From: Trypanosoma brucei | Taxonomy: Eukaryota | Assembly (NCBI GenBank): GCA_000002445.1 | Contig: CM000208.1 | Span: 2,624,001 to 2,688,000, forward strand | Length of the DNA stretch: 64,000 nucleotides | Reading direction: 5' to 3' | Part shown: positions 1-64,000 of the stretch, piece after piece | Position numbering within the stretch: position 1 is the stretch's first letter | Layout: every line of letters starts with the position of its first letter | Made by a program: the position numbers and the translations under genes | Notes under the pieces: generated by a model | What the model was told of the DNA's origin: nothing | Databases searched by the model: none | Seen by the model: the letters and a program-made list of their open reading frames with translations, nothing else

Positions 1-295
1 TGAGAAGAAACTATAATGGATCAGGGCAAAAAGCGCTCCTGTTGGGACCAAAACAGAAAAAATCCAACAATAACAACAGGCGTGACAAGCATGCGTAAAG
101 GCTCCTGAGTCCTCAGAGGCAATTACAGTCGTTCATTCACCATTTCCCCACTTAGCTTTGCATCTTGCTCCGTTAGACATGCTGAGATACGAAATGTTTT
201 CTTACCTTCTTGCGTTGCCAAATCGTCCGCCTTCTCAGTTGCATGTTAACCGACGTTCACTTTTTCTACGCCGCCAAGCCCTACGACAAACGGCT

Positions 296-601
296 CTAGA
301 ATTCCTCTTCGTCCTCCTCCTGCGGCCCCCCTTCACGCTCAGGCATTTGCAATCCAAATGGCGGCGCGCGTACAACTGGTGACAACGTTGGGATCAAGAC
401 GGACGCTCCTTCGGCGATGGCGTTGGGGCCACTCAATACAAAGAGACTGAGCACCATCCCGGCACCGATAGACGGCATCCACCAGTTAACCTTCGTTACG
501 AACCAATCAGCAGCATGGTCGAAAAGATGGTGAAGTTTTTGATAAAAATACTTCTCTTCCCAGGTTGCCTGGGGGACGGCGGGGCGACCGAACATCATCA
601 C
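296..601 (-). CDS. Candidate small protein (101 aa) with one predicted TM helix (MPSIGAGMVLSLFVLSGPNAIA) and an acidic EEDEEEF C-terminus
   Basis: ORF on the same strand as the whole gene array, downstream of the 786-aa gene. The minus-strand flank at 880-1045 (A-rich, then (CA)n on the plus strand) is T- and TG-rich, so it could serve as a splice-acceptor tract. No family recognised. Confidence 0.3.
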   Translation of the reverse strand: MMMFGRPAVPQATWEEKYFYQKLHHLFDHAADWFVTKVNWWMPSIGAGMVLSLFVLSGPNAIAEGASVLIPTLSPVVRAPPFGLQMPEREGGPQEEDEEEF

Positions 602-1018
602 TGCAGAGGACTTGTTACACTAACGAGAAGGTAGTCTGTTACACAAGCACACAAGGAAGAAGATTGTTACAAAGGGCAGAAACTGTATCCAACCAACCCA
701 TAGACACATATTTGCATGTGTTGGACTGAGCGTTGAGAGTGCGGAGTTGACGATGAGAAAGCAGAAAAAGTATAAATAGGGGTTAGTGGCTGCATTCGAG
801 ATTGATGAGGTGCTGCTCCACACATGTGCAGAATTGTGTGCGTTGGTTCCCCATGCAGCATGACTTTCCCCCCTTCCAAGGCGATTAAAAAGAAAGTAAT
901 AATAATAAAGGACCTAATGAACTAATCAAAAAATAAATAACCTCTGTGAAAAAATAGCTCAGCCAATGCCGCTTCCAAATCTTTTAGTGGGATGCTCAGA
1001 AGAATAGCAACGGTAAAA

Positions 1019-1045
1019 ACACACACACACACACACACACACACA
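1019..1045. repeat. (CA)12 microsatellite
   Basis: Direct reading: acacacacacacacacacacacac. Confidence 0.95.
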
Positions 1046-1171
1046 TATCTTGTTCGCCAGCCTGTGGGCATTGTGTTTGAAAAGCAATCGGTCACTTCAC
1101 TCACATCTGCTGTCTCTGATTTTTGGGAGCTACCGCTGTCCCATAAGGGACACTACGCTACCCACCGCAGC

Positions 1172-3532
1172 TCACTTTGCATCTGCCGGCATGCTCGACT
1201 CTAAGTGTATCTGAAGATCTCTTGCATACTGCATAACATCAAAACCATCATCGTTTACTATGAGATCAAAAACTGACGTCCCTCCGATCAAAGAGACGCC
1301 AACCATAAACCTCAGCGACGCATCGCAGAGCTCAATGGCCACTATGGCATCAACCAAAGCTGTCGATACTGGGCCCGTGGACGCAGAGACTTGGCAAGCA
1401 CAAGTTTTTTTCTCTCTTGAACTACTACCCCTTCGTGCGGCTCGTGGATGGCCAACATGTCGCAGCAACGCGTGAGCACAAGTAATCTTTACCAATACAC
1501 TCATCATGACCACATCAACTGCATCCCTACATATGGCTTTAACTGTCAGAAAGTACGAATGGAGTAGTGCCGAACATTGTGGCAAGACTTGCGGTACGGT
1601 TGGCTCCTCAACCGAACGAGCTAACGACCAAGCGTACCACACGTCCCACTGGTTCTCGCACCGGTTAAAGAAATCAACCGTCAGGTTGCAGTCACACTCA
1701 GCATTCCCTCGCAGTGCGCCAAAAAGCACTTCTGCTTGCTCCTGAGGGGATTTGAATGAATGCGATGACACGTGTAAAACGAAGTCCCCCTTGTCAATGA
1801 ACTGAAAAAGGTGCCGCTGCTGTACTAATGTCGATTCCTGGGTCATACCCAGCAGGGCACTGGCGGTACGACATTTAACCGACTGGCCTCCCTCACGGAT
1901 AACAACGTGTTCCCGTTGCTCAAGTGCGCTTTGTATTGCGTTTAGGGCTGGTGTGGTGATTGCTTGTAGCGATGGTATGAAAACAACTTGCTGAAAAGCT
2001 GTGTTCAGTGTGCCCCCTCGAACCCACTCGACGTGGGGAGCCACCCCGTCTTCCGTAGGTAACATTACATGGGAAGCTGGTGCGCGTGCATACATTGGAA
2101 GTAGTGCTTTTTCCAACCCATGTACCACCGGTGACACAAAATTTGTTTCCTCCCCCAGCTCAAGCAAGAATGTCCGCAGTGGAGTAAGGGTATCTGCCGA
2201 CCCCACCACACTAGTGACGACACCACCGTCCTGCAATTTCGAGGACGCGAGGACGATACCCGCTGCCGCCCACAGTGAGATCGGCAACGCGGAGACATCT
2301 AGTGCCGCCAGAATTGCTTCCATTCTCGTTCTCCCATGCGACCCCCTGAATCCTCCGCCAGCTTTCGCGGCAGCAAACGTAACCGCGCCGGCCACGCATT
2401 CCCAACAGCACCTCGCTTGATAAACAGCGCAAACCTCATTGTGCTCACTTGTTTTTGCCATTCCTACCCCGCCACATGGGCGCGCTGAAGGGAAGGGTGG
2501 GGTTAATGCCTCCGCGGTTGACTGCTGATTTGACCACTGCGGGGAAAACCGTGCCGTCCGAACAAAGCGAGCTTTCAGCAGAATCCGTGTGGGTGAAGAA
2601 TCGGGTCCCTTTTTCGAATATAAGGTTGTCCCTCGACCAATTGCGGATGTTTCCACTAATCCCACTGCATGAATACGCTCACCGACCACCAGCGTTTCCT
2701 TCATTTCTAGCTGAGGAATGAATGAGAGATCTAGCCAAAGTGGTTGTTGAGCCACGACACCGACACCGTTGGAGGTCTGGGTTCGCAGCTCCGCAATAGG
2801 CATCGGGTCGCTTGATTCGCGGTGGAGGAAGAAAATACTAGTGATGTGCCCTATAACTTCCCACCATCTCCCGCTCCCGATTAAACCATCACCCGGCCGG
2901 CTGTGCATCGAACGCAGGCCTTGAAGTTGAAGAAAACTCGGCAGCCCGTCCGCAGCGACATGCAACCCTACCTTCAGCTCCTCTGCCCGTATCAAATCCC
3001 AAAAGGCGCATGACCATCGGGATGTGTGCACACATATCATGCACGGAAAGTTCGCGTCACCCGGTCGTACCTCGCAGGTAGGAACGTTTCTCGTGGCAGG
3101 TTCGACTACATGATAGCATGGTTTGTTAAGAAGATTGGCTTCCTTATCTATCGCCACCAAGGCCGCTTCGTGTCTCAGCCAGTTCATTAGCACTTCTTCC
3201 ATAACTTCATCTAGTCTCCTGGGTGACATGACCAGAAGTGAGCCCAAAGTGGGATACTTTGATATCACCTCCATCATATGCACAATCAGTCGGAGGTTTA
3301 CTTGGTTGCAAGCAACTTCTGCGGAGGGAAGCACCCTTGTTACCGTTTCCGCCAGAAACGATAGTTCTGAAAGCAACTGCTCCCGTGTGCTGTCGCCTCC
3401 AAGCAATAGAGTCTGCGCTTCCTGCTTCTCCGTATCGGTACAACCATCGACCATTAAGAGGGTGTCGCTGTGACCCTCTACCATTGTAGAGGCAGTGACG
3501 CAAAAAAGTAGCCCCTCTGATACCGAACACAT
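1172..3532 (-). CDS. Hypothetical protein, 786 aa (true start possibly at internal MVEGHSD). A weak resemblance to a GT4-type glycosyltransferase C-terminal half is not secure.
   Basis: Long uninterrupted ORF on the array strand. Composition matches neighbouring genes. No decisive motif. Confidence 0.6.
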   Translation of the reverse strand: MCSVSEGLLFCVTASTMVEGHSDTLLMVDGCTDTEKQEAQTLLLGGDSTREQLLSELSFLAETVTRVLPSAEVACNQVNLRLIVHMMEVISKYPTLGSLLVMSPRRLDEVMEEVLMNWLRHEAALVAIDKEANLLNKPCYHVVEPATRNVPTCEVRPGDANFPCMICVHTSRWSCAFWDLIRAEELKVGLHVAADGLPSFLQLQGLRSMHSRPGDGLIGSGRWWEVIGHITSIFFLHRESSDPMPIAELRTQTSNGVGVVAQQPLWLDLSFIPQLEMKETLVVGERIHAVGLVETSAIGRGTTLYSKKGPDSSPTRILLKARFVRTARFSPQWSNQQSTAEALTPPFPSARPCGGVGMAKTSEHNEVCAVYQARCCWECVAGAVTFAAAKAGGGFRGSHGRTRMEAILAALDVSALPISLWAAAGIVLASSKLQDGGVVTSVVGSADTLTPLRTFLLELGEETNFVSPVVHGLEKALLPMYARAPASHVMLPTEDGVAPHVEWVRGGTLNTAFQQVVFIPSLQAITTPALNAIQSALEQREHVVIREGGQSVKCRTASALLGMTQESTLVQQRHLFQFIDKGDFVLHVSSHSFKSPQEQAEVLFGALRGNAECDCNLTVDFFNRCENQWDVWYAWSLARSVEEPTVPQVLPQCSALLHSYFLTVKAICRDAVDVVMMSVLVKITCAHALLRHVGHPRAARRGSSSREKKTCACQVSASTGPVSTALVDAIVAIELCDASLRFMVGVSLIGGTSVFDLIVNDDGFDVMQYARDLQIHLESSMPADAK

Positions 3533-3748
3533 TTAGATACAAATAGGAAGAAAAGGAGAGTGGTGGACACAGCAACTCAACCTAACGATTATATAGGCTC
3601 GTATACTAGGTGAGAATAGTAAATACTGTTAGTGTAGCGAACATCCATAAAGAAAAGCCCCTGTCCAACCATCCCGCCGTTCTCCTACCTTTTGAAACAT
3701 ACTCCTCCCCGACCACATGTTGCCTTTCGATGCGCAGTAGCCAGCTCC

Positions 3749-4693
3749 TTACTTCGGCACTGGGATACGATGCTGTAGTGCAACTCCATGCCACCCCAGT
3801 TCTTCCTCAACGCATCGGTTGAGCTCCTCGTCCCTCGCAAGACGTCGGGCACTAGCGCGCATTGCAGCGCTGCCCTCGCAATCGCTTCGCTCGGAACGGT
3901 TAAGCCGCTGAAGTTCTTCACGTATGCGATGGACTGTCGCTTCCGTCAACTGCTCTACGCGCTCAGGTGTATCGAACACCTGGTTCCTTCCCGGTGTGGT
4001 ATCGCGGGAATCTGCATGTCCTTCCAGCCGACATGACATTGTGGACGAAGGTGACACGACACTAGCAACTCCTGCCTCACTACTTTCCCTAGACAAGGTA
4101 ACTGAAGTAGGAAGCCGGACCCACGCTCTGCGTGCCGAGCGAAACCACCCGAGCAGGTCGTCGAGCTGTGCCCAACCGATGGACTCTTCCAGCAGAGGGA
4201 GGCGCTGGTGGACTTCATATCTGTAAAGGTTCTGGCCGTCCCGCACGCGCTGGCGTTCGTATTGTGTAAGATTCACCCAAGCCTTACTTCTATCTTCTAA
4301 CCCCAACTGGCACATCTTTTCCCACAGTTTTGCGCTGATGGCGGATTCAGCACATCGATGAAGGGACGGGATTAGATAACTCCAATTGCATGTGTCATGG
4401 CAATGCCGCTGCAGACCTGCGCACGACCCGTTGGGGGGCCTGCTATGCAGAATCAATTTCCTATGATACAGCTGACCGGACTCTGGCATCGTTGCCTGAG
4501 AGGAGTGCCTCACACCATTTAGGACACCAAGAGCCCGTCCCGAATGCCGCCTCGCGTCGGGATTTTCATACAATAAATCACCGCGACCACTCCCGCCGTA
4601 TACTCGGCGTGAAGGAGTTAGGGTCAGGGAAACGGCATCGGGAAAAACTCCGCCGCCTCGGCGTATTAGTCCCGCTGAAGCCCCCATCTTCAT
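3749..4693 (-). CDS. Hypothetical protein, 314 aa
   Basis: ORF on the array strand. Arg-rich, no recognisable domain. Confidence 0.5.
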   Translation of the reverse strand: MKMGASAGLIRRGGGVFPDAVSLTLTPSRRVYGGSGRGDLLYENPDARRHSGRALGVLNGVRHSSQATMPESGQLYHRKLILHSRPPNGSCAGLQRHCHDTCNWSYLIPSLHRCAESAISAKLWEKMCQLGLEDRSKAWVNLTQYERQRVRDGQNLYRYEVHQRLPLLEESIGWAQLDDLLGWFRSARRAWVRLPTSVTLSRESSEAGVASVVSPSSTMSCRLEGHADSRDTTPGRNQVFDTPERVEQLTEATVHRIREELQRLNRSERSDCEGSAAMRASARRLARDEELNRCVEEELGWHGVALQHRIPVPK

Positions 4694-4995
4694 GATTGGC
4701 TATTGCTACAACATCCGACCAATAGCGAAGCGTACATAGGTGCGCGTGACACAGTTATTCACGAGATCAGTAGGACAGAAGCAGATAACGACGACGATAA
4801 AAGTAAAAAGTAGAGAAACCAAACAAAAAAGTGGCACGAAAGGGGTTTACGCCCTCTCGGTGCCTATGTGTAATGAAGATGAGATGTTTGCACATCTCAT
4901 GCGCCTTCAGTCTCCGTAGGACGCCATACATTTAGCTGCTTTGACCAACCTACCCTGCACACACTGGCCGAAGATCCTCCAAATCACCCACCTGT

Positions 4996-5586
4996 TCAAC
5001 CAGTGTTACCCGAGTACGTATTCCTGGAAAAGTCATCGTCGCGACTCCTCTCAGAGCGATACCAGTAATGGTCCTTTTGTTGCTGTTGGTCCCGGGACAG
5101 TATGGACCAGTTCCGTTCACTGTTTCGGATATTCCAGTGCGGTTCACGAACATAAAGTTGCCCACTTGTAACCTTCATTGTTGCATTACTGTACTTAGTT
5201 GCCTTTTCTTTTTCCATGTCAATAATGCGGCGGAGCTCGTTCCGCTTGGCCTCATCTTGCGTTGTACTAAGTAGAAACTCTAGCTTGCTGATGTGGTCCA
5301 ATGATCCCGCCCTTTGCGCATGGCAGTGGTCATCAATCACTTGGCTACCTTCAACAGAAGAGTCCGTGTACTGTTGTAGTTCGTACTCAAGATGGTTGCT
5401 AACGTTAGGGGAAGGAATGCGGTTTTTGTGTGTCACATTCACCTCGTAAAGAACGGTGGCTGCAGCCGAGGCAAGAAATATGCCCCAAGTACGATAGGGG
5501 TGTTGTTGCACCCACCGCCTCGTGCGGTAAAGCCAGGAAGATATTTCCTTCCCAAGAAATGGAATGGGCACCACCTTCTCACGCAT
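4996..5586 (-). CDS. Hypothetical protein, 196 aa, with one hydrophobic segment (WGIFLASAAATVLY)
   Basis: ORF on the array strand between two larger genes. Confidence 0.45.
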   Translation of the reverse strand: MREKVVPIPFLGKEISSWLYRTRRWVQQHPYRTWGIFLASAAATVLYEVNVTHKNRIPSPNVSNHLEYELQQYTDSSVEGSQVIDDHCHAQRAGSLDHISKLEFLLSTTQDEAKRNELRRIIDMEKEKATKYSNATMKVTSGQLYVREPHWNIRNSERNWSILSRDQQQQKDHYWYRSERSRDDDFSRNTYSGNTG

Positions 5587-5901
5587 GTCAAACCTAACGA
5601 CAGCACTACTGGCTTTCCTTCTGCTTGACTGACACTCACAAATACATGGAATAGCAAGAGATGCGCGCAGCGATGGCTGGGCGGGACAAACAATGTCATT
5701 GCGTTTACAGACAGCAACTCATCAGCTGCTCAAAGGGGAAAACGGACGCTGTTGTAGGGGGTGGGAGGAAGTTCCACATAACTGGTTTCCGTGTCCGATC
5801 GGTTCCCTGCTATGTTAAATTTACAAACTACGAAGGAAGCGCGTAGTAGTGGCGTCTCCGCGCAACTTGGTAGACTTCAAATCTTACACTGTTTTCACGA
5901 G

Positions 5902-7353
5902 CTATTCGCTTGCATCGCATTTTTCCTGTATTTTCCTCAGCAGGGAGAAAGTCACGTTTTCCCCCAACACTAGATGTCTTTCCGCAGTCGTCAGAAAATC
6001 ATACGAGGGGCGTAAACGCCGGAGTTCTGACAGGAGAATGTCACTGAATGGGCCATCTTGGAACGGTCCTGTTTCCGAGTCGGGCGAGCTGCGCAAACAG
6101 CTCTTCAACTTAGCAGCTTGACCGAGACGGAGGAGAAATCCTGAGTAAGTGGCGCAACAACGGCCCCTTATGGTGGGCAACAGTACTTCATAACGCCTAA
6201 GTTCACTCTCTAGGAAACGTGCTGGAAGCCAAAGAAAACGTACGCTGCACAACAAAGACTCTATGGCACCTTCTTTACATGTACAGTTTGAGTCTGGTAC
6301 TGACTCAGGTTTGTCCACCCTTGTTGAAGTGTGCGAAACAGAACCTGTGTGTCTCGATGCCGATGCGAAGCGAACGCAATCCCCCGTGCGATCCGTGAAG
6401 TGTAGCTCACATGCTGCACAAGCAATTTTGTAGGGCATGATTTCATTGGGAAACCCTGTATTCTCCAGCACCTTTCCAAGAACGGAGTACGGAAGATGAG
6501 CCAGTGCATCAACGGAAGTGGTTGTACCTTCAGTACGCAAGACACTGAGTTTCCTTTCCGTATGCTTGGGAGTCTCAATTCCAATAACGCTTTTATTCAA
6601 CCGCTCCACTAACAACGACGCGTAACGGTCTAGGAGGTTGTCGCTAGTCGTCCCAAGAGCCGACGCCAAGAGTTCCTCGCCAAACGAGTTCGGCAGCGTC
6701 TCCCTGCACCTCCAGCAGGCAGGCGGAGGTAAGTTGTAGAAGGTTGTAAGAAGGTCCACAACGTCCAATAACGAGCCGTCAGCCGACTCCAACGACGCAT
6801 TTGGCACACAGCAACCACAGTTGATTTGTGCTCCTTTGGAAGACGCTGCGCCCTCCACGCATTCTCCTCCCTCTTCTTCCCCTGTAAAAGTAGATTGGCA
6901 CGATCCTCCCTGCTGTGGTCCTACACCAGAAGGCACCCTAAAACGTGGCGACAAATCTGACATCGGTTTCACCTCCGATGTTTGGCAGCAACAACAACGA
7001 ACCGAGGGAAACAGGATGAAAGGAAGGGGCTTGGACGCACTTCTGTTACAACATAAAGTCTTTGTTGGTGTAAAAGCACCGTTCTCTTCCCCCAACCTCG
7101 GTCGATCGCCAACATCAACACGGAAAGAATCTAACTTTTTGCGCAGCGACGCCATTTCTCGCTTCAGCTCAATAATATCACTCACATTGACTTCCGCCGC
7201 TCGCCATTCCCGGGGCCGCACCCCCTCATGCCCCGTAGAAAAATCTAAGCTATCGTAAGACGGGGGCGGATCCAGCTGTATCGGAAAGTGGCGTCCATCC
7301 GATGGGGTTTCCAAGGGGAAAACAATATCGTATGGAGGCGGCGGAGAGCCCAT
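5902..7353 (-). CDS. Hypothetical Cys-rich protein, 483 aa, with two N-terminal PPxY motifs (PPPPY at residue 5, PPPSY at residue 30)
   Basis: Long ORF on the array strand. N-terminus reads MGSPPPPYDIVFPLETPSDGRHFPIQLDPPPSYDSLDF. Several CxxC pairs occur later in the protein. Confidence 0.6.
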   Translation of the reverse strand: MGSPPPPYDIVFPLETPSDGRHFPIQLDPPPSYDSLDFSTGHEGVRPREWRAAEVNVSDIIELKREMASLRKKLDSFRVDVGDRPRLGEENGAFTPTKTLCCNRSASKPLPFILFPSVRCCCCQTSEVKPMSDLSPRFRVPSGVGPQQGGSCQSTFTGEEEGGECVEGAASSKGAQINCGCCVPNASLESADGSLLDVVDLLTTFYNLPPPACWRCRETLPNSFGEELLASALGTTSDNLLDRYASLLVERLNKSVIGIETPKHTERKLSVLRTEGTTTSVDALAHLPYSVLGKVLENTGFPNEIMPYKIACAACELHFTDRTGDCVRFASASRHTGSVSHTSTRVDKPESVPDSNCTCKEGAIESLLCSVRFLWLPARFLESELRRYEVLLPTIRGRCCATYSGFLLRLGQAAKLKSCLRSSPDSETGPFQDGPFSDILLSELRRLRPSYDFLTTAERHLVLGENVTFSLLRKIQEKCDASE

Positions 7354-7359
7354 TAAACA

Positions 7360-7856
7360 AAAAAAAACCTACGGGCGCACCTTCCAGCAAATTAAGCAGC
7401 CAACGCAACCGATTACAAACAGCGGCTAGGCCAAAGCCTGAAAACAGTACCTTGCTCTTATATGCATTGCACAGAACAAATAACAAAAAACAAAACAAAA
7501 AGATGATTAAAGTAAGGGGGAAAACAGCGTCATCAAGCAATGATAAAAATAAAAATAATAATAATATAACAAAACAAATTTACGCCCCACAAGAAACAAC
7601 GTTATAACTAACAACATATACATCAAATATATATACATGCAAAGAATAAAAGTGATAATCTAGAAGTTATCATTTCTCAAAACAACAGAAAAATAAAAAT
7701 AATAAAACACACGAACAATAAAAAACGCAACAGTAATGAAAATGTAACTTCCGACAATACCATAAAAAAAGGAAAGACGAAAAACATCAACAAAGAAAAA
7801 TTCATCTACAAAAGTAAATATCAAAGCACTGCAGAAAACATAAAAAGGGAAATACA
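7360..7856. promoter_or_regulatory. Extremely AT-rich (about 75-80% A+T) 3' flank of the repeat-protein gene; candidate 3'UTR and polyadenylation region
   Basis: Direct reading: long A-runs and AT/ATA runs immediately downstream (lower coordinates) of the stop at 7857. Confidence 0.5.
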
Positions 7857-10094
7857 TTAATCAAATTCTTCAACATCTAAACCTACTAATGCTTCACCAC
7901 CCTCAGGTGCCACTGCCTCAGGTTGTGCTTCTGCAGGAACTTGCTGTGGCTCTTCAAGCTCTTCAACTGCTTCCACTGCTATGTCACCCTCAGGTGCCGC
8001 TGCCTCAGGTTGTGCTTCTGCAGGAACTTGCTGTGGCTCTTCAAGCTCTTCAACTGCTTCCACTGCTATGTCACCCTCAGGTGCCGCTGCCTCAGGTTGT
8101 GCTTCTGCAGGAACTTGCTGTGGTTCTTCAAGCTCTTCAACTGCTTCCACTGCTATGTCACCCTCAGGTGCCGCTGCCTCAGGTTGTGCTTCTGCAGGAA
8201 CTTGCTGTGGCTCTTCAAGCTCTTCAACTGCTTCCACTGCTATGTCACCCTCAGGTGCCGCTGCCTCAGGTTGTGCTTCTGCAGGAACTTGCTGTGGTTC
8301 TTCAAGCTCTTCAAGTGCTTCCACTGCTATGTCACCCTCAGGTGCCGCTGCCTCAGGTTGTGCTTCTGCAGGAACTTGCTGTGGCTCTTCAAGCTCTTCA
8401 AGTGCTTCCACTGCTATGTCACCCTCAGGTGCCGCTGCCTCAGGTTGTGCTTCTGCAGGAACTTGCTGTGGCTCTTCAAGCTCTTCAACTGCTTCCACTG
8501 CTATGTCACCCTCAGGTGCCGCTGCCTCAGGTTGTGCTTCTGCAGGAACTTGCTGTGGCTCTTCAAGCTCTTCAACTGCTTCCACTGCTATGTCACCCTC
8601 AGGTGCCGCTGCCCCAGGTTGTGCTTCTGCAGGAACTTGCTGTGGCTCTTCAAGCTCTTCAACTGCTTCCACTGCTATGTCACCCTCAGGTGCCGCTGCC
8701 TCAGGTTGTGCTTCTGCAGGAACTTGCTGTGGCTCTTCAAGCTCTTCAACTGCTTCCACTGCTATGTCACCCTCAGGTGCCGCTGCCTCAGGTTGTGCTT
8801 CTGCAGGAACTTGCTGTGGCTCTTCAAGCTCTTCAACTGCTTCCACTGCTATGTCACCCTCAGGTGCCGCTGCCTCAGGTTGTGCTTCTGCAGGAACTTG
8901 CTGTGGTTCTTCAAGCTCTTCAAGTGCTTCCACTGCTATGTCACCCTCAGGTGCCGCTGCCCCAGGTTGTGCTTCTGCAGGAACTTGCTGTGGCTCTTCA
9001 AGCTCTTCAACTGCTTCCACTGCTATGTCACCCTCAGGTGCCGCTGCCTCAGGTTGTGCTTCTGCAGGAACTTGCTGTGGCTCTTCAAGCTCTTCAACTG
9101 CTTCCACTGCTATGTCACCCTCAGGTGCCGCTGCCTCAGGTTGTGCTTCTGCAGGAACTTGCTGTGGCTCTTCAAGCTCTTCAACTGCTTCCACTGCTAT
9201 GTCACCCTCAGGTGCCGCTGCCTCAGGTTGTGCTTCTGCAGGAACTTGCTGTGGTTCTTCAAGCTCTTCAAGTGCTTCCACTGCTATGTCACCCTCAGGT
9301 GCCGCTGCCTCAGGTTGTGCTTCTGCAGGAACTTGCTGTGGCTCTTCAAGCTCTTCAAGTCCTTCCACTGCTATGTCACCCTCAGGTTGTGCCTCAGGTT
9401 GTGCTTCTGCAGGAACTTGCTGTGGCTCTTCAAGCTCTTCAACTGCTTCCACTGCTATGTCACCCTCAGGTGCCGCTGCCTCAGGTTGTGCTTCTGCAGG
9501 AACTTGCTGTGGCTCTTCAAGCTCTTCAACTGCTTCCACTGCTATGTCACCCTCAGGTGCCGCTGCCTCAGGTTGTGCTTCTGCAGGAACTTGCTGTGGT
9601 TCTTCAAGCTCTTCAAGTGCTTCCACTGCTATGTCACCCTCAGGTGCCGCTGCCTCAGGTTGTGCCTCAGGTTGTGCTTCTGCAGGAACTTGCTGTGGCT
9701 CTTCAAGCTCTTCAAGTGCTTCCACTGCTATGTCACCCTCAGGTGCCGCTGCCTCAGGTTGTGCTTCTGCAGGAACTTGCTGTGGCTCTTCAAGCTCTTC
9801 AAGTGCTTCCACTGCTATGTCACCCTCAGGTGCCGCTGCCTCAGGTTGTGCCTCAGGTTGTGCTTCTGCAGGAACTTGCTGTGGTTCTTCAAGCTCTTCA
9901 AGTGCTTCCACTGCTATGTCACCCTCAGGTTGTGCCTCAGGTTGTGCTTCTGCAGGAACTTGCTGTGGCTCTTCAAGCTCTTCAAGTGCTTCCACTGCTA
10001 TGTCACCCTCAGGTGCCGCTGCCTCAGGTTGTGCCTCAGGTTGTGCTTCTGCAGGAACTTGCTGTGGCTCTTCAAGCTCTTCAACTGCTTCCAC
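7857..10094 (-). CDS. C-terminal part of the giant repeat protein: about 25 tandem 28/29/33-aa units (EELEEPQQVPAEAQPEAAAPEGDIAVEAL). It is out of frame with the upstream part because of indels at about 10.10-10.22 kb.
   Basis: ORF with no unique N-terminus. It has the same repeat as the 3' end of ORF 10189..15138. The M at 10094 is internal to a repeat. Confidence 0.65.
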   Translation of the reverse strand: MEAVEELEEPQQVPAEAQPEAQPEAAAPEGDIAVEALEELEEPQQVPAEAQPEAQPEGDIAVEALEELEEPQQVPAEAQPEAQPEAAAPEGDIAVEALEELEEPQQVPAEAQPEAAAPEGDIAVEALEELEEPQQVPAEAQPEAQPEAAAPEGDIAVEALEELEEPQQVPAEAQPEAAAPEGDIAVEAVEELEEPQQVPAEAQPEAAAPEGDIAVEAVEELEEPQQVPAEAQPEAQPEGDIAVEGLEELEEPQQVPAEAQPEAAAPEGDIAVEALEELEEPQQVPAEAQPEAAAPEGDIAVEAVEELEEPQQVPAEAQPEAAAPEGDIAVEAVEELEEPQQVPAEAQPEAAAPEGDIAVEAVEELEEPQQVPAEAQPGAAAPEGDIAVEALEELEEPQQVPAEAQPEAAAPEGDIAVEAVEELEEPQQVPAEAQPEAAAPEGDIAVEAVEELEEPQQVPAEAQPEAAAPEGDIAVEAVEELEEPQQVPAEAQPGAAAPEGDIAVEAVEELEEPQQVPAEAQPEAAAPEGDIAVEAVEELEEPQQVPAEAQPEAAAPEGDIAVEALEELEEPQQVPAEAQPEAAAPEGDIAVEALEELEEPQQVPAEAQPEAAAPEGDIAVEAVEELEEPQQVPAEAQPEAAAPEGDIAVEAVEELEEPQQVPAEAQPEAAAPEGDIAVEAVEELEEPQQVPAEAQPEAAAPEGDIAVEAVEELEEPQQVPAEAQPEAVAPEGGEALVGLDVEEFD

Positions 10095-11615
10095 TGCTAT
10101 GTCACCCTCAGGTTGTGCCTCAGGTTGTGCAGGTGTGCTTCTGCAGGAACTTGCTGTGGTTCTTCAAGCTCTTCAAGTGCTTCCACTGCTATGTCACCCT
10201 CAGGTTCGCTGCCTCAGGTTGTGCTTCTGCAGGAACTTGCTGTGGTTCTTCAAGCTCTTCAAGTGCTTCCACTGCTATGTCACCCTCAGGTGCCGCTGCC
10301 TCAGGTTGTGCTTCTGCAGGAACTTGCTGTGGCTCTTCAAGCTCTTCAAGTGCTTCCACTGCTATGTCACCCTCAGGTGCCGCTGCCTCAGGTTGTGCCT
10401 CAGGTTGTGCTTCTGCAGGAACTTGCTGTGGCTCTTCAAGCTCTTCAAGTGCTTCCACTGCTATGTCACCCTCAGGTGCCGCTGCCTCAGGTTGTGCCTC
10501 AGGTTGTGCTTCTGCAGGAACTTGCTGTGGTTCTTCAAGCTCTTCAAGTGCTTCCACTGCTATGTCACCCTCAGGTGCCGCTGCCTCAGGTTGTGCCTCA
10601 GGTTGTGCTTCTGCAGGAACTTGCTGTGGCTCTTCAAGCTCTTCAACTGCTTCCACTGCTATGTCACCCTCAGGTTGTGCCTCAGGTTGTGCTTCTGCAG
10701 GAACTTGCTGTGGCTCTTCAAGCTCTTCAAGTGCTTCCACTGCTATGTCACCCTCAGGTGCCGCTGCCTCAGGTTGTGCCTCAGGTTGTGCTTCTGCAGG
10801 AACTTGCTGTGGTTCTTCAAGCTCTTCAAGTGCTTCCACTGCTATGTCACCCTCAGGTGCCGCTGCCTCAGGTTGTGCCTCAGGTTGTGCTTCTGCAGGA
10901 ACTTGCTGTGGCTCTTCAAGCTCTTCAACTGCTTCCACTGCTATGTCACCCTCAGGTTGTGCCTCAGGTTGTGCTTCTGCAGGAACTTGCTGTGGCTCTT
11001 CAAGCTCTTCAAGTGCTTCCACTGCTATGTCACCCTCAGGTGCCGCTGCCTCAGGTTGTGCCTCAGGTTGTGCTTCTGCAGGAACTTGCTGTGGCTCTTC
11101 AAGCTCTTCAAGTGCTTCCACTGCTATGTCACCCTCAGGTGCCGCTGCCTCAGGTTGTGCCTCAGGTTGTGCTTCTGCAGGAACTTGCTGTGGCTCTTCA
11201 AGCTCTTCAACTGCTTCCACTGCTATGTCACCCTCAGGTTGTGCCTCAGGTTGTGCTTCTGCAGGAACTTGCTGTGGCTCTTCAAGCTCTTCAAGTGCTT
11301 CCACTGCTATGTCACCCTCAGGTGCCGCTGCCTCAGGTTGTGCCTCAGGTTGTGCTTCTGCAGGAACTTGCTGTGGCTCTTCAAGCTCTTCAACTGCTTC
11401 CACTGCTATGTCACCCTCAGGTGCCGCTGCCTCAGGTTGTGCCTCAGGTTGTGCTTCTGCAGGAACTTGCTGTGGCTCTTCAAGCTCTTCAAGTGCTTCC
11501 ACTGCTATGTCACCCTCAGGTTGTGCCTCAGGTTGTGCTTCTGCAGGAACTTGCTGTGGCTCTTCAAGCTCTTCAACTGCTTCCACTGCTATGTCACCCT
11601 CAGGTGCCGCTGCCT
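7860..11615. repeat. Tandem array of 84/87/99-nt coding repeats (28/29/33 aa), about 40 copies
   Basis: Direct reading. The unit ...atgtcaccctcaggtgccgctgcctcaggttgtgc[ctcaggttgtgc]ttctgcaggaacttgctgtggctcttcaagctcttcaa(c/g)tgcttccactgct recurs with 87-nt spacing (for example 7921 to 8008). Variants carry a 12-nt insertion (99 nt) or a 3-nt deletion (84 nt). Confidence 0.95.
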
Positions 11616-14600
11616 CAGGCTGCGCAATGTCAAGCTCCTTTTGATCTTCAGGCTCAAGTGTCTGAATCACCTCAAGCTGCGCAATGTCAAGCTCCTTTTG
11701 ATCTTCAGGCTCGAGTGTCTGAATCACCTCAGGCTGCGCAATGTCAAGCTCCTTTTGATCTTCAGGCTCAAGTGTCTGAATCACCTCAGGCTGCGCAATG
11801 TCAAGCTCCTTTTGATCTTCAGGCTCGAGTGTCTGAATGACCTCAGGCTGCGCAATGTCAAGCTCCTTTTGATCCTCAGGTTCAAGTGTCTGAATCACCT
11901 CAGGCTGCGCAATGTCAAGCTCCTTTTGATCTTCAGGCTCGGGTGTCTGAATCACCTCAGGCTGCGCAATGTCAAGCTCCTTTTGATCTTCAGGCTCGAG
12001 TGTCTGAATCACCTCAGGCTGCGCAATGTCAAGCTCCTTTTGATCTTCAGGCTCAAGTGTCTGAATCACCTCAGGCTGCGCAATGTCAAGCTCCTTTTGA
12101 TCTTCAGGCTCGGGTGTCTGAATCACCTCAGGCTGCGCAATGTCAAGCTCCTTTTGATCTTCAGGCTCGAGTGTCTGAATCACCTCAGGCTGCGCAATGT
12201 CAAGCTCCTTTTGATCTTCAGGCTCAAGTGTCTGAATCACCTCAGGCTGCGCAATTTCAAGCTCCTTTTGATCTTCAGGCTCAAGTGTCTGAATCACCTC
12301 AGGCTGCGCAATGTCAAGCTCCTTTTGATCTTCAGGCTCGAGTGTCTGAATCACCTCAGGCTGCGCAATGTCAAGCTCCTTTTGATCTTCAGGTTCAAGT
12401 GTCTGAATCACCTCAGGCTGCGCAATGTCAAGCTCCTTTTGATCTTCAGGCTCGAGTGTCTGAATCACCTCAGGCTGCGCAATGTCAAGCTCCTTTTGAT
12501 CTTCCGGCTCAAGTGTCTGAATCACCTCAGGCTGCGCAATGTCAAGCTCCTTTTGATCTTCAGGCTCAAGTGTCTGAATCACCTCAGGCTGCGCAATGTC
12601 AAGCTCCTTTTGATCTTCAGGCTCAAGTGTCTGAATCACCTCAGGCTGCGCAATGTCAAGCTCCTTTTGATCTTCAGGCTCAAGTGTCTGAATCACCTCA
12701 GGCTGCGCAATGTCAAGCTCCTTTTGATCTTCAGGCTCAAGTGTCTGAATCACCTCAGGCTGCGCAATGTCAAGCTCCTTTTGATCTTCAGGCTCAAGTG
12801 TCTGAATCACCTCAAGCTGCGCAATGTCAAGCTCCTTTTGATCTTCAGGCTCAAGTGTCTGAATCACCTCAGGCTGCGCAATGTCAAGCTCCTTTTGATC
12901 TTCAGGCTCGGGTGTCTGAATCACCTCAGGCTGCGCAATGTCAAGCTCCTTTTGATCTTCAGGCTCAAGTGTCTGAATCACCTCAGGCTGCGCAATGTCA
13001 AGCTCCTTTTGATCTTCAGGCTCGAGTGTCTGAATGACCTCAGGCTGCGCAATGTCAAGCTCCTTTTGATCCTCAGGTTCAAGTGTCTGAATCACCTCAG
13101 GCTGCGCAATGTCAAGCTCCTTTTGATCTTCAGGCTCGGGTGTCTGAATCACCTCAGGCTGCGCAATGTCAAGCTCCTTTTGATCTTCAGGCTCAAGTGT
13201 CTGAATCACCTCAGGCTGCGCAATGTCAAGCTCCTTTTGATCTTCAGGCTCAAGTGTCTGAATCACCTCAGGCTGCGCAATTTCAAGCTCCTTTTGATCT
13301 TCAGGCTCAAGTGTCTGAATCACCTCAGGCTGCGCAATGTCAAGCTCCTTTTGATCTTCAGGCTCAAGTGTCTGAATCACCTCAGGCTGCGCAATGTCAA
13401 GCTCCTTTTGATCTTCAGGCTCAAGTGTCTGAATCACCTCAGGCTGCGCAATGTCAAGCTCCTTTTGATCTTCAGGCTCGAGTGTCTGAATCACCTCAGG
13501 CTGCGCAATGTCAAGCTCCTTTTGATCTTCAGGCTCAAGTGTCTGAATCACCTCAGGCTGCGCAATGTCAAGCTCCTTTTGATCTTCAGGCTCAAGTGTC
13601 TGAATCACCTCAGGCTGCGCAATGTCAAGCTCCTTTTGATCTTCAGGCTCGAGTGTCTGAATCACCTCAGGCTGCGCAATGTCAAGCTCCTTTTGATCTT
13701 CAGGTTCAAGTGTCTGAATCACCTCAGGCTGCGCAATGTCAAGCTCCTTTTGATCTTCAGGTTCAAGCTTTTTGAATGCAATTTTCTCTGTATGTTCACG
13801 CTCCTTTTTTTTGTTTTCTTGTGTGATTTCTTCTTGATGATCGTTTGTTTTTAATTTTTCTTTTTGTGGTTTATTTTCTTTTGGGAGTTGAACTTCTTGG
13901 GGATCTTGGTTTGTGGTCGAGTCCTGTTTTTTTAGTTGTGGTTGGTGCCACTGCTGCTGCTCGGCTGTTTCATGAGCGTGAGCAAAACTTTTTTTCGGGT
14001 CAAGTATTTTGGTGTTTTGAGGCAGTGATTGCCTTTTTTGATTTGCTTCTTTACATGTTTGTTTTTTACTAATTGTTTCAGTTAGTGGCGTTTGGGCACT
14101 GCTGATGCGTGCCTCCTTAGCTTTGAGGTATATCGTCCTTCTCTCCATTTCTTGAAGGATGTCACCTCTGTTGATTTGTTCATTTTTTTCCATTCGTTGG
14201 CGTAATTTGCCTTCATCTTCAACCACGCCAACTACCTTCTTTAGTTCATGAAACGCCTCTTGCAGTAGAAGGTATGACCTTCGCAGGTCTACCATGATTT
14301 CCATGTAACTGAAGTAATGCTTTGTGTCAAGTGCTATTCTTTCTTGTATATTTTTCTGATACTGCCTCTCAACAAGCCGTTGGCGCTGTTTGGCGTGCAT
14401 ATCCCTCAGAACTTGTCTGTGAGTTTCACTGCGCTGTTTGTCTTTAATATCCAACGTTTCGCGCGTTTTGGCACTTATGTGTTCATATTTTTCCTTTGAT
14501 ATTCGGTCAATAGTCTCCTGCACTTTTGGCAAGAGAGTATCGAGCATGCGGTCAATGCGGCGTAGGGTGCGGTTGCGTTCGTTTTCTTCCTTTTTCCGAA

Positions 14601-15138
14601 TCCTCGCAGAAACCTCCTTGTCTAACTCATGCTGTGTTTTGTCATGGTCGTATTTTGTTAGCACCTGCTGTAGGCGTGAAGACCGCCATAGTCTAATATT
14701 ACTGTCAATTTGCGCGATTTCCTCCTCAATTGAAGGACTGTCATTAACAATGTGTCGTTGACTAAAAAAAACAGAGTTTAACACAGGTTGCCCGGCATCA
14801 GGAAGGGACTTGCTCACCTCTGTATAAAACGTCATATCGTGCATTGCATCACTAACCAACAACCCCTTAGCCACATCATCTGCTGCTGCAGCGCCGGCGT
14901 ACACGGACGGTCCTTTCGGACGCCGGAAAGAGGAGAGGGGGAGATAATCCGGCTTTGAGGGTTTGGCAGGGATCTTCAATTGCTTGCTATCGACCTCTGT
15001 GCTGACTTGCTCCAGTAGTGGTTCTGCAACCGTCGACGTTGTTGTAGGTTGCTCCTTGGCCTGCTCCTGAGGCGATCTCCCCTCGCCTGGGGAATTATTA
15101 TACATTGCTACTGCTGTTGCTATTTTCCCCCTTTCCAC
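10189..15138 (-). CDS. Giant repetitive protein, N-terminal 1649 aa. A unique charged, coiled-coil-like domain of about 450 aa is followed by about 38 copies of a 19-aa repeat (LEPEDQKELDIAQPEVIQT), then in-frame 28/33-aa repeats.
   Basis: Long ORF with a unique N-terminal region (15138 to about 13780) and a seamless in-frame junction between the two repeat types at about 11.62-11.64 kb. Together with 7857..10094 it would encode about 2400 aa. Confidence 0.8.
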   Translation of the reverse strand: MERGKIATAVAMYNNSPGEGRSPQEQAKEQPTTTSTVAEPLLEQVSTEVDSKQLKIPAKPSKPDYLPLSSFRRPKGPSVYAGAAAADDVAKGLLVSDAMHDMTFYTEVSKSLPDAGQPVLNSVFFSQRHIVNDSPSIEEEIAQIDSNIRLWRSSRLQQVLTKYDHDKTQHELDKEVSARIRKKEENERNRTLRRIDRMLDTLLPKVQETIDRISKEKYEHISAKTRETLDIKDKQRSETHRQVLRDMHAKQRQRLVERQYQKNIQERIALDTKHYFSYMEIMVDLRRSYLLLQEAFHELKKVVGVVEDEGKLRQRMEKNEQINRGDILQEMERRTIYLKAKEARISSAQTPLTETISKKQTCKEANQKRQSLPQNTKILDPKKSFAHAHETAEQQQWHQPQLKKQDSTTNQDPQEVQLPKENKPQKEKLKTNDHQEEITQENKKKEREHTEKIAFKKLEPEDQKELDIAQPEVIQTLEPEDQKELDIAQPEVIQTLEPEDQKELDIAQPEVIQTLEPEDQKELDIAQPEVIQTLEPEDQKELDIAQPEVIQTLEPEDQKELDIAQPEVIQTLEPEDQKELDIAQPEVIQTLEPEDQKELDIAQPEVIQTLEPEDQKELEIAQPEVIQTLEPEDQKELDIAQPEVIQTLEPEDQKELDIAQPEVIQTPEPEDQKELDIAQPEVIQTLEPEDQKELDIAQPEVIQTLEPEDQKELDIAQPEVIQTLEPEDQKELDIAQPEVIQTPEPEDQKELDIAQPEVIQTLEPEDQKELDIAQLEVIQTLEPEDQKELDIAQPEVIQTLEPEDQKELDIAQPEVIQTLEPEDQKELDIAQPEVIQTLEPEDQKELDIAQPEVIQTLEPEDQKELDIAQPEVIQTLEPEDQKELDIAQPEVIQTLEPEDQKELDIAQPEVIQTLEPEDQKELDIAQPEVIQTLEPEDQKELDIAQPEVIQTLEPEDQKELEIAQPEVIQTLEPEDQKELDIAQPEVIQTLEPEDQKELDIAQPEVIQTPEPEDQKELDIAQPEVIQTLEPEDQKELDIAQPEVIQTLEPEDQKELDIAQPEVIQTPEPEDQKELDIAQPEVIQTLEPEDQKELDIAQPEVIQTLEPEDQKELDIAQPEVIQTLEPEDQKELDIAQPEVIQTLEPEDQKELDIAQLEVIQTLEPEDQKELDIAQPEAAAPEGDIAVEAVEELEEPQQVPAEAQPEAQPEGDIAVEALEELEEPQQVPAEAQPEAQPEAAAPEGDIAVEAVEELEEPQQVPAEAQPEAQPEAAAPEGDIAVEALEELEEPQQVPAEAQPEAQPEGDIAVEAVEELEEPQQVPAEAQPEAQPEAAAPEGDIAVEALEELEEPQQVPAEAQPEAQPEAAAPEGDIAVEALEELEEPQQVPAEAQPEAQPEGDIAVEAVEELEEPQQVPAEAQPEAQPEAAAPEGDIAVEALEELEEPQQVPAEAQPEAQPEAAAPEGDIAVEALEELEEPQQVPAEAQPEAQPEGDIAVEAVEELEEPQQVPAEAQPEAQPEAAAPEGDIAVEALEELEEPQQVPAEAQPEAQPEAAAPEGDIAVEALEELEEPQQVPAEAQPEAQPEAAAPEGDIAVEALEELEEPQQVPAEAQPEAAAPEGDIAVEALEELEEPQQVPAEAQPEAANLRVT
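11615..13775. repeat. Tandem array of a 57-nt coding repeat (19 aa), about 38 copies, highly homogenised
   Basis: Direct reading. ttgatcttcaggctcaagtgtctgaatcacctcaggctgcgcaatgtcaagctcctt repeats with exact 57-nt period; only a few point variants (caa/cgg/cga, gtc/ttc). Confidence 0.95.
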
Positions 15139-15451
15139 CCCCTTCTCGACTCCTTCTTTCCTATTTTCTACGCCTTGTACTGCGGGGGCTGATGTATATG
15201 TCTACTTACACTTGTTACTGAGGAGGTAGTAGGTGAGAGAGCGACCAATTTAGCAGCAGCACAAGCCGGGGTGCGTGGTTGTGGGCGCGTGGGTCACAAA
15301 GTGTAGGGAAATTATACACGTGTGCACACGAACGTGTACACATATATGCGGCCACCGTGTGAATGGAACTCGGTGTGTGTGTCTTCGCACGCAGGTGGGC
15401 AGCTTTTATTGTTAACGAATCTCCACCTCGTACTGGATATCAACACTGTCA

Positions 15452-17665
15452 CTAGTTTTCTTCACTGTCTGTGTTGGCTGCTGGATCGTCCCCGCCTGCG
15501 TTCGCCCCCTCCAGATTGGGATGAAACTCAGGAGTGAGGGAGACAACGGGCTCATGCGGATGAATACCATGCTTGAGGATAAAAACCTCCGGGTGCTGCT
15601 GCAAATACCCCAAAATACCTCCAGAACCTCGCCGTAAAATTGCACGCCGTAGCTCGCTGCTGATAAATTTTGGCAGGTGCGAAGGAAGCAGGTTTCGGGA
15701 TCTACAAACCGCCAACCGCGCTGCTACAAGAGACACCATGAATCGGAGTTGCTCTTCTGGGTCCGTCAAGAGTCGCTTGTGGTGCTCAGACGCTTGGCCA
15801 GAAACGGGGATATGGCTGGTGATGTTTATGTTCTGCTCGCACTCGCTTGATTCGTCCCCTTCTGGCGCGACTGGGGCCATGCGTTGGACACACAATTCCG
15901 GGGGGCATTCCACCAGACGGAACAAATGTGGGTATTTCCTGATCCACGTGCGAGAGCGTGCGTCGGTTATGCGGCGTATGTTTTCCGGGAGGAGCTGTGG
16001 TAGGTGACCTGTTACAATAAGGGTACCGTCTATGGGGAGAAGATCGAACACGTAGTACGCAAGGACGTCAGGATGGCAAAAAGGGGAAGGCCCCAGTTCG
16101 TGCAGAGCTATGCAACGCAGCAACAGACGTTTCCTGTCTATGAGGCGAACTCGTTTGTGATTTGGAAGCTTTTGCAAGCTCTTCGGTACCCATTCGTTCG
16201 TCTCCTCCAGTTCCTTTTTCAGCTCTTCGCATGTTTTCTCTTGGTAGAGGGCAGGTAAGCAGCGGGCCTTATCGAGCCAGAAACGCACTCCGACGATCCG
16301 GGATGAATCAATAGGGTCGTACTCAAAGTCGAGAATAGATTGTGCTGTTTCGGCATTCCCAACTTTTCCTGCTTTGCTTTCTTCCCCACCAATAGCGAGA
16401 ACAACTGCCAGTGGCTGTGTCAACCACTTCCCAGCTATCTCATCCAGCTCGGGCAGCTTTGTAAACGCTTCCGTGTGTAGAACGCGGCACAGGCGGTAGA
16501 GGTTATAATCCTCCACCAATTTATTTTCTGGGTTTGGGATGGCACGGAGCACGATGCGGCTGTAGGCAGCGGCGGAGGTAAAACATAGAAACAATGTAGT
16601 TTTCACCCGTGTATCCGGCGAAGAGTCTGAGGGTTGCGAGGCGTCACAACATTCGGGGCGTATCGCTTCAAGGGCGACCTTTGCCGTTTCGCCATTCAAC
16701 TCTGCCCAGCGAAAGGCATGAAGTCGCTGCCCCTCACTGCAATCCACCGTTGCCCGCTCAACACCAGCCACCATCTCACCACTCCAGGAAGTTGTGTTTT
16801 CAGTTAGTTTATGTGCTGTGTATTCCGCTACAAGCATCCACAACTGTATTCCAGAATTTGGCTTGAGCCACTCCTGCAAGACTCGTTCCATGCTCTCGAT
16901 AGATCTGCTCTCATTGCTGTTGGCCCGCCCTCCCCCTTCAGCACAATGTCCGCTAAATGTTGCAGCTCCGGTTCTACTCTGTATTATGTCTTCTAAGGGA
17001 AGAAAGAGACGAAACGATGTCCCTCCGCTTACCTCACCACCTACTTCTTGGATTAATTCAACGTATAAAATTCCGTTACCACCGCAGGAGAGCCGATACC
17101 GCGACGGAAACCCTTGCAAGTGACTCTTGAGACCATTTGGAAGGCTCTCAATCACCTCATCTGGGAGGAGCTTGGCTAGCTCCGTCAGAGGAACTACGCG
17201 GTTGTGTGCCACAAAGGGGAATACGGGATCAGTCCGCTCCTCCGCATCACCACAAGGGGTTTTGGGCACTCTTGAACGGACCGCCCTGTCCGCTGGCACC
17301 CCGTGGGGGAGAGTGTGCACAGCGAGGCACGCTAAGCGAAGAGACGTGGTCCGCAGCACGTCTTTGCGATCGCCATGCCTGTCAAACACGCTAAATGCGA
17401 CTTTCCGGCGTAAAGCCACAGAGAAAGAGCCCCCGTATCGGCTTGGAAGCAACCCACAACCCCTTGGAACAGGCACCCCCACAAAACATTTCCCAGTAAC
17501 CCTCATGCAGCCTTTACCTCCTGCTAAGTTACCTAATTTTTTTTTTTTTTGCTCCTTCGGTAGGTACCGCACTGCACTGTCCTTACCTCTTTCCAATTCC
17601 ACCTTATGCACCCCAGAGGGGGTGGGGGTTCTGTTATTGAAGGCGAGGGTAAGAAGAAGATACAC
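15452..17665 (-). CDS. Hypothetical protein, 737 aa
   Basis: Long ORF on the array strand. An internal A14 (T14 on the plus strand at 17537-17550) near the 5' end suggests the true start may be downstream (MRVTGKC). No domain recognised. Confidence 0.6.
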   Translation of the reverse strand: MYLLLTLAFNNRTPTPSGVHKVELERGKDSAVRYLPKEQKKKKLGNLAGGKGCMRVTGKCFVGVPVPRGCGLLPSRYGGSFSVALRRKVAFSVFDRHGDRKDVLRTTSLRLACLAVHTLPHGVPADRAVRSRVPKTPCGDAEERTDPVFPFVAHNRVVPLTELAKLLPDEVIESLPNGLKSHLQGFPSRYRLSCGGNGILYVELIQEVGGEVSGGTSFRLFLPLEDIIQSRTGAATFSGHCAEGGGRANSNESRSIESMERVLQEWLKPNSGIQLWMLVAEYTAHKLTENTTSWSGEMVAGVERATVDCSEGQRLHAFRWAELNGETAKVALEAIRPECCDASQPSDSSPDTRVKTTLFLCFTSAAAYSRIVLRAIPNPENKLVEDYNLYRLCRVLHTEAFTKLPELDEIAGKWLTQPLAVVLAIGGEESKAGKVGNAETAQSILDFEYDPIDSSRIVGVRFWLDKARCLPALYQEKTCEELKKELEETNEWVPKSLQKLPNHKRVRLIDRKRLLLRCIALHELGPSPFCHPDVLAYYVFDLLPIDGTLIVTGHLPQLLPENIRRITDARSRTWIRKYPHLFRLVECPPELCVQRMAPVAPEGDESSECEQNINITSHIPVSGQASEHHKRLLTDPEEQLRFMVSLVAARLAVCRSRNLLPSHLPKFISSELRRAILRRGSGGILGYLQQHPEVFILKHGIHPHEPVVSLTPEFHPNLEGANAGGDDPAANTDSEEN

Positions 17666-18030
17666 TCAGACACATTCGCCCACGCGCATCCGCATATGCG
17701 CGTGACTGTGTGTTTGTGCGTGTTTTTTTTTCATATGTAAGCAGAGGGGAAACCAAACCGAGCCAGGGACAACCACGACGGCTCTATACGTTAATCAAAC
17801 GCAGCTATGAACAAGGGAAGGCAAACCTTAGTCACGTACGAAGGTAGTCCTTTCACTTGGACTTTATGTAATCCAGTGAAAAACGTGGGACTCTTTCCCC
17901 CTTCGGTTTATTCTCCTCCTCAGGGGGAGCGGAAGAAAATGAACCCGTGACAAGCGATAAAATTGTCGTAAACCAGCTCCAAAGGGCGGGATCTCGCGTT
18001 ACGACAAGGCGAAAAAAAAACGTGGGCGAG

Positions 18031-19737
18031 CTAAATCACCTCTGCTGCATGTTTCTTGTACCTTTCGACGATCCACTTTGTGCGCTGCTTCAGATCAACA
18101 ATGGGGCTGGGATAGGCCGATCCACCAACGATGCTGCCCCCAAGCGGTAGCTCCGTCTTTTCCTTTTTTATTCCGTTGCTTTCCTTCACAGTTCCTTGCA
18201 CTGTACCTAATGTGCCCTGGTCCGCTGGTCGCCCCTCCTTGCAAAACACATCCCACTTGTGTATCGTCCTCACAGACACATTCCGGAGCTCTGGCACCCA
18301 TTGTTTGATAAACACGGCCTGCGGATCGTGCTGAGCGGACTGGCGGAACGGGTTAAAGAAACGAAAATACGGCTGTGCATCAGCACCCTGGCCCGATGAC
18401 CAGAGCCAACCGCCGCTGTTATTAGCCACATCGTAGTCCACAGCGACGGTAGCGTACCACCGCTCACCTTCCCTCCAATCCACAAAGAGAACCTTCACAA
18501 GAAAATTGGCAATTAACATCCGGCAGCGGTTGTGACACCAACCCGTTTTCGTCAAACAGCGTACCGCAGCGTCCACAAGCGGGAATCCTGTGGCTCCGGA
18601 CTTGAACGCGGTAAATTCTGCGTCATTCCACTCCCACTGGAAATTAGAGTACTTCTCCAGAAACGGCTCATTGGCAAGCGTCGCACGACATTGTCGCTCA
18701 CCCTGAGGGGCAACGTCCATCTTTAGTTGCCCCAATGCCAGACGCGGGTTGTGATAGAGTAACATCGAATAGAACTCGCGCCAAATGAGTTGCCTAGTAA
18801 ATGCATGCTCCTTCCCCAAGTGTAGCAATGCAACCTGCATGGCCTCACGGATAGAGATGGTACCAAATTTTAAATGCGGACTTAAATGTGTCGTTTTGTC
18901 CCCCGGAATGTCGTCTCGGATGGCAGAATAATTTTTTGCCGATGCAACGCTTGCCAACCGTAGCAACCCTTCACTTCTTCCGCCCCTATCCACCAGTTCG
19001 GGAAAGGTTTGGGGAAGGGCTGCTAAATCAACGTAGTCAACCAGTGAAGAGAACTCATCCGCGGCCATGGCGCTCCTCCTTGCTTGATCTACAGTAGCTT
19101 TGACATCTTCCTTTACATGGGAACCGGTAAAAATATCACCGATGGTGGTGGCCTTAGGATTTGGCGCTTGTATGTCGCTGAAGTGCTCCTGTAGAACGGC
19201 ACGATAAAAAGGACTGAAGACACGGTACGGTTTTCCATTCTTGTTAGTTACTACATCCGGGGGGAGTAGTGTATAATCCATGTTGCTGGTGACACACCGT
19301 ACACCCCGTTTCACACACCATTCTTCGAGCTGAAGATCACGTTTACGTGCAAAAGGCGTAATATCGCGGTTAAAACCAAGCTGTTTGATGTCGTAACCAG
19401 AGGAACGAACCACCTCGAGACAGTCACAATCACTACCACGAAGACAAACTAGACGTCCACCAAGCTGAACAGTATCCAAATGTTTCAGTGATTGGCATAG
19501 GAACTCAAAGCAAGCCTTACCGAAATAAGGGTTCTTATCGGGGTCACACTGCCTTGGATTGAAAAAGAACAGGGGAATGACGGGTAGCGACTGTTTGCCA
19601 GCCCGTTCTATCAGCAGCAGCAGACCGGTGTTGTCAGTCACACGGAAATCTCGCCTAAAAATGAACACCGCTGCTGGGAGCGGTTGACTCGGGGTTCGCT
19701 GCCTCTTGACGGCGACAACACGACTCGGTACGTACAT
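18031..19737 (-). CDS. Deoxyribodipyrimidine (CPD) photolyase / cryptochrome-DASH family flavoprotein, 568 aa
   Basis: Motifs read directly: LSPHLKFG, WREFY, TGFPLVDAAVRCLTKTGWCHNRCRMLIANFLVK, DYDVANNSGGWLWSSG, YFRFFNPFRQ. These are the canonical FAD-binding-domain signatures of the photolyase family. Confidence 0.9.
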   Translation of the reverse strand: MYVPSRVVAVKRQRTPSQPLPAAVFIFRRDFRVTDNTGLLLLIERAGKQSLPVIPLFFFNPRQCDPDKNPYFGKACFEFLCQSLKHLDTVQLGGRLVCLRGSDCDCLEVVRSSGYDIKQLGFNRDITPFARKRDLQLEEWCVKRGVRCVTSNMDYTLLPPDVVTNKNGKPYRVFSPFYRAVLQEHFSDIQAPNPKATTIGDIFTGSHVKEDVKATVDQARRSAMAADEFSSLVDYVDLAALPQTFPELVDRGGRSEGLLRLASVASAKNYSAIRDDIPGDKTTHLSPHLKFGTISIREAMQVALLHLGKEHAFTRQLIWREFYSMLLYHNPRLALGQLKMDVAPQGERQCRATLANEPFLEKYSNFQWEWNDAEFTAFKSGATGFPLVDAAVRCLTKTGWCHNRCRMLIANFLVKVLFVDWREGERWYATVAVDYDVANNSGGWLWSSGQGADAQPYFRFFNPFRQSAQHDPQAVFIKQWVPELRNVSVRTIHKWDVFCKEGRPADQGTLGTVQGTVKESNGIKKEKTELPLGGSIVGGSAYPSPIVDLKQRTKWIVERYKKHAAEVI

Positions 19738-20032
19738 ACCACCCTTGCCTTTGGGGGAGAGAAACGGGGTGCAGAAAATGTGTGTACAAACTCAAACGGA
19801 GACGCGCTAGCATGTAAGTGCCTCACAAACACGGTCTTTCACTTCCGATCGTTGGGGTGATCTGTGAAATATGTACCCTTGTGAGCCTGGTACAACTGTG
19901 CACCCGGGGGACTTTGCAGACGTCACAGGAACCTGCGACGGCGACATAGTTTATGTGAAACTATGTACGTACCGAATTGCGATTTCCGTTCAACCTCCCC
20001 AGCCAACACCTAACGGTAACGGTTGACAGACT

Positions 20033-20045
20033 GGGGGGGGGGGGG
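20033..20045. repeat. G13 homopolymer (C13 on the coding strand) in the intergenic region between the photolyase and the upstream gene
   Basis: Direct reading: ctggggggggggggggaacacc. Confidence 0.9.
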
Positions 20046-20319
20046 AACACCAGTCGAAAGCCGCTTTTGTCGTGGAAAGAAAGCGACGTACGACCAAAAG
20101 AAACAGCACCGTTTTGATCCTCCAACCGCGCACAGTTCCGTGGTGCCTAATTTTCCTGTGACATCCTTCGACCTGGGTAGAGGTTATAAGTGAAAAAGTT
20201 AGTGCCATTTAGATAGGGACGCACCATCACACCAATCCAGTGCCGCAAATTCATGCTTGTGAAGGGCTCTTTCGACAACCGGTTTTTTTTAGCCCAACTC
20301 CACACACCCCGCCTTCATG

Positions 20320-22857
20320 TTAGCTTCTGGCAGTGAGTCTGACAATATCAACCGGAGTGCAGACATCAATGTCGCATAATTTAGATTGCACTTCTTTCCA
20401 TTTTTTCATCTTCATTGCAGTGGTTACCTTTCCCCGCTTCGTCTTGCCAGGTACTGTTGTCCGACCTCCTTTGCATGACGTGGGAACTTCTCGCAGATAC
20501 GGTAGTAAGGCAAGAAGACCATTGTTACTGCACACGAAACAACACTCAGTATTTTTGCTGTTGGGATCCTCCACACTGCCCTCATTCACAACATCCCCAC
20601 GTTGACTGCTTCTAGAGCCACTCACCGCCCGCCTGCAATGATCAGAAATTAGAGACTTCCAGCCAGCGTGGTCCCAAACCCACGCGTAGGCAAGGCAACA
20701 ACCAAAACGCATAGAAAAAAATGGGGCTGTAGCAATGGTGCCGATGCGCGTAAGCTCCGGAATGGTGACGCACAGAGTTGCACCACTCTCTTCCTGATCC
20801 TTCGGTTTCAAAAGCAAAAGTGCACCTCCCACTTCCTGATGTTGCCGCCCCCCTCTTGCCGAAAATTTCAAAAGGACACGTTGGTGGGCATTGGAGGGCG
20901 AATGGTACAGACGTGCCACCCCCGAATTGCGCCAGACATTCCGTGCACTTTCCCTGCCGAACAACGCGTAGCACCCGGAGAGTAGTTGCAAAGTTTCTCG
21001 TTCCTCTTCGCCGATCGCCCGTGCGGAGTATGCGTAACCATTACTCCTGCATAGCCCCACGGTCCCGGCAACCTCTTCAGAATCGTCACACCATTGCCTC
21101 CACGTGGCCGCAACTGGTGACACGACACTGGAGAACAAATGCCTCGAAAGCTGGAAGTGGCAGGCGCGGTACGACCACGTGTTGCACGTCCTACTACTAC
21201 CAAGGGCGTCAGCATTACGAATGCGGCGTACAGAAACCGCAAGTACTGTCACCACACATTGGTGGATGGGAAAACTGGTACAGTCAACAATGTCCGTAAA
21301 TGGCGGAAACGATGGGAAAGTAAACACCTTGACGCCTCCTAACGCCCTTTTTGTTGGCGTCAGGGATGATGACTTAGTTGAAAGAAAAACATTTGAATTT
21401 TCAGCCTCCAAAAACTCGCTACTCTCGCTCTTCCCAGCTGTTGCAGAGTGCCATCTCATCATTGCCTTGTCTACTCGCTGCCGCACCCATGAATGGCTGG
21501 GCAGAACCGCTTTTTCACCACATTCCTGTGCGGCTGCCCCAGCACAACACCAGACCTCTAACATGGAACTCAGAAAACCCACCGCCGGGCATGGATTCCA
21601 GTGCGAAATGAGACAGAAGCTGAGGTGTCGCCGCGCTTGTGGGCCGAAATACACTGGACAAGGCGCAATCAAGTAGTATGTATCTCCTCTTCCCACTTTT
21701 CCATCGCGCACAAGCACCAGTGTCACAGCAACTACAGGGTTTGATTGTACCGTGCAAGCATCCTGTGGGAACGGGTAACCAGCGGCTTTGGCGGCGGCAG
21801 ACCACACGTAGCCGTAGTAGACACTACAGCCGTTGGTTTGCCATGTTCCGCCGGTGGGATCCGGGGTTGTTTTGCTAAGGCGAAAACTTTTAGTGTAACC
21901 CATGGCCGGCGGGTTTTCATTCGTACGCATTATTAGTAGATTCATTAGCTCCTCTGGCGAAAAACGCCTCTCCATGTTCAGCTGCTGCAGGCGCCACACG
22001 CACATGTGAGACCTTTCAGCAACGAAGCACATGGGTGGTGGGACAGCCGTTAACTTGCCCCTGTGCTGTCTCACAACTTTTGAAGTCATCTGTGAGGAAA
22101 CAAAAGTGGGCAATCTCGCGACCCAACGCTGTAATATTCGGTGTTGCTTCCTCTGACATTTAAGGGGCACGGCGATTCTCAGTGTGACGGTGCAGGAAGG
22201 CGTACCTCTACCGCTGCCTCCACCTACAATGGCCAGATCGGGTTCTGGGTTTGGACAGGGGGAGACCTTTGCCTTTTCCACACAGTAATGAAACCGCCGA
22301 CGCATGTACCAATGGGATGGTAGCCATAAAATCGAAGTTCTACCGGGGACAGCTCCTGTGAGAATGGTTCCATGATTAGGCATCGCGCAGTTGCAGAGTG
22401 GTTTCTGATACTTACCATACCGTAACGCAAAAATACGGCGCAACAACCGCCGACGAGTAGTGGGGCGACGCCTCAAAGCCACTCTTCGCCTTCTTCTCAA
22501 CAGTGAACACCATTGTGAATACGTGAATAACCGTTTCTTGGGCTTTTTAGTGCATGCACTGAGCATGATAGCTTCCCTTGTGCTTTGCCGCCGGGGATCA
22601 CGAGAAGCATGCCGCATTCTGTCGTGCATATGCCGCTTCATGTTGCACAGTGGCACGTTTGAGGACGATGGTCGGCGGTGAAGAGGAACTGCCGGGCGCT
22701 TAGGAAGGCCACAGCTGCTTCCCTGCTCTCCTGTATCATCAACGTCAGCACCTCCTCTGCTATCGACGCCATCATCACGTGGCCTTTTTCGGAAGAGTAA
22801 CGTGGAAAAAGCTGCCACTTCCTCCACTCTGTTTTTCAGCAACTCTGCAACATTCAT
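20320..22857 (-). CDS. Hypothetical protein, 845 aa
   Basis: Long ORF on the array strand. Arg-rich N-terminal region. No domain recognised. Confidence 0.6.
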   Translation of the reverse strand: MNVAELLKNRVEEVAAFSTLLFRKRPRDDGVDSRGGADVDDTGEQGSSCGLPKRPAVPLHRRPSSSNVPLCNMKRHMHDRMRHASRDPRRQSTREAIMLSACTKKPKKRLFTYSQWCSLLRRRRRVALRRRPTTRRRLLRRIFALRYGKYQKPLCNCAMPNHGTILTGAVPGRTSILWLPSHWYMRRRFHYCVEKAKVSPCPNPEPDLAIVGGGSGRGTPSCTVTLRIAVPLKCQRKQHRILQRWVARLPTFVSSQMTSKVVRQHRGKLTAVPPPMCFVAERSHMCVWRLQQLNMERRFSPEELMNLLIMRTNENPPAMGYTKSFRLSKTTPDPTGGTWQTNGCSVYYGYVWSAAAKAAGYPFPQDACTVQSNPVVAVTLVLVRDGKVGRGDTYYLIAPCPVYFGPQARRHLSFCLISHWNPCPAVGFLSSMLEVWCCAGAAAQECGEKAVLPSHSWVRQRVDKAMMRWHSATAGKSESSEFLEAENSNVFLSTKSSSLTPTKRALGGVKVFTFPSFPPFTDIVDCTSFPIHQCVVTVLAVSVRRIRNADALGSSRTCNTWSYRACHFQLSRHLFSSVVSPVAATWRQWCDDSEEVAGTVGLCRSNGYAYSARAIGEEERETLQLLSGCYALFGRESARNVWRNSGVARLYHSPSNAHQRVLLKFSARGGRQHQEVGGALLLLKPKDQEESGATLCVTIPELTRIGTIATAPFFSMRFGCCLAYAWVWDHAGWKSLISDHCRRAVSGSRSSQRGDVVNEGSVEDPNSKNTECCFVCSNNGLLALLPYLREVPTSCKGGRTTVPGKTKRGKVTTAMKMKKWKEVQSKLCDIDVCTPVDIVRLTARS

Positions 22858-23265
22858 CGCTGCTGCTGCCTTTTGACCTTGTTAATGTCACGGTAAAAGT
22901 TAATTTTCCTCCCGCTTTTTACACCTTTTTTTTCTCTCAGAATAAGTATTTTATGTACGGCACTTCTGCACGCCTCTGAGTAGCCTTATTGCCAGTCGTC
23001 GGACGAAAAAGGCGTTTCCTTGGTCTTACAGCATGTGGCTAGAGCCACGTTTTACGCAACACAAAAGTGCTCCTTCTAAATATGTAATACGCACCCAAAA
23101 TCATTAAGAAAGAGAATGCAGAAAAAGCAGATTCATCGTGTGTTTTACAAATGTTCGATCAATGCTGCATGCCAGTTTTCACGCTTTATATATACGTGCC
23201 TGTTTGCGGGAGAGATATATGAGGCTCACGACCTTCCGAGACGAAGGAACACGGAACTTTATTTT

Positions 23266-24015
23266 TCACGATAAAGGTGGAAGACCATTTTCTTCCCACT
23301 GATGTAGTGCCTCCACCATCTCGGCCCGCCGAGGTAGCGCTAAAAACCTTCCAGGCTCTGTTACTATGTACTCGGTGGGAAGAAGGTTTAATTTTTCCTC
23401 AAAATGTTCCCTCACATTTTGCAGGCACTGACGCTCAAACTCGCGACTCCAATGTGGTCGACCCTCACCTCCCTCCTTCATATGTTGTTCCCCTTCCGTT
23501 GTCTTCCCCCGCGGCAATAAAAGGTGCGAGGTATACTCCAAGCACCTAAGTAGTCCAGCGTACCCGATCGCCTCAAGTTTGTCCGCATCACTAACAATAT
23601 CACGAACACGCAGCCATTCGGTTGGAAGCACCGAGGTAAACCAACGTTTGCCACGTTGTTTTTCTGCAGAGAAGGACACTGCCTCTATGGTTTGCAGCGC
23701 GTAGGCATGTGACTCAGCCGTTTCAATGGTTGCGTTTCGTTCCTCTTTAATAAACGCCTCAACACGGTGCCTTAACGTACCGTCGGAGTCGTATTTGTGA
23801 TCTGCTACGTCGTGTAGCATAGCCACGAGGATGACCCTGGAGAGAGTTGTATGCATATCTGTTGCTGCTACTTGGTTCTGCATGCACAGTATCAGTATAG
23901 CGCTCTCAGTAACCTTTTCCATGTGCGCCAGGCCGTGTGAGCTGTCACGGCCTGCGCAAGCCACTCTCACAAACTCCCTGCAGCGTTCCCACAGATGATA
24001 GTGTTGGGCCTGCAT
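23266..24015 (-). CDS. HD-domain metal-dependent phosphohydrolase-like protein, 249 aa
   Basis: H...HD signature: GLAHMEKV ... AMLHDVADHKYD. Size and layout typical of small HD hydrolases. Confidence 0.65.
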   Translation of the reverse strand: MQAQHYHLWERCREFVRVACAGRDSSHGLAHMEKVTESAILILCMQNQVAATDMHTTLSRVILVAMLHDVADHKYDSDGTLRHRVEAFIKEERNATIETAESHAYALQTIEAVSFSAEKQRGKRWFTSVLPTEWLRVRDIVSDADKLEAIGYAGLLRCLEYTSHLLLPRGKTTEGEQHMKEGGEGRPHWSREFERQCLQNVREHFEEKLNLLPTEYIVTEPGRFLALPRRAEMVEALHQWEENGLPPLS

Positions 24016-24329
24016 TTGTTTATGCTGTGCTAAATTTTCTGTGCGGAACCGCAGCGGCTTTGAAAAATCCGGAACAAGGCAGAAAACTCAGCTGCCCAAT
24101 ATTCGTGGCTGAAGGAAACACCAATTTTAGAAGGAGGTGTATGATCGCGGGAAACCTTGCAGTTTGTAGCCGCCAGGGCCCTCTACAGCCACCAACAAAC
24201 AGGAATAGAAAAAAAAAGTTGAGGCTCCAAAAGTGAAGCAGAACGAGCGAATACGAAGGACAAAACGGGATAATAAAATAAATCGTGCGATATGTCGATT
24301 GTCACGCCGAAAAAATTAACGTATAGGGC

Positions 24330-27300
24330 CTACAGCCCCACACTGGCTTCTTGCGACGCATCGTACACGAGCGACAGTAAAGTCATATGGTCTATGCTCT
24401 CTATTCCACACATGAGTAACTCCACGGCGTACTCCTCAAGGAAGCTACTGAGAAGTTCTCTTTGAGTGCACCCTTCGTGCTTCCAACCAACGGTTGTGTA
24501 AAACTCCTGGAAGGAGTGTACAATGCATTCACGAATCATGCCGTCTCTCAAAAACGGCAAAGACAGCGTGGCTGCACACTCACGCACACCACCACAGCAG
24601 CCATGATCATGTTTTTCAGTGGTGTGACTGCTATCAGCGCTTTCAGCGAAATGACGACTCCGCGCAAGGGCATACTGGAGCCGAACCCCCGTTAGCAGTG
24701 GATGGTTTGGTGGTAGAATCTGTCGCAAGTCTTCAAGCAGTTCCTCGCAAAGCAGCAGAAGCATATGACTGTCGTGGGTTGTCAACTGGGAGCGAAGAGA
24801 TAGCGCCAAACACTCCAGCCTTGTCTGCAGGCGGATATAATGTGTTGTGGGTAGCGCACAGGCAAACGAGTCTAAGTCCATCAGGCGTCGCAAAGCCGTT
24901 TGCGCTAGTCGATCTTCTCCTGCGCCATTATCATCGTCATCACTCCCTTCCTCCATCCCGTCAACCTCAATCCCCTGTACCTCCTCACTCGATCCAACTG
25001 TACCGGCTTCAACCTCAACCTCGCAAGCACTCGCGCCAACGCCCCCAAACGTGCTAGTACTTTCAAATTCTTCACATGCTTTGTCCACTGCGTTTGCATA
25101 TCCTTGCAGGATACGTCTCGAGAGCGACTCGTAAGTGTCTGAATCTGCTCGTGAACAGTCGCTAGCATGCTCGTAGGACCGCTGACCCTTGGGAAGCGAA
25201 AGGTCCACCAATACGCAAGGATACGTGTGAACCCCCCTTGTGGGTTGCCGACCCGCACTACCTTGATACTTATCACAATTTTTTTGTGCATCCTCGGGGT
25301 CATATATTAGCTGCCTGCACTCAGGACATATAACACCCTCCAAAAGCGCGGTGCTTGACTTGCAGAAAGAGCAGCAGCAACAGAAACCGTTTTGCTCGTC
25401 CTTTAGAGTTTTCGGAATTAGTACTGAGGAAAGATACGATACAGTAATTTCCTCACCGGGCTCAATGTCGCGGAGGGCAATAACACAGACATCACCCTTC
25501 CCCTCTCCGAAGGAGCTGCTGCCTTGTGATTCTTCGCTGCACAGGGGCAAAATTATGGCATTAGGCTTACAGCTGTGGTTGATCAACGAAACCAACGGAA
25601 GGAGGGCGCGGCATGGGGTAAGCACTTCGGCCTTCGGAGTGGCTCTGAAATCTTGTGGTGCTTCAAGCGGAACAGAACACCGTCGCCAGCAGCACATGAG
25701 GTCGGCTAGATCACGTGCAATGGCTGCCTCATAGTCCACATTTTCCCTTCCCGCGCCTTGAGTTGGGTGCATCCCACTTTCACCCGAGAAAGGCATCATT
25801 GCAAGTAAGTGTAACGCCGAATGCATATCAGGTGCCTCAACAGGGTCACCGAGGAGCTTCCCAACTCGCAAAGCTTTGACAATGGAGGAGGTTGCTAACT
25901 CATCCTTATGGACGAAGCCCCCGCGAAGAAACAGTTCTAAGGCCCCGTTCACCACGGCAGCATTTTCACCGTCCGGGGCCTCCACAATGTCAGTGACCCG
26001 CTCCTGCTTCCGCTTTTGTGGTGACACTTGGCCAACAAGCAGCAGCGACCTGTCCTTCACAACTACTGCGCCCTCCATGATATGGTTTGTAGCAATAAGC
26101 CCAACACCGTGTTTGATGCGCCACCTGTTGCTGCTCGGTTCAACAGACGGATGCAGCAAGGGTGTACAAGCACTGTGCGGGGTATCACCTTCCCCATCCG
26201 ACGATAGCCCCACACCAAACATTGCCAAACGAATTCGGCGAATCAAATCGTCACACGGCGCGTTGAATTGTGCAACCGCTATTTGCGCAGCCGTAAGGGC
26301 ATCGATAAGGCAGCGCATGGAGGTTGAGAGACCCTCGCGGCTTATCCACAAAAGCTTGTGGCAACCATTCACACCCCCGCTCACCACAGTTTTGCCATCA
26401 GTTGCGTTCTGGTAGCTCCCCGGTACTCCCTTCACAAAAGACAAGTGCGAAAACAGTCGGGCCTGTTGCAGTTGGATGTCAGCCTTGCCAATATAAAGCC
26501 TTCGCAGCTCATCGTACCCTGCCGGAATGCGGCGAGAAAAGAGGTCGACGGTGGAATTAAGTTCATTCAAAAAAGCAGTGACTGTTTCCGCGTCGTGCAA
26601 CTGGCGTTTGCACTCTGAACTTTGTGGTGCTGTGGTGGACAAGAAAAGGTCTTCAAAAAGCAACCATCCATCATCATTGTCAGAGCACATGGACGATGTA
26701 GCCTCCGCCTTTGGTGGGGTCATAGCGCTCACGGTTTCGGGCATCCACCACCACTCTGTCATAGGCAGCATGTCGTAGAGGCCGCCACTGCACAAATCAG
26801 GTTTGTAATCTGAAGTAAGCGTTACGTGAGCCTCGCACCAACGCCACGCGCGGGAAGCGGCGTAGACGCGGCGCCACCGACAGTGTAGAGTGCTCAGCGC
26901 ACTGCACGTCTTGTCGGTGTTCGCTGCTCGCATCAGAGTTTCAATGATATCCACCTCTTCCTTTTCTATTCTTACTCTAGTAGCCGCATGAATTTCGTGC
27001 TGCGTGAAAGACTCAAGAATACTAATCACTGTCCGCATGAGTAGCTCGCCCGCATGCGTGAAGAGCTGGAAGGCCTGCTCCTCATCCCTACCGCTTCCGC
27101 TCTCGACGCCCAGCGTGCCCCATTCTCCTTTACGGTGCGCCTGCTCTGCTATTTCGTGCAGTTTTCGGCCAACGATGGTGAGGGATTCCGCGTCGTGCCC
27201 GCACTCTTTCAGACGTTTCCTCAGCGATTCAAGGTCTCGTGACTTGTCTTCCACCCATGACATCCCAGGTGGGTTGGCAACTACCCTGACATCAAACATT

Positions 27301-27500
27301 ACAAGAAGCCCCACGGACGGCGGGGGCATGTGGAAGAAGATAAAAGAGGGGGAGAAAGTAGAGACTTTGCATGAGATCCGAATACATTTTACCCTTCGCA
27401 GGCAGCGAAGAGCAATAATAGTGACAACAATAACAACAACAACCGTTGATATTATATATATATATATATAAAGTGCTCTGTTTAAAATCCTTTCCACCAC
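24330..27500 (-). CDS. SET-domain protein (lysine methyltransferase family), about 1000 aa. The true start is probably MPPPSVG or MSWVED near 27.26-27.33 kb; the first about 55 codons of the track ORF translate an (AT)n/(GTT)n microsatellite.
   Basis: SET signatures LINHSCKPNAIILP (about 25555-25600) and GEEITVSYL (about 25440-25465), followed by a Cys cluster (FCCCCSFC...CPEC). Confidence 0.8.
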   Translation of the reverse strand: MVERILNRALYIYIYIISTVVVVIVVTIIALRCLRRVKCIRISCKVSTFSPSFIFFHMPPPSVGLLVMFDVRVVANPPGMSWVEDKSRDLESLRKRLKECGHDAESLTIVGRKLHEIAEQAHRKGEWGTLGVESGSGRDEEQAFQLFTHAGELLMRTVISILESFTQHEIHAATRVRIEKEEVDIIETLMRAANTDKTCSALSTLHCRWRRVYAASRAWRWCEAHVTLTSDYKPDLCSGGLYDMLPMTEWWWMPETVSAMTPPKAEATSSMCSDNDDGWLLFEDLFLSTTAPQSSECKRQLHDAETVTAFLNELNSTVDLFSRRIPAGYDELRRLYIGKADIQLQQARLFSHLSFVKGVPGSYQNATDGKTVVSGGVNGCHKLLWISREGLSTSMRCLIDALTAAQIAVAQFNAPCDDLIRRIRLAMFGVGLSSDGEGDTPHSACTPLLHPSVEPSSNRWRIKHGVGLIATNHIMEGAVVVKDRSLLLVGQVSPQKRKQERVTDIVEAPDGENAAVVNGALELFLRGGFVHKDELATSSIVKALRVGKLLGDPVEAPDMHSALHLLAMMPFSGESGMHPTQGAGRENVDYEAAIARDLADLMCCWRRCSVPLEAPQDFRATPKAEVLTPCRALLPLVSLINHSCKPNAIILPLCSEESQGSSSFGEGKGDVCVIALRDIEPGEEITVSYLSSVLIPKTLKDEQNGFCCCCSFCKSSTALLEGVICPECRQLIYDPEDAQKNCDKYQGSAGRQPTRGVHTYPCVLVDLSLPKGQRSYEHASDCSRADSDTYESLSRRILQGYANAVDKACEEFESTSTFGGVGASACEVEVEAGTVGSSEEVQGIEVDGMEEGSDDDDNGAGEDRLAQTALRRLMDLDSFACALPTTHYIRLQTRLECLALSLRSQLTTHDSHMLLLLCEELLEDLRQILPPNHPLLTGVRLQYALARSRHFAESADSSHTTEKHDHGCCGGVRECAATLSLPFLRDGMIRECIVHSFQEFYTTVGWKHEGCTQRELLSSFLEEYAVELLMCGIESIDHMTLLSLVYDASQEASVGL
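27425..27472. repeat. Compound microsatellite (AAC)n followed by (TA)9
   Basis: Direct reading: acaacaataacaacaacaaccgttgatattatatatatatatatata. Confidence 0.9.
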
Positions 27501-28043
27501 TATTTGCCCCTACCTTTGCAACTCTCAGAAGGTTAACTCCCCTTCAAGGGCGCACAGAACTTGCCCTCGTCAGCACCCGTGATCACTACATCGGGCTAAG
27601 GGAAAGTGGAAAAAAAGGTATCTGCAAAGAAACATCAAAAAGCAACAGGAGACCATTTAGACAAAAACTAGGATGAAGGTAATTGTGCAAAATACCACGG
27701 AGACCTCCCCAAGTTGGTGGTGAATTAGGTTGAAGAAGGGAGAAGGTCCCCGAGGTAAGAGGAAATGTTATAAACTGAGTGTGAATTCGTGTCTCTTACA
27801 ATAACAAGCCCTCCGATGGGAGCTCTTCGGTAGGTGTCCGTCTAATAGTAGAAAACTATTTGGAAATAATGTGATAGCCCCCTTAGAAATTATCCACAAG
27901 CACTTTCTCGTCGTGAAAAGCGGCTTCCAACCCGATCAAAATACTTTTGATATTAACAAGCAGAAATCCCGTTATTCGTGCAAGAGTTAACGGGGCTTCT
28001 CGTTTCCTTTCAATGCCATGAAGAAGTGCAACCCTCTTATATC

Positions 28044-31000
28044 TCACGCCCGCTCCCCCGGGGGAGTGGCGACACTGTCGCGAAAACGGGAAATGGTATC
28101 CTCATGAGTGCGCTCCTCCGTCTCTGTTGATCCCGCATGCCCCATCCCATCATCTTCTACAAGAGCCACGTCGATATCTGAGGACGTTGCGTGCATCCTG
28201 GAAAATACAATCGCTGCAATAGCAAATATTACAACCACACCGATAAAAGAACAGACCACGAAAACTTGAGAGTTTTTACCCCAAACTGATCGGTGCACGG
28301 GGTCCTCTGTCCATCCCCCAACAAAAGCACCTCCTCCCACGACGAGGTACCCCGCCTCCTGCCGTTCTCCCCATTCATCTTCCGAGAATCTAGTTTCAAT
28401 GCCAATAGGATATATTTCCTCCCCTTTGCTCTGCAGTACCTTAAGTGTGCAGGTGATGGTGCTCGCACTCGCGCTCAGTACATCACACAAGACGGCTGCA
28501 TCTGATGTATCATCTCCAACAATTACCCGGTTGTATTCAGCGCCAACTGGGTTGAAGTTATTGCCATGTAGTGTCAACTTGGTGTCATTCACACACCACG
28601 CGCTGATAGAGGCGCAGGATCCCGTCACGTATTCCACCGACGGTGGAGATGGGTGAACCTGGAGCGTTGTGAAGGAACCACTGGAAAACGGCACGGCTTT
28701 ACCCCCGCTTGAAACCACGGCCGTCCAGTTGCACGCCAGAGGGGTATTCACGTGTACCTCACACGTTAGAAGTTCCTCTGTTATGCTCAGCACGGAACAA
28801 AATGGTTTCGTGCAATCCGGTCTGGGTGTTCCCGAGGACGTAAAGTTAACAGCGTATCCCTTCCGGGGATCAAACCGTCCGTAGAATTGAGCCACGACAC
28901 CGTCACGCACCATCCGCGGTCGAATGGCCGCCACAATATCGTCCGCCGGCGCCGGTGGAAGCGTCACTGTGATATTTATAGGAAACCCCACAACCTTTGA
29001 CGATTCAACACGCACTGTTGCAGCTGTATACGGTGGCAGGGAACACGAAAGACAGACACACAGACAACTGATGCTACCGTTGTAGCCGTATAAATCCTGG
29101 GTAAAGGGGAAAGACACGTTAGAGTATATGACAGCAACGCCATCGGTGCTGCGGGAAAACTCTTGATGGCATTTGTGTGTGCCACAGTCAGCTGGGGAGT
29201 TAGGGTTGCCTGTTGGGATCAAAACGGCGTCACCGAGTTCCAGTGCACTTCCCTCTGCCTTAAATGCAGATGCTTGCGTTCCCACCACCTCCTTTGGTGT
29301 TATCGACAGAGTGCGGTACTCCAAACGAGTTGCAGCAAGCGTGCCGGTCATGTTAGGGTTGTAGGCTATCATGTAGAATGACCCAATATTGAGGGGAGGG
29401 ACAACCACCGCGTTCTTCTGAGCAACTGGGAGCACACCAGAAAAACTCAATGATGGCCTCTGAATCTTGGCGTATTCTCCTTGCAAAAATCTTTCCACCA
29501 TCGACTCGTCGGTGTCAGTGCGTAAAAGAGAAAAATACCACCCATCCTTCACACCTTTCACAGAGAGGCTGCATGGGGAATAGGCCAGGCAAGCAACCCG
29601 GTTGACCAGTATCTCTGAACTCCCATTTGGCAAGGCGGTTGCTTTCCCCCTCGTGAGTAGGCTCCAGGACTCTCGTACGAAAGTCAATCCACCAGTACGA
29701 TACCTAGCGTCGTTTTTAGTGCTGCTTGCCGGAACACCTCCTTGTAAATCACCTACGATGGGTGTGGACCGTGTGACTCCTTCTGGCATCTTCACGACGA
29801 CACGGTCGGGGGCCGGGGGGAAGTCGTACGTATAACCAACCCTGCCGCGTGCACGGTTGGGCGGGATGACGCTTAGCCACATAGGTGGCGCTGGAGTGCC
29901 GCCGCAACATGCCACAGCCAGCTGGCCTAGGTGGCGATTGTGGGGGTCCTTCGCTGGACTCCACCTTCCATCGTCCTTACGCCACGCATGGCAGAGCAGT
30001 GTTTTGTTGCCGCGTTTTACGGTAATTTGGGCCCACCCATTTTCTGCGGAATTTACAGGAACCCAGAAGGATTTTTGTGGGGTGGATGCTGCCTCTCTCG
30101 GGGCGACGCCGAGTGGGCATATCTCGGATAGTGAGCAAAGTTGCATACCGTTTTTCTTCCTGCAAGTGTTCTGTGCACTCTCCCACGTTATTTTACCCCG
30201 TGCAGCATGAAAGACACGTGATTTACCCGTCGTGTTCAATTTTAGTATTAATCGATTCCAGCCCCTCGCCAACCTAACCTGGTAAAGATAGTGCCCTACG
30301 GAAGACGATGAGGACGAACCAACGAATAGACCATCCACCCACAATCCATGATCTGCATGGGAAGCCACACGTATCCCCACTTTCATCTCCTCCGCTGCGT
30401 ACAGCGCAAGTGCCCTATACTGGTTGAAGCTTCCACAAATACTCTCGCCCCTCCAGAGACCATTTGTACTTCTCTCCGCCACCCACTCGTACTGGCGCCT
30501 CTCACCAAGCACCCAGACACTCTCCGTAGATAGGATCATGGAGCTAGGGCGCGAATCCAAAGGAAAGTCTGTCAGCTGAGCACTAGGCGACATTTCGGCC
30601 TCCAGATCGTGTGGAATTGCTCCTACAGTCGATTCTTTCTTAACAAGTCTCATCAGAGTCAGCACCGGTGCTTCCGCCTGCACGGGAGTGAGGTAAGGTG
30701 GAAGATCGTTACCGAGTGCGTTGACACCCTTAACCTCGCAGCTTCCAAGGTGGATTTTAAATGAAAGGAACCAAGAATGACCATTGATAGCAACGGTGCG
30801 GAGAATAATTGAATGCCACCCCGGTGACAGGTAAGTTGTAACACTCTCTTGCTTTCTTTCCGTACCATTTCCTCGGGAATAAGCAGGCGTGCTGTCCAAA
30901 AATAAGTCCGTTTCACCTTCAGTGACAAAAGTCCAGCAAACCGACGCGAAGCTGTTACGGCCGTTGTGAAGGGAAAAGGCAATGTATGACACAGCCGACC

Positions 31001-32714
31001 CTTTCCCTTTGTGGAGATTCACTCCATACACCGGTATTTTCCCGTCGGGGGATGTTAGTGTTGTCCACGTAAGGTTTCCTACCTTTCTCCCAGGCTGGGG
31101 AAAAACTCGCAGCACATCAACAACACTCCCATCGAAACCACCGTAAACGAAGTCTACCCACTCTTTTCCAAGATGGAGAAATTTGGAAACGTGTAGGTCG
31201 TCCATCAGCTCATAAGCTGCGCCTTCCATACGCGGTACACCCCTGAGAGAGTAGCCAACAGCAGTGCCAACAACACGCATCCAAAACTTGGATGTAGCGA
31301 GCAACTCAGTTCGGTTATTGACACTATATTGATCAAAAAACAACTTGATAAACACCTGGTGGAAGCCTTCAGTTAGAGAGACGTCAAACGAACTTTCATT
31401 CGATGGGTCGGCACTCCGTGGAGTGAAGCGTTTACCGTCGACATACACCACCGCTGTGGCATCGAAACCATATCGCACAGTGACACGCTGGGTCGCAGCA
31501 CTATAAAGAGAAAAAGCGTAGAATTGCAAACTTCTGTGCGGCACCTTCGCTACAAACACACCATCGTCTGCGGCCAACTCCCGCCACACATCCTGCAAGA
31601 AGTGCTCGCTGTCAATGCGCACCATACTCCTGCTGCCGACCTGCGGTCGAATTTGTGCCTCACCGCCAACGACAGTGGGAGCGAACCAATCCCTTTCGAG
31701 GGCAGTTGATCTTTCCACTGCACGTATTGCCGTGCCCGCTTCACCAAAATGCAGCAGACGTGGGACAAGTGCGTCAGGGTATGCTGACACGTCGGCTGGA
31801 AGCCGCCCAACAACATTCAAAACAGCTTTCAGTATTTTCGCGTTCGCGGTTTCAGGCCCATTCACAACTTCCACGACAATTACATACTCCCTAGCACCTT
31901 CCGCTGGGGGGCCGGCGTAATGTGTATAACGACCTGTTGGGCTCTCCGCGATGGTGGTGTTACCGTTTGCTGTGATACGGAACGTCACATTTCCTTGATA
32001 CGGCTCGCTGTGTCTGTTCCACACGTTCACTTCAAATACAACTGGACCATTGACAACCGCAACGGTTGGTTTGAACCTCCAAGCGAGGTACAACGCCGGT
32101 TTTGTTGGAACGAACACTAGTCGATAGGGCCGCCCCCATGCTGCAGGCTCACCAGGCGTCAAAGCGCAGCACCCGCCGGTATGACTCGTATCATCGTTGT
32201 TATCTCCCCAGAACGAGAGCGTCCTCCCACCACTTTCCTCCGTGTATCCTTCACCTGAGCCACCAAGGACACCGGTGTCTAGCGGTTCGGACACCACGCG
32301 TGTGTAACCATCCCATGCGGGATCACGCGGGTCTCGCGGGGCGTACACGTAGTTCCGCGTGGCGTTCATGTTAGTGAGGAGGTTGCACAAGGTGACCCCA
32401 GGAAGGGGAATGAGGTGATCCGCAAATGAGCCCATCTCGACAATCAAGACGTAGTTGTGTCCATGATAATCATACTCGACACATGGTTTCATGTAGTTCT
32501 TACCTCCATCGAATCCGTTTTGAATATCATCTGTGGTGATTCTGCGGGTACCGTCCAGGTTACCAACTACAACCCCATTTTCGGCAGCTGAAGCAAGTAC
32601 GGGCAAAACCGTAAACACAACAATAATGGCTAAAACATTTAAAAAAGTGCCTGGGGGGCTTAGTGCCATGAAGAATGCATTTCCCCTCCTCCTTTTTGCG
32701 CAAGCACACTTCAT
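28044..32714 (-). CDS. Large type I membrane glycoprotein, 1556 aa. It has an N-terminal signal peptide, many N-glycosylation sequons, an apparent C-type lectin-like domain, a single C-terminal TM helix and a 55-aa acidic cytoplasmic tail.
   Basis: N-terminus MALSPPGTFLNVLAIIVVFTVLPVLASA. C-terminus VFVVCSFIGVVVIFAIAAIVFSRMH then an acidic tail. CTLD-like segment ITWESAQNTCRKKNGMQLCSLSEIC...FWVPVNSAENGW...LCHAWRKDDGRW...LAVACC at about 29890-30200. Confidence 0.75.
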   Translation of the reverse strand: MKCACAKRRRGNAFFMALSPPGTFLNVLAIIVVFTVLPVLASAAENGVVVGNLDGTRRITTDDIQNGFDGGKNYMKPCVEYDYHGHNYVLIVEMGSFADHLIPLPGVTLCNLLTNMNATRNYVYAPRDPRDPAWDGYTRVVSEPLDTGVLGGSGEGYTEESGGRTLSFWGDNNDDTSHTGGCCALTPGEPAAWGRPYRLVFVPTKPALYLAWRFKPTVAVVNGPVVFEVNVWNRHSEPYQGNVTFRITANGNTTIAESPTGRYTHYAGPPAEGAREYVIVVEVVNGPETANAKILKAVLNVVGRLPADVSAYPDALVPRLLHFGEAGTAIRAVERSTALERDWFAPTVVGGEAQIRPQVGSRSMVRIDSEHFLQDVWRELAADDGVFVAKVPHRSLQFYAFSLYSAATQRVTVRYGFDATAVVYVDGKRFTPRSADPSNESSFDVSLTEGFHQVFIKLFFDQYSVNNRTELLATSKFWMRVVGTAVGYSLRGVPRMEGAAYELMDDLHVSKFLHLGKEWVDFVYGGFDGSVVDVLRVFPQPGRKVGNLTWTTLTSPDGKIPVYGVNLHKGKGSAVSYIAFSLHNGRNSFASVCWTFVTEGETDLFLDSTPAYSRGNGTERKQESVTTYLSPGWHSIILRTVAINGHSWFLSFKIHLGSCEVKGVNALGNDLPPYLTPVQAEAPVLTLMRLVKKESTVGAIPHDLEAEMSPSAQLTDFPLDSRPSSMILSTESVWVLGERRQYEWVAERSTNGLWRGESICGSFNQYRALALYAAEEMKVGIRVASHADHGLWVDGLFVGSSSSSSVGHYLYQVRLARGWNRLILKLNTTGKSRVFHAARGKITWESAQNTCRKKNGMQLCSLSEICPLGVAPREAASTPQKSFWVPVNSAENGWAQITVKRGNKTLLCHAWRKDDGRWSPAKDPHNRHLGQLAVACCGGTPAPPMWLSVIPPNRARGRVGYTYDFPPAPDRVVVKMPEGVTRSTPIVGDLQGGVPASSTKNDARYRTGGLTFVRESWSLLTRGKATALPNGSSEILVNRVACLAYSPCSLSVKGVKDGWYFSLLRTDTDESMVERFLQGEYAKIQRPSLSFSGVLPVAQKNAVVVPPLNIGSFYMIAYNPNMTGTLAATRLEYRTLSITPKEVVGTQASAFKAEGSALELGDAVLIPTGNPNSPADCGTHKCHQEFSRSTDGVAVIYSNVSFPFTQDLYGYNGSISCLCVCLSCSLPPYTAATVRVESSKVVGFPINITVTLPPAPADDIVAAIRPRMVRDGVVAQFYGRFDPRKGYAVNFTSSGTPRPDCTKPFCSVLSITEELLTCEVHVNTPLACNWTAVVSSGGKAVPFSSGSFTTLQVHPSPPSVEYVTGSCASISAWCVNDTKLTLHGNNFNPVGAEYNRVIVGDDTSDAAVLCDVLSASASTITCTLKVLQSKGEEIYPIGIETRFSEDEWGERQEAGYLVVGGGAFVGGWTEDPVHRSVWGKNSQVFVVCSFIGVVVIFAIAAIVFSRMHATSSDIDVALVEDDGMGHAGSTETEERTHEDTISRFRDSVATPPGERA

Positions 32715-33779
32715 ACTCGTGGCGGAGTACAGGTCTCCCTCCTCACGTTAGTGCGCTTCCCTTTCCACGCACCACCTTCTGCACCGCAGACAACTCACGC
32801 CGCGATTCGACAGCTGTGCTGCTCGCTCGGCGTAGGGAACGAGCGGCAGAGTTTTTTCAAACCCGATAAATATAAAATATTTATTTCGGTGCCTTCTCTC
32901 CCTTTCAAATGGTAAACCCGTCACTTTATTGACAAAACAAAGGCGCCGTTCCTCTGTCTGTAGCGCCACCTCCTGAGGCGCCTGTACCTTTAGTTCCCGA
33001 TACGTGTAAGGGTCTCCCTTTAAAAAAAAAAATACAGTCGAAGCGGCTAACTGACTTCCAGTTAAAACAAACTGGATACGACAAACTCGAGTGAGTTTGT
33101 TATGCGCACATCCGTGTGTGTTGTGAGGATAAAAGGGGGTTAAAGCAAGCAAAGATCGGGGGAAAGAGGAAAGAAATGGCTCTGGCGCAAGGAGAACTAA
33201 GTGTTTCGCGCGTTGTTAGGGAAACATCCCAGTGAAGAAATAAAAAAACAAAACGTTTCCGTGTGCGTAGCGCAGGTCCCATGTAACGCCTGCCTTACCC
33301 CACATCATGTATCTCGACTAACCTTTTTCCAATGGAAAATATAAGCAAGACGTTATCCGAATGATCGTGTCCTGACACCGGCTACCGGGTGTTGCTTTAG
33401 GGAGGCAGTGGCCACCGGCAATTCTTTTCACGCAACACGAAGGGTGAAGTTCTTCCAGTTACTCTGGCAGAAGGAGCTAACACCGCGTGCAACTTTATCT
33501 CCATTTCCGTCCCCTTCCAGTTACGATCCCCAGGAGCCACCAATCAAGGAATACTTCGGTCCCCACAGGGAAGTCGTTGAATGATGTTATCGTGAACGGT
33601 GCCACCTACTTGTCTTTTACCAAAAGACGAGACCGCCGAGGTATAGGGGGAAAGGTTCTAGTTTCCTTACTTGCATTCCTAGTTCCTTCTATCCTTATCA
33701 GTATGCAGTAAAGGCAAACCCCCTAAAATGGGAAAAGAGAGCAAGAGCTCACAGCGGAATTGTGATGTAGACCTGCCAG

Positions 33780-33800
33780 AACACACACACACACATACAT
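33780..33800. repeat. (CA)8 microsatellite in a 2.3 kb intergenic or UTR region
   Basis: Direct reading: acacacacacacacacatacat. Confidence 0.9.
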
Positions 33801-35034
33801 CGTGCACTATGCAGTAGAGTACTAAGTTGGTGTGTCCCCACCCTATGTTCCGCCTTACCGCTCAGTAAATACTGTGTTAATATATATGCTCTGTACGTTG
33901 ATAGAACGTCGTTGTCAGGGGAGCGAGAAATAACGGACCACACCTCCGACTACCACCATCTACCTTACTTAGCACGGATGTTGCTTTAGTCTCATCTACC
34001 CTCCTCCCTTTCACCACTCAAACATCCGTACCCTATGGGCCCCTCACTGTTAATATCAGTATGCCACTAGTAAAAGCTCATCCCCTTCATCCCTCAACCT
34101 CGCACACTGCCGTTACCGAGCTATCGGAGCGGGAGACGGATCGTTGTCGCACGCAGTTGAATAACCATCCACGGGAGATTAGCTTGGTCGATACAACTGT
34201 AAGAAAATCGGGGGAGAAGCCTTCCACAAAGACCAAACAAACGATTCGAGGTAGCAACAGCCACACAGGGAACTCCAAAATTATCTCCGCTCGGATCTCG
34301 TATTATTTTCTCTTTAGCTTTCCTTCTTTTTACCCTGCATGTCCCATTCCACTCCATTTGCTTCCCTTCCTCCTTTATTATATATTTTTTTCACTTTCCC
34401 GTTCGATTGCTTCCCTCGCCCATTTTCGTCGGCATCAGCCTATTTAGACATGCAACTGCTGGAACGAAGGAGTGAAAAGAAAACCGAAAAAGACTGAAAC
34501 GAAACAAGAAACAAAACAAAGGGGAAGGCACTGACCATCATCCCCCTTCTACCACACGCGCCAGCTTACTTACTGGCGAGAGTAAATCCCACATGCTGTG
34601 TAGCGTGCAGTCGATACTGCAAACAAGCTGTATTTTTGCTGGACGACCGAGGAAGGGGGGGATGAAGTGAGTGACTCTAAGAGAGTGATAGGGGGAAAAG
34701 AGTAAAAAAAAAACAACAACACCACAACCATCATCGCCGAGAGAAAAGAGGGGGTTGGAGAAAGAGTCATAGAGATAGCTCGGAATATGGGGCACAGGTT
34801 CAGAGAGCTCAACATGCGGTGGGAATGCGTTCTCAGCCCTTACGGAATGTCACGAAAGCGAAATTCTCACATGTTTCGTTCCAAGTGGAGCCCGTATTGG
34901 TAAGGATTCCCCTCCCGTTTCACCTTGCTCCCTTGCCCCCAAACTTCGACGTGCCACGCTTCCCCTTTCCTTCCTTCAATTACATGGCCTCTATAAACGA
35001 GAACGTCCTTCACTCCACTGCGATTCATATCTCC

Positions 35035-35793
35035 TCAACGAATCAGCCTATACATCTGCGCGATGTCATCCTCGTCAGAGTCTTCCTCATGTTCTTCACC
35101 ATCCTCCACATTAAAGAAGTGATGATTAAGCCATTCTGGTATCAGTGACGAGTACTGTTCTCCGAAGAAGGTAACACTTCCAGGCCCTACCACCTCCAAT
35201 TGCACAAAACCATCCACATCAAATCGTATGTCCACATTGCTGCACAAGTCACTCATGCGGGGAAGCACCACGGTGTACACTCCACCAAGCCGCACCTGCT
35301 CAAGCTGGAAAAGATTGTCAGCGCCGATTGTTCTCTTGCTGCTGCCCTCACTTTCGAGATTGAGGGGCCCCGCAACTGTGCCACAGTTTCCGGGAAAACC
35401 CCACGGAAAGCACGCAACCGTGTGGCTCTCCATCTTCCCTGAAGCACAAAGTGTCGTGAGGTTTGCAAGGGTTATCTGACGCAACGCGGCATCACCGTAT
35501 GTCTTAACTCTTGAGGAGAGCTTCTGCTTCCTTGTTTGTTGTTGCCTTTTCACGTACGATTCAACTTCCTCCACAGTAGGTGGTGTGAAGGCGATGTGGG
35601 TCACCCGCACAGAGCTCCGAACCTGCTGTGCTGCGCACTCTTCAAAAGAGTACGGCCTTTCCTCAAGGACCACAACGCGAAATGACGTCGCCGTTATTTC
35701 ATCACGCTCTTCCATTCGTATAGTTAACTTCTCCCCTCCTTTGTTGATACGCCCTCGCTTGCCCACAGCCGAAGTGTACCTGGTTATACGCAC
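35035..35793 (-). CDS. Hypothetical protein, about 230-252 aa, with an acidic C-terminal tail (EDGEEHEEDSDEDD)
   Basis: ORF on the array strand. Possible true start at MEERDEIT. No domain recognised. Confidence 0.5.
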   Translation of the reverse strand: MRITRYTSAVGKRGRINKGGEKLTIRMEERDEITATSFRVVVLEERPYSFEECAAQQVRSSVRVTHIAFTPPTVEEVESYVKRQQQTRKQKLSSRVKTYGDAALRQITLANLTTLCASGKMESHTVACFPWGFPGNCGTVAGPLNLESEGSSKRTIGADNLFQLEQVRLGGVYTVVLPRMSDLCSNVDIRFDVDGFVQLEVVGPGSVTFFGEQYSSLIPEWLNHHFFNVEDGEEHEEDSDEDDIAQMYRLIR

Positions 35794-36327
35794 CTTATCG
35801 TTGGTTTTTTCCCAACTGGGTATTTCGTGTCCTTCGGCTCGTCCCCTTCAGTATCTATTGCGTATATTGGTTGTTCAGTTGCTCCCCTACTACACCGCCG
35901 TAATGGGAGCAATAACTTCTTAGCGCAAAACAAGAATGACACGATGCGAACCGAATGCCGAAACCGTAAAGATGTTGTGAGGACGAAAAGCACTACTGTG
36001 GAAGCCTGGTCCTTTGAAATCAGCACGCGAGCAAAAGGAATGACAAGTGGAGAAAGAGATAAGAAATAACACAACGAAAAAAAATAGGGTGCTAAACAAA
36101 CTGACGGAGGTGGCCAATAGTACGCAGTGCACTCAAACCACATTTCCACCCTTTTTCCTTTCACACGATGAAAGTGTCCGCATTACAAAATAAACACCAT
36201 AAACTTAGTAGGTGGAGGCGAGCTGGCATCCCATACCACGGCAACAAACGTGCATGAGATTGTGTGCAACAACCCTTTTCAACAACATTTGCCTCGATGC
36301 TGTTAAATCAATAGGCAACGAAATTAG

Positions 36328-37344
36328 TTAGTCCTTGCCTTGCCGTTGCCTTTCATGCGAGCCCCCGCGCTCCACCTCCTCAACTTTCTGCACTTCTGGT
36401 ACCCAGTGCCGTGTCGTCCGTTCAATCATATCCCTCAGAGTTGTCTTGCTGCTCCTACACTTACGGCACGCTCCCAGCATCTCAACCAGCATCACTGAAT
36501 CCGCAAGCCCAACAAAGCGAATGTCACCACCGTCAGCTTGAAGCTGTGGTCTAATCGTGGTAGAGATAAGTTCTTTCAACACCACCACTACCTCAGAATC
36601 GCCATCCTGTGGGATGGTATCTGGATGCGGGTGAGGAGCATCTGCGTCGATATGAGCCCGACCACTGTACAGGTGATCCGTGAGAAGGGCGCTAACATGA
36701 AGCTTTAGCTCACTCCAATGTGTGCTGCGCACCAGATCACGCAGAGCGGCCTCATCCACTGAGTCTAGTGCAACCCCGCCCTGCGAACCTAGATTATCCT
36801 CGGTGTTTTCGCCGCCACCGTCCACACTTTCGTTAGGGTCATTGCGACCAGAAAGTGTTTTTACCTGCTCGCAGTTTTCTTCCATGGCGTCCATAACCTT
36901 CCGCTGGAGCGCCGCTGACCGTTCGGCCGTTTCTTCCGGTGTCGCGGTGGGATTACCGCCGAGTCTAACAGCGTACTGTCGCACTGCAGCCGCCGTGTCG
37001 TCATCGTCCACACGGCGCACCGTCACAAAATCCCTCCCAATGGTAACTTCCTCCACCATAGGGAGATTGTGGAGAATGTGCTTGGCAAGGGGCGATTGAT
37101 GGCAGTTGTCAAAATCGAAACGAAGTGTATTTCCACTTTGTGGGAGAAATTCGACGCCTTTGACAAAAAACTTATAGCACGCTTCATTTGGCGTTTCGCG
37201 GAAGGAAACGAAGAAGCTCCTCTTGGAATCCACGTGTGCTTTGGGGGTTAGACATCCTCGAGTCAGCTCCTGCGCTATACGCGGGCAGCGGGCAACGTAG
37301 AAAGGACCAGCGCGGTAAAACAACCAGGAACCGACCCGCATCAA
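36328..37344 (-). CDS. NFU1: NFU1-type iron-sulfur cluster scaffold protein (Nfu_N plus NifU C-terminal domain), probably mitochondrial
   Basis: C-terminal NifU domain with the CxxC motif (...GDIRFVGLADSVMLVEMLGACRKCRSS...). N-terminal Nfu_N-like segment (FVKGVEFLPQSGNTLRFDFDN). Basic amphipathic N-terminus. Confidence 0.8.
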   Translation of the reverse strand: MMRVGSWLFYRAGPFYVARCPRIAQELTRGCLTPKAHVDSKRSFFVSFRETPNEACYKFFVKGVEFLPQSGNTLRFDFDNCHQSPLAKHILHNLPMVEEVTIGRDFVTVRRVDDDDTAAAVRQYAVRLGGNPTATPEETAERSAALQRKVMDAMEENCEQVKTLSGRNDPNESVDGGGENTEDNLGSQGGVALDSVDEAALRDLVRSTHWSELKLHVSALLTDHLYSGRAHIDADAPHPHPDTIPQDGDSEVVVVLKELISTTIRPQLQADGGDIRFVGLADSVMLVEMLGACRKCRSSKTTLRDMIERTTRHWVPEVQKVEEVERGGSHERQRQGKD

Positions 37345-37704
37345 TTATCACCCGCGCCCACACCCCTGAGAAAGAGCGAAGGGTAGGAAAAAGAATATGA
37401 AGAAGCGAACCTACAAATTTTAAAAGCACACAACTGTCCAGAGGTGAACCGCTCTTTCTCACGTAAAACAAAATGCGCATCGGCTTAAGGGCGAGTTATT
37501 CAGGGTGTCAGAGAGTAAACCGTATATGCACCTATTTGTAGCCATTAATCGCACGGTGCACGGCACATCATAAGAAGGCAGTAACACAAGGGTCGCCATT
37601 CCAGTAGAGACCAGACCCCCCTACCGCTGCACCCATGTCAAAACACATGTTCCGCTTTGTGTCGCCTAGTGGGCTGCAATCGTCCAAAAGCATTCTTCAA
37701 GGCA

Positions 37705-40700
37705 CTACACGAAGTTGTACTGCTGCTGCCTTTCTTCCTCAGCGATGGCCTCGCTTAGCATCGATGGCACCTCCGTTTCAATTTCCTCGTTTGTTGCAAG
37801 CTGTGCTTCATACTTTTGCTTCAATTTCTTTTCCCAAAGTTGAATGTTTTCTTGGGCGCGGTCACGGTGACTTCGCAGTTCCGCTTCCTGTTGGCTTAGT
37901 TGTGCGTTAAATATTTGTTGCTGCCTGTGGAACTCTGATGCCTCCCCTCCTTGCATGGTCTCTAACGCCTCTTTCTGAAGCATTAATTGACCCTTTTTCA
38001 CCGCGATCATAAAGAGCTTCTGTAACCTTTCCTGGGCCTCAGCGGGTAGCTGTTGCACAGGAAGGCTCAGATCAGCATTGACCTCGCCAGCAGTGCGCTT
38101 TTGCATCGCTTCAATTTCCCGCAAGCCAAACTCCTTTGCAACGCGGTTATACAGCGCAACACAACCTTCGCACTCAAGCTCGCCGATAGAAAAGTTTTCA
38201 AACCCCCCACGGGCAACCAAGTCACTGCAGCGCATCGTTAGCCTGGTCTTGCATTGGGGGCAGCGAACCGTCACTTTCTCCTCGCAAGGTTTCGGCTCTT
38301 CCCCACATCGAACCCGTTGGAAGTGATATACAACAGTCATCGTTGGCCCATTGTCATTTACGCCCGTAACCACGCTTTGACCACACAGCAGTCGTTTTAG
38401 ACCGACGAATTCGCACGGAGAGCACGGTTCATAGCAGCTGCGCAAGCACGCGTGGCCACACCGCTGATCCCTTGCGCAGGGGAAGGGGCACCTGTCGTGA
38501 AGCAAGTTCGAGTCACCTTTTACACCACAAGTACAAGATTGTGAAAAACCGGAGGGGACGTGGCATGCGTGAAGACATGCATGCGCTGTGCTTGTGCAAT
38601 TGGTATAGGGGGCGAGGCAAAATGATCGACATTCCCGGACACCGATTACGCGGACCTTGCAACCACAGTAGTCTGCGTATGTTAGAATGGCTAACTGCCG
38701 ACTGCTCGCGTGTTCCGGGCAGCGTAGCGCCAGCGCTGCCCACTTGGCTTCGGTAGGCAGCCAATACTCACCGCGATCGCGTTGCTGTTGAGCAAATCCT
38801 TCTATTCGTTGCAACGGGTCAAGGAAGCGAAACAATTCCTTGCTCCCAATCAATAGCACACCACGGCGCGCACGTGATGCGGCTTTCCACAGCCATCGTT
38901 CCACACACCCAACAAATGTTTTTTCCGCCACCGTCTGTTCCCACCGTTTCTGCCGCTGCAAACCACTAACGTGGCCTATCGACCGCGCCAAACCCGAAAG
39001 GCAGAGCACCGCAACATCGCACTCTTCATCGTGCTCCACAAATGCGTCAGGAAGGAGCGGCAGCGTATAAACAACCTTGGTGAGATCCGCCTGATCCCCC
39101 TCGGCACAAAGCGACATTCCCTCTATGATGACGTCCCGATCGACAGAGGAACTGCAGTAAACAATGACCTCGTACGAGGGAGTAACCTGCTTGATGCGGG
39201 CGCGCGCAAATGCAGCTCCCAGGCCGTCACATGTAACGCCTACATTAATAGGCACAGCGTGCGTCCACAGTTCTACACAAGAGGAAGAGGAAAATCCCGG
39301 GATTTGGACGGGTTGGTGGGTACCCTCCCCCGAGAAGCCGTGATCACCGCTGGCCTCCGCCGTACTGGAGCCCACAACAGGTGCTTCACCTCGTGACGCT
39401 GCATAGTTAACGAGAGGACTATTACGGCACAGCAGGAGACCTTTGTGGAGCTCAGGTGCGCTAAAACGGAGGGCTTCACCCAAAACGGCAGTGGAGAAGA
39501 ATGAAGTTCCTTGAAGCTCCTTCTGGGTAGCCTTGAGGACTGCCAGGGCAATCTGTTGCTCTGATTGCAGCGGGGCGTCCATCTGCCGAGAAAGAACAAC
39601 CACAGACGCCGGTGAAAGCGCAAGGTAGAGTGCATCCTCTACTTGATCATAGTCATCAATCACAAGGTAGCGAGGCTGCCACATCCGGATGAAAAGTATT
39701 TCTCGCAGCAGCGAAACCCTCGTGGCAGTTAGCACAGTCACCTTCGATACCTGTGACGTTGCCGCCACCATATGGACCAGATCAAGAAAGAAGGAGAAGA
39801 TGTATTGCACCTCATTCATGATTCTTTTTTGCAAAAAATTGAGGAACTCGGTCTGCTTTTCGCCGTATACGGCCAGCCACCCAGCGGCCTCAGATTTGCC
39901 ATAATCGCAGAGGCCACGAGCGGCGTTTGGAAGGGTTACCGGTTTGAACGTTCCTCCCATCAAGGGCTTCATACTTCGCCACTCCGGCGCGTCGCGTGCC
40001 CCACTACCCCCGTCTGCTGAAAGGAAAGCAGCAGCATCCACCACTGTTGCGGATTCCCACAGATCCGTACCAAGGAAAGTCATCCACGACTCGCCCCGAA
40101 GCTTCGCCTCAGTGAAAGTGTCGTTTCTCTCTTTTTGTGTCATGATCCAAGATAGGAATTCGGTAAACAATTTCCATTCACCTTCGCCTGCAGCATCCAA
40201 TGACTCTTGCACGACACTAATGAGATTTCCCAAACGCCTGAGGGAACGTAACCACACGTTCAGAACACCTGTCAGGGGCGCCCTCATGGAACGGTCGTAG
40301 CTCTGCTGCAGGGCATCACTCAATGAGTGAAACTTATCCTTAACGTTGGCCTCGTGGAGCACTCGGTCGGTATACTTCGGAGGGTCGTGTTTCAATGCCC
40401 TCGGTCGCAATAGCAACGGCGCGTGGCAGCATTTCAATTTCTCACTCAACTGCACGTGCTCGTTGATGTTTAAAATCGCTTCGCTGGTGAGTTCCTCCAG
40501 TAAGTCACGCCCAGAAGAAGTATCTGCCTCATAAAAAAGATCATCCATATCTTCTACCATCGCAAGCTTGGCCACATAACCCGAAACCGCATGCCCGCTT
40601 TGCTTGATCAACGAGTGCCACAATGGCGCATGCTCTTTCCGAAGTTCCTCGTGTACTCTTCCACGAGCCAGGCTCGCCGCGTGCATTATTACAGTCTTGC

Positions 40701-43200
40701 CGCTTCCAACAGCACCAACGAGTGTACGGACGCCACGGCCCGACGCTGTCAAGGTGTGGATACACTCTACCTGCGAAGGAGTTAGCGCCGTGGCCTCCGT
40801 AAGGTCGTCAAGACAACGCCGTAGGTGCTCTCCGTCGGAGGGAAGTAACGTGGAGGTTACGAACATGTCTTCTACGCTTTCACTGCTGCCAAATGAAGCA
40901 GGTAGGTTAGTGCCTGCTACGTTGCCACTAATGCTGTCGTTTGCATTGTTTCCCCACCAAAGAATACGTCCCTGTGAAGCGCTACCCTTTTCTTGAAGAC
41001 TCTTCAGACGCCCTGGAGCATAAACATCCTTCCGCCCCTCATGCTGCAGGCGTCTTCGCAATGACTGAAGGTGCCGAATGTACAATATATACGAAATTGC
41101 CGAAGTTCCTTTTGGGAAAAACTGTGGAGGCTCCTGTCCGAGCTGCGGGCGCTGTGCGTCGCCCAACTTTTCACCGTCACCGTGCGCGTCTTCGTAAACA
41201 AACCAAGCTTCCGGAAATTTTTCACCTGTGTCTGAAGAAACCGACGCCGCCGCGCTTGCTCCTAAAAGCGAGGGCAGCATGTCTCCGTCACGGAGAACAT
41301 AGGCGTCGACTGTGCAAATGGTCCAACCCACCTCTCCATCAGTGCAGTTTTTGCTGGAGCAGTCGGACACATTGCACACGATAACGGGGAAAACAAAAAC
41401 ATTTCCGTTCAGTCTTACAATTAGATAACCAAAGGTAGAACCCCGTTCACCCAGCCTAGTGAAATCTTTCTTTTCCTTTGCCGCACGCAACGTGGCCGTT
41501 AGCGGCATGCCAAACAAAGCATGTAGCTGAATCTCATCCAAGGAATAACTGGTCAGAGACGAGCGGACCGCCGCTTGATTGACTCTTGTCACTGAGATAT
41601 GTGGCCACCACCGTTCCATTCTGTCCCCAGTACCCTCGCTCAACGGAGGTTCGCTAACGAAATGGTTTACTGCGCGAGCAGCTGGGCCGTACAGTTCCGC
41701 ATACGCTGCCAGTATGGAACTCTCAACAAAACGCGGCGCCTCCTGACGAAGATAGGGCGTGTAAGCACTTGCCATAGCCGCCATCATTTCCCTGACGGTG
41801 CCCCTCTGGAGCCCCCTAAGCTCTCTGATCTCCTGCATGGTTGGTGGGCAGTGAGCATTACCAACAATATTGGAAGACTCAACCATCTGCTCTTTGTGCC
41901 GCACCCAATGTACAAAGTGACGGAACAGACCGGCGCGTGCCAACTCTTCGACAAGCTGTGCAACTGGCTGGTTGCTATCTGCCTTCCCACCGTCGACACC
42001 TCTGCTATCTATCCATATGGATGTGAGGCGATGCAGTACAGCGTGGACACCGCGCTCCGCCTCTGTATGCAACTTTTGCTGCAGTGAATCACAATCCGTT
42101 TTGCCTCCGCAGTTGGTAGGTGCCCGCTCTCCGCACGTATAGCGAAGACCCAGCCATATGGCGTCCAACACCGACTGCTGGGCAGCAACCCACGATGACT
42201 GCGACACTGAGCCCGCCATTTCACTCAACACCAGCGTGAGACCGTCAACAAAAAGGGGTGAGGCGACGAACTGACGTATCGCTTCCCCTAGTATGTGTGG
42301 AAGTGGAGCGACAGTCTCTGCGTTGCTTAATATAGCAACGTAAAGGCGGACCACAGAAAAAATCACCTTCTTCAGTTGAAGCACTGTCCGAGCGGAGACA
42401 CCCGTCACCCTCTTGAGTTGTCGAAGTAGAAGGGGCAGCTGCAGGGAGCGGGACCAACCCGTCGAATTAACGCGGCGACTCGAGGAGGTGCAGTCCGCTC
42501 CGAGCCCTACAAGGGGTTGAACAATGCACGTTACCTGAGCCAAGCCAGGGGGATGTGATAAGATTTCTCGCACCCATTTCGCCGTAGTTACTGCATTCCA
42601 TGAGGCCGCGTGACACCAATCACCGGCATCCGCTAGTGAAGACGGATCGAAGGTTAAAAACTCCAGTAGGTGCTTACTCTCGTGTCCCTCATCACCGGGT
42701 TTACACGACGGACGTGCTCGTTGTAGTATCACGACGTCTCCCATACAGAAGCTCTGCCCCACTTCGGAAGGGACGTTTACGGGATCGATACTATCTGATG
42801 TAAAGAGGAGTGTTGTGTCGTTATTGGCTACAAGCCGAATAACACCCAGTTCCATGGGACCATCAAACACTGCTGAGACAGGTGGAACCAGGAAACTCCG
42901 CGCCACATGACGAAAGGCAGGTGAACTAAGCAATACATCAACGTCGGAAATCGAGCTAACGAGGCCACTGCACTCTAGATAGTCGGCCACGGCCTTTCTT
43001 GTGGTTCCGTTCGTAATCTCTATAGCTGCCGAGTAGGGTGAATGACTTGCGGCCCTCTCGACGATGCCCCCGCCATCACCGTCTCGCTGGCGTTTCGCAC
43101 CTTTGTTTGACACGGATGCTACTGGCATTAGGCGGCGACCCAGCTCAGCTTTCTGTACTTGATCTTTTTCTTCGTGGCGTGTCGGGCAACACAAACACAC
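37705..43200 (-). CDS. Giant P-loop NTPase (SF1-helicase-like core) with C-terminal NFX1-type zinc fingers and a coiled-coil tail; ZNFX1-like architecture, 1831 aa
   Basis: Walker A GAVGSGKT (about 40700-40725). Walker-B-like YLVIDDYDQ (about 39650). Cys/His-rich repeats with NFX1-type spacing, for example CGHACLRSCYEPCSPC and CLHACHVPSGFSQSC (about 38250-38850). Gln/Glu-rich coiled-coil C-terminus. Confidence 0.75.
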   Translation of the reverse strand: MCLCCPTRHEEKDQVQKAELGRRLMPVASVSNKGAKRQRDGDGGGIVERAASHSPYSAAIEITNGTTRKAVADYLECSGLVSSISDVDVLLSSPAFRHVARSFLVPPVSAVFDGPMELGVIRLVANNDTTLLFTSDSIDPVNVPSEVGQSFCMGDVVILQRARPSCKPGDEGHESKHLLEFLTFDPSSLADAGDWCHAASWNAVTTAKWVREILSHPPGLAQVTCIVQPLVGLGADCTSSSRRVNSTGWSRSLQLPLLLRQLKRVTGVSARTVLQLKKVIFSVVRLYVAILSNAETVAPLPHILGEAIRQFVASPLFVDGLTLVLSEMAGSVSQSSWVAAQQSVLDAIWLGLRYTCGERAPTNCGGKTDCDSLQQKLHTEAERGVHAVLHRLTSIWIDSRGVDGGKADSNQPVAQLVEELARAGLFRHFVHWVRHKEQMVESSNIVGNAHCPPTMQEIRELRGLQRGTVREMMAAMASAYTPYLRQEAPRFVESSILAAYAELYGPAARAVNHFVSEPPLSEGTGDRMERWWPHISVTRVNQAAVRSSLTSYSLDEIQLHALFGMPLTATLRAAKEKKDFTRLGERGSTFGYLIVRLNGNVFVFPVIVCNVSDCSSKNCTDGEVGWTICTVDAYVLRDGDMLPSLLGASAAASVSSDTGEKFPEAWFVYEDAHGDGEKLGDAQRPQLGQEPPQFFPKGTSAISYILYIRHLQSLRRRLQHEGRKDVYAPGRLKSLQEKGSASQGRILWWGNNANDSISGNVAGTNLPASFGSSESVEDMFVTSTLLPSDGEHLRRCLDDLTEATALTPSQVECIHTLTASGRGVRTLVGAVGSGKTVIMHAASLARGRVHEELRKEHAPLWHSLIKQSGHAVSGYVAKLAMVEDMDDLFYEADTSSGRDLLEELTSEAILNINEHVQLSEKLKCCHAPLLLRPRALKHDPPKYTDRVLHEANVKDKFHSLSDALQQSYDRSMRAPLTGVLNVWLRSLRRLGNLISVVQESLDAAGEGEWKLFTEFLSWIMTQKERNDTFTEAKLRGESWMTFLGTDLWESATVVDAAAFLSADGGSGARDAPEWRSMKPLMGGTFKPVTLPNAARGLCDYGKSEAAGWLAVYGEKQTEFLNFLQKRIMNEVQYIFSFFLDLVHMVAATSQVSKVTVLTATRVSLLREILFIRMWQPRYLVIDDYDQVEDALYLALSPASVVVLSRQMDAPLQSEQQIALAVLKATQKELQGTSFFSTAVLGEALRFSAPELHKGLLLCRNSPLVNYAASRGEAPVVGSSTAEASGDHGFSGEGTHQPVQIPGFSSSSCVELWTHAVPINVGVTCDGLGAAFARARIKQVTPSYEVIVYCSSSVDRDVIIEGMSLCAEGDQADLTKVVYTLPLLPDAFVEHDEECDVAVLCLSGLARSIGHVSGLQRQKRWEQTVAEKTFVGCVERWLWKAASRARRGVLLIGSKELFRFLDPLQRIEGFAQQQRDRGEYWLPTEAKWAALALRCPEHASSRQLAILTYADYCGCKVRVIGVRECRSFCLAPYTNCTSTAHACLHACHVPSGFSQSCTCGVKGDSNLLHDRCPFPCARDQRCGHACLRSCYEPCSPCEFVGLKRLLCGQSVVTGVNDNGPTMTVVYHFQRVRCGEEPKPCEEKVTVRCPQCKTRLTMRCSDLVARGGFENFSIGELECEGCVALYNRVAKEFGLREIEAMQKRTAGEVNADLSLPVQQLPAEAQERLQKLFMIAVKKGQLMLQKEALETMQGGEASEFHRQQQIFNAQLSQQEAELRSHRDRAQENIQLWEKKLKQKYEAQLATNEEIETEVPSMLSEAIAEEERQQQYNFV

Positions 43201-43480
43201 ACAACAAATTCCTTTACTTAGTTGAGTACACGAACAACGATTAAAGACACATGGGGGAAATGGGAGGTGTACGTTGAGACAAGACCAACTTGTTTCCCAG
43301 AATTTATGAGCATTGAGGCCGAATTATCAACATGCGTTGGAATGTAGAAACGCTATAACACCACCTGAGATAGCCACAAAATCTTGTTTTTCCGGGCCTC
43401 AGCAGACGGTTGCCCGCCAACGAAAAAATGTCTCCCCCCCCAAAAAAAAACAACCACGATGTAACACTCACGCCCTCCTC

Positions 43481-45811
43481 CTACTGATTGTCCACATCAT
43501 CATCCCAGCCGTCGCAACTATCAAGAGCACAACTTTCTTTAAATGCTTTCACCCCACTTACTTCTTCAATGTACATAGGGTCGTTGATACATCGTAGCAC
43601 AAAAGCTGACCCCTCGTCCTTGTATGAGCGTACGATAGGATCGGAGCATGCGGTGCACTGCTCGTAACGGCAACCATGGAGTGTGTAAACGTTGTGGTGG
43701 GCGACGCTACCACGTATTTGCTGTGGGATCGTGCCCAAAGGGCAAACAGCGCCACCTGCAACGGAATCGGAGACCCCCGGTGTCGCGTCCCTCTCACTCT
43801 GGACGTAAGGAGGACAGGCAAATCCCAGAGGGTGGTTGTAAAGTTGGGCAAGCAACTCCACTGCAATAGCAGATGCAATCGCTGAGAGACCAGGCCGAGT
43901 GACAGTGCACTGCTGGTCAAGCGTGCGAGCGGTAATACTGTCCCGAGGGGCGACGGAATCACTGCAGAAGTAGCAACCCAGACGAACGTACTTCGCCCCT
44001 TTGTCACTGCCTTCCGGTGGGTCCAATCCATGGCGCATAACAACATATGTGTCAAATGCAAGTGCAACATTAACGGTTGGTTTACAGTGTGCAGTGGCCA
44101 TTAGTGTAGGTAACCAGCGCGCTTCTCGGCTGTCAGTCAACAAGAACACCACATCGTGTGAGCGTATGAGTTCATCCAGAGCCTCTATTTCTGCCTTTAC
44201 TTCTTCCTCACGGGCCTTGTCCACGCGGTGACCGGGCATGTGTATTGTCAATGGCACACCACGTGCGTTTACACCAGGAAGGATACGTTTCAGTGCCTTA
44301 GCTGCGGCAATGGCTTTATTTCGTTCTTCTTCCCGTGGGTTGTTGACGTCAGACAACTCAAAGAGTGTTTGTCGAACCGGGTTTGAAAATGACACTTTAC
44401 CGCGATCCACAAGTGTGATATGCCTCACACCCCACATGAGCAACTGCCGTGCCACGTTGCAACCGAGCGTTCCTGTCCCTAACAGTAGAGCTTTGCACTG
44501 CGCCAACCTATCGAGGTTAAGTTCAGGCAGCGCGCGCCACTTCATCAAAGTTAAGTTAAGCCCAGCGCTCGCGTCGGCCAGTTTATCCGGAGACATCAGG
44601 GGGCCCAGATCAATAGTGTGAACACTCGAGGCTCCACCGTCGCTTTCCGGATCCACCCAGCCAACTACTTTGGCTGGACTAACACCTTCTACAACCTCCT
44701 CTAAGGTATAGGAAAGCGGCTCGCACATACAGTGAAAGAGGACGCTCTCTGACACATCGTTGTTCCGCACGCAGTATAAAGCAAACGAAGTAATGAGTGG
44801 CTGCGCCAATCGAAGAGCACTAACAATGTTGCGCACAGCCCATCCGGGCGAGCCTTCAGAAGAATAGTCCAGGAAAGCAATCAACGGCATTGAATGATTC
44901 GACGCTGCTTCCATAGACTTGGGCGAGAATGGTAGAAATATAACACACCCATCATCATTGTTTCCTTTACCCTTCACATCAGCAGCGGAAGATCGCACGA
45001 CAATAAAGGGATTGGGTCCATTCTCGGGTCTCTTCTGCAGTTTCTCCAACAAATGCGCATGAACGCGGTCAACAGCAAATTGGTTCGGAAAGTAAACACC
45101 TTTAAATTCAGACCCAGCAGCAGTATAACCACCTTTTACGCGCCGTTGAACAAAGACAGGAGAGCCAAGATCAAAAACAGGAAAGGCAACCGAATAAAGG
45201 AAACGGTGGCTTTTAAGGTCCGCGTACGTGTAAAGCGCCATAATTGAGAAGTTTACGTCCTCCCACGCTAGTTCCTCCGCAGAAGAGTATTCAGTTACGT
45301 TTTCCTCGCGCTTATTTTTGCAACAAGTATACAGAGGAAGAAGAAGTGACTTTTTCAAAATATCCCACAATGCGCTACGACGAGGAAGTTGGTAAAGTTG
45401 CTTAGCCGTATTAAAGTTTTGAATAAAGCCATCGTGTAGTGTGTGCACACACCGCAAACTCGTGCCGGTACCACCAGAATGGTCGTCGATTGGGTCTCCT
45501 TCACTCACCGATGTTTCGTCCCTAAGACGCCTCGTGACATTCACACGGCTCGCGGACAAGCTTTCCGCCCTCAGCGATACTAATGACCGATAGATACCTG
45601 AAGATGAGGAACTCGTAACACCAAATACTGGCGAGCGAATGATGGGCTCGGACAGCCTCCATTCATGTAGTTTCCTCTTTTCCAGTTCATACCAAAAACT
45701 GATCTCAATGCGAAAATCATGCATCAAATACTTCAAGCGCTCCATGGCTACCTTTTCAAACACAGCCGAAGGCAAAAATAAAAAAAAAGAAAAAAAGCAA
45801 ATAACACACAA
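43481..45811 (-). CDS. ATG7: Ubiquitin-like modifier-activating enzyme ATG7 (autophagy E1), about 755 aa. True start probably MERLKY near 45745; the first track codons (CFFSFFLFL) are the upstream pyrimidine tract.
   Basis: N-terminal ATG7 signature FWYELEKRKLHEWRL. LNLTLMKWRALPELNLD motif. ThiF/E1 fold LLLGTGTLGCNVARQLLMWGVRHITLVD. Catalytic-Cys context LGCYFCSD. Confidence 0.9.
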   Translation of the reverse strand: MCVICFFSFFLFLPSAVFEKVAMERLKYLMHDFRIEISFWYELEKRKLHEWRLSEPIIRSPVFGVTSSSSSGIYRSLVSLRAESLSASRVNVTRRLRDETSVSEGDPIDDHSGGTGTSLRCVHTLHDGFIQNFNTAKQLYQLPRRSALWDILKKSLLLPLYTCCKNKREENVTEYSSAEELAWEDVNFSIMALYTYADLKSHRFLYSVAFPVFDLGSPVFVQRRVKGGYTAAGSEFKGVYFPNQFAVDRVHAHLLEKLQKRPENGPNPFIVVRSSAADVKGKGNNDDGCVIFLPFSPKSMEAASNHSMPLIAFLDYSSEGSPGWAVRNIVSALRLAQPLITSFALYCVRNNDVSESVLFHCMCEPLSYTLEEVVEGVSPAKVVGWVDPESDGGASSVHTIDLGPLMSPDKLADASAGLNLTLMKWRALPELNLDRLAQCKALLLGTGTLGCNVARQLLMWGVRHITLVDRGKVSFSNPVRQTLFELSDVNNPREEERNKAIAAAKALKRILPGVNARGVPLTIHMPGHRVDKAREEEVKAEIEALDELIRSHDVVFLLTDSREARWLPTLMATAHCKPTVNVALAFDTYVVMRHGLDPPEGSDKGAKYVRLGCYFCSDSVAPRDSITARTLDQQCTVTRPGLSAIASAIAVELLAQLYNHPLGFACPPYVQSERDATPGVSDSVAGGAVCPLGTIPQQIRGSVAHHNVYTLHGCRYEQCTACSDPIVRSYKDEGSAFVLRCINDPMYIEEVSGVKAFKESCALDSCDGWDDDVDNQ
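45770..45810 (-). promoter_or_regulatory. Pyrimidine tract (purine-rich on the plus strand) upstream of the ATG7 start; candidate trans-splicing acceptor signal
   Basis: Plus strand reads ggcaaaaataaaaaaaaagaaaaaaagcaaataacacac, which is a pyrimidine run on the coding (minus) strand just 5' of the MERLKY start. Confidence 0.45.
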
Positions 45812-46096
45812 CGCTAACTGAAGGGGGAACCCCCACGGTCCCTACAAGAAGCCACTGCAGTACTCCCCACGCATGCTGTGACCTCACAGCCATCGGTAAA
45901 CACTGTGCCTGGTGGAAAGCAGGCGACAACTAGCAAAAAAAAAAGAGGTTCCTCAAGAAAACACCGTGCAACTGGCTCACCACCGAAAGTAGTGACTGTC
46001 AAATAACAACAGATATTAAGCACGAAGACCGCAAACCACCCCACATATTTAAATTCAACCGCAAAGTGCAATGCCCCAGCTACAGTGCCCCTCGCC

Positions 46097-47557
46097 TTAC
46101 CCCTTAACGCACAACAACTGTCTGAGCACACATACAACCTCCACAAGATCATCCTGAGCACGCATAACGTCGTCAATGTCCTTGTACGCCATGGGTGTCT
46201 CGTCTAGAACGTCAGCGTCTTTTCGGCACTCTATGCCCTTTGTTGCCGTCTTATGCTGCTCCAAGGTGAAACGTCGTTTCGCCTCACCACGGCTGTAACG
46301 CCTGCCAGCTCCGTGGGAGCAGGATGAGTAACTTTTTGGATTACCTTTCCCACGTACAATGTAGCTTCTCGTTCCCATGCTTCCAGGAATGACCGCAAGC
46401 TCGCCTGCACGTGCGGATGTAGCCCCCTTCCTTGTTAACCACACGTGCACTCCAGCACTCAACTCCATACGCTGAACGTAATTGTGATGGCAATTTATCG
46501 CAAGTGCATCAACGGAAAACCCCCTACCTATTGTTTTGCGCACCGCGCGAAGCACGTTGTCCAGCATAATCTCACGGTTCAGCTTTGCGTAGAGTTGCGC
46601 CCAATAAACAGCTTCCACATACTGTTCGAAGTGCTCAGAACCCTCACGCAGATAGGCCAGGTCGGCACTCGGAAGATTTGCTAGGTGGGCCCCCATATCC
46701 TTCTTGGCGAGCTCGAAAAATATTGTTCCGATGCGGTTTCCAACTCCCCGCGAACCGCTGTGCAACATCACCCAGATGTTAGGTTGCCGGGAAACGCCTT
46801 TGGACGTTTCAGATGTGGCACCGCTGCTCCCTGAATTCCCAATTTCAACGTAACTTTCACCCACGTCCACCTTCCTTCCATCATCAACACATAGTTCAAT
46901 GAAGTGATTTCCACCGCCCAGAGTGCCCAAGTGTTCAATGTGGTTGCTAGTTTCAATGTGTTTTTGCATGCAACAGATCTCCTCAAAGCCTTTCTGCAAC
47001 TGCGTCCGCCACACAGCAGCGACGCTCTCTGGGATATTGTTTCGCCAGCTTCCCGCATCTAACCCACTTCTACCATTGTGCGTTCGCCCGTGTGGGACGG
47101 CAACTTCGATAGCCAGTCGGAGGGCAGCCAGTGACGACGGTAAATCTTCTTGTGTCAGGCTCGTACGCACCGCGATCATCCCGCAACCGATATCCACCCC
47201 AACACTCGCTGGTATGATTGCCCGTGTTGTTGGGATGACCGTCCCTACAGTGGCACCGTTGCTAGTATGTACATCTGGCATGGCCACAACGGGGTGCTGA
47301 ATAATATCACCCAACCGTGACAACTGCAGGAGCTGTTCAACTGCAGAGCGCTCCACCTCAACGCCACTCACCCAAGCATGGACATCCACACTACTTCCTT
47401 CCTCCCGAATTACGGTATACGGTTCTACGTCCGACCCATGATCAGTCTCACCTACGGCGCAACACTTCCGTCCCGGAAACACAGCACTGTCGGTGCGTCC
47501 ACCTCCACCTGCACCAGCGGTAGCGCGAATGCATAATTTTGTGACAGCGTGACGCAT
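46097..47557 (-). CDS. RTCB: RNA-splicing ligase RtcB (tRNA ligase, HSPC117 family), 486 aa
   Basis: RtcB signatures GGNHFIEL, HSGSRGVGN, SCSHGAGR, plus overall length and layout. Confidence 0.9.
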   Translation of the reverse strand: MRHAVTKLCIRATAGAGGGGRTDSAVFPGRKCCAVGETDHGSDVEPYTVIREEGSSVDVHAWVSGVEVERSAVEQLLQLSRLGDIIQHPVVAMPDVHTSNGATVGTVIPTTRAIIPASVGVDIGCGMIAVRTSLTQEDLPSSLAALRLAIEVAVPHGRTHNGRSGLDAGSWRNNIPESVAAVWRTQLQKGFEEICCMQKHIETSNHIEHLGTLGGGNHFIELCVDDGRKVDVGESYVEIGNSGSSGATSETSKGVSRQPNIWVMLHSGSRGVGNRIGTIFFELAKKDMGAHLANLPSADLAYLREGSEHFEQYVEAVYWAQLYAKLNREIMLDNVLRAVRKTIGRGFSVDALAINCHHNYVQRMELSAGVHVWLTRKGATSARAGELAVIPGSMGTRSYIVRGKGNPKSYSSCSHGAGRRYSRGEAKRRFTLEQHKTATKGIECRKDADVLDETPMAYKDIDDVMRAQDDLVEVVCVLRQLLCVKG

Positions 47558-48042
47558 AGATGCCTTAGGGGTAAAGGGTCTTCCTTTGGTCTGAAGTCGT
47601 ACTATTTCGCGCCGCTACCTCGCTTCGCTCCACATACGAGAAAAAGTGGCGGAGAGTTTTTTCCCACCAGTGAAATTACAAACGGTAAGCGATCAGCTAC
47701 GGGGTGACTAACATTTATTTACGGGTGGCTGCCGTGGAGATGCTTATGCATCCTTATTCTCTGGGTGTTCACCTTCCTTTCAGCCCATTTTATGTGGGCG
47801 TGAGCCCTGTGCACCTGCCTGCAGTGGCACCAGTGTCGATTGCGCAAACCATCATCCAACTTACCAGTGAGTTACACTTGGGATGCCACGGCTGGGAAGA
47901 GGTATCAACCCGCAATCATACCTGTGCAAAACGCGAAAGTCAAGTGGTTTTCCTTTTTTTTCTTAAAAAAAAAATGAAAGTCGCAGTAAGCAGGGGGGAG
48001 GGTTTAAACAGCCACTGCGGCTGCACCTTTTGGACGGAACGG

Positions 48043-48399
48043 CTAATTGGCAACATGGACCTCTGCGGACCGAGTGCTCGACATCATCGACAAGTGCTCT
48101 TTGAGCAGCTGAGAACGCTTAATGGTATACGCTCTTTTCGTACAATCCGGACAACAAGGGTTTCCCCTCAGCAGGTACCGCTCGGGACAACAATGAGTAC
48201 AAAATTGGCGACCGCACCAATCACAATTAGTGCTGGGAGTGAAGTAAAAACAGAATGGTTCTTCACACGACGAGCAGAAGCGGCCATCCCTGGGCCGAGC
48301 ACTTTCCGGAGCGGGTACATATGTTATTGGTTCTACTTTATCCTTCACTTCAGGAGGAACCTCTTCGTGTGTGCGAACGTTGCTAAAAATCGTGCCCAT
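48043..48399 (-). CDS. Small (118 aa) Cys-rich zinc-finger protein with an N-terminal myristoylation consensus (MGTIFSN)
   Basis: ORF on the array strand: MGxxxS start, Cys cluster CSSCEEPFCFYF...CDWCGRQFCTHCCPERY...CCPDC. The overlapping 262-aa plus-strand ORF 47704..48492 is judged spurious. Confidence 0.45.
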   Translation of the reverse strand: MGTIFSNVRTHEEVPPEVKDKVEPITYVPAPESARPRDGRFCSSCEEPFCFYFTPSTNCDWCGRQFCTHCCPERYLLRGNPCCPDCTKRAYTIKRSQLLKEHLSMMSSTRSAEVHVAN

Positions 48400-48533
48400 G
48401 ACAACAACCTAGAGCAGTACACCTACGGCCGCCGGGTCACAACGCCGGCGCAACAAGGGAAAGGCGATAGGAGGAACAAATGGCTCGTTTAGTCTGGTAT
48501 AATTAGAAGCAAAAAAAAAAGCTATGTGGACCT

Positions 48534-48944
48534 TTAACTCTCACATATTAAATCATCGTCTCGATAAACGTCGTGCCTCCTCGCTTCGTTACATTGTCTG
48601 TACTCCAGTATAGTTGCATTAACGCCATCAGATTCTGTACACCTGGCCGCATTCATTTGGGGTACAAACATTCTCAAAGATGGGCTGCACACTAACCCAT
48701 GGGGAAGACGAACCCACGTAAGGTCATATCGTTCCGTGGACACATAGGCAGGGCGGTGCATAGTCGGGTTAAAAACAACTGAAGAACTGAACTGACACGA
48801 AGTGCCATTGTAATGGATCCAATCAAACTTGGTAGTTGTTTGTGACTGACATCGCTGACATCCATTGAAATGTACGAAGATTATTTCCCTTTCGTGTGAA
48901 CGTGTAGCACCATCGGGGAATGAAAACCTCAAAAAAAAAGGCAT
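48534..48944 (-). CDS. Hypothetical protein, 136 aa
   Basis: Short ORF on the array strand. No motif. Confidence 0.3.
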   Translation of the reverse strand: MPFFLRFSFPDGATRSHEREIIFVHFNGCQRCQSQTTTKFDWIHYNGTSCQFSSSVVFNPTMHRPAYVSTERYDLTWVRLPHGLVCSPSLRMFVPQMNAARCTESDGVNATILEYRQCNEARRHDVYRDDDLICES

Positions 48945-49513
48945 GTTTCCACACTCCTCAACCCATCGGTTACGGTACTGTAACTACCAACACAGGCTCA
49001 GTCACTAATACACAAACGGGCACGCTCGCGCAATCACAAAGCGACTACGGAATTACACATAACCACAAACCACACCAATACTGTTGAAGGATTCATGATG
49101 AAACGAGCATGCAGGAGGGCTTTTGGAACAAAACATGCTAAACGATACACCCCAACAGAGAAAGAACCAAAAGTAAAGGAAAAGAGCGAAGCTTCCGCGC
49201 CGATTCTTCCCAGCAGGTACCGCGTCGGTGAAGGCAATATCAATATTACAAACACCCATCAAATGACGCGGCGAAGCGCTGGTATTGTTAAAATTAACAC
49301 CATCACCAACTCAATGACCGCAAAAGTTTAAAAGGTCATACTCGACCACCCCCGCAACCCACAACAGCAAATGTATCTCCGGTTGGTAGACCAAAAATGA
49401 TGACAGCACCGCCACCGTATGACACACAGCACAAGACACCATAGCGGCAAATGCGTCGGCAAAGGGTATGGGTTCGCCGCCGGGCACCATCACTGGTCCA
49501 TAACACAGGCAGT

Positions 49514-51010
49514 TCAAGTGCGTGTTTTTTTCATGGCATCGACGGGGCAATCCACCGCGTCACCATCCTCCGTATCCACGTCACCGCCTTCGGAAAAATC
49601 ACTTCTCCCCCGCCTGCGCGTCCGCGGGTCAACAGTGTCATAGTTCCACTGAGAGAAGGGATCGGTGGAACCCAACAGAGCCCCTAACTGGCGCTGGGTA
49701 AGGTTGGACAACCCCCGCAACCACGACTCCTCGCATACACGAGCCGAGACACAAGACTCCGCATACGCCAACCTCACCACCTGCACCCGGCCGCTCCGCT
49801 GGAGCACCATTGCTCTGTCGCCACCGAGGCCCACCATCGCAAGGGGAGGAGACTCTAAGCCTACACGTAAGGCACAGCAACCGGACAGTGACAGTTTGCC
49901 ACCAGTACCATCTTCCTCAAGAAGAACAAACAGCACGTCGCGTGCCCCTTCGTAGGCAACAAGGATGCCCTGGGATAGTGCGACTTCTCCGCGACCGTGC
50001 ACCTCCCCGGCATGTACCGACGCATGCACAACGGATAGCACAGCACCTGCACCGCTGGTTCGTGCATCTTCTTCGATGAAGGAACCGGAAGGGACGAAGG
50101 GTGTCGTACTGGCGTCCCCCACCGCCCCGGTAGCGTTGTCTGCAGTCCACAGGTGCACCCACCCATTCCGGTTACCCACGGCGAAGTGCGAGTACCTTCT
50201 TTCTTCCACCTGGCATTGGATCTCCGCTATGGCGGTTACCACTGATTGTGGTGCTCCAGTCCACAAATACTGTTCGATTCGAAATGTTTCAGGATAGAGA
50301 CTGACTCGTGCGTGACAATCCCTGTCACAAGTAAACAGGCGACGCCTCGGGAACGGATCGGGTGTTGGCCCCTTATTCCCACAACCAATCCACGGAATGG
50401 CCGACGATACAAAGAAGGTAGTCAGCACACTGAAATGTTGAAGTAGGAAGACATGAACCACTTCATCGGATGCCAACGCCAGCCCAGTACCTGTTTTCCA
50501 TACAAGCTGCAGTCGGAACACTTCACCAAACTTGTCTGCAAACAACACAGTTGCACCATCGCAAACGGCTACGTGTGTTATGCGCTTTGTGTGAGGCCGC
50601 GAGCGGAACAGTAGCGTAGCATTGTCAACGGTAGCATTCCCCAGTTGCAAGGAATGAGCATTTGCCCGCCTTGCGGACGATACGTCCTGCACCGCTATAA
50701 ACTTACCGTCGCCACCGGAAACAAGGCACAGACGCTCGTCAGGGGCACGAAGGAACGACATACCACGAACTATCTGGCCACCGCAGAGGACAACTACTGC
50801 TTCCTCTTCAGCACCGTCGCGGATGGCGACGAGAATTTCCGTCTCGACGCAGAGGGCAACAGCGGAACCATCACACAGAGAACAGACTGAAAGTGACCCT
50901 GCCCCACGACCAGCAACACACGAGATCATGTCCTTTACCTTGTCAACAGCAGAAAAGAGCCAACCACAACGAAAGGGGACCAAAAGCAGTGAAACACGGT
51001 GGGCAGACAA
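49514..51010 (-). CDS. WD40/beta-propeller protein resembling WDR4/Trm82 (non-catalytic subunit of tRNA m7G methyltransferase), 498 aa
   Basis: Contains the ADKFGEVF motif typical of Trm82/WDR4 (ADKFGDVY) and repeated hydrophobic beta-strand-like segments. Assignment by eye only. Confidence 0.45.
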   Translation of the reverse strand: MSAHRVSLLLVPFRCGWLFSAVDKVKDMISCVAGRGAGSLSVCSLCDGSAVALCVETEILVAIRDGAEEEAVVVLCGGQIVRGMSFLRAPDERLCLVSGGDGKFIAVQDVSSARRANAHSLQLGNATVDNATLLFRSRPHTKRITHVAVCDGATVLFADKFGEVFRLQLVWKTGTGLALASDEVVHVFLLQHFSVLTTFFVSSAIPWIGCGNKGPTPDPFPRRRLFTCDRDCHARVSLYPETFRIEQYLWTGAPQSVVTAIAEIQCQVEERRYSHFAVGNRNGWVHLWTADNATGAVGDASTTPFVPSGSFIEEDARTSGAGAVLSVVHASVHAGEVHGRGEVALSQGILVAYEGARDVLFVLLEEDGTGGKLSLSGCCALRVGLESPPLAMVGLGGDRAMVLQRSGRVQVVRLAYAESCVSARVCEESWLRGLSNLTQRQLGALLGSTDPFSQWNYDTVDPRTRRRGRSDFSEGGDVDTEDGDAVDCPVDAMKKTRT

Positions 51011-51377
51011 AAGTAATGGAAAACCCTCCCAAATCCGATGTAGATGGCATGATACTGGTAGGGCTTTAGTTCACAATCTGTAGTGGTAGAGCTGTGCGTG
51101 AGTCGCGAAATATTTACCTTCTTGCCATCAACGTGACGAAATTCATCCACCACGGATACCAACACACATTCGCTAAACAAAAAAAAAAAACTATGACCGC
51201 GTACACCATCCACTACAATCGACTCAACTAAATAGAGTCATACAATACCCGAAAGTTAAACAACAAAGAGTAAAATAAAAAAAAATATCGCTCATCTAAA
51301 AAAAAGAAAACACATTGTCACGCATGGTTCTTGACCACGCTTTGACAATGACAAAAGAACTGTCCTAACCGCGTTAA

Positions 51378-52811
51378 CTACACTGTAGGATTTGGTTGGG
51401 GGCAGGGCGCTTGCCCATAAGAGTGACCCTGTTGTTGCGGTGGTGGCGGTTGGCCGTAAGTATAGCCTCCTTGTGGTGGTGGCGGTTGGCCATACGTGTA
51501 CCCTTGTTGCGGTGGTGGCTTCCCATAAGTATACCCTCCTTGTTGCGGCGGTGGTGGTTGGCCATACGTGTGCCCTTGTTGCGGTGGTGGTGGTTGCCCA
51601 TAGGGATAACCTTGTTGTTGCGGCGGTGGTGGTTGCCCATAAAGGTAGCCCTGCTGCGGCAGTGGTTGGCCGTAGGCATAACCTGGTGGTGGTGGTGGTT
51701 GTGATTGTCCGTATGTATAAGGAGAGCCATCCCCCTGAGGTGTATCAGGATCACTCGTATCATTGGATGAAGAGCCCTTACGCTTCAGACAGAAGCAAAC
51801 TACACACACACACACGGCAATTTCCAGAAGAAGGAGCAGCGATCCGGCCACGATACAAGCGATTCCCATTGTCCGATTCGGAACGCCGAATTCACCCTCG
51901 CCCATCGTTTCACGCTCGAGTGCGATGAAAGGATCTCCCTCACTGTATAACTGCACCTGAACCTTATCCTGGGGTACCGCCTCGTATCCCTGGGACAGAT
52001 GTCCAAAACTGTACAACGCGCTCTGATATTGGGTACTTTCCCTGTACCCCCCTTTTCCATCGCTTGCAGCGACAAGATAGAGCTTGGACAAATACACTTC
52101 CTGCTTGCAGTAGCCGCACTTTTCACCCAACCGACATTTCGAGCTTTGAGTAGTGTATTGGCCACCTTGTGAATAGCACTTGTTCCTAAATTGCTCGTGC
52201 TTCTCTTGACAGTCACATTTTCTGGAATATCCAGAACATTGAGAAGAACTGCAGGAGAACCATCTCTCCCTTGTTGCATGAAGAGGTGACCTCCGCGTGA
52301 ACGGTGCGACGGTGTTAATGTTCACCTTCACTACCAGTTGGCTGCCATCGGTGTTACCGCTAACCGGGACGGTGGCTTCAGTGTAAACGGACGGTATCGG
52401 ACCAAAACCCGCGACGGACAGTGACTGCCGTCTGACGGTGGCCTTCACATCACTGAATGTTCCAGTCCAACTCTCCAGGGGCTTTGGGTCGAATGCACTC
52501 ACCGCCTTCTTGAAATTGTCACGAGGGTCGTCGCTGGAGAGGAAAAGTACGCCAACACCGATGAGGACAGGGCCTCCAATGAGGAGACAACATAGGCACG
52601 CAACCGCGGTCTTGAAGAATTCACCGACAGAGTGCACGAGCTGTTCGATGCACATGAAGCTTTTCCTTGCGACGGCGTTAGCTCTGCACAACGAGTAGGG
52701 AAGAAAGGTGAGAGTAGGGTTTGGCGGTGGAAGCACGCGCGCACACGCATAATCGAAACTTACAACTGAGCACACGAAAAAGCGAGTTACAAGCACAAAT
52801 TTGTCAACCAA
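51378..52811 (-). CDS. Membrane protein with a Cys-rich ectodomain, one TM helix (MGIACIVAGSLLLLLEIAVCVCVVCFCL) and a cytoplasmic tail of about 8 GYxYGQPPPPQQ repeats (Pro/Tyr/Gln-rich)
   Basis: ORF on the array strand. N-terminal signal-anchor-like segment. 12-aa imperfect repeats at the C-terminus (51378 to about 51700). The first repeat contains PPGY. Confidence 0.65.
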   Translation of the reverse strand: MVDKFVLVTRFFVCSVVSFDYACARVLPPPNPTLTFLPYSLCRANAVARKSFMCIEQLVHSVGEFFKTAVACLCCLLIGGPVLIGVGVLFLSSDDPRDNFKKAVSAFDPKPLESWTGTFSDVKATVRRQSLSVAGFGPIPSVYTEATVPVSGNTDGSQLVVKVNINTVAPFTRRSPLHATRERWFSCSSSQCSGYSRKCDCQEKHEQFRNKCYSQGGQYTTQSSKCRLGEKCGYCKQEVYLSKLYLVAASDGKGGYRESTQYQSALYSFGHLSQGYEAVPQDKVQVQLYSEGDPFIALERETMGEGEFGVPNRTMGIACIVAGSLLLLLEIAVCVCVVCFCLKRKGSSSNDTSDPDTPQGDGSPYTYGQSQPPPPPGYAYGQPLPQQGYLYGQPPPPQQQGYPYGQPPPPQQGHTYGQPPPPQQGGYTYGKPPPQQGYTYGQPPPPQGGYTYGQPPPPQQQGHSYGQAPCPQPNPTV

Positions 52812-52856
52812 CCGCCGAGATATTAGAACCAGCGGGCAGTAGCAGTAGCGGATCCT

Positions 52857-53861
52857 TCACAACTTCTTTACTTCACCCACAGTCCTCTGCCGCATCAGCG
52901 TTAGGAGTGTCTCGACAGTGGCGCTGTCATTTCGCTCGTCCTCCACCTTTCGGAACTGTAAGCGAAGCTTCCGCGCCTCTTTTTCGTGTAGTTTTTGTTG
53001 GATGCTGTCAACATAATGCTGTTTCTCCCGGTTGCGAGAGCCGCTCATAACGTAGCCGAGGGACTCCGCAGCAGCAACGCTCTCCGCATCGTATCCAATC
53101 TCCCCACGACGCGGTGCTCGCTTATACTGTGCAAGGAACTCCTCGCGGGTCATTTGCAGTGGATGCTTTGAAGCAGCGACGCACCCTCGTGGCTCCTCGG
53201 TTTTGCTGTAGTCCGGTTCGTTGCCTTGTTGCAACGACACACCAAACTCGTCACCCCCATCATCCCCCGTCTGTGCACCTACCCGTAGCCCACGGCACTC
53301 ACCGTCGGCGGTGGCGCCGCCGCTACGTGGTGGCGCCGGGCACATTACATGACAGACGCCACTGTCGGTCTTGATAGGCCCTACACCTTCTACAGTTTCC
53401 CTCGCACGCGCTGCCTCGATGAGGGCTGCGAGCGCGCTGGGGGTTGGGGACACCCCTGCCGCGTCAACACGCCTAACCTCATGCGCGGTGCTGGTCGCCA
53501 CCTCTGGTTCGTGGTGGTCATCACATGGTGACGGAGACGCTGCCGACACTTCCCCTGCGCTAGGACTCTCTCCCTCTGCGTCGTAGCCTACACCTGAGGA
53601 GCGCACGAGGAACGCAACAGTTTCGCTCAACGGGCTCTCCCCCGTCCTCGTTCCGTCACCCCGTCCGTTCACCGTACAAGTTCGCTGGGGACGCGACTGT
53701 CCCGGTAGACTCCCTCTCTTTCCAAGCGCGGATAGTTCGTGCACAGCCAACGTGTGATGCGTGCAAAATATGTTTTGCGCAATAACGGAATGCACAACTT
53801 TCTCTAGCTCCCTACCGCGAGGTTCCATTGCAGGGCACCAAAAGGCACCAGTCCCTGCCAT
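52857..53861 (-). CDS. NKAP (DUF926)-like nuclear protein, 334 aa
   Basis: C-terminal PRRGEIGYDAESVAAAESLGYVMSGSRNREKQ matches the NKAP C-terminal domain signature (GYVMSGSRH). Confidence 0.55.
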   Translation of the reverse strand: MAGTGAFWCPAMEPRGRELEKVVHSVIAQNIFCTHHTLAVHELSALGKRGSLPGQSRPQRTCTVNGRGDGTRTGESPLSETVAFLVRSSGVGYDAEGESPSAGEVSAASPSPCDDHHEPEVATSTAHEVRRVDAAGVSPTPSALAALIEAARARETVEGVGPIKTDSGVCHVMCPAPPRSGGATADGECRGLRVGAQTGDDGGDEFGVSLQQGNEPDYSKTEEPRGCVAASKHPLQMTREEFLAQYKRAPRRGEIGYDAESVAAAESLGYVMSGSRNREKQHYVDSIQQKLHEKEARKLRLQFRKVEDERNDSATVETLLTLMRQRTVGEVKKL

Positions 53862-54111
53862 TAACGGACCCCTCGAAGCCTAACTTCCTTTATTGAAAGA
53901 GCTGCAAGAGCAGATTAGATGAGTGCTAAGTACGTTGGAGGCACAAAGCACTGCGGCCCAATGGACGTCAGCTTCACATTCACCCGGGAACAAGCAAGTG
54001 CAAAGCAACTCCGATAAAAAGAATAGTCAGGTGTGAAAACACACTGTGTCCGGCGGGTGCGGCGAAAAGGAATACCTTTTTTAAAAAAAAAATGTGGTGC
54101 GCGGTTTTTCT

Positions 54112-55398
54112 TTACTTATCCTCCCTTTTGGCCAGTCCAATCCAGAATGTTTGCCTTAATCTAGACGACACATCAAGAGCTTCCACCATCTCTATAAGTT
54201 CTTCCCTCGATTTCAGTGGTATACTCTGTTGTGGATGGCGATTGTGTTTTATTTTCGGTGACGCGTTGTGTTTCCGATCCTTTCGCACGTTTTTATCGAT
54301 TATTCTGTTTGATTTCTTTGTACTATCTTTTTTCTTCTTCGATTGATCTTGCCGTGTTTTCATTGTTTCAATTTCCGACGCTTCGATGGGGATGTCGTTT
54401 TTATTGTCACTGTCATCCAACTTCTCTTCGAAGTACACTATTTTCCCGTTGACTACCCTAAGGTCACCATCTTTTACCCATGTTGCATTTGGTATCGGTT
54501 CTTGTGGAACAGAAGAGGGCTTGCTGTGTACTGGCTCTGATTGGTCGGTGGTACACTGGGGGTCTGGGGTTGGTGGCGCATCTGGTGCCGACGTTTCTCT
54601 TCGTATTAACTGCGGTGCTGGCCGACTTAACGACGAAGGGACAGCCTTCTTTTCCAACCGTCTTTTTCTCGCTAACTTCTCGTTAAGTGTGTCACGAGAA
54701 TGAACTCGGAGAGCTGGGCCAGCCGTATCTAGTTTTCTCAATAAACCCCTTTGTTCTGCTGGTCGTATGTCTTGGGCCACACAATGCAACGCAGTCATGC
54801 ATGCGGGTAGGTTGTACCTTCGTGAAAATGGTAGCGGATGGCGAGAAAGCCGCGGTTCTCGTTTCGCTGGCAGCAGCGAGAAAGTTCGTCGTACTGCTGT
54901 GGGTGCAACACGAGCACAGCCCTCGTTTTTGCACAACTTATGGAAGTACTCAGTTGCTTCCTGCGTTCGACTGGCTAGAATTGTCAAATGATGTGGCCGC
55001 TGTGTGCCACTGAACGGCAAGAAGGCTGTACTCAGATCCAATACCGACGTATTGATGAAGCTGCCCACTATTTGAGCGGCGAACGTTACCTCATCAACTG
55101 CAGTCACCACCTTTCCTTCCTTTTCACAATTACCAGATTCTCCACGAATTTCAGCGTCGTAGCGCCGTTGTTGAGCGATTGCGAGTCTGCACATGGATGA
55201 GAGGATGTGCAGGGCAGAGGAGCGTTCCGTCTGCTGTATCAGTCGCCGTGAAAACAACGGACACAAAATGGTACGCGAGGCGACATCGGGAAGACGATCC
55301 GCCATCGCGAGTAGTTTGTTCCGGTAATCCGCATCGGATTCGATATTTTTAAATATGTAAGAAACTGACCATGGTACAAGTGCATCCTCAGCACTCAT
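54112..55398 (-). CDS. Hypothetical protein, 428 aa, Lys-rich C-terminal region
   Basis: Long ORF on the array strand. No domain recognised. Confidence 0.55.
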   Translation of the reverse strand: MSAEDALVPWSVSYIFKNIESDADYRNKLLAMADRLPDVASRTILCPLFSRRLIQQTERSSALHILSSMCRLAIAQQRRYDAEIRGESGNCEKEGKVVTAVDEVTFAAQIVGSFINTSVLDLSTAFLPFSGTQRPHHLTILASRTQEATEYFHKLCKNEGCARVAPTAVRRTFSLLPAKREPRLSRHPLPFSRRYNLPACMTALHCVAQDIRPAEQRGLLRKLDTAGPALRVHSRDTLNEKLARKRRLEKKAVPSSLSRPAPQLIRRETSAPDAPPTPDPQCTTDQSEPVHSKPSSVPQEPIPNATWVKDGDLRVVNGKIVYFEEKLDDSDNKNDIPIEASEIETMKTRQDQSKKKKDSTKKSNRIIDKNVRKDRKHNASPKIKHNRHPQQSIPLKSREELIEMVEALDVSSRLRQTFWIGLAKREDK

Positions 55399-55710
55399 CC
55401 GGCAAGAATCAAGTCACTCCTTACTATATCCTCCTAAGACCGGGGTGCTCGGACAGGTTAATATCACAAGTTTCGGTATGTGAGTAATGAAAATTCAACA
55501 GGTGATCTAACAAAGGGTAGAACTACCGTGCACTATTTTTGGTTGCAGCCACAGTGCCAGACGAGTTGAAATATTATGTTTTTGCCTCAGAGAAATGTAA
55601 AAGAAAAAATACTGAGACATCATAGCTGGTTGGATCCTCTGGAGATCACTTCAATATACATCACGCACCCATAGTTGCCCATGTGTTACCCACAACTCTC
55701 AAACTGATAA

Positions 55711-58449
55711 TCAGTGCAGAGATGATGCTATATCAGAAAGATCATCCGCAAGTTCAGGGTATTTGTCGGTTAGCTCTCCTAGTATTTCGGCGAATGCCCT
55801 CCGTTTTTCGTTCAGTCTCGATGCCTCAGCTGCCGTATGCTTTAACTCTAGAGCGGACTTGTACGTTCCCTTCTCTGCGTCACGAATGCGCTGGAGACTC
55901 GAGTTCTTCGCGCGTCGCTCGTCCTCTAAACGGTCGTGTTCCTTTTGAGCGACAACAAGTTGTGAGCGAAGCTCGGAAATCTGTTCGTCAAGAGTGTCTA
56001 TTTCCCGCTGAACAGATTCTGCCTCGGCCGTTGTCTTCTCAATGGAAGCAAGACGTTCCTTGATCTGACGCTCTTTTAGCTGCGCCTCTTGTCTTTTTTC
56101 ATTTAACTCCTTAAACATCCTGGAACTTTCTTTTTCAATATCCATTCTCGTCACTCCCCGCTTGTTCACTTTGGCAGCCTCTTGGATCGCCTGGCCTTTT
56201 GCCCTGATGATCTCCCGATGATCAATTGACTTCTGCATTTCTTCAATTAAAAACCGCTGTTCACGCTGCAGGTGACTGACTCGCTGTTCCATGATCCCAA
56301 TCTCTTTTCTCATTTTCTCTACTTCTGCTTTACCAACCGAAGGATCTAACGCCATCTCAGTTTCTTTAGCAACTTGCATTTTCCTCTCCCAAAACAATAT
56401 ATCACTTTCATGATTCATAATTTGTTCAAGGAGTTCGGTTTTCGCCTGTCTAGCTTCCTCCACCTTTTGCTCAAGCACGATCGCCTCACGCTTTTTTTCC
56501 TGGAGTCTACGAATGAGATCATTCTCGAGAAGAAACGCTTCGTTGGCAACGTTCTTCTGATCATCGGAATTTTTGCAAAGTTGAGTGTTTACCCGTTTCA
56601 TCTCTAGGTGCATGGCATTCGCCTTGTTTTCGAGGTTTGCAATGTCCTTTTTCTCGTTTGATATATTTACTAGAAGTCGATCCCTTTTTTGTGTTAGTAC
56701 AGTGCTCTGGGCCTGGAGCTCAAGAATCGCTTCGTTCACTTCATTTGAATTGTTTTTACAGTTAACCAACTCTGTTTGCAGTTTTATCCATTCCTGTTGG
56801 AGAGCCTCATTTTCATTGACTTTTTCCGCAATTGCTTTTGAAAGACTGTTAATGGTGGCCTCCAGGGGCCCTACGTGTTCCCCCTTGTCGGCGCCATAAG
56901 CAGCGACAAGTTGTTCATACTGGTGGTTGAGTTGGTCTAGTTGTTTTTGCTTCCTGTCGATCTCGTCGTGTCGACGGTGAATGTCCATTTGCATGCGTTC
57001 GACCATCAGGCCACGAGCTTGTAGCTCCTTTTCGAGATCGCCCAATGTGGTTTTCAGGGTCTCATTATGTGACTGAGCCTGCAGTGTGTCCACACGAATG
57101 CGAGCAAGTTCGTTCTCCATTTGTGCCACTTGAAGCTCCTTGGATCTAATGGAGCCTTTCATTTTTTCGATATCACTCAACGTACCGTGGCACTCTTGTT
57201 TCAGTGAGGACTGCTTACCAAGTGACTCGAGTATGTCATTTTCCATCAGGACCACCTCCTTAGAAACCTTCAACATCTTCTTCTCGATATCGGCAGCTTC
57301 GGTAGAGTATGTTCTTGCCTCGTATTCCAGCTTTTTGGCTTCTGCATCTGTTTGTTCAATATTATCCTTCAGCATCACGTATTCACGTGCGCCTTTCTCC
57401 TTTCTTTCCACAAGGACATCGATCTGCTTCCCTAGAACGGTAACTTCGTTGTCAACTCGAGACATGAATTCAGCCAATTTGGCAGTCTCTGCTTGAACGC
57501 CTTTAATGTCTTTCCTTGTCCCAATTATCTCGTTCTCGAGCACTTGTAGCTCATCTTTCTGCTGTTGCAGTGCCTCTTCTGTCTTTTTCATGGCTTCGTG
57601 ACGCCGTTGCATCCCAATGAGCGTACCCTTCCACTGTTGAACTAATTGTTTTTTTTCAAAATTAATTGCCTCCATTTCTGCCAAAGCTTCAGCTAATATT
57701 TCCCGAGCCTTCTGGGTTTCCCTTTGCTGGTTCTCGACCTGGGAGTTAACCGTGGATATTTCTTCTTCTAGCAGAACAACACGTTTCTCCAAAGAATCTA
57801 TAAGGTTGTCTTGCTTCAACTTTTCCTTCTCCAAGTTGGTTATATCTTCCTCTGTTTTGAAAGCAGCACGGCGCTCCACTTGAACTTCGTTTTTGAGTTG
57901 TTCATTAAACTGTTGGACTTTCACTAATGTTTCAGTAAGCTTTAAAAGATCCGCCTGCTGACGTTCGTATTGTCGTTGCTGGTCCTCAATGTTTTTCCGA
58001 AGTGTGTCTGCCTGCGCAGCAAGTTCCTCTCGTTCTTGAAGCTTTTCCTCGTGTTTTTGCTTTGTTGCGAGGTGCTTTTCATGGCATTTCTCAAGAGTTT
58101 CCTGCAACTTGGCAAGGTGTTGCTGGGAATTGTAAAGCTCAACACCGCATTGCTCCCTTTCTTTCTGAGCCTTAGATAATTCATTCTTTACTTCATAGAT
58201 CTGCTGCATGACCTCTTCCAGATGCTGTCGAAGTTGCGCTTCAATGCGCTTCTGGACCGGTGCGAGCACCGCAGATTCCGGGTCCAGGTCGGAAACATCG
58301 CTTGCAACATCGTATGGTACGTCGGACATAGATTCTCCTGCGGAATAACTGTAGTGAGCAAGATCAGTTGTGAAAAAAGCACAAATAAAGGTACACGCAC
58401 AAAAAAAAAGGAAAGCAAAAAAAAAAAAAAAAGAGCATAGTCGATACAT
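55711..58449 (-). CDS. Long coiled-coil protein, about 870 aa. True start probably MSDVPYDV with ATG at 58327-58329; the track start at 58449 translates the upstream pyrimidine tract.
   Basis: Heptad-like, Glu/Lys/Gln/Leu-rich sequence throughout. A purine-rich plus-strand tract at 58370-58440 lies immediately upstream of the MSDV start. Confidence 0.7.
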   Translation of the reverse strand: MYRLCSFFFFFAFLFFCACTFICAFFTTDLAHYSYSAGESMSDVPYDVASDVSDLDPESAVLAPVQKRIEAQLRQHLEEVMQQIYEVKNELSKAQKEREQCGVELYNSQQHLAKLQETLEKCHEKHLATKQKHEEKLQEREELAAQADTLRKNIEDQQRQYERQQADLLKLTETLVKVQQFNEQLKNEVQVERRAAFKTEEDITNLEKEKLKQDNLIDSLEKRVVLLEEEISTVNSQVENQQRETQKAREILAEALAEMEAINFEKKQLVQQWKGTLIGMQRRHEAMKKTEEALQQQKDELQVLENEIIGTRKDIKGVQAETAKLAEFMSRVDNEVTVLGKQIDVLVERKEKGAREYVMLKDNIEQTDAEAKKLEYEARTYSTEAADIEKKMLKVSKEVVLMENDILESLGKQSSLKQECHGTLSDIEKMKGSIRSKELQVAQMENELARIRVDTLQAQSHNETLKTTLGDLEKELQARGLMVERMQMDIHRRHDEIDRKQKQLDQLNHQYEQLVAAYGADKGEHVGPLEATINSLSKAIAEKVNENEALQQEWIKLQTELVNCKNNSNEVNEAILELQAQSTVLTQKRDRLLVNISNEKKDIANLENKANAMHLEMKRVNTQLCKNSDDQKNVANEAFLLENDLIRRLQEKKREAIVLEQKVEEARQAKTELLEQIMNHESDILFWERKMQVAKETEMALDPSVGKAEVEKMRKEIGIMEQRVSHLQREQRFLIEEMQKSIDHREIIRAKGQAIQEAAKVNKRGVTRMDIEKESSRMFKELNEKRQEAQLKERQIKERLASIEKTTAEAESVQREIDTLDEQISELRSQLVVAQKEHDRLEDERRAKNSSLQRIRDAEKGTYKSALELKHTAAEASRLNEKRRAFAEILGELTDKYPELADDLSDIASSLH

Positions 58450-58526
58450 AAAGCACCAGCTCGGACACCGTTTGCACGACCTAGCGAAGGAAAGTGGTCA
58501 GAGGGGAACCCCAAAGCCCATATTGC

Positions 58527-59162
58527 TCACACTGTCTTTTTACTCTGTCGTCGCTCTTCGCACTCTGCCCACTGAGGCATCTTGTTAATTTCCCGATAAT
58601 CGGGCAACGGTGCCTGGTCAATACCACTCTGATGTGGTCGATACTTCTCAGGAAGCTCCGGTATAACGCGATAACTGTAATCAACTGTTTTGAATTGCTT
58701 ATAGTATAACCACTCTTCTTTCGTATCAAATCTCTCAGGTGGATTTCCATTCTGAAACGCCTGAACAGCCGTTCGAATAGCGTCTCGAGTCATCCGTGGG
58801 ATTCCCCTTACACGTAGTTGTCGTTTGTCGCAAGTAAATAAATCATTCCAGTCCTTAAACGATGCCTTGAAGTCACTCGTGGGCCTCAAACGGTGTATAT
58901 CAGCTCTTTCTAGAAATGTCTCGTGGTTTGGTACATAAGATGTAGGAGGACGTATGGACTGTGGAACAATTTCCGATCGCTGTGTGGTTTCTATTGGTGC
59001 CAACTTGCGTGGATCCGGCATGTACGTATACTTGTACGACTTGTGTGGCCCATATGTTTGATCTAAAACAGTTAACGTTCTTTTCAGCATCCTTAGACCA
59101 CCCTTTCTCAACAGGCTCAAAAAAAGTGAGAGTTTTGAGGGGGCATGCGTAGCTTCTGACAA
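58527..59162 (-). CDS. Hypothetical protein, 211 aa (possible start at MLKRTLTV)
   Basis: ORF on the array strand. No domain recognised. Confidence 0.5.
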   Translation of the reverse strand: MSEATHAPSKLSLFLSLLRKGGLRMLKRTLTVLDQTYGPHKSYKYTYMPDPRKLAPIETTQRSEIVPQSIRPPTSYVPNHETFLERADIHRLRPTSDFKASFKDWNDLFTCDKRQLRVRGIPRMTRDAIRTAVQAFQNGNPPERFDTKEEWLYYKQFKTVDYSYRVIPELPEKYRPHQSGIDQAPLPDYREINKMPQWAECEERRQSKKTV

Positions 59163-59344
59163 CTTATCTGCTTAAAGCGAGATCTAGGGAAACTTACCAT
59201 AACACACAACACATTACCCGCTCCCCTTACCCGACGTTTCACAAGTTCATATTAGAGAGTTGGAAGCAAACAGGTCAAAGGATCATGACGACTTCTCTGG
59301 TACCGTGCTTCGCTTTTTATTCGACTACTTAATTTATCTAGCTT

Positions 59345-60094
59345 TCAGTTGTGGACTTGCACCCCCACCACTGCTGCTAATAGTCCCGGGATTGTTATTG
59401 CTCCACTGCTAACGGTGATAATTTTCCCCTTCACAGTCTTTCCGTTTAGTTGTTGAATACACTTTAGAACAGAATCAGGCGACCTGTAGAACACCATTGC
59501 CATGGTCTCATAACGGCTCAGATCGATTAACTCTCCAAACGGCGAAAATAATCGGGCTACCTGATCGTTAGTCATGTTAAAAGGAACGTTGTCTACCAAT
59601 GCTACGCTGGCCCGCGCGGGTGGCGTAAATGGATGGTGTCGAATTGCATTATTCCCTTTGTTACTTGTTCGCTCGCTGCCGCTACCTGGGCCTATCACGC
59701 TTGGGTGGCGTCGCCGGTTCCCTTCGCGTTTTCTTTCATTGAATGTGACGTCCCCTTTATCAGTCGCCCCGAAGGAAAAAATTTCCATTGCAGGATCAAT
59801 TAACATATTCTTTCCCATTTTGCGCATCCTTTGCTTAGCCTTTGGTTCTTCAATCTTTCGTACTAGCCCCGGAACGGCATCTATCCGCGAAGTGGCATCC
59901 CTAGCAGCCTCCTTGTCGCTAAACTTAATGAAAACGCTCGTCGTATTTTCTTTACCTTCTTTGGTTCGTAGAGAACCCACCGCCTCCACGCCAGGCCACT
60001 CGCGGACAACGGCTTCAATACGTTGAAAATCGTGCGTGGGGCAATATGCCAGCAGCACAGAAGGATCCACCATATATATATATATATGCGGCAC
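59345..60094 (-). CDS. RNA-binding protein with two RRM-like domains, about 240 aa. True start probably MVDPSV about 60071; the track start translates an (AT)n run.
   Basis: Two segments with RRM-like beta-alpha-beta patterns (SVFIKFSDKEAARDA...; LVDNVPFNMTNDQVARLFSPFGELIDLSRYETMAMVFYRS). Confidence 0.6.
   Translation of the reverse strand: MPHIYIYMVDPSVLLAYCPTHDFQRIEAVVREWPGVEAVGSLRTKEGKENTTSVFIKFSDKEAARDATSRIDAVPGLVRKIEEPKAKQRMRKMGKNMLIDPAMEIFSFGATDKGDVTFNERKREGNRRRHPSVIGPGSGSERTSNKGNNAIRHHPFTPPARASVALVDNVPFNMTNDQVARLFSPFGELIDLSRYETMAMVFYRSPDSVLKCIQQLNGKTVKGKIITVSSGAITIPGLLAAVVGVQVHN
60072..60087. repeat. (AT)8 microsatellite at the 5' end of the RRM gene
   Basis: Direct reading: atatatatatatatat. 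Confidence 0.9.
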
Positions 60095-60099
60095 TCCCT

Positions 60100-63000
60100 T
60101 AAGATGCGCAGTACGTGCGTTCGCGGGAAATAATAGGCTAGAATGCTGGTGGATTGTGTGTGCTACTGTCGTGTGTAATTTAAAAAAAAAGTATTAGTTA
60201 TATTACAAGGGGCATAATAACTTTAAAAGTACCAGCGAGGACCTGCTGCGGCTCTAAAAGGGGCAAATACAGACGCAGCACGAAATCAACGGGGCCTCAA
60301 AACCGAACATGGTCGTGCCAAGACACACTCATTCAACTGTATATCGCGGTTTGCGGCATCCATAGTGATGCGGCAAGAGCCCCCGCGCATATGAGAAATG
60401 TCAACTGGACAGAGCTCCGTCCACATAAAAGTTGGAGGGGATCACTGAGAAGCAAAATTGGAAGACAATCAAAAACATACTTAGCAATGGCAAGGACTTT
60501 CAACCGAGTCAGCATCAGTGCATATGCCACAAATGACGTTACGGTGTAAAAATCGATACGCTACACCCATTTTTTTTTTGAGCACGAAACAACGATGCGG
60601 CAGTAGACGTGTCGACAGCCCCCTCAGCGCAGACGCATCGGCTTTACCACGGCCCTCCGCCGTCACGAGTCGCCGGCAACAACACCAGTGGAAACCGCAT
60701 TAACAACACGAATTGGATAAGGAAGACAAAAAGATCGGGGTCTGAGGAGGCAGCAGGAAGCATTTGATGTCCTCCAGCGACCCTGAGAAGCTCCCGACGC
60801 TACAGGGAAAGGAGAATCGCAGTGGCCAGCCACACCGTTTACCAAACGTGAAAGCAGATGCCGGGGCTTTCAGCGCCGAGTTGCGTCAACGCCATCCACA
60901 AGCACCAATCCACTAGGCCTTGAAAGAAGTTTCCACACATGTCGGGGTCACAGTACCCGAAGCACACCAAGAATAAAGCACCAAAGCGGGAGGCGAACGT
61001 AGGAAGTGATAGACTAGGTGAAGTAAACGATCGAAGGCATGTAACGCAAACGCCCACAAAAGCAAACTGCCGGCCTGCGAGGGGATCTGCGCCACACACG
61101 TGCCTACAGACCAGCGCAGTGTCAGATCAGAGACCGGCTTAGGGGCAGTAGAACCCGACCCCTCCACAAGGAAGGAGCTACCGCACATCCGCCGCCACGT
61201 CTTCGGCAACGAGAGGGCTTCGTCCAGGAACTATGGGACGGGTTGCTGTGGCAGAAACGCTAAGGCGGAACAGACGGCTTCTATTGGATGTGAGTGAAAA
61301 CGAAGGGTCCTCATTTGTCTGCTCCACAACCCCTCAGCTGTATGTTATGCTTCGGTCGATGAGAAAGAGACGGGGTGGGCGCGATCCTACTTCAGAGCCA
61401 CCCGCTTCTCAAGGGCAACTGCAGCCCTTTAGGGGGGGGGGCCCAACACTCTACGCCACAGTTCCGACCCATTTTTCTGGTAACAAAGTAAGAGCACTAG
61501 GATCATTGATGTCGAAGGTCAGTATCAGGTTTCGTTCCCGAACAGCCCAATCGCCAGTGCAGGGGCTGACTTACCTTCAAAGATACGACCGTAGGAGAGA
61601 TGCAGTCTGACGCTGCGTTCCAAATCATTCTCCATCAATGACCTAACGGCCGATATATGTCGAAGGCACGGGGTGTCCCCACTTTTAATTCTATCACAAG
61701 ACGATGTGCCGTCAATAGAAAAGGGCCATGTGTTCCGCGTTTAGGTCAACCAAGCGTTGGGGAGGGCTGACCGAGCCGGCGAAGCCCCAGTTTCCATGAG
61801 TAGGTGAAGGATTTTCTCTTATCACCTACACTGACTCCTCAGACACACTGCACTAGCCACCAGACGACCGGAAAAGACACATTCCGCTAAGCTGGTAACC
61901 AAAACTTCCTGATTTAGGCTTTTTCGGACTAGCGCGACCATTTTTTTTTTTTCTAAAGGTGCTTCCTGTGAGCCTTTTAGATTTTCCAACTCTCGAAATC
62001 GACTAATACCAGCCAGTAAACAAGTCCAGAACAAACCTAGATTTGCTGAAGCTCTGCGCGGCACTGTTGTAAGTAAAAAAATGCAGGGGGGGACGCACAC
62101 CCACAACTAAGGGAACGCGGTATATTCGGTGTCTTGGTAGTCTCACATTATGCACTATCCAACTTCCTGGCAGCGCCACGTCGCGAGGACGCCACAGCCA
62201 TCTCTCAGCAAGTTGTCAGGGTTGGCCGTTGGAGTTCAAACCCAGGCACATAGGCGGCTCCTCCCGTAAGGGACCGGTTGACAATCCCCACTTTTCGTAA
62301 TGAAGTTAGAGGTGCTTCGGGTTCTAGTAGATTTATATAAGAAAATTCTTTGTTTTCATTGAGCTCCACAATTCTAAAGTAAAAACTACATCTGAGAAGA
62401 AAAGGTTTATCCTAAAAGTTTTTAGAAGAATATTTTCCCTTCATACCCATGAAAACCTCCTGCCACACGGGAAGGCATCAGTAAATGCATAAAACTTTTG
62501 CCATAGTTGTACGACATTCGGTGCTACCGGTAACTTGGTCGCATATTCCCAGAAACTTCAGCGGAATTAGCATACCACAGCACTGCAACAAGGTACTGCT
62601 CACGTTTGCCTAATGCAGTTGAATTTCCACACCAGAAACCATAGAAGAGAGGGAACAGTAATTGCTTTCGTCCATCACCCGGAGCTGATACTGAACCTGC
62701 GTTGCTCCTCATAAGGAGCCAGAACGAACCGCGTGGGAAACCTTCGAATTCTCACAGGAGACGAACCCAACAAACCGAAGCCACAAACCTATAGTGTGGG
62801 ACGTGCCGTGACGCCACAAGACAGACCATTCTAGGGATTATTTGTGTTGTCCACGTGAACTCAGGAGGGGTCTCGGATTCCAGCCATTTCAGGAGAGTTG
62901 CAGGTACAGGCTTCGCCGTTATCCGCGCCACCCGTGAAATTTCAGTTCATCAACGTGTGTCCGAACACTATGGAAGTCCCCATCCAGCACGACTTAGTTT

Positions 63001-64000
63001 GAGTGTGGGGGCAAAAGCGGTGTCAGAGGAATGACATGCTACACCCAAAGCAACGGTTTTACTCCCCGAGTAGCAAAAGTGTGTTTGAGGGGGTGGTTCA
63101 ACCTCTGGGTCATTCTTGTGTTTTTTCTTATTTGGTCTCATGGTGAAGTTTTGGTGTTTTTGTGGTTGCTTGATCATGTGCGACTACCGCTTATAATCAA
63201 TCAGACATTGTATCGGAAAAATATCACATTTCCCGTACTCTTCCAAAGATTTACTTTCCCTGCCGACGATCCTTGCATTTCATGGAGCCGGCCAGCACAA
63301 TATATCTCAAATGTCTTGGAACGCACGCCAACACCATTCTCTATTTTTTTTCCCACCAAAACGCGGCCTTGCGAGGCCGCTATTTTCCCCAGCCGGCTTT
63401 ATTTACCCTACTCAACTGCGTAGATGGTTGTGTTCTTTCCACGGTAAAAAGCGAGATCGAGCGGGAGAATGCTTTTTGCGCGTGTATACAGGCACGCATT
63501 TGCTTATTTTCTTAATGTTCGGACATATTTTAAATTCAGTGCTAATTAAATATACAACGCTTTCCCCTGTTCATTTTCCCGCTACCCAATGTTCTTGTTT
63601 CGTCTACCCTCGAGGAAAAGGATGTTTCCCCCCTCTAGTCCACACATGTCAAGACCAGGTTCTCCAGCGGGGGGATGTCACCCACGTTCTACCAAGTTCC
63701 TTCAACAATCAAATCAGGATTCTGCTTAACATTTCCGCTGTACACTCGGAGGGGGTGGAACACATCGTTCCGTAGTGCACAGCGCAGGGTTTGGCACAGT
63801 CGGGAGTATTTTTCATCGAAGGTATGGAAAGGCTTCGTGCCTCTGACGTGGTCCCTGAAAGACCATCGCTAACACCACCTCGGTATCAGAGGGGATGTGC
63901 TGAGGTTTAGTTCTTCATCCGTGCAGTGCCGAAAGGCCCCTATGGTCGCACGGTGATTCTCTTCGCAGTAGCGCTCACTACTAGTCGGAGTGTCCCCGAA
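60100..64000. other. ORF-poor region of about 3.9 kb at the upstream (right) end of the minus-strand gene array. It may be a transcription-start or strand-switch region, or a long spacer containing a degenerate element. It contains a G9 run at 61433-61441.
   Basis: No ORF longer than 154 aa on either strand. Several short overlapping ORFs in different frames. Composition differs from the coding array. No tRNA-like T-loop found by eye. Confidence 0.4.

What the first reader, a model, noticed from the sequence alone, without database searches (positions are those of the whole stretch)
296..60094. A strictly unidirectional array of about 27 intronless genes (kinetoplastid-type polycistronic unit)
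Every credible ORF from 0.3 to 60.1 kb is on the minus strand. Spacers are 0.3-2.3 kb. Upstream of many starts the coding strand carries a pyrimidine tract (seen as A/G runs on the plus strand, for example 45770-45810 and 58370-58440). Downstream flanks are AT-rich. There are no candidate introns and no bacterial ribosome-binding-site spacing. This combination is characteristic of trypanosomatid polycistronic transcription units processed by trans-splicing. The gene content (ATG7, RtcB, NFU1, SET, photolyase) is eukaryotic. The species is not identified. The AT-rich UTR-like flanks and roughly 50-55% GC coding point towards a Trypanosoma-like genome rather than Leishmania.
Basis: partly seen in the sequence, partly recalled or inferred. 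Interest (0 to 1): 0.5.

Follow-up and report, generated by a model that had tools for sequence, protein, structure and literature searches.

The report
Trypanosoma brucei chromosome 10 polycistronic unit

Summary
Between 296 and 60073, every ORF supported by domains, orthologues or codon usage lies on the minus strand. I count 25 genes rather than about 27, with 80% coding density and spacers of 197-2320 nt (median about 360).

Plus-strand ORFs are either antisense shadows of minus-strand genes or artefacts of a 6-kb tandem-repeat block.

Pyrimidine tracts in the spacers favour the coding strand: 16 spacers against 4, p = 7e-4.

The interpretation also holds, and the species can now be named. 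Seventeen of 20 ORF translations queried are letter-for-letter in public collections. Thirteen carry T. b. brucei TREU927 accessions, and five of those were listed for TREU927 alone. Together with three shorter TREU927 cluster members, they fill an ordered series from EAN78484 (ATOM11) to EAN78508 (RBP23, Tb927.10.11270). ATG7 is Tb927.10.11180.

The unit starts at RBP23 (59345-60073). In close relatives, a 4.4-5.1 kb ORF-free region lies upstream, followed by genes on the opposite strand. That is a divergent strand-switch region, and the same boundary occurs in T. cruzi and T. theileri. Downstream, the unit runs off the window's left edge.

Transcription and trans-splicing are inferred from established trypanosome biology, not shown here. 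Already known; low interest.

The parts
296..598 (-). ATOM11 (archaic translocase of outer membrane, 11 kDa subunit), 100 aa; the last gene of the unit that lies fully inside the window
   Evidence: Exact match to EAN78484.1 and named members; gene called in T. equiperdum; coding-like in its own frame
1172..3532 (-). Conserved hypothetical protein, 786 aa
   Evidence: Exact product on T. equiperdum OVI contig L003; own frame scores best; no Pfam hit
3749..4693 (-). Hypothetical protein, 314 aa
   Evidence: Gene called in L003; own frame scores best
4996..5586 (-). Hypothetical protein, 196 aa
   Evidence: Gene called in L003; coding-like
5902..7353 (-). Hypothetical protein, 483 aa
   Evidence: Gene called in L003; own frame scores best
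7857..15105 (-). Giant repeat-containing gene. The N-terminal 450 aa resemble 'flagellar antigen / paraflagellar rod protein'. About 38 repeats of 19 aa follow, then about 41 repeats of 29/33 aa. The reading frame breaks twice near 10090-10200
   Evidence: Tandem repeats; translations and frame breaks; homologues
15452..17506 (-). Conserved hypothetical protein, 684 aa (EAN78490.1)
   Evidence: Exact match to TREU927
18031..19737 (-). Deoxyribodipyrimidine photolyase, 568 aa (EAN78491.1)
   Evidence: Pfam DNA_photolyase + FAD_binding_7; exact match
20320..22857 (-). Conserved hypothetical protein, 845 aa from the first ATG (TREU927 annotates 773 aa, EAN78492.1)
23266..24015 (-). HD-domain protein, 249 aa from the first ATG (TREU927 annotates 218 aa, EAN78493.1)
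24330..27329 (-). SET-domain protein, 999 aa (EAN78494.1)
   Evidence: Pfam SET; exact match
28044..32714 (-). Large protein with DUF7495-DUF7498 domains, 1556 aa from the first ATG
   Evidence: Pfam; own frame scores best
32715..35034 (-). Longest spacer (2320 nt), with no gene signal; probably long untranslated regions
   Evidence: No ORF, Pfam or credible Rfam hit
35035..35715 (-). Conserved hypothetical protein, 226 aa (EAN78496.1)
   Evidence: Exact match, listed for TREU927 only
36328..37341 (-). NFU-type iron-sulfur cluster scaffold protein, 337 aa
   Evidence: Pfam Nfu_N + NifU; T. grayi orthologue
37705..43128 (-). Conserved hypothetical protein, 1807 aa (EAN78498.1)
   Evidence: Exact match; single HSP over residues 1-1807 against T. 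grayi
43481..45745 (-). ATG7 (Tb927.10.11180), 754 aa (EAN78499.1)
   Evidence: Pfam ATG7_N + ThiF; exact match; gene ID from PMC5349162
45770..45810 (-). Polypyrimidine tract upstream of ATG7, followed by an AG 8 nt before the ATG; candidate spliced-leader acceptor region
46097..47557 (-). RtcB RNA ligase, 486 aa (EAN78500.1)
   Evidence: Pfam RtcB, profile positions 1-426 of 426; exact match
48043..48399 (-). FYVE-type small protein, 118 aa (EAN78501.1). The overlapping 250-aa plus-strand ORF is its antisense shadow
49514..50929 (-). Conserved hypothetical protein (WD-repeat), 471 aa (EAN78502.1)
51378..52655 (-). Procyclic form surface glycoprotein/phosphoprotein, 425 aa (EAN78503.1). This is PSSA-2 (Tb927.10.11220) by gene order; it has a proline-rich C-terminal repeat
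   Evidence: Exact match and name; PSSA-2 = Tb927.10.11220; tandem repeat at 51409-51666
52857..53861 (-). NKAP C-terminal domain protein, 334 aa from the first ATG (323 aa as called in relatives)
   Evidence: Pfam Nkap_C
54112..55398 (-). Conserved hypothetical protein, 428 aa (TREU927 annotates 397 aa, EAN78505.1)
55711..58329 (-). Coiled-coil protein (CCDC39/CCDC40-like, also labelled BRE1), 872 aa (EAN78506.1). The true ATG is at 58329, not 58449
58375..58433 (-). Long T-rich polypyrimidine tract in the spacer upstream of the coiled-coil gene
58527..59090 (-). Mitoribosomal mS41-like protein, 187 aa
   Evidence: Pfam; exact product in T. b. equiperdum and T. equiperdum
59345..60073 (-). 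RBP23 (Tb927.10.11270; Q389L2; EAN78508.1), an RRM protein of 242 aa; FIRST gene of the unit
   Evidence: Pfam RRM_1; exact match; gene ID; position next to the strand switch
60074..64000 (.). ORF-free divergent strand-switch region (inferred transcription start region). It continues about 0.5-1.1 kb beyond the window's right end before the first opposite-strand gene
   Evidence: Gene maps of L004 and L005; mapping to the window; no Pfam, Rfam or tRNA hits; orthologue check

Best explanation
The window is part of chromosome 10 of Trypanosoma brucei brucei TREU927, covering genes EAN78484 to EAN78508 and including ATG7 (Tb927.10.11180) and RBP23 (Tb927.10.11270).

The 25 co-oriented genes form the promoter-proximal 60 kb of an RNA polymerase II polycistronic transcription unit. 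By inference, transcription starts in the ORF-free divergent strand-switch region at 60.1-64 kb and beyond. It then runs leftwards through RBP23, mS41, CCDC40 and the rest down to ATOM11, and continues past the window's left edge.

The long precursor is cut into single mRNAs in two coupled steps. A 39-nt spliced leader is trans-spliced at an AG downstream of each intergenic pyrimidine tract, and the upstream mRNA is polyadenylated. Expression differences between neighbours, such as the stage-regulated PSSA-2, arise after transcription.

Shown here: species and locus identity, gene strand and order, the strand switch, conserved synteny, and the strand-biased pyrimidine tracts.

Inferred from established T. 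brucei biology: polymerase II initiation in the strand-switch region, trans-splicing and polyadenylation.
For: Identity:
- ATG7 is 99% identical to the T. brucei-group cluster representative, with a steep drop to 60% in T. congolense and about 40% in Leishmania.
- Seventeen of 20 window ORF translations are exact sequences in public collections. Thirteen carry TREU927 accessions on a 4,054,025-bp record. Five of these (RtcB, RBP23, the 226-aa and 1807-aa proteins, and PSSA-2) were listed for TREU927 alone.
- The accessions follow the window's gene order from EAN78484 to EAN78508.
- DNA identity to T. equiperdum and T. b. equiperdum contigs is 98.3-99.9%.
- Gene IDs come from the literature.

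Unidirectionality.

Unit boundary:
- In L004 and L005, RBP23 is preceded by a 4.4-kb gap without called genes, then by opposite-strand genes including IFT57.
- The same divergent arrangement, IFT57/126-aa/436-aa on one strand and RBP23/mS41/CCDC39/.../Nkap_C on the other, occurs in T. theileri and T. cruzi.
- Same-strand genes continue downstream of the window's left end.
- Order and strand are conserved in T. grayi from Nkap_C to NFU.

Processing signals: coding-strand pyrimidine tracts in spacers, 16 against 4, p = 7e-4, with the examples read directly.

Established mechanism: T. brucei genes lie in polymerase II polycistronic units that typically start in strand-switch regions between divergent units. 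A pyrimidine tract plus AG upstream of each ORF serves spliced-leader trans-splicing (PMC5359979). Transcription start regions are marked by H2A.Z and contain GT-rich elements on the coding strand (PMC5579346).
Against: - No transcript data were available. The short Logan contigs that match are genomic, spanning two genes and breaking at a (TA)n run, and no spliced-leader sequence occurs in them. Splice-acceptor and poly(A) sites and the transcription start are therefore not mapped.
- The GT-richness of the sense strand next to RBP23 (56-60% over about 1.1 kb) is barely above that of ordinary spacers (about 55.5%). It is not diagnostic of a promoter.
- Four spacers have stronger pyrimidine tracts on the non-coding strand, and six are tied.
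- Three queried ORF translations have no exact entry, and four of the exact matches lack a TREU927 accession. Where a TREU927 cluster member was listed, it is shorter than the first-ATG ORF (773 against 845, 218 against 249 and 397 against 428 aa).
Confidence: 0.96

Rival explanations
1. The array is a co-directional gene cluster of some other organism, such as a bacterial or archaeal operon region, a nematode-type operon, or another protist with gene-dense one-strand blocks, rather than a kinetoplastid unit.
For: One-strand gene runs and intronless ORFs also occur in prokaryotes and some other protists. The ORF lists alone would not distinguish them.
Against: Exact protein identity to T. b. 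brucei TREU927. The taxonomic gradient of hits lies inside Trypanosomatida. Gene content is eukaryotic: ATG7, NKAP, a SET-domain protein and mitoribosomal mS41. Spacers have a median of about 360 nt.
Confidence: 0.01
2. The block is not one transcription unit. An internal head-to-tail (non-divergent) transcription start or termination region splits it, for example in the 2.3-kb spacer at 32.7-35.0 kb or the 1.1-kb spacer at 48.4-49.5 kb.
For: Non-divergent start regions between head-to-tail units exist in T. brucei; 57 are reported (PMC5579346; PMC5359979). The 2320-nt spacer is far longer than the median and carries pyrimidine-rich windows on both strands (115 against 105). Nothing computed here can exclude initiation there.
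Against: No tRNA or other RNA gene lies in the window. A 2.3-kb gap is within the range of long trypanosome untranslated regions (my own knowledge). The only clear gene-free region of several kb is the one at 60.1-64 kb.
Confidence: 0.08
3. Part of the block is transcribed by RNA polymerase I, like the procyclin and VSG expression units, because it contains a procyclic-stage surface protein gene (PSSA-2).
For: PSSA-2 mRNA is strongly stage-regulated (PMC3957582). T. brucei does use polymerase I for some surface-protein genes (PMC5359979).
Against: PSSA-2 sits in the middle of housekeeping genes with spacers of only 201 and 448 nt, which leave no room for a separate promoter region. The same gene order occurs in T. 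grayi, T. theileri and T. cruzi. Stage regulation in trypanosomes is generally post-transcriptional.
Confidence: 0.01

Closest known systems
RNA polymerase II polycistronic transcription units of Trypanosoma brucei (TREU927 reference genome; boundaries described through histone variants at strand-switch regions, cited in PMC5359979 and PMC5579346)
   Same: Everything tested matches: species, chromosome, gene order, strict co-orientation, absence of introns, short spacers with coding-strand pyrimidine tracts, and a divergent strand-switch region at the 5' end. The window is itself a piece of that reference genome.
   Different: Nothing of substance. My ORF starts (first ATG) differ from the TREU927 annotation for three genes where a shorter TREU927 member was listed (845/773, 249/218 and 428/397 aa). 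Three further first-ATG ORFs (1556, 334 and 1638 aa) have no exact entry at all.
Syntenic units in T. cruzi, T. theileri and T. grayi
   Same: Same genes in the same order and on the same strand. The same divergent boundary lies between the IFT57-side unit and the RBP23-side unit.
   Different: The strand-switch gap is 0.85 kb in T. theileri and 1.4 kb in T. cruzi, against 4.4-5.1 kb in the T. brucei group. The flagellar-antigen-like gene is 310-440 aa in those species but carries about 6 kb of repeats here.
Leishmania polycistronic units
   Same: Same general organisation (PMC11708010, listed).
   Different: In L. tarentolae, ATG7 sits 2.7 kb from one end of a 580-kb contig and in a different gene neighbourhood, with DOT1 and Isy1 on the opposite strand. 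ATG7 identity is only about 42%. Synteny is therefore broken there.

Membership tests
Kinetoplastid (T. brucei) RNA polymerase II polycistronic transcription unit | The sequence belongs to a kinetoplastid genome | tested here: met
   Exact protein matches to T. b. brucei TREU927, within the series EAN78484-EAN78508. The hit gradient lies within Trypanosomatida.
Kinetoplastid (T. brucei) RNA polymerase II polycistronic transcription unit | Many functionally unrelated protein-coding genes lie head to tail on one strand, with none on the other | tested here: met
   25 of 25 genes are on the minus strand, and their functions are unrelated. Plus-strand ORFs are antisense shadows or repeat artefacts.
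Kinetoplastid (T. brucei) RNA polymerase II polycistronic transcription unit | Genes lack cis-spliced introns | tested here: met
   Single ORFs cover the Pfam models end to end. Orthologues align as single HSPs. The exact annotated proteins equal the uninterrupted ORF translations.
Kinetoplastid (T. brucei) RNA polymerase II polycistronic transcription unit | A polypyrimidine tract plus AG lies upstream of each ORF on the coding strand (trans-splicing and polyadenylation signal) | tested here: met
   The tract is stronger on the coding strand in 16 spacers, equal in 6 and weaker in 4 (p = 7e-4). Twenty of 26 spacers reach at least 17 of 20 pyrimidines. Examples were read directly. This is a statistical tendency, not a site-by-site proof.
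Kinetoplastid (T. brucei) RNA polymerase II polycistronic transcription unit | The unit is bounded by a strand-switch region or a head-to-tail start or termination region | tested here: met
   The 5' boundary is a divergent strand switch, seen in L004 and L005 and conserved in T. cruzi and T. theileri. The 3' boundary lies outside the window.
Kinetoplastid (T. brucei) RNA polymerase II polycistronic transcription unit | mRNAs carry the 39-nt spliced leader and are made from one long polymerase II precursor; the start region is marked by H2A.Z, H2B.V and H4K10ac | not testable with these tools
   No RNA-seq or ChIP data were available. The matching Logan contigs are genomic and contain no spliced-leader sequence.
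GT-rich dispersed polymerase II promoter (Wedel et al. 2017, PMC5579346) | GT-rich elements on the coding strand within the transcription start region | tested here: inconclusive
   The sense strand is 56-60% G+T over the 1.1 kb next to RBP23. The far end of the region is 58% G+T on the opposite strand. Ordinary spacers are already about 55.5% G+T on the sense strand.

The most novel reading that the evidence does not exclude
The strand-switch region upstream of RBP23 is three to six times longer in the T. brucei group (4.4-5.1 kb) than in T. cruzi or T. theileri (0.85-1.4 kb). The extra sequence has no recognisable ORF, domain, RNA family or repeat. It could hold a lineage-specific promoter, chromatin or non-coding RNA element rather than neutral filler. 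Separately, the two frame breaks in the giant flagellar-antigen-like repeat gene could be real, meaning a truncated or split gene in this strain, rather than assembly errors.
Probability: 0.1. Interest if true: 0.3.

Novelty: already known. Interest (0 to 1): 0.05.

Why it matters
It matters only as a check on the scan. A reader working from raw sequence correctly recognised kinetoplastid genome architecture, and tools then pinned it to a published reference locus (T. b. brucei TREU927, chromosome 10, around Tb927.10.11180-11270). Polycistronic units, strand-switch start regions and trans-splicing signals in T. brucei have been described for about two decades, so this adds no new biology. The small by-products are an expanded strand-switch region relative to other trypanosomes and frame breaks in a 7-kb repeat gene. 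Both are of minor, specialist interest.

Tried and rejected
- Exact look-ups of the RtcB and RBP23 products in the gene-position index found nothing, although both sequences are in the protein collection. The TREU927 record itself could therefore not be fetched, and window-to-reference DNA identity was not measured directly. Close relatives (T. equiperdum OVI and T. b. equiperdum) were used instead.
- I looked for spliced-leader sequence in the short Logan contigs, hoping they were transcript assemblies. They are genomic.
- An uninterrupted pyrimidine-run measure over a fixed 400 nt upstream of each ATG gave almost no strand difference (11.3 against 10.0), because it ran into neighbouring coding sequence. 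I replaced it with a spacer-restricted 20-nt window measure.
- Rfam at gathering threshold over the whole window, and at permissive E-value in the two long gene-free stretches, gave nothing but two chance-level bacterial riboswitch hits. ARAGORN found no tRNA.
- Pfam on the longest stop-free segments of 60.1-64 kb and 32.7-35.0 kb found nothing, so there are no retroelement remnants detectable this way.
- BLASTN of the strand-switch region against the rest of the window and against the T. cruzi and T. theileri loci found no similarity.
- The 136-aa ORF at 48534-48944 was rejected as a gene. It has a neutral codon score, no T. grayi match, and is annotated only in T. b. gambiense as 'hypothetical protein, unlikely'.
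- The 147-aa ORF called inside the strand-switch region of T. b. equiperdum has no orthologue in T. cruzi or T. theileri.
- The Leishmania tarentolae ATG7 locus is not syntenic, so it gave no support either way.
Full report
**1. Observation**

A mechanical ORF list shows that nearly all long ORFs lie on the minus strand.

The only large plus-strand ORFs, at 7889-13854, fall in a block of 87/99-nt and 57-nt tandem repeats. That block leaves several frames open on both strands, so those ORFs are artefacts.

Pfam finds domains above the curated cut-off in eleven minus-strand ORFs:
- photolyase
- SET
- DUF7495-7498
- Nfu_N/NifU
- ATG7_N + ThiF
- RtcB
- an Extensin-like proline-rich region
- Nkap_C
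- BRE1/CCDC39-like coiled coil
- mS41
- RRM

It finds none in any plus-strand ORF tested.

I trained a codon-usage log-odds model on the Pfam-supported genes, leaving out the gene under test. Every gene-sized minus-strand ORF scores best in its own frame. Almost every plus-strand ORF of at least 100 aa scores best in a reverse frame. The three exceptions score about zero.

The one plus-strand ORF that looked independent is 47740-48492 (250 aa). It overlaps a 118-aa minus-strand ORF that is 64% identical to a called T. grayi gene (E = 7e-42). The plus frame reaches only 33%.

I count 25 genes, or 26 with a doubtful 136-aa ORF. Coding density is 80%, and spacers are 197-2320 nt with a median of 358. 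The probability of 25 of 25 genes on one strand under random orientation is 6e-8.

**2. Signals in the spacers**

- 45770-45810 reads CTTTTTTTCTTTTTTTTT on the coding strand. It ends 34 nt before the ATG7 start, with an AG 8 nt before the ATG.
- 58375-58433 holds long T runs. These lie inside the first 40 codons of the longest ORF. However, the protein called in relatives, and present in TREU927, is 872 aa and starts at 58329.

I then restricted the analysis to the spacers themselves. The best 20-nt pyrimidine window is stronger on the coding strand in 16 spacers, equal in 6 and weaker in 4 (Wilcoxon p = 7e-4).

The flanks are only mildly AT-rich: 46% GC against 52% in coding sequence.

**3. 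Identity**

ATG7 is 99% identical to the T. brucei-group cluster representative. Identity falls to 60% in T. congolense, 56-58% in T. grayi, T. rangeli, T. cruzi and T. conorhini, and about 40% in Leishmania and other trypanosomatids.

Exact-sequence look-ups settle the source:
- Seventeen of the 20 ORF translations queried are present letter for letter.
- Thirteen of them carry T. b. brucei TREU927 accessions on a 4,054,025-bp record.
- Five of those were listed for TREU927 alone: RtcB, RBP23, the 226-aa protein, the 1807-aa protein and PSSA-2.
- With the three shorter TREU927 cluster members, the accessions follow the window's gene order: EAN78484 (ATOM11, 296-598), 490, 491, 492, 493, 494, 496, 498, 499, 500, 501, 502, 503, 505, 506 and 508 (RBP23, 59345-60073). 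That series implies 25 consecutive annotated genes.

The literature gives ATG7 = Tb927.10.11180 (PMC5349162), RBP23 = Tb927.10.11270 = Q389L2 (PMC9585242) and PSSA-2 = Tb927.10.11220 (PMC3957582). The last fits the 425-aa 'procyclic form surface glycoprotein' four genes upstream of ATG7.

DNA identity is 99.5-99.9% to T. equiperdum OVI contigs and 98.3-99.2% to the T. b. equiperdum chromosome.

**4. Boundaries**

Loci from T. b. equiperdum and T. equiperdum extend beyond the window's right end. RBP23 is preceded by 4.4 kb without called genes. Beyond that lie genes on the opposite strand: a 147-aa ORF, 347-aa and 126-aa genes, and IFT57.

The 147-aa ORF has no orthologue. The next gene really extends to about 433 aa, so the gene-free gap is about 5.1 kb.

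The same divergent junction occurs in T. theileri and T. cruzi. There, IFT57, a 126-aa gene and a 436-aa gene lie on one strand, and RBP23, mS41, CCDC39, a 428-aa gene and Nkap_C lie on the other. The gaps are only 0.85 and 1.4 kb.

Window 60074-64000 is therefore most of a divergent strand-switch region, and RBP23 is the first gene of the unit.

At the other end, the T. equiperdum contig shows at least four more same-strand genes beyond window position 1: a MutS-like gene, 298-aa and 338-aa genes, and a WD40 gene. The unit therefore runs off the window.

T. grayi keeps the order Nkap_C - 417 aa - 489 aa - 118 aa - RtcB - ATG7 - 1776 aa - NFU on one strand.

**5. Mechanism**

The following steps are established for T. 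brucei rather than shown here:
- Polymerase II starts in strand-switch regions between divergent units.
- It transcribes tens to hundreds of kb.
- A pyrimidine tract plus AG upstream of each ORF directs spliced-leader trans-splicing, which is coupled to polyadenylation of the upstream mRNA.
- Regulation is post-transcriptional (PMC5359979).
- Start regions carry H2A.Z and GT-rich coding-strand elements (PMC5579346).

In this window, the sense strand next to RBP23 is 56-60% G+T over 1.1 kb, and the far end of the region is G+T-rich on the other strand. Ordinary spacers are about 55.5% G+T, so I treat this as consistent but not diagnostic.

No transcript data could be obtained. The short Logan contigs are genomic.

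**6. Rivals**

- A non-kinetoplastid origin is excluded by the exact matches.
- An internal head-to-tail start or stop, most plausibly in the 2.3-kb spacer at 32.7-35.0 kb, cannot be excluded without ChIP or nascent-RNA data. Nothing points to it, however: there is no tRNA, no RNA family and no ORF there.
- Polymerase I transcription of PSSA-2 is very unlikely. Its spacers are only 201 and 448 nt, and its position is syntenic in other trypanosomes.

**7. Verdict**

The object is a piece of a published reference genome that shows textbook organisation. It is already known, and interest is low.

Noticed in passing
window 7857-15105 (-), especially 10090-10200: This is a giant repeat gene. Its 450-aa N-terminal domain is homologous to the 'putative flagellar antigen / paraflagellar rod protein' of other trypanosomes, which is 310-440 aa there and 767 aa in T. 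congolense. About 38 repeats of 19 aa (EPEDQKELDIAQPEVIQTL) follow, then about 41 repeats of 29/33 aa (EELEEPQQVPAEAQPEAAAPEGDIAVEA...). The reading frame shifts twice within about 100 nt near 10.1-10.2 kb, splitting the repeats into ORFs of 1638 and 745 aa. Whether this is an assembly error or a real truncation is unresolved. The 1638-aa translation has no exact entry in the protein collection.
   Followed up: partly
window 60074-64000, continuing in L004 3940-9017: The divergent strand-switch region upstream of RBP23 is 4.4-5.1 kb in the T. brucei group, but 0.85 kb in T. theileri (L010) and 1.4 kb in T. cruzi (L011). The extra sequence has no ORF, Pfam, Rfam, tRNA or repeat signal and no similarity to the other species' loci.
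   Followed up: partly
window 32715-35034: This 2.3-kb spacer is unusually long (the median is about 0.36 kb). Pyrimidine-rich windows occur on both strands, and there is no detectable gene or RNA family. It is probably a long untranslated region, but it is the likeliest place for an internal start or stop if there is one.
   Followed up: partly
window 55711-58449, 20320-22857, 23266-24015, 54112-55398, 52857-53861: The longest ORF overstates several genes, because annotated starts are downstream ATGs. Lengths from the first ATG against the annotation are 912 vs 872 aa, 845 vs 773, 249 vs 218, 428 vs 397, and 334 vs 323 in relatives. For the 872-aa gene, the first 40 'codons' contain the polypyrimidine tract.
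   Followed up: yes
window 48534-48944 (-): This 136-aa ORF is annotated only in T. b. gambiense, as 'hypothetical protein, unlikely'. Its codon score is neutral and it has no match in the syntenic T. grayi locus, so it is probably not a gene. Leaving it out makes the spacer here 1114 nt.
   Followed up: yes
window 51409-51666 (-): The C-terminal proline-rich 36/72/108-nt repeats of the procyclic surface protein PSSA-2 vary in length. The protein is 425 aa here, 424 aa in T. b. gambiense, 475 aa in T. b. equiperdum and 412 aa in an older GenBank entry.
   Followed up: no
window 60066-60090 and 1019-1045: Two microsatellites. A (TA)n run abuts the RBP23 start codon, and short-read Logan contigs break there. 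An (AC)13.5 run lies in the spacer downstream of the 786-aa gene.
   Followed up: no
L009 (Leishmania tarentolae BLBS01000008.1, 1-14865): In L. tarentolae, ATG7 lies 2.7 kb from one end of a 580-kb contig. DOT1 and Isy1 lie upstream on the opposite strand, so synteny with the Trypanosoma unit is broken at this gene.
   Followed up: no

What the first reader, a model, noticed from the sequence alone, without database searches (positions are those of the whole stretch)
7857..15138. Roughly 7.3 kb gene for a giant protein with two distinct, in-frame tandem repeat arrays
Behind a unique, charged, coiled-coil-like N-terminal domain of about 450 aa, the gene carries about 38 perfect-period copies of a 57-nt/19-aa unit (LEPEDQKELDIAQPEVIQT). 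It then switches in frame to about 40 copies of a 28/29/33-aa unit (EELEEPQQVPAEAQPEA[AAP]EGDIAVEAL). Together these would give about 2400 aa that are over 80% repeat, acidic and Pro/Gln/Glu-rich. Such proteins in trypanosomatids are typically cytoskeleton-associated or immunodominant repeat antigens. I cannot match this unit to the repeat families I remember (MARP 38-aa, GM6 68-aa, FAZ1 14-aa), so it may be an undescribed or lineage-specific repeat protein. The near-identity of copies implies ongoing concerted evolution, and copy number is probably under-represented in an assembly.
Basis: seen in the sequence. Interest (0 to 1): 0.8.

Follow-up and report, generated by a model that had tools for sequence, protein, structure and literature searches.

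The report
Trypanosome flagellar repeat antigen gene (probably I17)
This is a real, very large Trypanosoma brucei-group gene with a conserved anchoring head and about 1,900 residues of acidic tandem repeats; it belongs to an already annotated "flagellar antigen" family and is most likely the I17 antigen described in the 1990s, so it is well resolved here but not new.

Summary
The two tandem arrays are real and sit on the minus strand. Array A has 38 units of 57 nt (13767..11602). Array B has 41 units of 84/87/99 nt (11601..7902). Both lie behind a unique 446-aa N-terminus that starts at the ATG at 15105.

The gene is not one open frame in this window. Two adjacent aberrant units (86 and 92 nt, 10284..10107) shift the frame. 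The ORF as written stops at 10189 (1,638 aa). Another 745 codons of repeat plus the C-terminus stay open in a different frame.

The window is Trypanosoma brucei-group chromosome 10. Gene counting from three literature-anchored neighbours (mL78, ATG7, MSH2) places the gene at Tb927.10.11080.

The N-terminal domain is conserved across the genus Trypanosoma, in proteins named "putative flagellar antigen" or "paraflagellar rod protein". Each species carries its own acidic repeat behind it. No Leishmania relative was found.

Four features fit TbI17, a repeat antigen of more than 180 kDa that immunogold labelling placed between the paraflagellar rod and the axoneme:
- its position on chromosome 10,
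- its size,
- its repeat nature,
- its species distribution.

I could not compare the sequence with the I17 cDNA.

Verdict: known family and probably a known antigen. The full two-array architecture is absent from protein databases.

The parts
15106..15250 (-). Putative 5' processing region. A polypyrimidine tract (ctctctcacctactacctcctcag) ends in an AG at about 15218 and is followed by a 5'UTR of about 110 nt.
   Evidence: Read directly from the sequence. The role as trans-splice acceptor is inferred from general trypanosomatid mRNA processing and was not tested.
13768..15105 (-). Unique N-terminal region of 446 aa starting at ATG 15105. It is basic (pI 9.2).
   Evidence: It is 98% identical to T. 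b. equiperdum RHW69643.1, named 'paraflagellar rod protein'.
14146..14961 (-). Genus-conserved domain (aa 49-320). An extended, highly conserved segment (aa 49-125: KPDY..HDMTFY..LPDAGxPVLNS..FSQRH) is followed by long helices 126-204 and 212-286; a third helix (298-336) starts inside the domain and runs into the linker.
   Evidence: About 60 invariant columns, nearly all inside this domain, across 12-13 Trypanosoma sequences. In the AlphaFold2 model the helices have pLDDT about 85-94 and aa 1-125 have pLDDT below 50. No Pfam, PDB or fold match.
13768..14145 (-). Lys/Gln/Glu-rich, poorly conserved linker (aa 321-446).
11602..13767 (-). Array A: 37 units of 57 nt (19 aa, LEPEDQKELDIAQPEVIQT) plus one hybrid A/B unit that joins at the shared CCTGAGG (AQPE) motif.
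   Evidence: The single-sequence AlphaFold2 model gives a regular two-strand-per-unit beta-solenoid with pLDDT 80-90, which may be an artefact.
7902..11601 (-). Array B: 41 units of 84/87/99 nt (28/29/33 aa, GDIAVEA[LV]EELEEPQQVPAEAQPEA(QPEA)(AAPE)). It contains no Lys or Arg.
   Evidence: Predicted disordered, with pLDDT about 40-45.
10471..11598 (-). Higher-order block inside array B: the pattern 84-99-99 nt repeated 4 times (a 282-nt super-unit).
   Evidence: Unit lengths.
10107..10284 (-). Two adjacent aberrant B units (86 nt and 92 nt) that break the reading frame. The resulting stop is at 10191..10189.
   Evidence: These are the only units whose length is not a multiple of 3. Neither variant string occurs in the T. 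b. equiperdum IVM-t1 locus.
7902..9380 (-). Homogeneous run of 17 units of 87 nt at the 3' end of array B.
7857..7901 (-). Unique C-terminal tail GGEALVGLDVEEFD plus a TAA stop. It is in the frame of ORF 10094..7857.
   Evidence: The same tail follows the array in T. b. equiperdum IVM-t1.

Best explanation
This is the T. brucei-group member of a Trypanosoma-genus-specific 'flagellar antigen' gene family. By position it is Tb927.10.11080. It is most likely the gene for TbI17, the high-molecular-weight repetitive antigen reported at the junction between the paraflagellar rod (PFR) and the axoneme.

**Proposed mechanism**
- The conserved, basic N-terminal module docks the protein into the flagellar cytoskeleton. 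This module is an extended, strongly conserved segment followed by a long helical hairpin or coiled coil.
- The roughly 1,900-residue polyanionic tail projects from it as a spacer or bristle. The tail is array A, possibly an ordered rod, followed by array B, which is disordered and rich in Pro, Glu, Ala and Gln.
- The tail presents dozens of identical epitopes. That would explain strong early antibody responses.
- The tail is free to change. Unequal crossing-over and gene conversion keep the copies within a species nearly identical, while the unit itself is replaced between species.

**What is shown and what is inferred**
- Shown: the gene anatomy, the family membership, the synteny and the species-specific repeats.
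- Inferred: the identity with I17, the docking and spacer roles, and the antigenicity in T. brucei.

**The frame break**
I judge the break at 10107..10284 to be slightly more likely (about 60%) an unpolished consensus error inside the repeat than a real truncating allele.
For: **Organism and locus**
- All large ORFs lie on one strand, as in a trypanosomatid polycistron.
- Flanking DNA is 99.8-99.9% identical to T. equiperdum OVI contigs and 99.1% to T. b. equiperdum IVM-t1 chromosome 10.
- The neighbour at 3749..4693 is mitoribosomal mL78 (6hiv_BL, E 1e-210), which is Tb927.10.11050.
- ATG7 at 43481..45811 is Tb927.10.11180.
- MSH2, Tb927.10.11020, lies two genes beyond the window.
- Counting called genes from either side gives Tb927.10.11080.
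- PSSA-2 (Tb10.26.0790, 5 x YGQPPPPQ) is in the window at 51378..52811. The gene therefore lies in the same 'Tb10.26' stretch as TbI17 (Tb10.26.0960).

**Family**
- The N-terminus hits only Trypanosoma proteins, with E from 1e-206 down to 1e-79. They are named 'paraflagellar rod protein' or 'putative flagellar antigen'.
- The alignment shows a conserved domain at aa 49-320, followed by different acidic repeats in T. cruzi (PAEDVQELVA), T. congolense (PEAHEAAEEGVE), T. conorhini and T. theileri.

**TbI17 as described in PMC2813431**
- A high-molecular-weight repeat protein, cloned from a cDNA expression library with a serum fraction affinity-purified on T. brucei proteins of more than 180 kDa.
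- Located on chromosome 10.
- Reciprocal-BLAST orthologues in T. congolense and T. cruzi, and none in three Leishmania species.
- The gene here is 184 kDa as written and 258 kDa if repaired.
- It is the only repeat gene within many gene models of the predicted position.

**Other support**
- Antigenicity of the family: the T. cruzi repeat peptide was selected by IgG from Chagas patients in a genome phage display screen.
- Array B has no Lys or Arg. This fits the absence of TbI17 from the tryptic PFR proteome, which the authors said might reflect physical properties refractory to MS identification.
- Two other assemblies have the same order: N-terminus, array A, array B, then the C-terminal tail.
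Against: - No direct sequence comparison with the I17 cDNA or with the Tb10.26.0960 protein was possible.
- A strict one-to-one conversion of old to new gene numbers, anchored on PSSA-2, would place Tb10.26.0960 three gene models away, at mL78. That is biologically impossible for I17, but it shows the numbering argument is only good to about plus or minus 3 models.
- No protein in the databases contains repeat A or repeat B. If an I17 cDNA translation had been deposited and indexed, it should have been found.
- No T. b. brucei TREU927 protein appeared among the N-terminal hits.
- The word-indexed search is known to give false negatives.
- The docking and spacer roles are inferred. The N-terminal model has pTM 0.26 and no fold match.
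Confidence: 0.75

Rival explanations
1. The frame break is real. This allele encodes a truncated 1,638-aa protein (N-terminus, array A and 14 B units, ending ...AEAQPEAANLRVT*). The downstream 2.2 kb is a recently disabled remnant.
For: - The window is otherwise clean. It differs from T. equiperdum OVI by only 5 small indels in about 23 kb, all in homopolymer or TA runs outside real coding sequence.
- The second aberrant unit is a complex change, not a simple homopolymer slip.
- The two units lie at the border between two sub-blocks of array B, which could be a recombination scar.
Against: - 745 codons downstream remain open. All 25 downstream units are multiples of 3 and the C-terminus is intact and conserved.
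- Repeats are where short-read polishing fails. The IVM-t1 long-read assembly is full of such indels in the same array.
- The aberrant strings are absent from IVM-t1.
Confidence: 0.38
2. It is a previously undescribed repeat protein unrelated to I17. I17 would then be a different gene on chromosome 10.
For: - Neither repeat unit is found in any protein of the 1.84-billion representative library or in the word-indexed search.
- Neither repeat peptide occurs in the paper library.
- 'Tb927.10.11080' appears in no main text in the paper library.
- The old gene number is offset by 3 models.
Against: - The orthologues already carry 'flagellar antigen' or 'paraflagellar rod protein' names.
- No other repeat gene lies nearby.
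- Size, chromosome region and species distribution all match the published I17 profile.
- The model at the strict numerical position is mitoribosomal mL78, which has a Leishmania homologue in the PDB.
Confidence: 0.17
3. It is an assembly chimera or mis-join. Arrays A and B belong to two different loci, or the arrays are collapsed or expanded artefacts.
For: - The A-to-B junction is not independently confirmed. IVM-t1 has a 100-N gap exactly there.
- The OVI contigs stop inside the arrays.
- Copy numbers differ between assemblies.
Against: - In IVM-t1 the same chromosome 10 locus holds the N-terminus, array A, a gap, array B and the same C-terminal tail, between the same neighbours.
- An OVI contig runs from the upstream gene through the N-terminus into two A units. 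Another starts in the last B unit and runs into the downstream gene.
- The junction unit is in frame and joins at a shared CCTGAGG motif.
- No other copy of either array exists in the window.
Confidence: 0.05
4. The real gene is one of the long plus-strand ORFs across the arrays (for example 7981..13854, 1,957 aa).
For: These ORFs are longer than the broken minus-strand ORF.
Against: - All neighbouring genes are on the minus strand.
- The conserved N-terminal domain runs directly into array A in the minus frame.
- The plus-strand ORFs are confined to the repeats. They simply reflect repeat units that lack stop codons.
- Variants in array A are mostly synonymous only in the minus coding frame: 5 synonymous to 3 non-synonymous, against 1:7 to 4:4 in the other frames.
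Confidence: 0.01

Closest known systems
TbI17 antigen (Tb10.26.0960; Mueller et al. 1992, Imboden et al. 1995, as summarised in PMC2813431)
   Same: - A high-molecular-weight tandem-repeat protein of T. brucei.
- Located in the 'Tb10.26' region of chromosome 10.
- Orthologues in T. congolense and T. cruzi, and none in Leishmania.
- The family carries 'flagellar antigen' and 'paraflagellar rod protein' annotation.
   Different: - Identity was not verified at the sequence level.
- The old gene number is offset by about 3 models under strict counting.
- I found no published or database sequence that shows the two-array architecture (38 x 19 aa followed by 41 x 28-33 aa).
'Putative flagellar antigen' orthologues in T. 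cruzi, T. vivax, T. congolense, T. theileri, T. rangeli and T. conorhini (for example PWU87793.1, CCC52028.1, TCIL3000_10_9300)
   Same: - The same conserved N-terminal domain, 41-47% identical, with about 60 invariant residues.
- The same architecture: head, linker, then acidic Pro/Glu/Ala/Val-rich tandem repeats.
- The T. cruzi repeat is recognised by patient IgG in phage display.
   Different: - The repeat units are unrelated in sequence and much shorter (10-12 aa) in the other species.
- Their arrays are far smaller, at least as annotated; several of these gene models end at contig ends or frameshifts.
- Only the T. brucei-group gene has two distinct long-unit arrays totalling about 1,900 aa.
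Other T. brucei cytoskeletal repeat antigens (MARP 38-aa, GM6 68-aa, FAZ1 14-aa, Tb5.20 and TbI2 11-aa 'meme2' motif)
   Same: - They are large, repeat-dominated, non-variant cytoskeletal or flagellar proteins.
- They are immunodominant and have been used or proposed as diagnostic antigens.
   Different: - The unit lengths and sequences differ.
- No PFR domain (PF05149) or any other Pfam family is detected.
- TbI2 and Tb5.20 have Leishmania orthologues, and this family does not.

Membership tests
Trypanosoma 'flagellar antigen' orthologue group | Conserved N-terminal domain (KPDY...HDMTFY...LPDxGxPVLNSxxFSQRH... plus long helices) | tested here: met
   phmmer E from 1e-206 to 1e-79 against 11 Trypanosoma proteins. 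About 60 invariant columns, nearly all within aa 49-320.
Trypanosoma 'flagellar antigen' orthologue group | Acidic tandem repeats C-terminal to the conserved domain | tested here: met
   Arrays A and B in this window. Species-specific repeats are seen in P0002, P0010, P0012 and P0015.
Trypanosoma 'flagellar antigen' orthologue group | Conserved genomic position (synteny) | tested here: met
   The neighbours are the same in T. b. equiperdum IVM-t1 chromosome 10 and in the T. equiperdum OVI contigs. The T. congolense member is also on chromosome 10, judging by its locus tag. Synteny in T. cruzi was not examined.
TbI17 antigen | Sequence identity with the cloned I17 cDNA repeat or the Tb10.26.0960 protein | not testable with these tools
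   The I17 papers are not held. No database entry named I17 was retrievable, and no protein with these repeats exists in the searched libraries.
TbI17 antigen | Genomic address Tb10.26.0960 on chromosome 10 | tested here: inconclusive
   The window contains Tb10.26.0790 (PSSA-2). Strict counting puts 0960 at mL78, three models from this gene. This gene is the only repeat gene in the neighbourhood.
TbI17 antigen | High-molecular-weight (>180 kDa) repeat protein | tested here: met
   184 kDa as written and 258 kDa if the frame is repaired; 80% of the protein is repeat.
TbI17 antigen | Orthologues in T. congolense and T. cruzi, none in Leishmania | tested here: met
   One search returned only Trypanosoma hits, which matches Table 1 of PMC2813431. 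Caveat: the search tool has limited sensitivity.
TbI17 antigen | [quoted passage not shown] | not testable with these tools
   This needs experiments. The only indirect support is that the T. cruzi orthologue's repeat was selected by patient IgG.
PFR-domain proteins (PFR1, PFR2, PFR5, PAR1, Tb5.20) | Pfam PF05149 paraflagellar rod domain | tested here: not met
   No Pfam family at E <= 0.01 for the N-terminus, and none above the cut-off for the repeats.
MARP / GM6 / FAZ1 / TbI2 repeat antigens | Their characteristic repeat units (38, 68, 14 or 11 aa) | tested here: not met
   The units here are 19 aa and 28/29/33 aa. The exhaustive phmmer search found only unrelated, compositionally similar proteins, best E 2.5e-14 to a leucine-rich-repeat protein. 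The comparison unit lengths are recalled, not retrieved.
Beta-solenoid repeat proteins | One coil per repeat unit, with a regular hydrophobic core | tested here: inconclusive
   The single-sequence AlphaFold2 model of array A shows two strands per 19-aa unit with pLDDT 80-90. Foldseek against the PDB gives no significant match; the best is E 0.48 to generic solenoids. AlphaFold2 is known to over-predict solenoids for perfect repeats (my own knowledge).

The most novel reading that the evidence does not exclude
The T. brucei-group protein may be more than a disordered antigen. It could be a two-part molecular spacer.
- Array A would fold into a beta-solenoid rod of about 18 nm: 38 coils, one per 19-aa unit, assuming about 4.8 Å per coil.
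- Array B would be a polyanionic brush of about 1,200 residues with no Lys or Arg.
- Both would be anchored by the conserved head at the PFR-axoneme connectors.
- Array length would then set or tune the spacing or mechanics of that junction, and it would differ between strains.

The full architecture has not been described, because reference assemblies collapse or break it.
Probability: 0.12. Interest if true: 0.55.

Novelty: already known. Interest (0 to 1): 0.25.

Why it matters
- If this is I17, the window supplies something the protein databases lack: a near-complete gene model for a diagnostic-candidate antigen. The model has a conserved anchor, 38 x 19-aa units and 41 x 28-33-aa units.
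- That is useful for designing recombinant antigens and for interpreting proteomics. Array B has no tryptic cleavage sites, and array A yields a single 19-aa tryptic peptide.
- It is also useful for flagellar cell biology, since I17 is one of the few proteins reported at the PFR-axoneme junction.
- The family is a clear example of a conserved docking domain fused to a repeat tail that is replaced in each species and homogenised within each species.
- None of this changes the current understanding of trypanosome biology.

Tried and rejected
- **Repeat units against protein databases.** The word-indexed search found nothing. The exhaustive phmmer search of 1.84 billion representatives gave only weak hits to compositionally similar proteins. 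No homologue of the repeats is annotated anywhere.
- **Concatenated downstream neighbours as one query.** I wanted to see whether they have Leishmania orthologues or TREU927 entries. The search returned nothing, although exact copies exist in the collection. It was wasted, and it shows that negatives from that tool are unreliable.
- **PDB sequence searches.** The N-terminus and both immediate neighbours gave no hit.
- **Fold searches.** Foldseek against the PDB with both AlphaFold2 models gave nothing significant.
- **Pfam.** No family for any part of the protein.
- **Literature.** The repeat peptides are not in the library. 'I17' appears with trypanosome context only in the 2010 PFR review. 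The Imboden 1995 paper is not held.
- **Mapping through HSP83 (Tb10.26.1080).** Abandoned, because the downstream genes are MSH2 and others rather than HSP83. I replaced it with the mL78, ATG7, MSH2 and PSSA-2 anchors.
- **Exact-match look-ups to identify the source strain.** Three of five window proteins tested are identical to T. equiperdum OVI. No record matches all of them. The strain remains unknown.
- **Synonymous versus non-synonymous counts among repeat variants.** There are too few variant sites to be more than weakly supportive.

Full report

Largely yes. Tandem Repeats Finder reports two abutting arrays. One has a 57-nt period (11613..13767, 37.8 copies, 97% matches, no indels, score 4093). 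The other has an 87/99-nt period (7898..11619, 41.3 copies, score 5639). The only other sizeable array in the 64 kb is a short one at 51.4 kb.

The coding strand is the minus strand. Translation from 15138 downwards gives the unique N-terminus, then LEPEDQKELDIAQPEVIQT repeated, then the EELEEPQQVPAEAQPEA...EGDIAVEA units.

Unit-by-unit parsing gives the following:
- Array A has 37 full units plus one hybrid unit, LEPEDQKELDIAQPE|AAAP. In the hybrid, A switches to B at a shared CCTGAGG (AQPE) motif. There are 10 nucleotide variants and 4 protein variants.
- Array B has 41 units: 20 of 87 nt, 12 of 99 nt, 6 of 84 nt, 2 aberrant ones, and the terminal unit.
- Array B has internal structure. A higher-order block (84-99-99) x 4 lies at 11598..10471. 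A mixed zone follows. Then come 17 homogeneous 87-nt units at 9380..7902.

**2.

The gene is not one open frame in this sequence.
- Units 15 and 16 of array B are 86 nt (10284..10199; GCGGCACCT has become GCGAACCT) and 92 nt (10198..10107; GCACACCTGCACAACCTGAGG). Together they give a net shift of +1.
- The ORF from ATG 15105 therefore ends at 10189. It is 1,638 aa, 184 kDa, pI 4.05.
- The last 25 B units and the tail GGEALVGLDVEEFD* are open in another frame (10094..7857, 745 aa).
- A minimal repair gives about 2,352 aa, 258 kDa and 80% repeat.
- Coordinate 15138 is only an upstream GTG. Orthologue alignment puts the start at ATG 15105.
- A polypyrimidine tract and an AG lie about 110 nt upstream.
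- The long plus-strand ORFs (up to 1,957 aa) are by-products of repeat units that lack stop codons.

**3. Is the frame break an error or a real allele?**

Points in favour of an error:
- All 38 other complete B units are multiples of three.
- 745 codons stay open downstream, and the C-terminus is intact. The same tail is present in another strain.
- The IVM-t1 long-read assembly is riddled with indels in exactly this array.

Points in favour of a real allele:
- Outside the repeats the window is very clean. It differs from OVI by 5 small indels in about 23 kb, all in homopolymer or TA runs outside true coding sequence.
- The second lesion is complex.

I put it at about 60:40 in favour of an unpolished consensus error. 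Only spanning accurate reads can decide.

**4. Where the window comes from.**

- All large ORFs are on one strand with short spacers.
- The N-terminal 446 aa is 98% identical to T. brucei equiperdum RHW69643.1.
- Flanking DNA is 99.8-99.9% identical to two T. equiperdum OVI contigs and 99.1% identical to T. b. equiperdum IVM-t1 chromosome 10.
- Three of five window proteins tested are identical to OVI proteins. No single record matches them all.

This is a T. brucei-group (Trypanozoon) genome of unidentified strain.

**5. Gene address.**

Three literature-anchored neighbours fix the position:
- The ORF at 3749..4693 is mitoribosomal mL78 (PDB 6hiv_BL, E 1e-210). That is Tb927.10.11050.
- The ORF at 43481..45811 has ATG7_N and ThiF domains. 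ATG7 is Tb927.10.11180.
- A 951-aa MutS-family gene lies two genes beyond the low end of the window. From its position I take it to be MSH2, which is Tb927.10.11020.

Counting the called genes gives Tb927.10.11080 from both sides: three steps from mL78 and ten steps from ATG7. The number of genes between MSH2 and ATG7 exactly fills the 15 available identifiers. This is an inference from counting, not a database look-up. No paper in the library mentions that identifier in its main text.

**6. What family it belongs to.**

- The N-terminus has no Pfam, PDB or fold match.
- It has clear homologues in T. congolense, T. vivax, T. melophagium, T. theileri, T. cruzi, T. c. marinkellei, T. conorhini and T. 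rangeli. It has none outside the genus.
- Several of these are named 'putative flagellar antigen'. The T. b. equiperdum copy is named 'paraflagellar rod protein'.
- The alignment shows a strongly conserved domain at aa 49-320 that holds nearly all of the ~60 invariant residues, a variable linker, and then a different acidic tandem repeat in each species. Examples are PAEDVQELVA in T. cruzi and PEAHEAAEEGVE in T. congolense.
- The family architecture is therefore a conserved head plus a fast-evolving, internally homogenised acidic tail. The T. brucei-group tail is by far the largest, and the only one seen here with two arrays of long units.

**7. The link to TbI17.**

The 2010 PFR review (PMC2813431) describes I17 as follows:
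[quoted passage not shown] - It is assigned to Tb10.26.0960 on chromosome 10.
- It has reciprocal-BLAST orthologues in T. congolense and T. cruzi and none in three Leishmania species.

The window contains Tb10.26.0790, which is PSSA-2. Its 5 x YGQPPPPQ repeat matches the repeat at 51409..51666. The gene therefore lies in the right stretch.

Size, repeat nature, species distribution and the names of the orthologues all fit, and no other repeat gene is nearby.

Three points weaken the link:
- Strict one-to-one renumbering puts 0960 at mL78, three models away. mL78 cannot be I17, but this shows that the numbering is only approximate.
- I could not retrieve any I17 sequence.
- No deposited protein contains these repeats.

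I estimate about 75-80% that this gene is I17.

**8. Independent support for the locus structure.**

- In IVM-t1 the same locus holds the N-terminus, at least 10.8 A units, a 100-N gap, about 47 error-laden B units and the same C-terminal tail.
- In OVI, one contig ends two A units into the array. The next contig starts in the last B unit.
- This argues against a two-locus chimera. The A/B junction itself is not independently confirmed.
- It also shows why the full protein is missing from annotation. The IVM-t1 model stops at 340 aa.

**9. How it probably works (inference).**

*The head.*
- It is basic (pI about 9).
- Its most conserved stretch (aa 49-125) is predicted unstructured on its own (pLDDT below 50).
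- Three long helices follow, with pLDDT about 85-94.
- This pattern is typical of a segment that folds on a partner, followed by a coiled-coil stalk. I read it as the docking module.

*The tail.*
- It is polyanionic (pI about 4).
- Array B is predicted disordered. It is rich in Pro, Glu, Ala and Gln and has no Lys or Arg.
- Single-sequence AlphaFold2 gives array A a regular two-strand-per-unit beta-solenoid with pLDDT 80-90. There is no significant PDB match. AlphaFold2 is known to over-predict such folds for perfect repeats, so this is only a lead.

*Antigenicity and detection.*
- The tail presents dozens of identical epitopes, which fits immunodominance.
- The T. cruzi orthologue's repeat was selected by IgG from Chagas patients in genome phage display, although the synthetic peptide was ELISA-negative.
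- The lack of tryptic sites in array B fits the failure to detect TbI17 in the tryptic PFR proteome.

*Evolution.*
- Copies are near-identical within a species (97% matches).
- There is higher-order sub-block structure, and the units differ between species.

**10. Verdict.**

The feature is real, and the window assembles it almost completely. It is a member of an annotated Trypanosoma flagellar antigen family and probably the long-known I17 antigen. The residual novelty is descriptive: the full two-array gene model, the frame break, and a speculative ordered fold for array A.

Noticed in passing
window 51378..52811 (-), repeat at 51409..51666: This ORF encodes PSSA-2, the procyclic surface glycoprotein (Tb10.26.0790). 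Its YGQPPPPQ repeats appear here as a 36/72-nt tandem array and a weak Pfam Extensin_2 hit.
   Followed up: partly
window 3749..4693 (-): This ORF is mitoribosomal protein mL78 (PDB 6hiv_BL, E 1e-210), which is Tb927.10.11050. I used it as a positional anchor.
   Followed up: yes
window 7889..13854 (+): Three very long antisense ORFs (1,251, 1,305 and 1,957 aa) run through the arrays. They are stop-free artefacts of the repeat units. Gene callers could pick the wrong strand here.
   Followed up: partly
window 11602..13767 (-), array A: Single-sequence AlphaFold2 predicts a regular beta-solenoid, with two strands per 19-aa unit and pLDDT 80-90. Array B is predicted disordered. Foldseek gives no significant match. 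This may be an AlphaFold2 artefact on perfect repeats.
   Followed up: partly
L001 11957..12056 (T. b. equiperdum IVM-t1, CM010681.1): A 100-N scaffold gap sits exactly between array A and array B. The B array in that assembly is full of 1-7-nt length errors, and the gene is annotated only as a 340-aa fragment.
   Followed up: yes
L002 end / L003 start (T. equiperdum OVI contigs CZPT02001306.1 and CZPT02001868.1): The short-read assembly breaks on both sides of the repeats. One contig ends 2 units into array A (window 13652). The next starts in the last B unit (window 7966).
   Followed up: yes
T. cruzi records PWU87792 and PWU87793.1 (P0015): Two consecutively numbered protein records (so probably adjacent gene models) both carry the PAEDVQELVA repeat, for PWU87792 and for P0015. 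The orthologous T. cruzi gene is probably also split by assembly or annotation.
   Followed up: no
window 28044..32714 (-): A 1,556-aa protein carries four consecutive domains of unknown function (DUF7495 to DUF7498). Other neighbours include a DNA photolyase (18031..19737), a SET-domain protein (24330..27500), NifU (36328..37344), ATG7 (43481..45811), RtcB (46097..47557) and a BRE1/TMF-like coiled-coil protein (55711..58449).
   Followed up: no
tool behaviour: the search for homologous proteins returned no hits for a concatenated query of four neighbouring proteins. At least one of them (the 786-aa protein) exists exactly in the underlying collection. Its negative results should not be read as absence.
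   Followed up: partly
window 54001..58000: AT skew is markedly negative (-0.13 to -0.31) and GC is lower (0.44-0.47) over the 912-aa coiled-coil gene and its upstream neighbour. I did not examine this further.
   Followed up: no

What the first reader, a model, noticed from the sequence alone, without database searches (positions are those of the whole stretch)
9350..11615. Higher-order periodicity inside the 28/33-aa array: S-L-L supra-repeat versus a homogenised 29-aa block
From about 9.35 to 11.6 kb the units alternate strictly as 84-nt (EAQPEAQPEGD), 99-nt (EAQPEAQPEAAAPEGD), 99-nt, giving a 282-nt/94-aa higher-order repeat. From 7.86 to 9.35 kb the array is almost purely the 87-nt unit (EAQPEAAAPEGD). 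This block structure is a footprint of unequal crossing-over and gene conversion acting on different unit sizes, and it marks two sub-domains of the array with separate amplification histories.
Basis: seen in the sequence. Interest (0 to 1): 0.55.

Follow-up and report, generated by a model that had tools for sequence, protein, structure and literature searches.

The report
Nested repeats in trypanosome flagellar antigen gene
The 282-base "repeat of repeats" is real but only about half as long as claimed, and it is an ordinary by-product of repeat shuffling in the acidic tail of a Trypanosoma brucei flagellar antigen gene.

Summary
The window is Trypanosoma brucei-group chromosome 10. The region lies on the minus strand, in the C-terminal repeat tail of a large flagellar/paraflagellar-rod antigen gene, probably TbI17.

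**Observation: partly confirmed**
- An 84-99-99 (S-L-L) supra-repeat of 282 nt exists, but only for units 1-12 (11592→10465). TRF gives 4.4 copies, 99% matches and 0% indels at 10386-11619.
- From 10464 to 9375 the order is irregular (99, 87, 86, 92, 99, 84, 99, 87, 99, 87, 87, 84). Identity at lag 282 falls to 0.37 there.
- The 87-nt block is confirmed: 17 units, 9374→7896. It holds a nested exact duplication of four units (348 nt), so it is not simply homogenised.
- Units 15 and 16 (10278-10101) carry indels that split the gene into two ORFs. I suspect a consensus error in the assembly.

**Interpretation: partly supported**
- The three unit sizes are combinations of two modules, AQPE (12 nt) and AAAPE (15 nt), each ending in CCTGAGG.
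- Multi-unit blocks have been amplified by out-of-register exchange or slippage.
- A T. equiperdum assembly shows a differently organised array, and orthologues in other trypanosomes have unrelated repeats or none.

This is ordinary tandem-repeat dynamics and of low interest.

The parts
7857..15105 (-). Whole gene for a large repetitive flagellar/paraflagellar-rod antigen, probably TbI17. It reads as two ORFs: 10189..15105 (1638 aa from the first ATG, 184 kDa) and 7857..10094 (745 aa). If the frameshift were repaired the product would be about 2415 aa.
   Evidence: ORF list and translations. The N-terminal 442 aa are 98% identical to T. b. equiperdum 'paraflagellar rod protein', and 45-55% identical to 'putative flagellar antigen' of other Trypanosoma. 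All ORFs of 250 aa or more outside the repeat region are on the minus strand except one of 262 aa (47704..48492), so this is one polycistronic unit.
13768..15105 (-). Unique, basic N-terminal region (446 aa, pI 9.2). Its conserved core at about residues 49-330 is predicted to be long antiparallel helices.
   Evidence: Alignment of 11 Trypanosoma orthologues with 61 invariant columns. AlphaFold2 gives helices 126-205, 212-286 and 298-337; pLDDT is about 90 or more over most of the first two helices and 79-85 over the third. No Pfam, PDB-sequence or Foldseek match.
11613..13767 (-). Upstream array of 38 units of 57 nt (19 aa, LEPEDQKELDIAQPEVIQT). It contains a degenerate super-repeat of about 21 units (1197 nt).
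   Evidence: TRF: period 57, 37.8 copies, 97% matches. Variant string ABCCBCCCDCEFGCECHCCCCIBABCDBECBEFGCBHJ. Lag 1197 gives the best autocorrelation and a 283-nt exact run.
10465..11592 (-). S-L-L higher-order repeat: units 1-12, that is four copies of (84+99+99 = 282 nt, 94 aa). TRF extends the 282-nt periodicity to 10386-11619 (4.4 copies).
9375..10464 (-). Irregular transition zone, units 13-24. All three unit sizes are mixed and there is no 282-nt period.
   Evidence: Unit lengths 99, 87, 86, 92, 99, 84, 99, 87, 99, 87, 87, 84. Lag-282 identity is 0.37.
10101..10278 (-). Two adjacent aberrant units: unit 15 (86 nt) and unit 16 (92 nt). Their indels shift the reading frame, and a stop follows at 10189-10191.
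   Evidence: Unit sequences and translation ...EAQPEAANLRVT*. They are the only 2 of the 79 repeat units (38 + 41) with a length not divisible by three. Unit 15 reads GCAGCG|AACCTGAGG, which looks like an M-type start joined to an S-type end.
7896..9374 (-). Homogeneous block of 17 units of 87 nt (29 aa, ...EAQPEAAAPEGD).
   Evidence: Lag-87 identity is 0.984.
8577..9309 (-). Nested duplication inside the 87-nt block: units 26-29 are identical to units 30-33 (4 x 87 = 348 nt).
   Evidence: Zero differences between the two four-unit blocks. A 385-nt exact run at lag 348.
7857..7895 (-). Short non-repeat C-terminal tail (GEALVGLDVEEFD) and the stop codon.
   Evidence: Translation of ORF 7857..10094 and the end of unit 41.

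Best explanation
The region is the C-terminal coding minisatellite of a Trypanosoma brucei flagellar cytoskeleton antigen. A conserved basic coiled-coil N-terminal domain carries a very long, highly acidic tail rich in Glu, Ala, Pro and Gln.

**How the unit sizes arise**
- The units are built from two short modules, each ending in CCTGAGG: a = GCACAACCTGAG (AQPE) and b = GCAGCGGCACCTGAG (AAAPE).
- S = a-a (84 nt), M = a-b (87 nt), L = a-a-b (99 nt).
- Mispairing at the CCTGAGG microhomology, by slippage or short-register unequal exchange, creates the three sizes.

**How the blocks arise**
- Out-of-register homologous exchange or slippage then copies whole runs of units.
- One such event series amplified an S-L-L trimer to about four copies. 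The last two copies are still identical, so this is recent.
- Others amplified M units, including a four-unit block.
- The irregular stretch in between is what was not homogenised. Part of it may be mis-assembled.

**Consequence for the protein**
The 94-aa supra-repeat is a record of DNA turnover, not a protein structural unit. At protein level it only changes linker length by 4-5 residues per unit.

**Shown:** unit anatomy, periodicities, block identities, difference between strains, and that the expansion is specific to this lineage.
**Inferred:** the recombination or slippage mechanism, the disordered or spacer nature of the tail, and the flagellar location.
For: - Unit parsing and sequences.
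- 282-nt period with 99% matches and no indels.
- Autocorrelation and longest exact runs at lags 282, 348 and 1197.
- Permutation test, 21 of 100,000.
- The junction between the 57-nt and 87-nt arrays lies at the same CCTGAGG motif (unit J).
- All four combinations of the two 5' variant sites exist, and each variant occurs with several unit lengths.
- T. equiperdum IVM-t1 has at least 46 units of a different composition.
- Synteny is conserved, but the tails differ: no repeats in T. vivax, 3 x 30 nt in T. theileri, a few 30/88-nt repeats in T. cruzi, 13 x 12 aa in T. congolense.
- Tail composition is 27% Glu, 23% Ala and 14% Pro, with pI 4.05, against pI 9.2 for the N-terminal region.
Against: - Only one high-quality sequence of the array is available.
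- The comparator assembly is rich in errors and has a 100-N gap exactly where the S-L-L block would lie. The supra-repeat therefore has no independent confirmation.
- Two frameshifted units sit about 190 nt downstream of the supra-repeat block, so the assembly is not perfect here.
- The mechanism is inferred from the pattern alone.
Confidence: 0.75

Rival explanations
1. The block organisation is partly or wholly an assembly or polishing artefact. Long tandem arrays, especially two alleles of different structure in a diploid, can be collapsed or mis-registered. The unit order, and above all the irregular zone, might not exist in the cell.
For: - Units 15 and 16 are adjacent and are the only two of 79 units with lengths out of frame.
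- Their sequences look like mixtures of unit types, for example GCAGCG|AACCTGAGG.
- The T. equiperdum PacBio assembly of the same locus is full of such indels and has a gap.
- An Illumina assembly (T. equiperdum OVI) stops 613 nt short of the array.
- No T. brucei protein covering this gene other than a truncated 340-aa model was found.
Against: - The window has no N, and every other large ORF is intact.
- The 38 units of 57 nt and the other 39 units of this array are all in frame.
- The supra-repeat copies differ by coherent single-base variants (0, 1 and 3-4 nt), which is not what a collapse looks like.
Confidence: 0.15
2. The frameshift at 10101-10278 is real. The gene, or this allele of it, then encodes a truncated 1638-aa (184 kDa) protein, and the downstream 26 units (including the whole 87-nt block) are an untranslated relic evolving neutrally.
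For: - The stop codon lies 7 codons after the 1-nt deletion.
- The two indels do not compensate: 86 + 92 = 178 nt.
- ORF1 alone gives 184 kDa. This fits the '>180 kDa' size class of the serum-selected antigens I2 and I17 (PMC2813431).
Against: - The downstream 745 codons remain a perfect open frame ending in a proper non-repeat tail and stop. All 25 units there are in frame.
- That is unexpected for a neutral relic, unless the frameshift is very recent or homogenisation keeps the units in frame.
Confidence: 0.25
3. The 94-aa S-L-L period is a functional protein unit maintained by selection, for example a structural ruler that matches a periodicity of the flagellar lattice.
For: The period is very regular over four copies. 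Proteins of the paraflagellar rod and its connectors sit in periodic lattices (general knowledge; review PMC2813431).
Against: - There are only four copies.
- The rest of the same array uses other orders.
- The assembled part of the T. equiperdum array has no 99-nt units.
- Orthologues in other species have unrelated repeats or none.
- The AlphaFold2 model of the repeats has low confidence (mean pLDDT 55.5).
- The near identity of the copies points to recent duplication, not long conservation.
Confidence: 0.03

Closest known systems
TbI17 (I17), a high-molecular-weight repetitive flagellar antigen of T. brucei (Imboden et al. 1995; listed as Tb10.26.0960 in the review PMC2813431)
   Same: - A chromosome-10 gene of the T. 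brucei group.
- A very large repetitive protein: 184 kDa for the first ORF, about 265 kDa if repaired.
- Orthologues in T. cruzi and other Trypanosoma, and none recovered from Leishmania. The review likewise reports a T. cruzi orthologue but none in Leishmania.
- The T. equiperdum orthologue is annotated 'paraflagellar rod protein'.
   Different: - Identity is not proven. I could not obtain the I17 cDNA sequence or the 1995 paper.
- I could not map Tb10.26.0960 to this locus.
- I did not find the T. cruzi accession XP_811780 among the members of the two T. cruzi clusters I listed.
Higher-order repeats in tandem arrays, as in primate alpha-satellite, and variable coding minisatellites such as mucins, yeast FLO adhesins and trypanosome MARP, GM6 or CRAM (comparison from general knowledge)
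   Same: - A multimer of distinguishable monomers is repeated in tandem.
- Identity between multimers (99%) is much higher than between neighbouring monomers.
- Nested periods are present (87/348, 57/1197).
- Organisation differs between strains.
   Different: - The array is small: four copies, 1.2 kb.
- It lies inside a protein-coding frame, so every unit length is a multiple of three.
- The monomers differ mainly by 12- and 15-nt module indels, not by point divergence.
Paraflagellar rod proteins with the PFR domain (PFR1, PFR2, PFR5, PAR1, Tb5.20; Pfam PF05149)
   Same: Annotated as a paraflagellar rod protein in one genome. Tb5.20 is also repetitive (PMC2645819).
   Different: There is no Pfam match at all, including PF05149, at E <= 0.1. 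Tb5.20 is on chromosome 11 (Tb11.01.6740), so it is a different gene.

Membership tests
Higher-order repeat (HOR) tandem array | A unit made of two or more distinguishable monomers is itself repeated head to tail at least three times. | tested here: met
   84-99-99 repeated four times (units 1-12). TRF gives period 282 and 4.4 copies.
Higher-order repeat (HOR) tandem array | Identity between HOR copies exceeds identity between adjacent monomers. | tested here: met
   Identity is 0.96 at lag 282, against 0.76 at lag 99 and 0.59 at lag 84. The copies differ by 0-4 nt in 282.
   Units 13-24 (10464-9375) are irregular, with lag-282 identity of 0.37.
TbI17 flagellar repetitive antigen | High-molecular-weight (>180 kDa) tandem-repeat protein of T. 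brucei. | tested here: met
   184 kDa for ORF1 and about 2415 aa if repaired. 98% identity to a T. b. equiperdum protein.
TbI17 flagellar repetitive antigen | Orthologue present in T. cruzi and absent from Leishmania. | tested here: met
   All 11 hits are Trypanosoma or an unnamed run assembly, and none is Leishmania. The review makes the same statement.
TbI17 flagellar repetitive antigen | Sequence identity to the I17 cDNA, or to gene Tb10.26.0960. | not testable with these tools
   The paper is not held. The ID searches were unproductive. The search with the repeat protein returned nothing.
TbI17 flagellar repetitive antigen | Location between the paraflagellar rod and the axoneme. | not testable with these tools
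   This needs immunolocalisation or tagging.
PFR-domain paraflagellar rod proteins (PF05149) | Presence of the PFR domain. | tested here: not met
   No Pfam family at E <= 0.1 for the N-terminal region or the repeats.

The most novel reading that the evidence does not exclude
Both the unit order and the frameshift could be real. The locus would then be a hypervariable, allele-specific coding minisatellite caught in the act, with a 282-nt trimer currently being amplified and one allele truncated to 184 kDa. It would serve as a sensitive strain and lineage marker for the T. brucei group. It would also be a natural case where the length of a flagellar connector protein's tail varies by about 80 kDa without loss of function.
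Probability: 0.2. Interest if true: 0.3.

Novelty: new member of a known kind. Interest (0 to 1): 0.2.

Why it matters
Mostly for housekeeping.
- It shows how this repetitive antigen gene is built and that its array turns over quickly between T. brucei-group strains. That bears on its use as a diagnostic antigen or typing marker.
- It flags a probable assembly or annotation problem: a frameshift splits a 2,400-codon gene.
- It does not reveal a new kind of element or mechanism.

Tried and rejected
- **Protein search with the repeat region.** 8000 candidates, none significant. The likely cause is HMMER's correction for biased composition. No database protein with these repeats, such as an I17 fragment, could be recovered.
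- **Exact look-ups of window proteins.** The 1638-aa ORF and the 684-aa neighbour are not on record. The 483-aa and 196-aa neighbours are found only on a T. equiperdum OVI contig that ends 613 nt before the array. The source strain is therefore not identified, and no second good copy of the array is available.
- **Mapping TbI17 (Tb10.26.0960) to a Tb927.10 identifier through the literature.** Unproductive. Tb927.10.10940-10980 turned up almost only in HSP83/HSP90 and heat-shock papers, and appear to be HSP83 copies rather than this gene.
- **Imboden et al. 1995.** Not held in the library.
- **Cluster listing of the T. cruzi hits.** It did not show XP_811780.
- **Pfam, PDB sequence search and Foldseek on the N-terminal domain.** Nothing.
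- **AlphaFold2 on 317 aa of repeats without an alignment.** It gave a low-confidence beta-solenoid-like model (pLDDT 55.5), which I treat as uninformative.
- **Long plus-strand ORFs across the array (1251-1957 aa).** Rejected as artefacts of stop-free repeats. Outside the repeat region, all ORFs of 250 aa or more but one (262 aa, 47704..48492) are on the minus strand.
Full report
**What the sequence is**

Every ORF of 250 aa or more that lies outside the repeat region is on the minus strand, apart from one of 262 aa at 47704..48492. That is the pattern of a trypanosomatid polycistronic unit.

The repeat region lies in a minus-strand gene. Its unique N-terminal 442 aa are 98% identical to a T. 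brucei equiperdum protein annotated 'paraflagellar rod protein'. They are 45-55% identical to 'putative flagellar antigen' or hypothetical proteins of T. congolense, T. vivax, T. theileri, T. melophagium, T. cruzi, T. conorhini and T. rangeli.

Gene order is conserved in T. equiperdum, T. cruzi, T. vivax and T. theileri: photolyase, a roughly 700-aa gene, this gene, a roughly 480-aa gene, a roughly 200-aa gene, a roughly 310-aa gene.

The window is therefore chromosome 10 of a T. brucei-group trypanosome. The long plus-strand ORFs over the array are artefacts of stop-free repeats.

**Gene anatomy**

Read on the minus strand, the gene has four parts:
- A basic unique region of 446 aa (pI 9.2), at 15105-13768.
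- 38 units of 57 nt (19 aa, LEPEDQKELDIAQPEVIQT), at 13767-11613.
- 41 units of 84, 87 or 99 nt (28, 29 or 33 aa), at 11592-7896. A partial unit precedes them.
- A 13-residue tail and the stop codon, at 7895-7857.

The repeat tails are extremely acidic: pI 4.05, with 27% Glu, 23% Ala and 14% Pro.

The conserved core of the N-terminal region (61 invariant columns among 11 orthologues) is predicted to be three long helices, 126-205, 212-286 and 298-337. pLDDT is about 90 or more over most of the first two helices and 79-85 over the third. It has no Pfam, PDB-sequence or Foldseek relative.

**Checking the observation**

I split the minus strand at the invariant 13-mer ATAGCAGTGGAAG. The unit lengths fall into three zones:

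| Units | Coordinates | Lengths (nt) |
|---|---|---|
| 1-12 | 11592→10465 | 84, 99, 99 repeated four times |
| 13-24 | 10464→9375 | 99, 87, 86, 92, 99, 84, 99, 87, 99, 87, 87, 84 |
| 25-41 | 9374→7896 | 17 units of 87 |

The S-L-L supra-repeat is real:
- TRF on 10380-11680 reports period 282, 4.4 copies, 99% matches and no indels. This is its highest-scoring period there.
- Identity at lag 282 is 0.96, against 0.76 at lag 99.
- The longest exact self-match in the whole 6-kb repeat region is 427 nt at lag 282.
- Copies 3 and 4 are identical. Copy 2 differs from them by 1 nt. Copy 1 differs by 4 nt from them and 3 nt from copy 2.
- In 100,000 shuffles of the 24 units upstream of the 87-nt block, a mixed period-3 run at least as long appeared 21 times.

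The alternation is not 'strict from 9.35 to 11.6 kb'. It stops at about 10.4 kb, and lag-282 identity in 9375-10465 is 0.37.

The pure 87-nt block is as described. It also contains an exact duplication of four units: units 26-29 equal units 30-33, a 348-nt period with a 385-nt exact run.

The upstream 57-nt array shows a degenerate super-repeat of about 21 units, with lag 1197 as the best lag. Nested periodicity is thus a general property of this gene's arrays.

**Anatomy of the unit sizes**

The three sizes differ only at the 3' end of the unit. They are combinations of two modules:
- a = GCACAACCTGAG (AQPE)
- b = GCAGCGGCACCTGAG (AAAPE)
- S = a-a, M = a-b, L = a-a-b

Both modules end in CCTGAGG. 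The 57-nt array is joined to this array at that same motif (…GCGCAGCCTGAGG|CAGCGGCACCTGAGGGTGAC). This makes CCTGAGG the recurrent breakpoint. From that I infer slippage or short-register unequal exchange at a microhomology as the source of the size variants.

Two variable sites lie in the 5' part of the unit: C/G at position 16 (Leu/Val) and G/A at position 33 (synonymous). They occur in all four combinations, and each allele at each site is found with all three unit lengths. Variants have therefore been shuffled between unit types. The two homogeneous blocks are not independent lineages from single founder units.

**A frameshift in the irregular zone**

- Unit 15 (10278-10193) is 86 nt and unit 16 (10192-10101) is 92 nt.
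- The frame is lost, and a stop follows after 7 codons (…EAQPEAANLRVT*).
- The remaining 745 codons continue open in another frame, down to the natural tail and stop.
- These are the only 2 of 79 repeat units that are out of frame. They are adjacent, and their sequences look like blends of unit types.
- Everything else in the window is clean: no N, and all other large ORFs intact.

I think a local consensus error, possibly from two alleles of different unit order, is more likely than a real truncation. This cannot be decided without reads.

**Comparison with other genomes**

The only other T. brucei-group copy I could reach is T. equiperdum IVM-t1 (L001).
- It is riddled with small indels and has a 100-N gap right after the 57-nt array.
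- After the gap it has at least 46 units. Most are 87-nt type, in both AAAPE and AVAPE versions. About 8 are 84-nt units. There is no convincing 99-nt unit.
- Nearly all units carry the Leu variant and most the GAA variant, and the Val variant is absent.
- In the window, AVAPE occurs only in the last unit, and Val is the most common variant in the 87-nt block.

The array is therefore organised differently in the two lineages. Whether the S-L-L block exists in T. equiperdum is hidden by the gap.

Beyond the T. brucei group the tail differs again:

| Species | Tail of the orthologue |
|---|---|
| T. congolense | 13 units of 12 aa (PEAHEAAEEGVE) |
| T. cruzi | a few 30/88-nt units (ELVAPAEDVQ-like) |
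| T. theileri | 3 units of 30 nt |
| T. vivax | none |

An acidic tail recurs in most orthologues (T. congolense, T. cruzi, T. theileri, T. conorhini). Its repeat sequence and length are specific to each lineage, and the huge expansion is specific to T. brucei.

**Most likely explanation**

This is a coding minisatellite evolving by ordinary tandem-repeat dynamics.
- Module-level mispairing at CCTGAGG makes the unit sizes.
- Multi-unit out-of-register exchange or slippage then amplifies blocks. An S-L-L trimer was amplified recently, and 87-nt units elsewhere.
- The 94-aa period is a historical footprint, not a protein domain. There are only four copies, the period is absent from the rest of the array and from the assembled part of the T. 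equiperdum array, and the structure prediction for the repeats is of low confidence.

By composition the tail is probably an extended acidic spacer and an immunodominant epitope array. It hangs on a coiled-coil anchor in the flagellar cytoskeleton. That part is inference.

**Relation to what is known**

The gene is probably TbI17. This is one of two high-molecular-weight repeat antigens isolated with infected-cattle serum. It was localised between the paraflagellar rod and the axoneme, assigned to Tb10.26.0960 on chromosome 10, and has a T. cruzi orthologue but none in Leishmania (review PMC2813431).

The size class, chromosome, annotation and phylogenetic distribution all fit. I could not compare sequences or map the identifier, so this remains probable rather than shown.

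It is not a PFR-domain protein, and it is not Tb5.20, which is on chromosome 11.

Higher-order periodicity in tandem arrays and length-variable coding minisatellites are well known. This is one more example.

**Verdict**

The 282-nt supra-repeat and the 87-nt block are real. The extent of the supra-repeat was overstated roughly twofold, and a third, irregular zone was missed.
- Interest is low.
- The practically useful by-product is the frameshift at 10101-10278, which should be checked against reads.

Noticed in passing
window 10101-10278 (minus strand): Two adjacent repeat units of 86 and 92 nt break the reading frame of a roughly 2400-codon gene, with a stop at 10189-10191. Their sequences look like blends of unit types, which suggests a consensus or polishing error or a mix of alleles.
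   Followed up: partly
window 11613-13767 (minus strand): The 38-unit, 57-nt array has its own degenerate super-repeat of about 21 units. Lag 1197 is the best lag, and the variant string ABCCBCCCDCEFGCECH...ABCDBECBEFGCBH shows two similar halves.
   Followed up: partly
window 8577-9309 (minus strand): Inside the 'homogenised' 87-nt block, four consecutive units (87b-87c-87c-87e) are duplicated exactly.
   Followed up: yes
window 11593-11650 (minus strand): The 57-nt array and the 84/87/99-nt array are joined at the CCTGAGG motif. The same motif bounds the 12- and 15-nt modules that distinguish the unit sizes. The two repeat families also share DIA and AQPE motifs and may be distantly related.
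   Followed up: partly
L001 11958-16100 (T. equiperdum IVM-t1, CM010681.1): The orthologous array there has a 100-N gap after only 11 units of 57 nt, and many 1-3-nt indels. The gene model is cut to 340 aa. Its 87-nt units are mostly Leu/GAA types, with frequent AVAPE, unlike the window.
   Followed up: partly
window 7889-13854 (plus strand): Three very long plus-strand ORFs (1251, 1305 and 1957 aa) run antisense through the arrays. They encode low-complexity Cys/Ser/Leu-rich strings and are artefacts of stop-free repeats, not genes.
   Followed up: yes
window 51378-52811 (minus strand), repeats at 51409-51666: This ORF appears to encode a membrane protein with a hydrophobic segment. It ends in about nine imperfect 12-aa repeats of the type PPPPQQGYTYGQ (36-nt period, 72-78% matches).
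   Followed up: no
window 55711-58449 (minus strand): A 912-aa ORF whose sequence looks almost entirely like heptad-rich coiled coil (Glu/Lys/Gln/Leu-rich). This explains the strong AT skew at 56-58 kb. No tandem repeat was found there with the TRF score threshold set at 100.
   Followed up: no
L004-L007 (T. cruzi, T. vivax, T. theileri loci): Synteny around the antigen gene is conserved across Trypanosoma. The repeat tail ranges from none (T. vivax) to a few units, so the 6-kb expansion is specific to the T. brucei lineage.
   Followed up: partly

What the first reader, a model, noticed from the sequence alone, without database searches (positions are those of the whole stretch)
10095..10215. 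Two closely spaced indels break the reading frame inside the repeat array
Relative to the repeat consensus there is an 8-nt insertion (ggttgtgc-AGGTGTGC-ttctgcagg at about 10128-10136) and, one unit later, a 1-nt deletion (ggtTCgctgcc instead of ggtGCCgctgcc at about 10211-10215). The upstream ORF (10189..15138) therefore terminates and the downstream repeats continue in another frame (7857..10094). Either the gene is genuinely truncated (it would still encode 1649 aa with about 16 C-terminal repeat units), or this is a consensus or assembly error typical of collapsed repeats.
Basis: seen in the sequence. Interest (0 to 1): 0.5.

Follow-up and report, generated by a model that had tools for sequence, protein, structure and literature searches.

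The report
Frame break in trypanosome flagellar repeat gene
Two adjacent damaged repeat units split a giant, very acidic flagellar repeat-protein gene of Trypanosoma brucei TREU927 into two reading frames; this is more likely a local error in the assembled repeat than a real truncation, and it is ordinary either way.

Summary
In the 84/87/99-nt array (7898-11619, gene on the minus strand), only two adjacent units out of 40 complete units have lengths not divisible by 3. One is 92 nt (10094-10185, 8 extra bases at 10131-10138). The other is 86 nt (10186-10271, GC replaced by T at 10206). The net change is +7, so the frame is not restored. Translation from ATG 15105 stops at TAG 10191-10189 after 1638 aa. 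The 2.2 kb of repeats downstream stay open in another frame, contain no Met, and end in a tail shared with two other T. brucei subspecies.

The window is T. b. brucei TREU927 chromosome 10. The gene is the Trypanosoma-specific "flagellar antigen / paraflagellar rod protein", probably TbI17.

Adding one base to each bad unit gives a single ORF of 2416 aa. Thirty-six of the 40 units have an exact twin, but these two carry 2 and 8 private edits. Both lesions lie in the only length-variable part of the unit.

No independent assembly resolves the site. TEOVI breaks at the array, DAL972 has a gap, and the IVM-t1 PacBio assembly is too noisy.

Best reading: a local consensus or assembly artefact (about 0.55). 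The rival is a real strain- or allele-specific truncation (about 0.4). Interest is low.

The parts
7857..15105 (-). Whole gene as it would read without the frame break: ATG at 15105, stop TAA at 7859-7857. Product is 2416 aa and 265 kDa if one base is added to each aberrant unit.
   Evidence: The start MYNNSPGEG is the same as in the DAL972 and IVM-t1 gene calls.
13768..15105 (-). Non-repetitive N-terminal region (446 aa). About 330 aa of it is conserved across Trypanosoma species.
   Evidence: hits at E 1e-206 to 1e-79 in T. b. equiperdum, T. congolense, T. vivax, T. theileri, T. cruzi, T. rangeli and others, named 'putative flagellar antigen' or 'paraflagellar rod protein'. No Pfam family and no PDB relative.
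11613..13767 (-). 57-nt (19-aa) tandem array, about 38 copies (EPEDQKELDIAQPEVIQTL), all in frame.
7898..11619 (-). 84/87/99-nt (28/29/33-aa) tandem array, about 41 copies (VEAVEELEEPQQVPAEAQPE[AQPE][AAAPE]GDIA).
10186..10271 (-). Unit 15, 86 nt. It is an 87-type unit whose sense strand reads GCAGCGAACCT instead of GCAGCGGCACCT (GC->A; on the + strand, T at 10206). This is the first lesion met by the ribosome.
10189..10191 (-). TAG stop codon, reached 6 codons after the first lesion (…EAANLRVT*).
10094..10185 (-). Unit 16, 92 nt. It is an 84-type unit with 8 extra bases at 10131-10138. The simplest reading is a 9-nt tandem duplication of GCACAACCT that has lost one A.
7857..10094 (-). Downstream open frame of 745 codons: 24 further repeat units plus the tail GGEALVGLDVEEFD*. 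It has no Met codon, so it would be untranslated 3' sequence if the break is real.
   Evidence: The same tail is found in DAL972 and IVM-t1.

Best explanation
The frame break is most likely a local consensus or assembly error in the T. brucei TREU927 chromosome 10 sequence. It sits inside the 3.7-kb near-identical repeat array of the Trypanosoma-specific flagellar repeat antigen, probably TbI17. In the parasite the gene would then be one ORF of about 2416 aa: an N-terminal conserved domain of about 330 aa, then about 38 repeats of 19 aa, then about 41 repeats of 28-33 aa, then a short tail.

The proposed cause is an inference, not something shown. Reads from repeat units of different type (84, 87 or 99 nt), or from two alleles whose arrays differ in unit order, were aligned out of register exactly where the unit types differ in length. 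The consensus there became a mosaic that is short by one base in each of two neighbouring units.
For: Shown:
- Only 2 of 40 units break the frame. They are adjacent, and both lesions lie in the QPEA/AAAPE sub-repeat zone, the only part of the unit that varies in length.
- Thirty-six of the 40 units have an exact twin and two differ by 1 nt, whereas these two units carry 2 and 8 private edits.
- Every other length difference in the array is 3, 12 or 15 nt, meaning in frame, as expected of real slippage under selection.
- Adding one base per unit restores a single 2416-aa ORF. The repaired units read as plausible variants...EAAEPEGDIA and ...AEAQPAQPEAQPEGDIA.
- Unit 15 is a left-87-type/right-84-type mosaic.
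- The 2.2 kb downstream stays open with no stop, and it ends in the tail GGEALVGLDVEEFD* that T. b. gambiense DAL972 and T. b. equiperdum IVM-t1 also use.
- Neither aberrant junction sequence occurs in those two assemblies.
- Every other assembly fails on this array. TEOVI breaks at both edges. DAL972 has a 100-N gap. IVM-t1 has about 20 frame-breaking units of long-read noise.

Against: - No read-level data could be examined, so the error is inferred and not demonstrated.
- The strain is TREU927, whose reference, from my own knowledge, is a finished Sanger-era sequence. An extra 8 bases is not a typical base-calling error.
- A unit as distinctive as this could equally be a real landmark supported by several reads.
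- The same mosaic pattern could arise in vivo from mis-registered recombination or repair between unit types.
- Real allele-specific premature stops exist in T. brucei and are tolerated because there is no nonsense-mediated decay (PMC8445201).
- Orthologues in other species carry few or no repeats, so loss of 25 repeats need not be harmful.
Confidence: 0.55

Rival explanations
1. The break is a real frameshift in TREU927, on one or both alleles. A mis-registered exchange or repair event between repeat units of different type left two mosaic units. The gene now encodes a 1638-aa, 184-kDa protein that keeps the conserved N-terminal domain, all the 19-aa repeats and about 15 of the longer repeats. 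It loses about 25 repeats and the 14-aa tail, and the remaining array becomes 3' untranslated sequence.
For: - The sequence as given says so.
- The C-terminal repeat region is not conserved in kind or length across species. T. congolense has 12-aa repeats in a 767-aa protein, and the T. vivax, T. cruzi and T. rangeli proteins are 310-415 aa. A shorter array is therefore plausibly tolerated.
- Array sizes already differ greatly between T. brucei subspecies: 38 copies of the 57-nt unit against 13 and 11.
- T. brucei has documented allele-specific premature stops and lacks NMD (PMC8445201).
- One complex event would explain why the two lesions are neighbours.
Against: - At least four separate edits are needed: a 9-nt duplication, two 1-nt losses and a substitution. 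All lie within 80 nt of an array whose other 38 units carry only two private edits in total.
- Natural length changes elsewhere in the array are all multiples of 3.
- The downstream frame and tail show no decay.
- The lesions are absent from DAL972 and IVM-t1.
- The second lesion would have had to arise in already untranslated sequence, right next to the first.
Confidence: 0.4
2. The break is bypassed during expression by programmed ribosomal frameshifting or another recoding event, so that one long protein is made from the sequence as written.
For: There is none beyond the fact that the downstream frame is open.
Against: - Two shifts would be needed, -1 and then +8/-1 equivalent, 75 nt apart.
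- After the first lesion a stop follows within 6 codons.
- The region has no sequence context of its own beyond the two lesions: apart from them, both units match repeat units that read through normally elsewhere in the array.
- The lesions are not conserved in related strains.
- From general knowledge, nuclear mRNAs of trypanosomes are not edited.
Confidence: 0.02

Closest known systems
TbI17 (Tb10.26.0960), repetitive flagellar cytoskeleton antigen of T. brucei (Imboden et al. 1995, as summarised in PMC2813431)
   Same: - It is on chromosome 10 of TREU927.
- It is a high-molecular-weight repeat protein: above 180 kDa in the paper, against 184 kDa truncated or 265 kDa repaired here.
- Orthologues are in Trypanosoma, including T. 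cruzi, but were not reported in Leishmania. Here all strong and named hits are Trypanosoma.
- The source names of the orthologues are 'putative flagellar antigen' and 'paraflagellar rod protein'.
   Different: - I could not map the old gene identifier to these coordinates.
- I could not compare the published I17 repeat sequence, because that paper is not in the library.
- PFC16 (Tb10.26.0680) lies in the same old contig, but it has Leishmania orthologues, so it fits less well.
False frameshifts in collapsed T. brucei assemblies caused by internal repeats whose length differs between alleles (Cosentino, Brink & Siegel 2021, PMC8445201)
   Same: - The species is the same.
- The frame break lies inside an internal coding repeat whose units differ in length.
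   Different: That work concerned a PacBio assembly of Lister 427. This window is strain TREU927, and its sequencing history could not be read from the data. Allelic length difference at this locus is not shown.
Allele-specific premature termination codons in T. brucei (same paper)
   Same: A frameshifting indel gives a shorter product that is still expressed, because NMD is absent.
   Different: Those cases were supported by phased reads, RNA-seq and Ribo-seq. No such data could be examined here.
Other giant repeat antigens of the trypanosome flagellum and cytoskeleton (Tb5.20, TbI2/GM6, MARP)
   Same: They share the overall design: a non-repetitive part plus dozens of near-identical tandem coding repeats. 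They are also hard to assemble.
   Different: There is no sequence relationship. This protein has no PFR domain (PF05149) or any other Pfam domain.

Membership tests
TbI17 / Trypanosoma 'flagellar antigen' orthologue group | Encoded on T. brucei chromosome 10 (old identifier Tb10.26.0960) | tested here: inconclusive
   The window is TREU927 chromosome 10. The 684-aa neighbour is exactly EAN78490.1, a sequence seen only in that strain. Four other neighbours are identical to EAN78485, EAN78488, EAN78491 and EAN78492. The old identifier could not be mapped to these coordinates.
TbI17 / Trypanosoma 'flagellar antigen' orthologue group | High-molecular-weight (>180 kDa) tandem-repeat protein | tested here: met
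   The truncated product is 1638 aa and 184 kDa. The repaired product is 2416 aa and 265 kDa. About 80% of the protein is tandem repeats. The criterion comes from PMC2813431.
TbI17 / Trypanosoma 'flagellar antigen' orthologue group | Orthologues in T. cruzi and other Trypanosoma, none in Leishmania | tested here: inconclusive
   All hits with E<1e-30 are Trypanosoma species. Weak hits at E 1e-12 to 1e-5 come from an unnamed library, so their organisms are unknown.
TbI17 / Trypanosoma 'flagellar antigen' orthologue group | Localises to the zone between paraflagellar rod and axoneme | not testable with these tools
   This needs immunolocalisation or tagging. The claim is taken from PMC2813431.
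PFR1/PFR2-type paraflagellar rod proteins | PFR domain PF05149 | tested here: not met
   The N-terminal 457 aa match no Pfam family at E<=0.01.
Assembly artefact from collapsed or mis-registered coding repeats | Frame break lies inside an internal repeat whose units differ in length | tested here: met
   Both lesions are in the segment that distinguishes the 84-, 87- and 99-nt units.
Assembly artefact from collapsed or mis-registered coding repeats | Lesion absent from reads, or resolved by phasing | not testable with these tools
   There is no access to reads. TREU927 DNA is not held by the contig look-up.
Assembly artefact from collapsed or mis-registered coding repeats | Related genomes read through the equivalent region | tested here: inconclusive
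   In DAL972 all resolved units are in frame, but the array has a 100-N gap. IVM-t1 is too noisy to judge. TEOVI is broken at the array. The junction k-mers are absent from all of them.
Genuine pseudogene or truncated allele | Decay or loss of constraint downstream of the first stop | tested here: not met
   The 745 downstream codons are open. Every unit downstream of unit 16 is divisible by 3, and the tail is identical to that of other subspecies. This is weak evidence, because the array is so homogeneous that little time for decay is implied.

The most novel reading that the evidence does not exclude
The frameshift is real in TREU927, at least on one allele. The widely used reference strain would then express a flagellar repeat antigen (probably TbI17) that lacks about 25 of its 41 distal repeats and its C-terminal tail. 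That would be a natural experiment showing that most of the distal acidic array is dispensable, and it would mean C-terminal tagging designs and antigen-based reagents for this gene are strain-dependent.
Probability: 0.4. Interest if true: 0.2.

Novelty: already known. Interest (0 to 1): 0.12.

Why it matters
The finding matters only in practical terms. If it is an error, the reference gene model for a large flagellar antigen is about 780 aa too short and lacks its true C-terminus. That affects tagging primers, proteomic databases, antigen design and pseudogene counts. If it is real, it is one more allele- or strain-specific premature stop in an organism already known to tolerate them. It would also say that repeat number in this protein is loosely constrained, which the large copy-number differences between subspecies already suggest. 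Neither outcome changes our understanding of trypanosome biology.

Tried and rejected
- **Bacterial or phage origin.** Megablast against phages found nothing. Exact protein look-ups then placed the window in T. brucei.
- **TREU927 record.** I tried to fetch it through three exact neighbour proteins. It is not held by the contig index.
- **Reference protein for this gene (expected EAN78489).** I looked it up from all nine possible Met starts of the truncated ORF. None is in the collection, so I cannot say how the reference annotates it.
- **Search with the 745-aa repeat-only ORF.** It gave no scored hit, probably because of composition filtering. Other strains' repeat proteins could not be collected that way.
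- **Search with the N-terminal domain.** Neither search returned a full-length T. brucei protein. Even the DAL972 1027-aa call, which exists, was missed, so absence there is uninformative.
- **PDB sequence search with the N-terminal domain.** No match.
- **Literature searches.** Searches for the repeat peptides, Q389N1, the TbI17 identifiers and a photolyase-based route to the new gene number found nothing usable.
- **Possible long-read source for the window.** I considered the recent Nanopore T. brucei assembly, but that paper concerns Lister 427, not TREU927.
- **Tb5.20.** I first suspected this gene, then rejected it because it is on chromosome 11 and carries a PFR domain.
- **Recoding or programmed frameshifting.** Rejected for the reasons given under the rival explanations.

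Full report
**1. What is in the sequence**

Tandem Repeats Finder reports two abutting arrays on the + strand: a 57-nt array of 37.8 copies at 11613-13767, and an 87/99-nt array of about 41 copies at 7898-11619.

I split the second array at a fixed anchor, which gave 40 complete units. Thirty-eight of them are 84, 87 or 99 nt long. The two exceptions are neighbours:
- 10094-10185 is 92 nt. It is an 84-type unit with AGGTGTGC added at 10131-10138.
- 10186-10271 is 86 nt. It is an 87-type unit in which GGTGCCGC has become GGTTCGC at 10203-10209.

The gene is on the minus strand. The ORF 10189..15138 ends ...EAQPEAANLRVT* at TAG 10191-10189, six codons after the first lesion. The ORF 7857..10094 carries 24 more units and a short tail in a different frame. 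Because +8-1 = +7, the two changes do not compensate.

**2. Whose gene it is**

Nearly all large ORFs in the window are on one strand and few have Pfam domains. The exceptions found were a photolyase and a SET-domain protein.

Exact look-ups put the window in Trypanosoma brucei. Four neighbours are identical to TREU927 proteins. The 684-aa neighbour equals EAN78490.1, a sequence recorded only for TREU927. The T. equiperdum OVI contigs are 99.8-99.9% identical at the DNA level but not identical.

The source is therefore T. b. brucei TREU927 chromosome 10, in a polycistronic unit. The true start is the ATG at 15105 (MYNNSPGEG...), as in the DAL972 and IVM-t1 gene calls. That gives 1638 aa, not 1649.

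**3. What the protein is**

The first 446 aa are non-repetitive. About 330 aa are conserved at 45-55% identity in T. congolense, T. vivax, T. theileri, T. melophagium, T. cruzi, T. conorhini and T. rangeli. The sources name these proteins "putative flagellar antigen" or "paraflagellar rod protein". A word-index-free search of 1.8 billion representative proteins found no other strong relatives. There is no Pfam family and no solved structure.

The orthologues are 310-767 aa long, and their acidic repeats are different or absent. The huge arrays are therefore a T. brucei elaboration on a conserved N-terminal module.

The review PMC2813431 lists TbI17 (Tb10.26.0960) as a high-molecular-weight repeat antigen on chromosome 10. 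Antibody to it labels the zone between the paraflagellar rod and the axoneme, and it has a T. cruzi orthologue but none in Leishmania. This gene fits that description. I could not prove the identity.

**4. Anatomy of the two lesions**

In sense orientation, unit 15 reads GCAGCGAACCTGAGG where 87-type units read GCAGCGGCACCTGAGG and 84-type units read GGCACAACCTGAGG. Its left half is 87-type and its right half is 84-type, and it is one base short.

Unit 16 reads GAAGCACACCTGCACAACCTGAGG. This is most simply a 9-nt tandem duplication of GCACAACCT that has lost one A.

Adding a single base to each unit yields one ORF of 2416 aa (265 kDa, pI 4.05). The repaired units read ...EAAEPEGDIA and ...AEAQPAQPEAQPEGDIA.

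Both lesions lie in the QPEA/AAAPE sub-repeat zone, the only part of the unit that differs in length between unit types. The array is otherwise extremely homogeneous. Thirty-six units have an exact twin, two differ by one base, and units 15 and 16 differ from any other unit by 2 and 8 edits. The chance that two random frame-breaking units are adjacent is 39/780 = 0.05.

The cause is therefore local and tied to the mixture of unit types. It could have happened in the cell, through mis-registered exchange or repair. It could equally have happened in the assembly, through reads or alleles aligned out of register.

**5. Other assemblies**

- *T. equiperdum OVI (Illumina).* It breaks at both edges of the repeats. 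One contig starts at window position 7966 and the other ends at 13652.
- *T. b. gambiense DAL972.* The gene is called at 1027 aa and the array contains a 100-N gap. All resolved units are in frame, and the tail GGEALVGLDVEEFD* is present.
- *T. b. equiperdum IVM-t1 (PacBio).* It spans the array, but about 20 units have lengths not divisible by 3 and there are obvious single-base dropouts. The gene is called at only 340 aa. The tail is again present.

Neither aberrant junction, down to 8-10-mers, occurs in these assemblies. Nothing independently reproduces the indels, and nothing cleanly reads through the homologous position either.

**6. Weighing the two readings**

*Points favouring an artefact:*
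- The damage is concentrated at one spot.
- Every other length difference in the array is a multiple of 3.
- One base per unit repairs the gene.
- The downstream frame and tail are intact and conserved.
- There is a direct precedent: in T. brucei, internal repeats of differing allelic length create false frameshifts in collapsed assemblies (PMC8445201).

*Points favouring a real truncation:*
- The sequence says so.
- From my own knowledge, the TREU927 reference was finished to a high standard. An 8-base surplus is not a simple base-calling slip.
- The distal repeats are evolutionarily labile.
- T. brucei tolerates allele-specific premature stops.

I put the artefact at about 0.55, a real strain- or allele-specific truncation at about 0.4, and recoding at about 0.02.

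If the break is real, the 745-codon downstream frame has no Met and would be 3' UTR.

**7. Novelty and verdict**

The gene family, the kind of repeat and both candidate explanations are all known. The finding is a sound quality flag on a reference gene model, not a biological novelty. The k-mer count and the spanning-read test listed under next steps would settle it quickly.

Noticed in passing
window 11613-13767; L004 7105-7846; L003 11368-11995: The 57-nt (19-aa) array has 38 copies in TREU927, but only 13 in DAL972 and about 11 countable copies in IVM-t1. This is either a roughly threefold real expansion in TREU927 or collapse in the other assemblies. The TREU927 array also shows a higher-order pattern of variant units (E, P, P, L) that occurs twice.
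   Followed up: partly
window 10359-11585: The proximal part of the long-unit array is a higher-order repeat of 84+99+99 nt, about four times. The distal part (7976-9367) is pure 87-nt units. The two aberrant units sit in the irregular transition zone between these two parts. No 99-nt unit is seen in DAL972 or IVM-t1.
   Followed up: partly
L004 8611-8818 (DAL972): Next to the 100-N gap, DAL972 carries about 200 nt encoding a different acidic sequence (EEQEEEPPEAAAEAPAAEAAVAEEAFEELEEQEEAPAEAAAEAP...). It is absent from the TREU927 window and from IVM-t1. It may be a gambiense-specific repeat type or a misplaced read at the gap edge.
   Followed up: partly
window 7889-13854, + strand: Antisense to the repeats there are very long open frames with ATG starts: 7981-13854 (1957 aa), longer than the truncated sense ORF, and 7889-11644 (1251 aa). 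They are a by-product of the repeat composition but could mislead gene callers.
   Followed up: no
window 1172-7353 and 20320-24015: The TREU927 gene models for several neighbours start at downstream ATGs compared with the TEOVI or DAL972 models of the same ORFs: 417 vs 483 aa, 770 vs 786, 773 vs 845, 73 vs 196, and 218 vs 249.
   Followed up: no
window 51409-51666 (gene 51378-52811, minus strand): There is an imperfect 36-nt coding repeat giving about 9 copies of PPPPQQGYTYGQ at the C-terminus of a predicted membrane protein.
   Followed up: no
window 1-64000: All ORFs longer than 250 aa outside the repeat region, bar one (47704-48492, +, 262 aa), are on the minus strand, and cumulative GC skew falls steadily. 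This is consistent with a single trypanosomatid polycistronic transcription unit.
   Followed up: no
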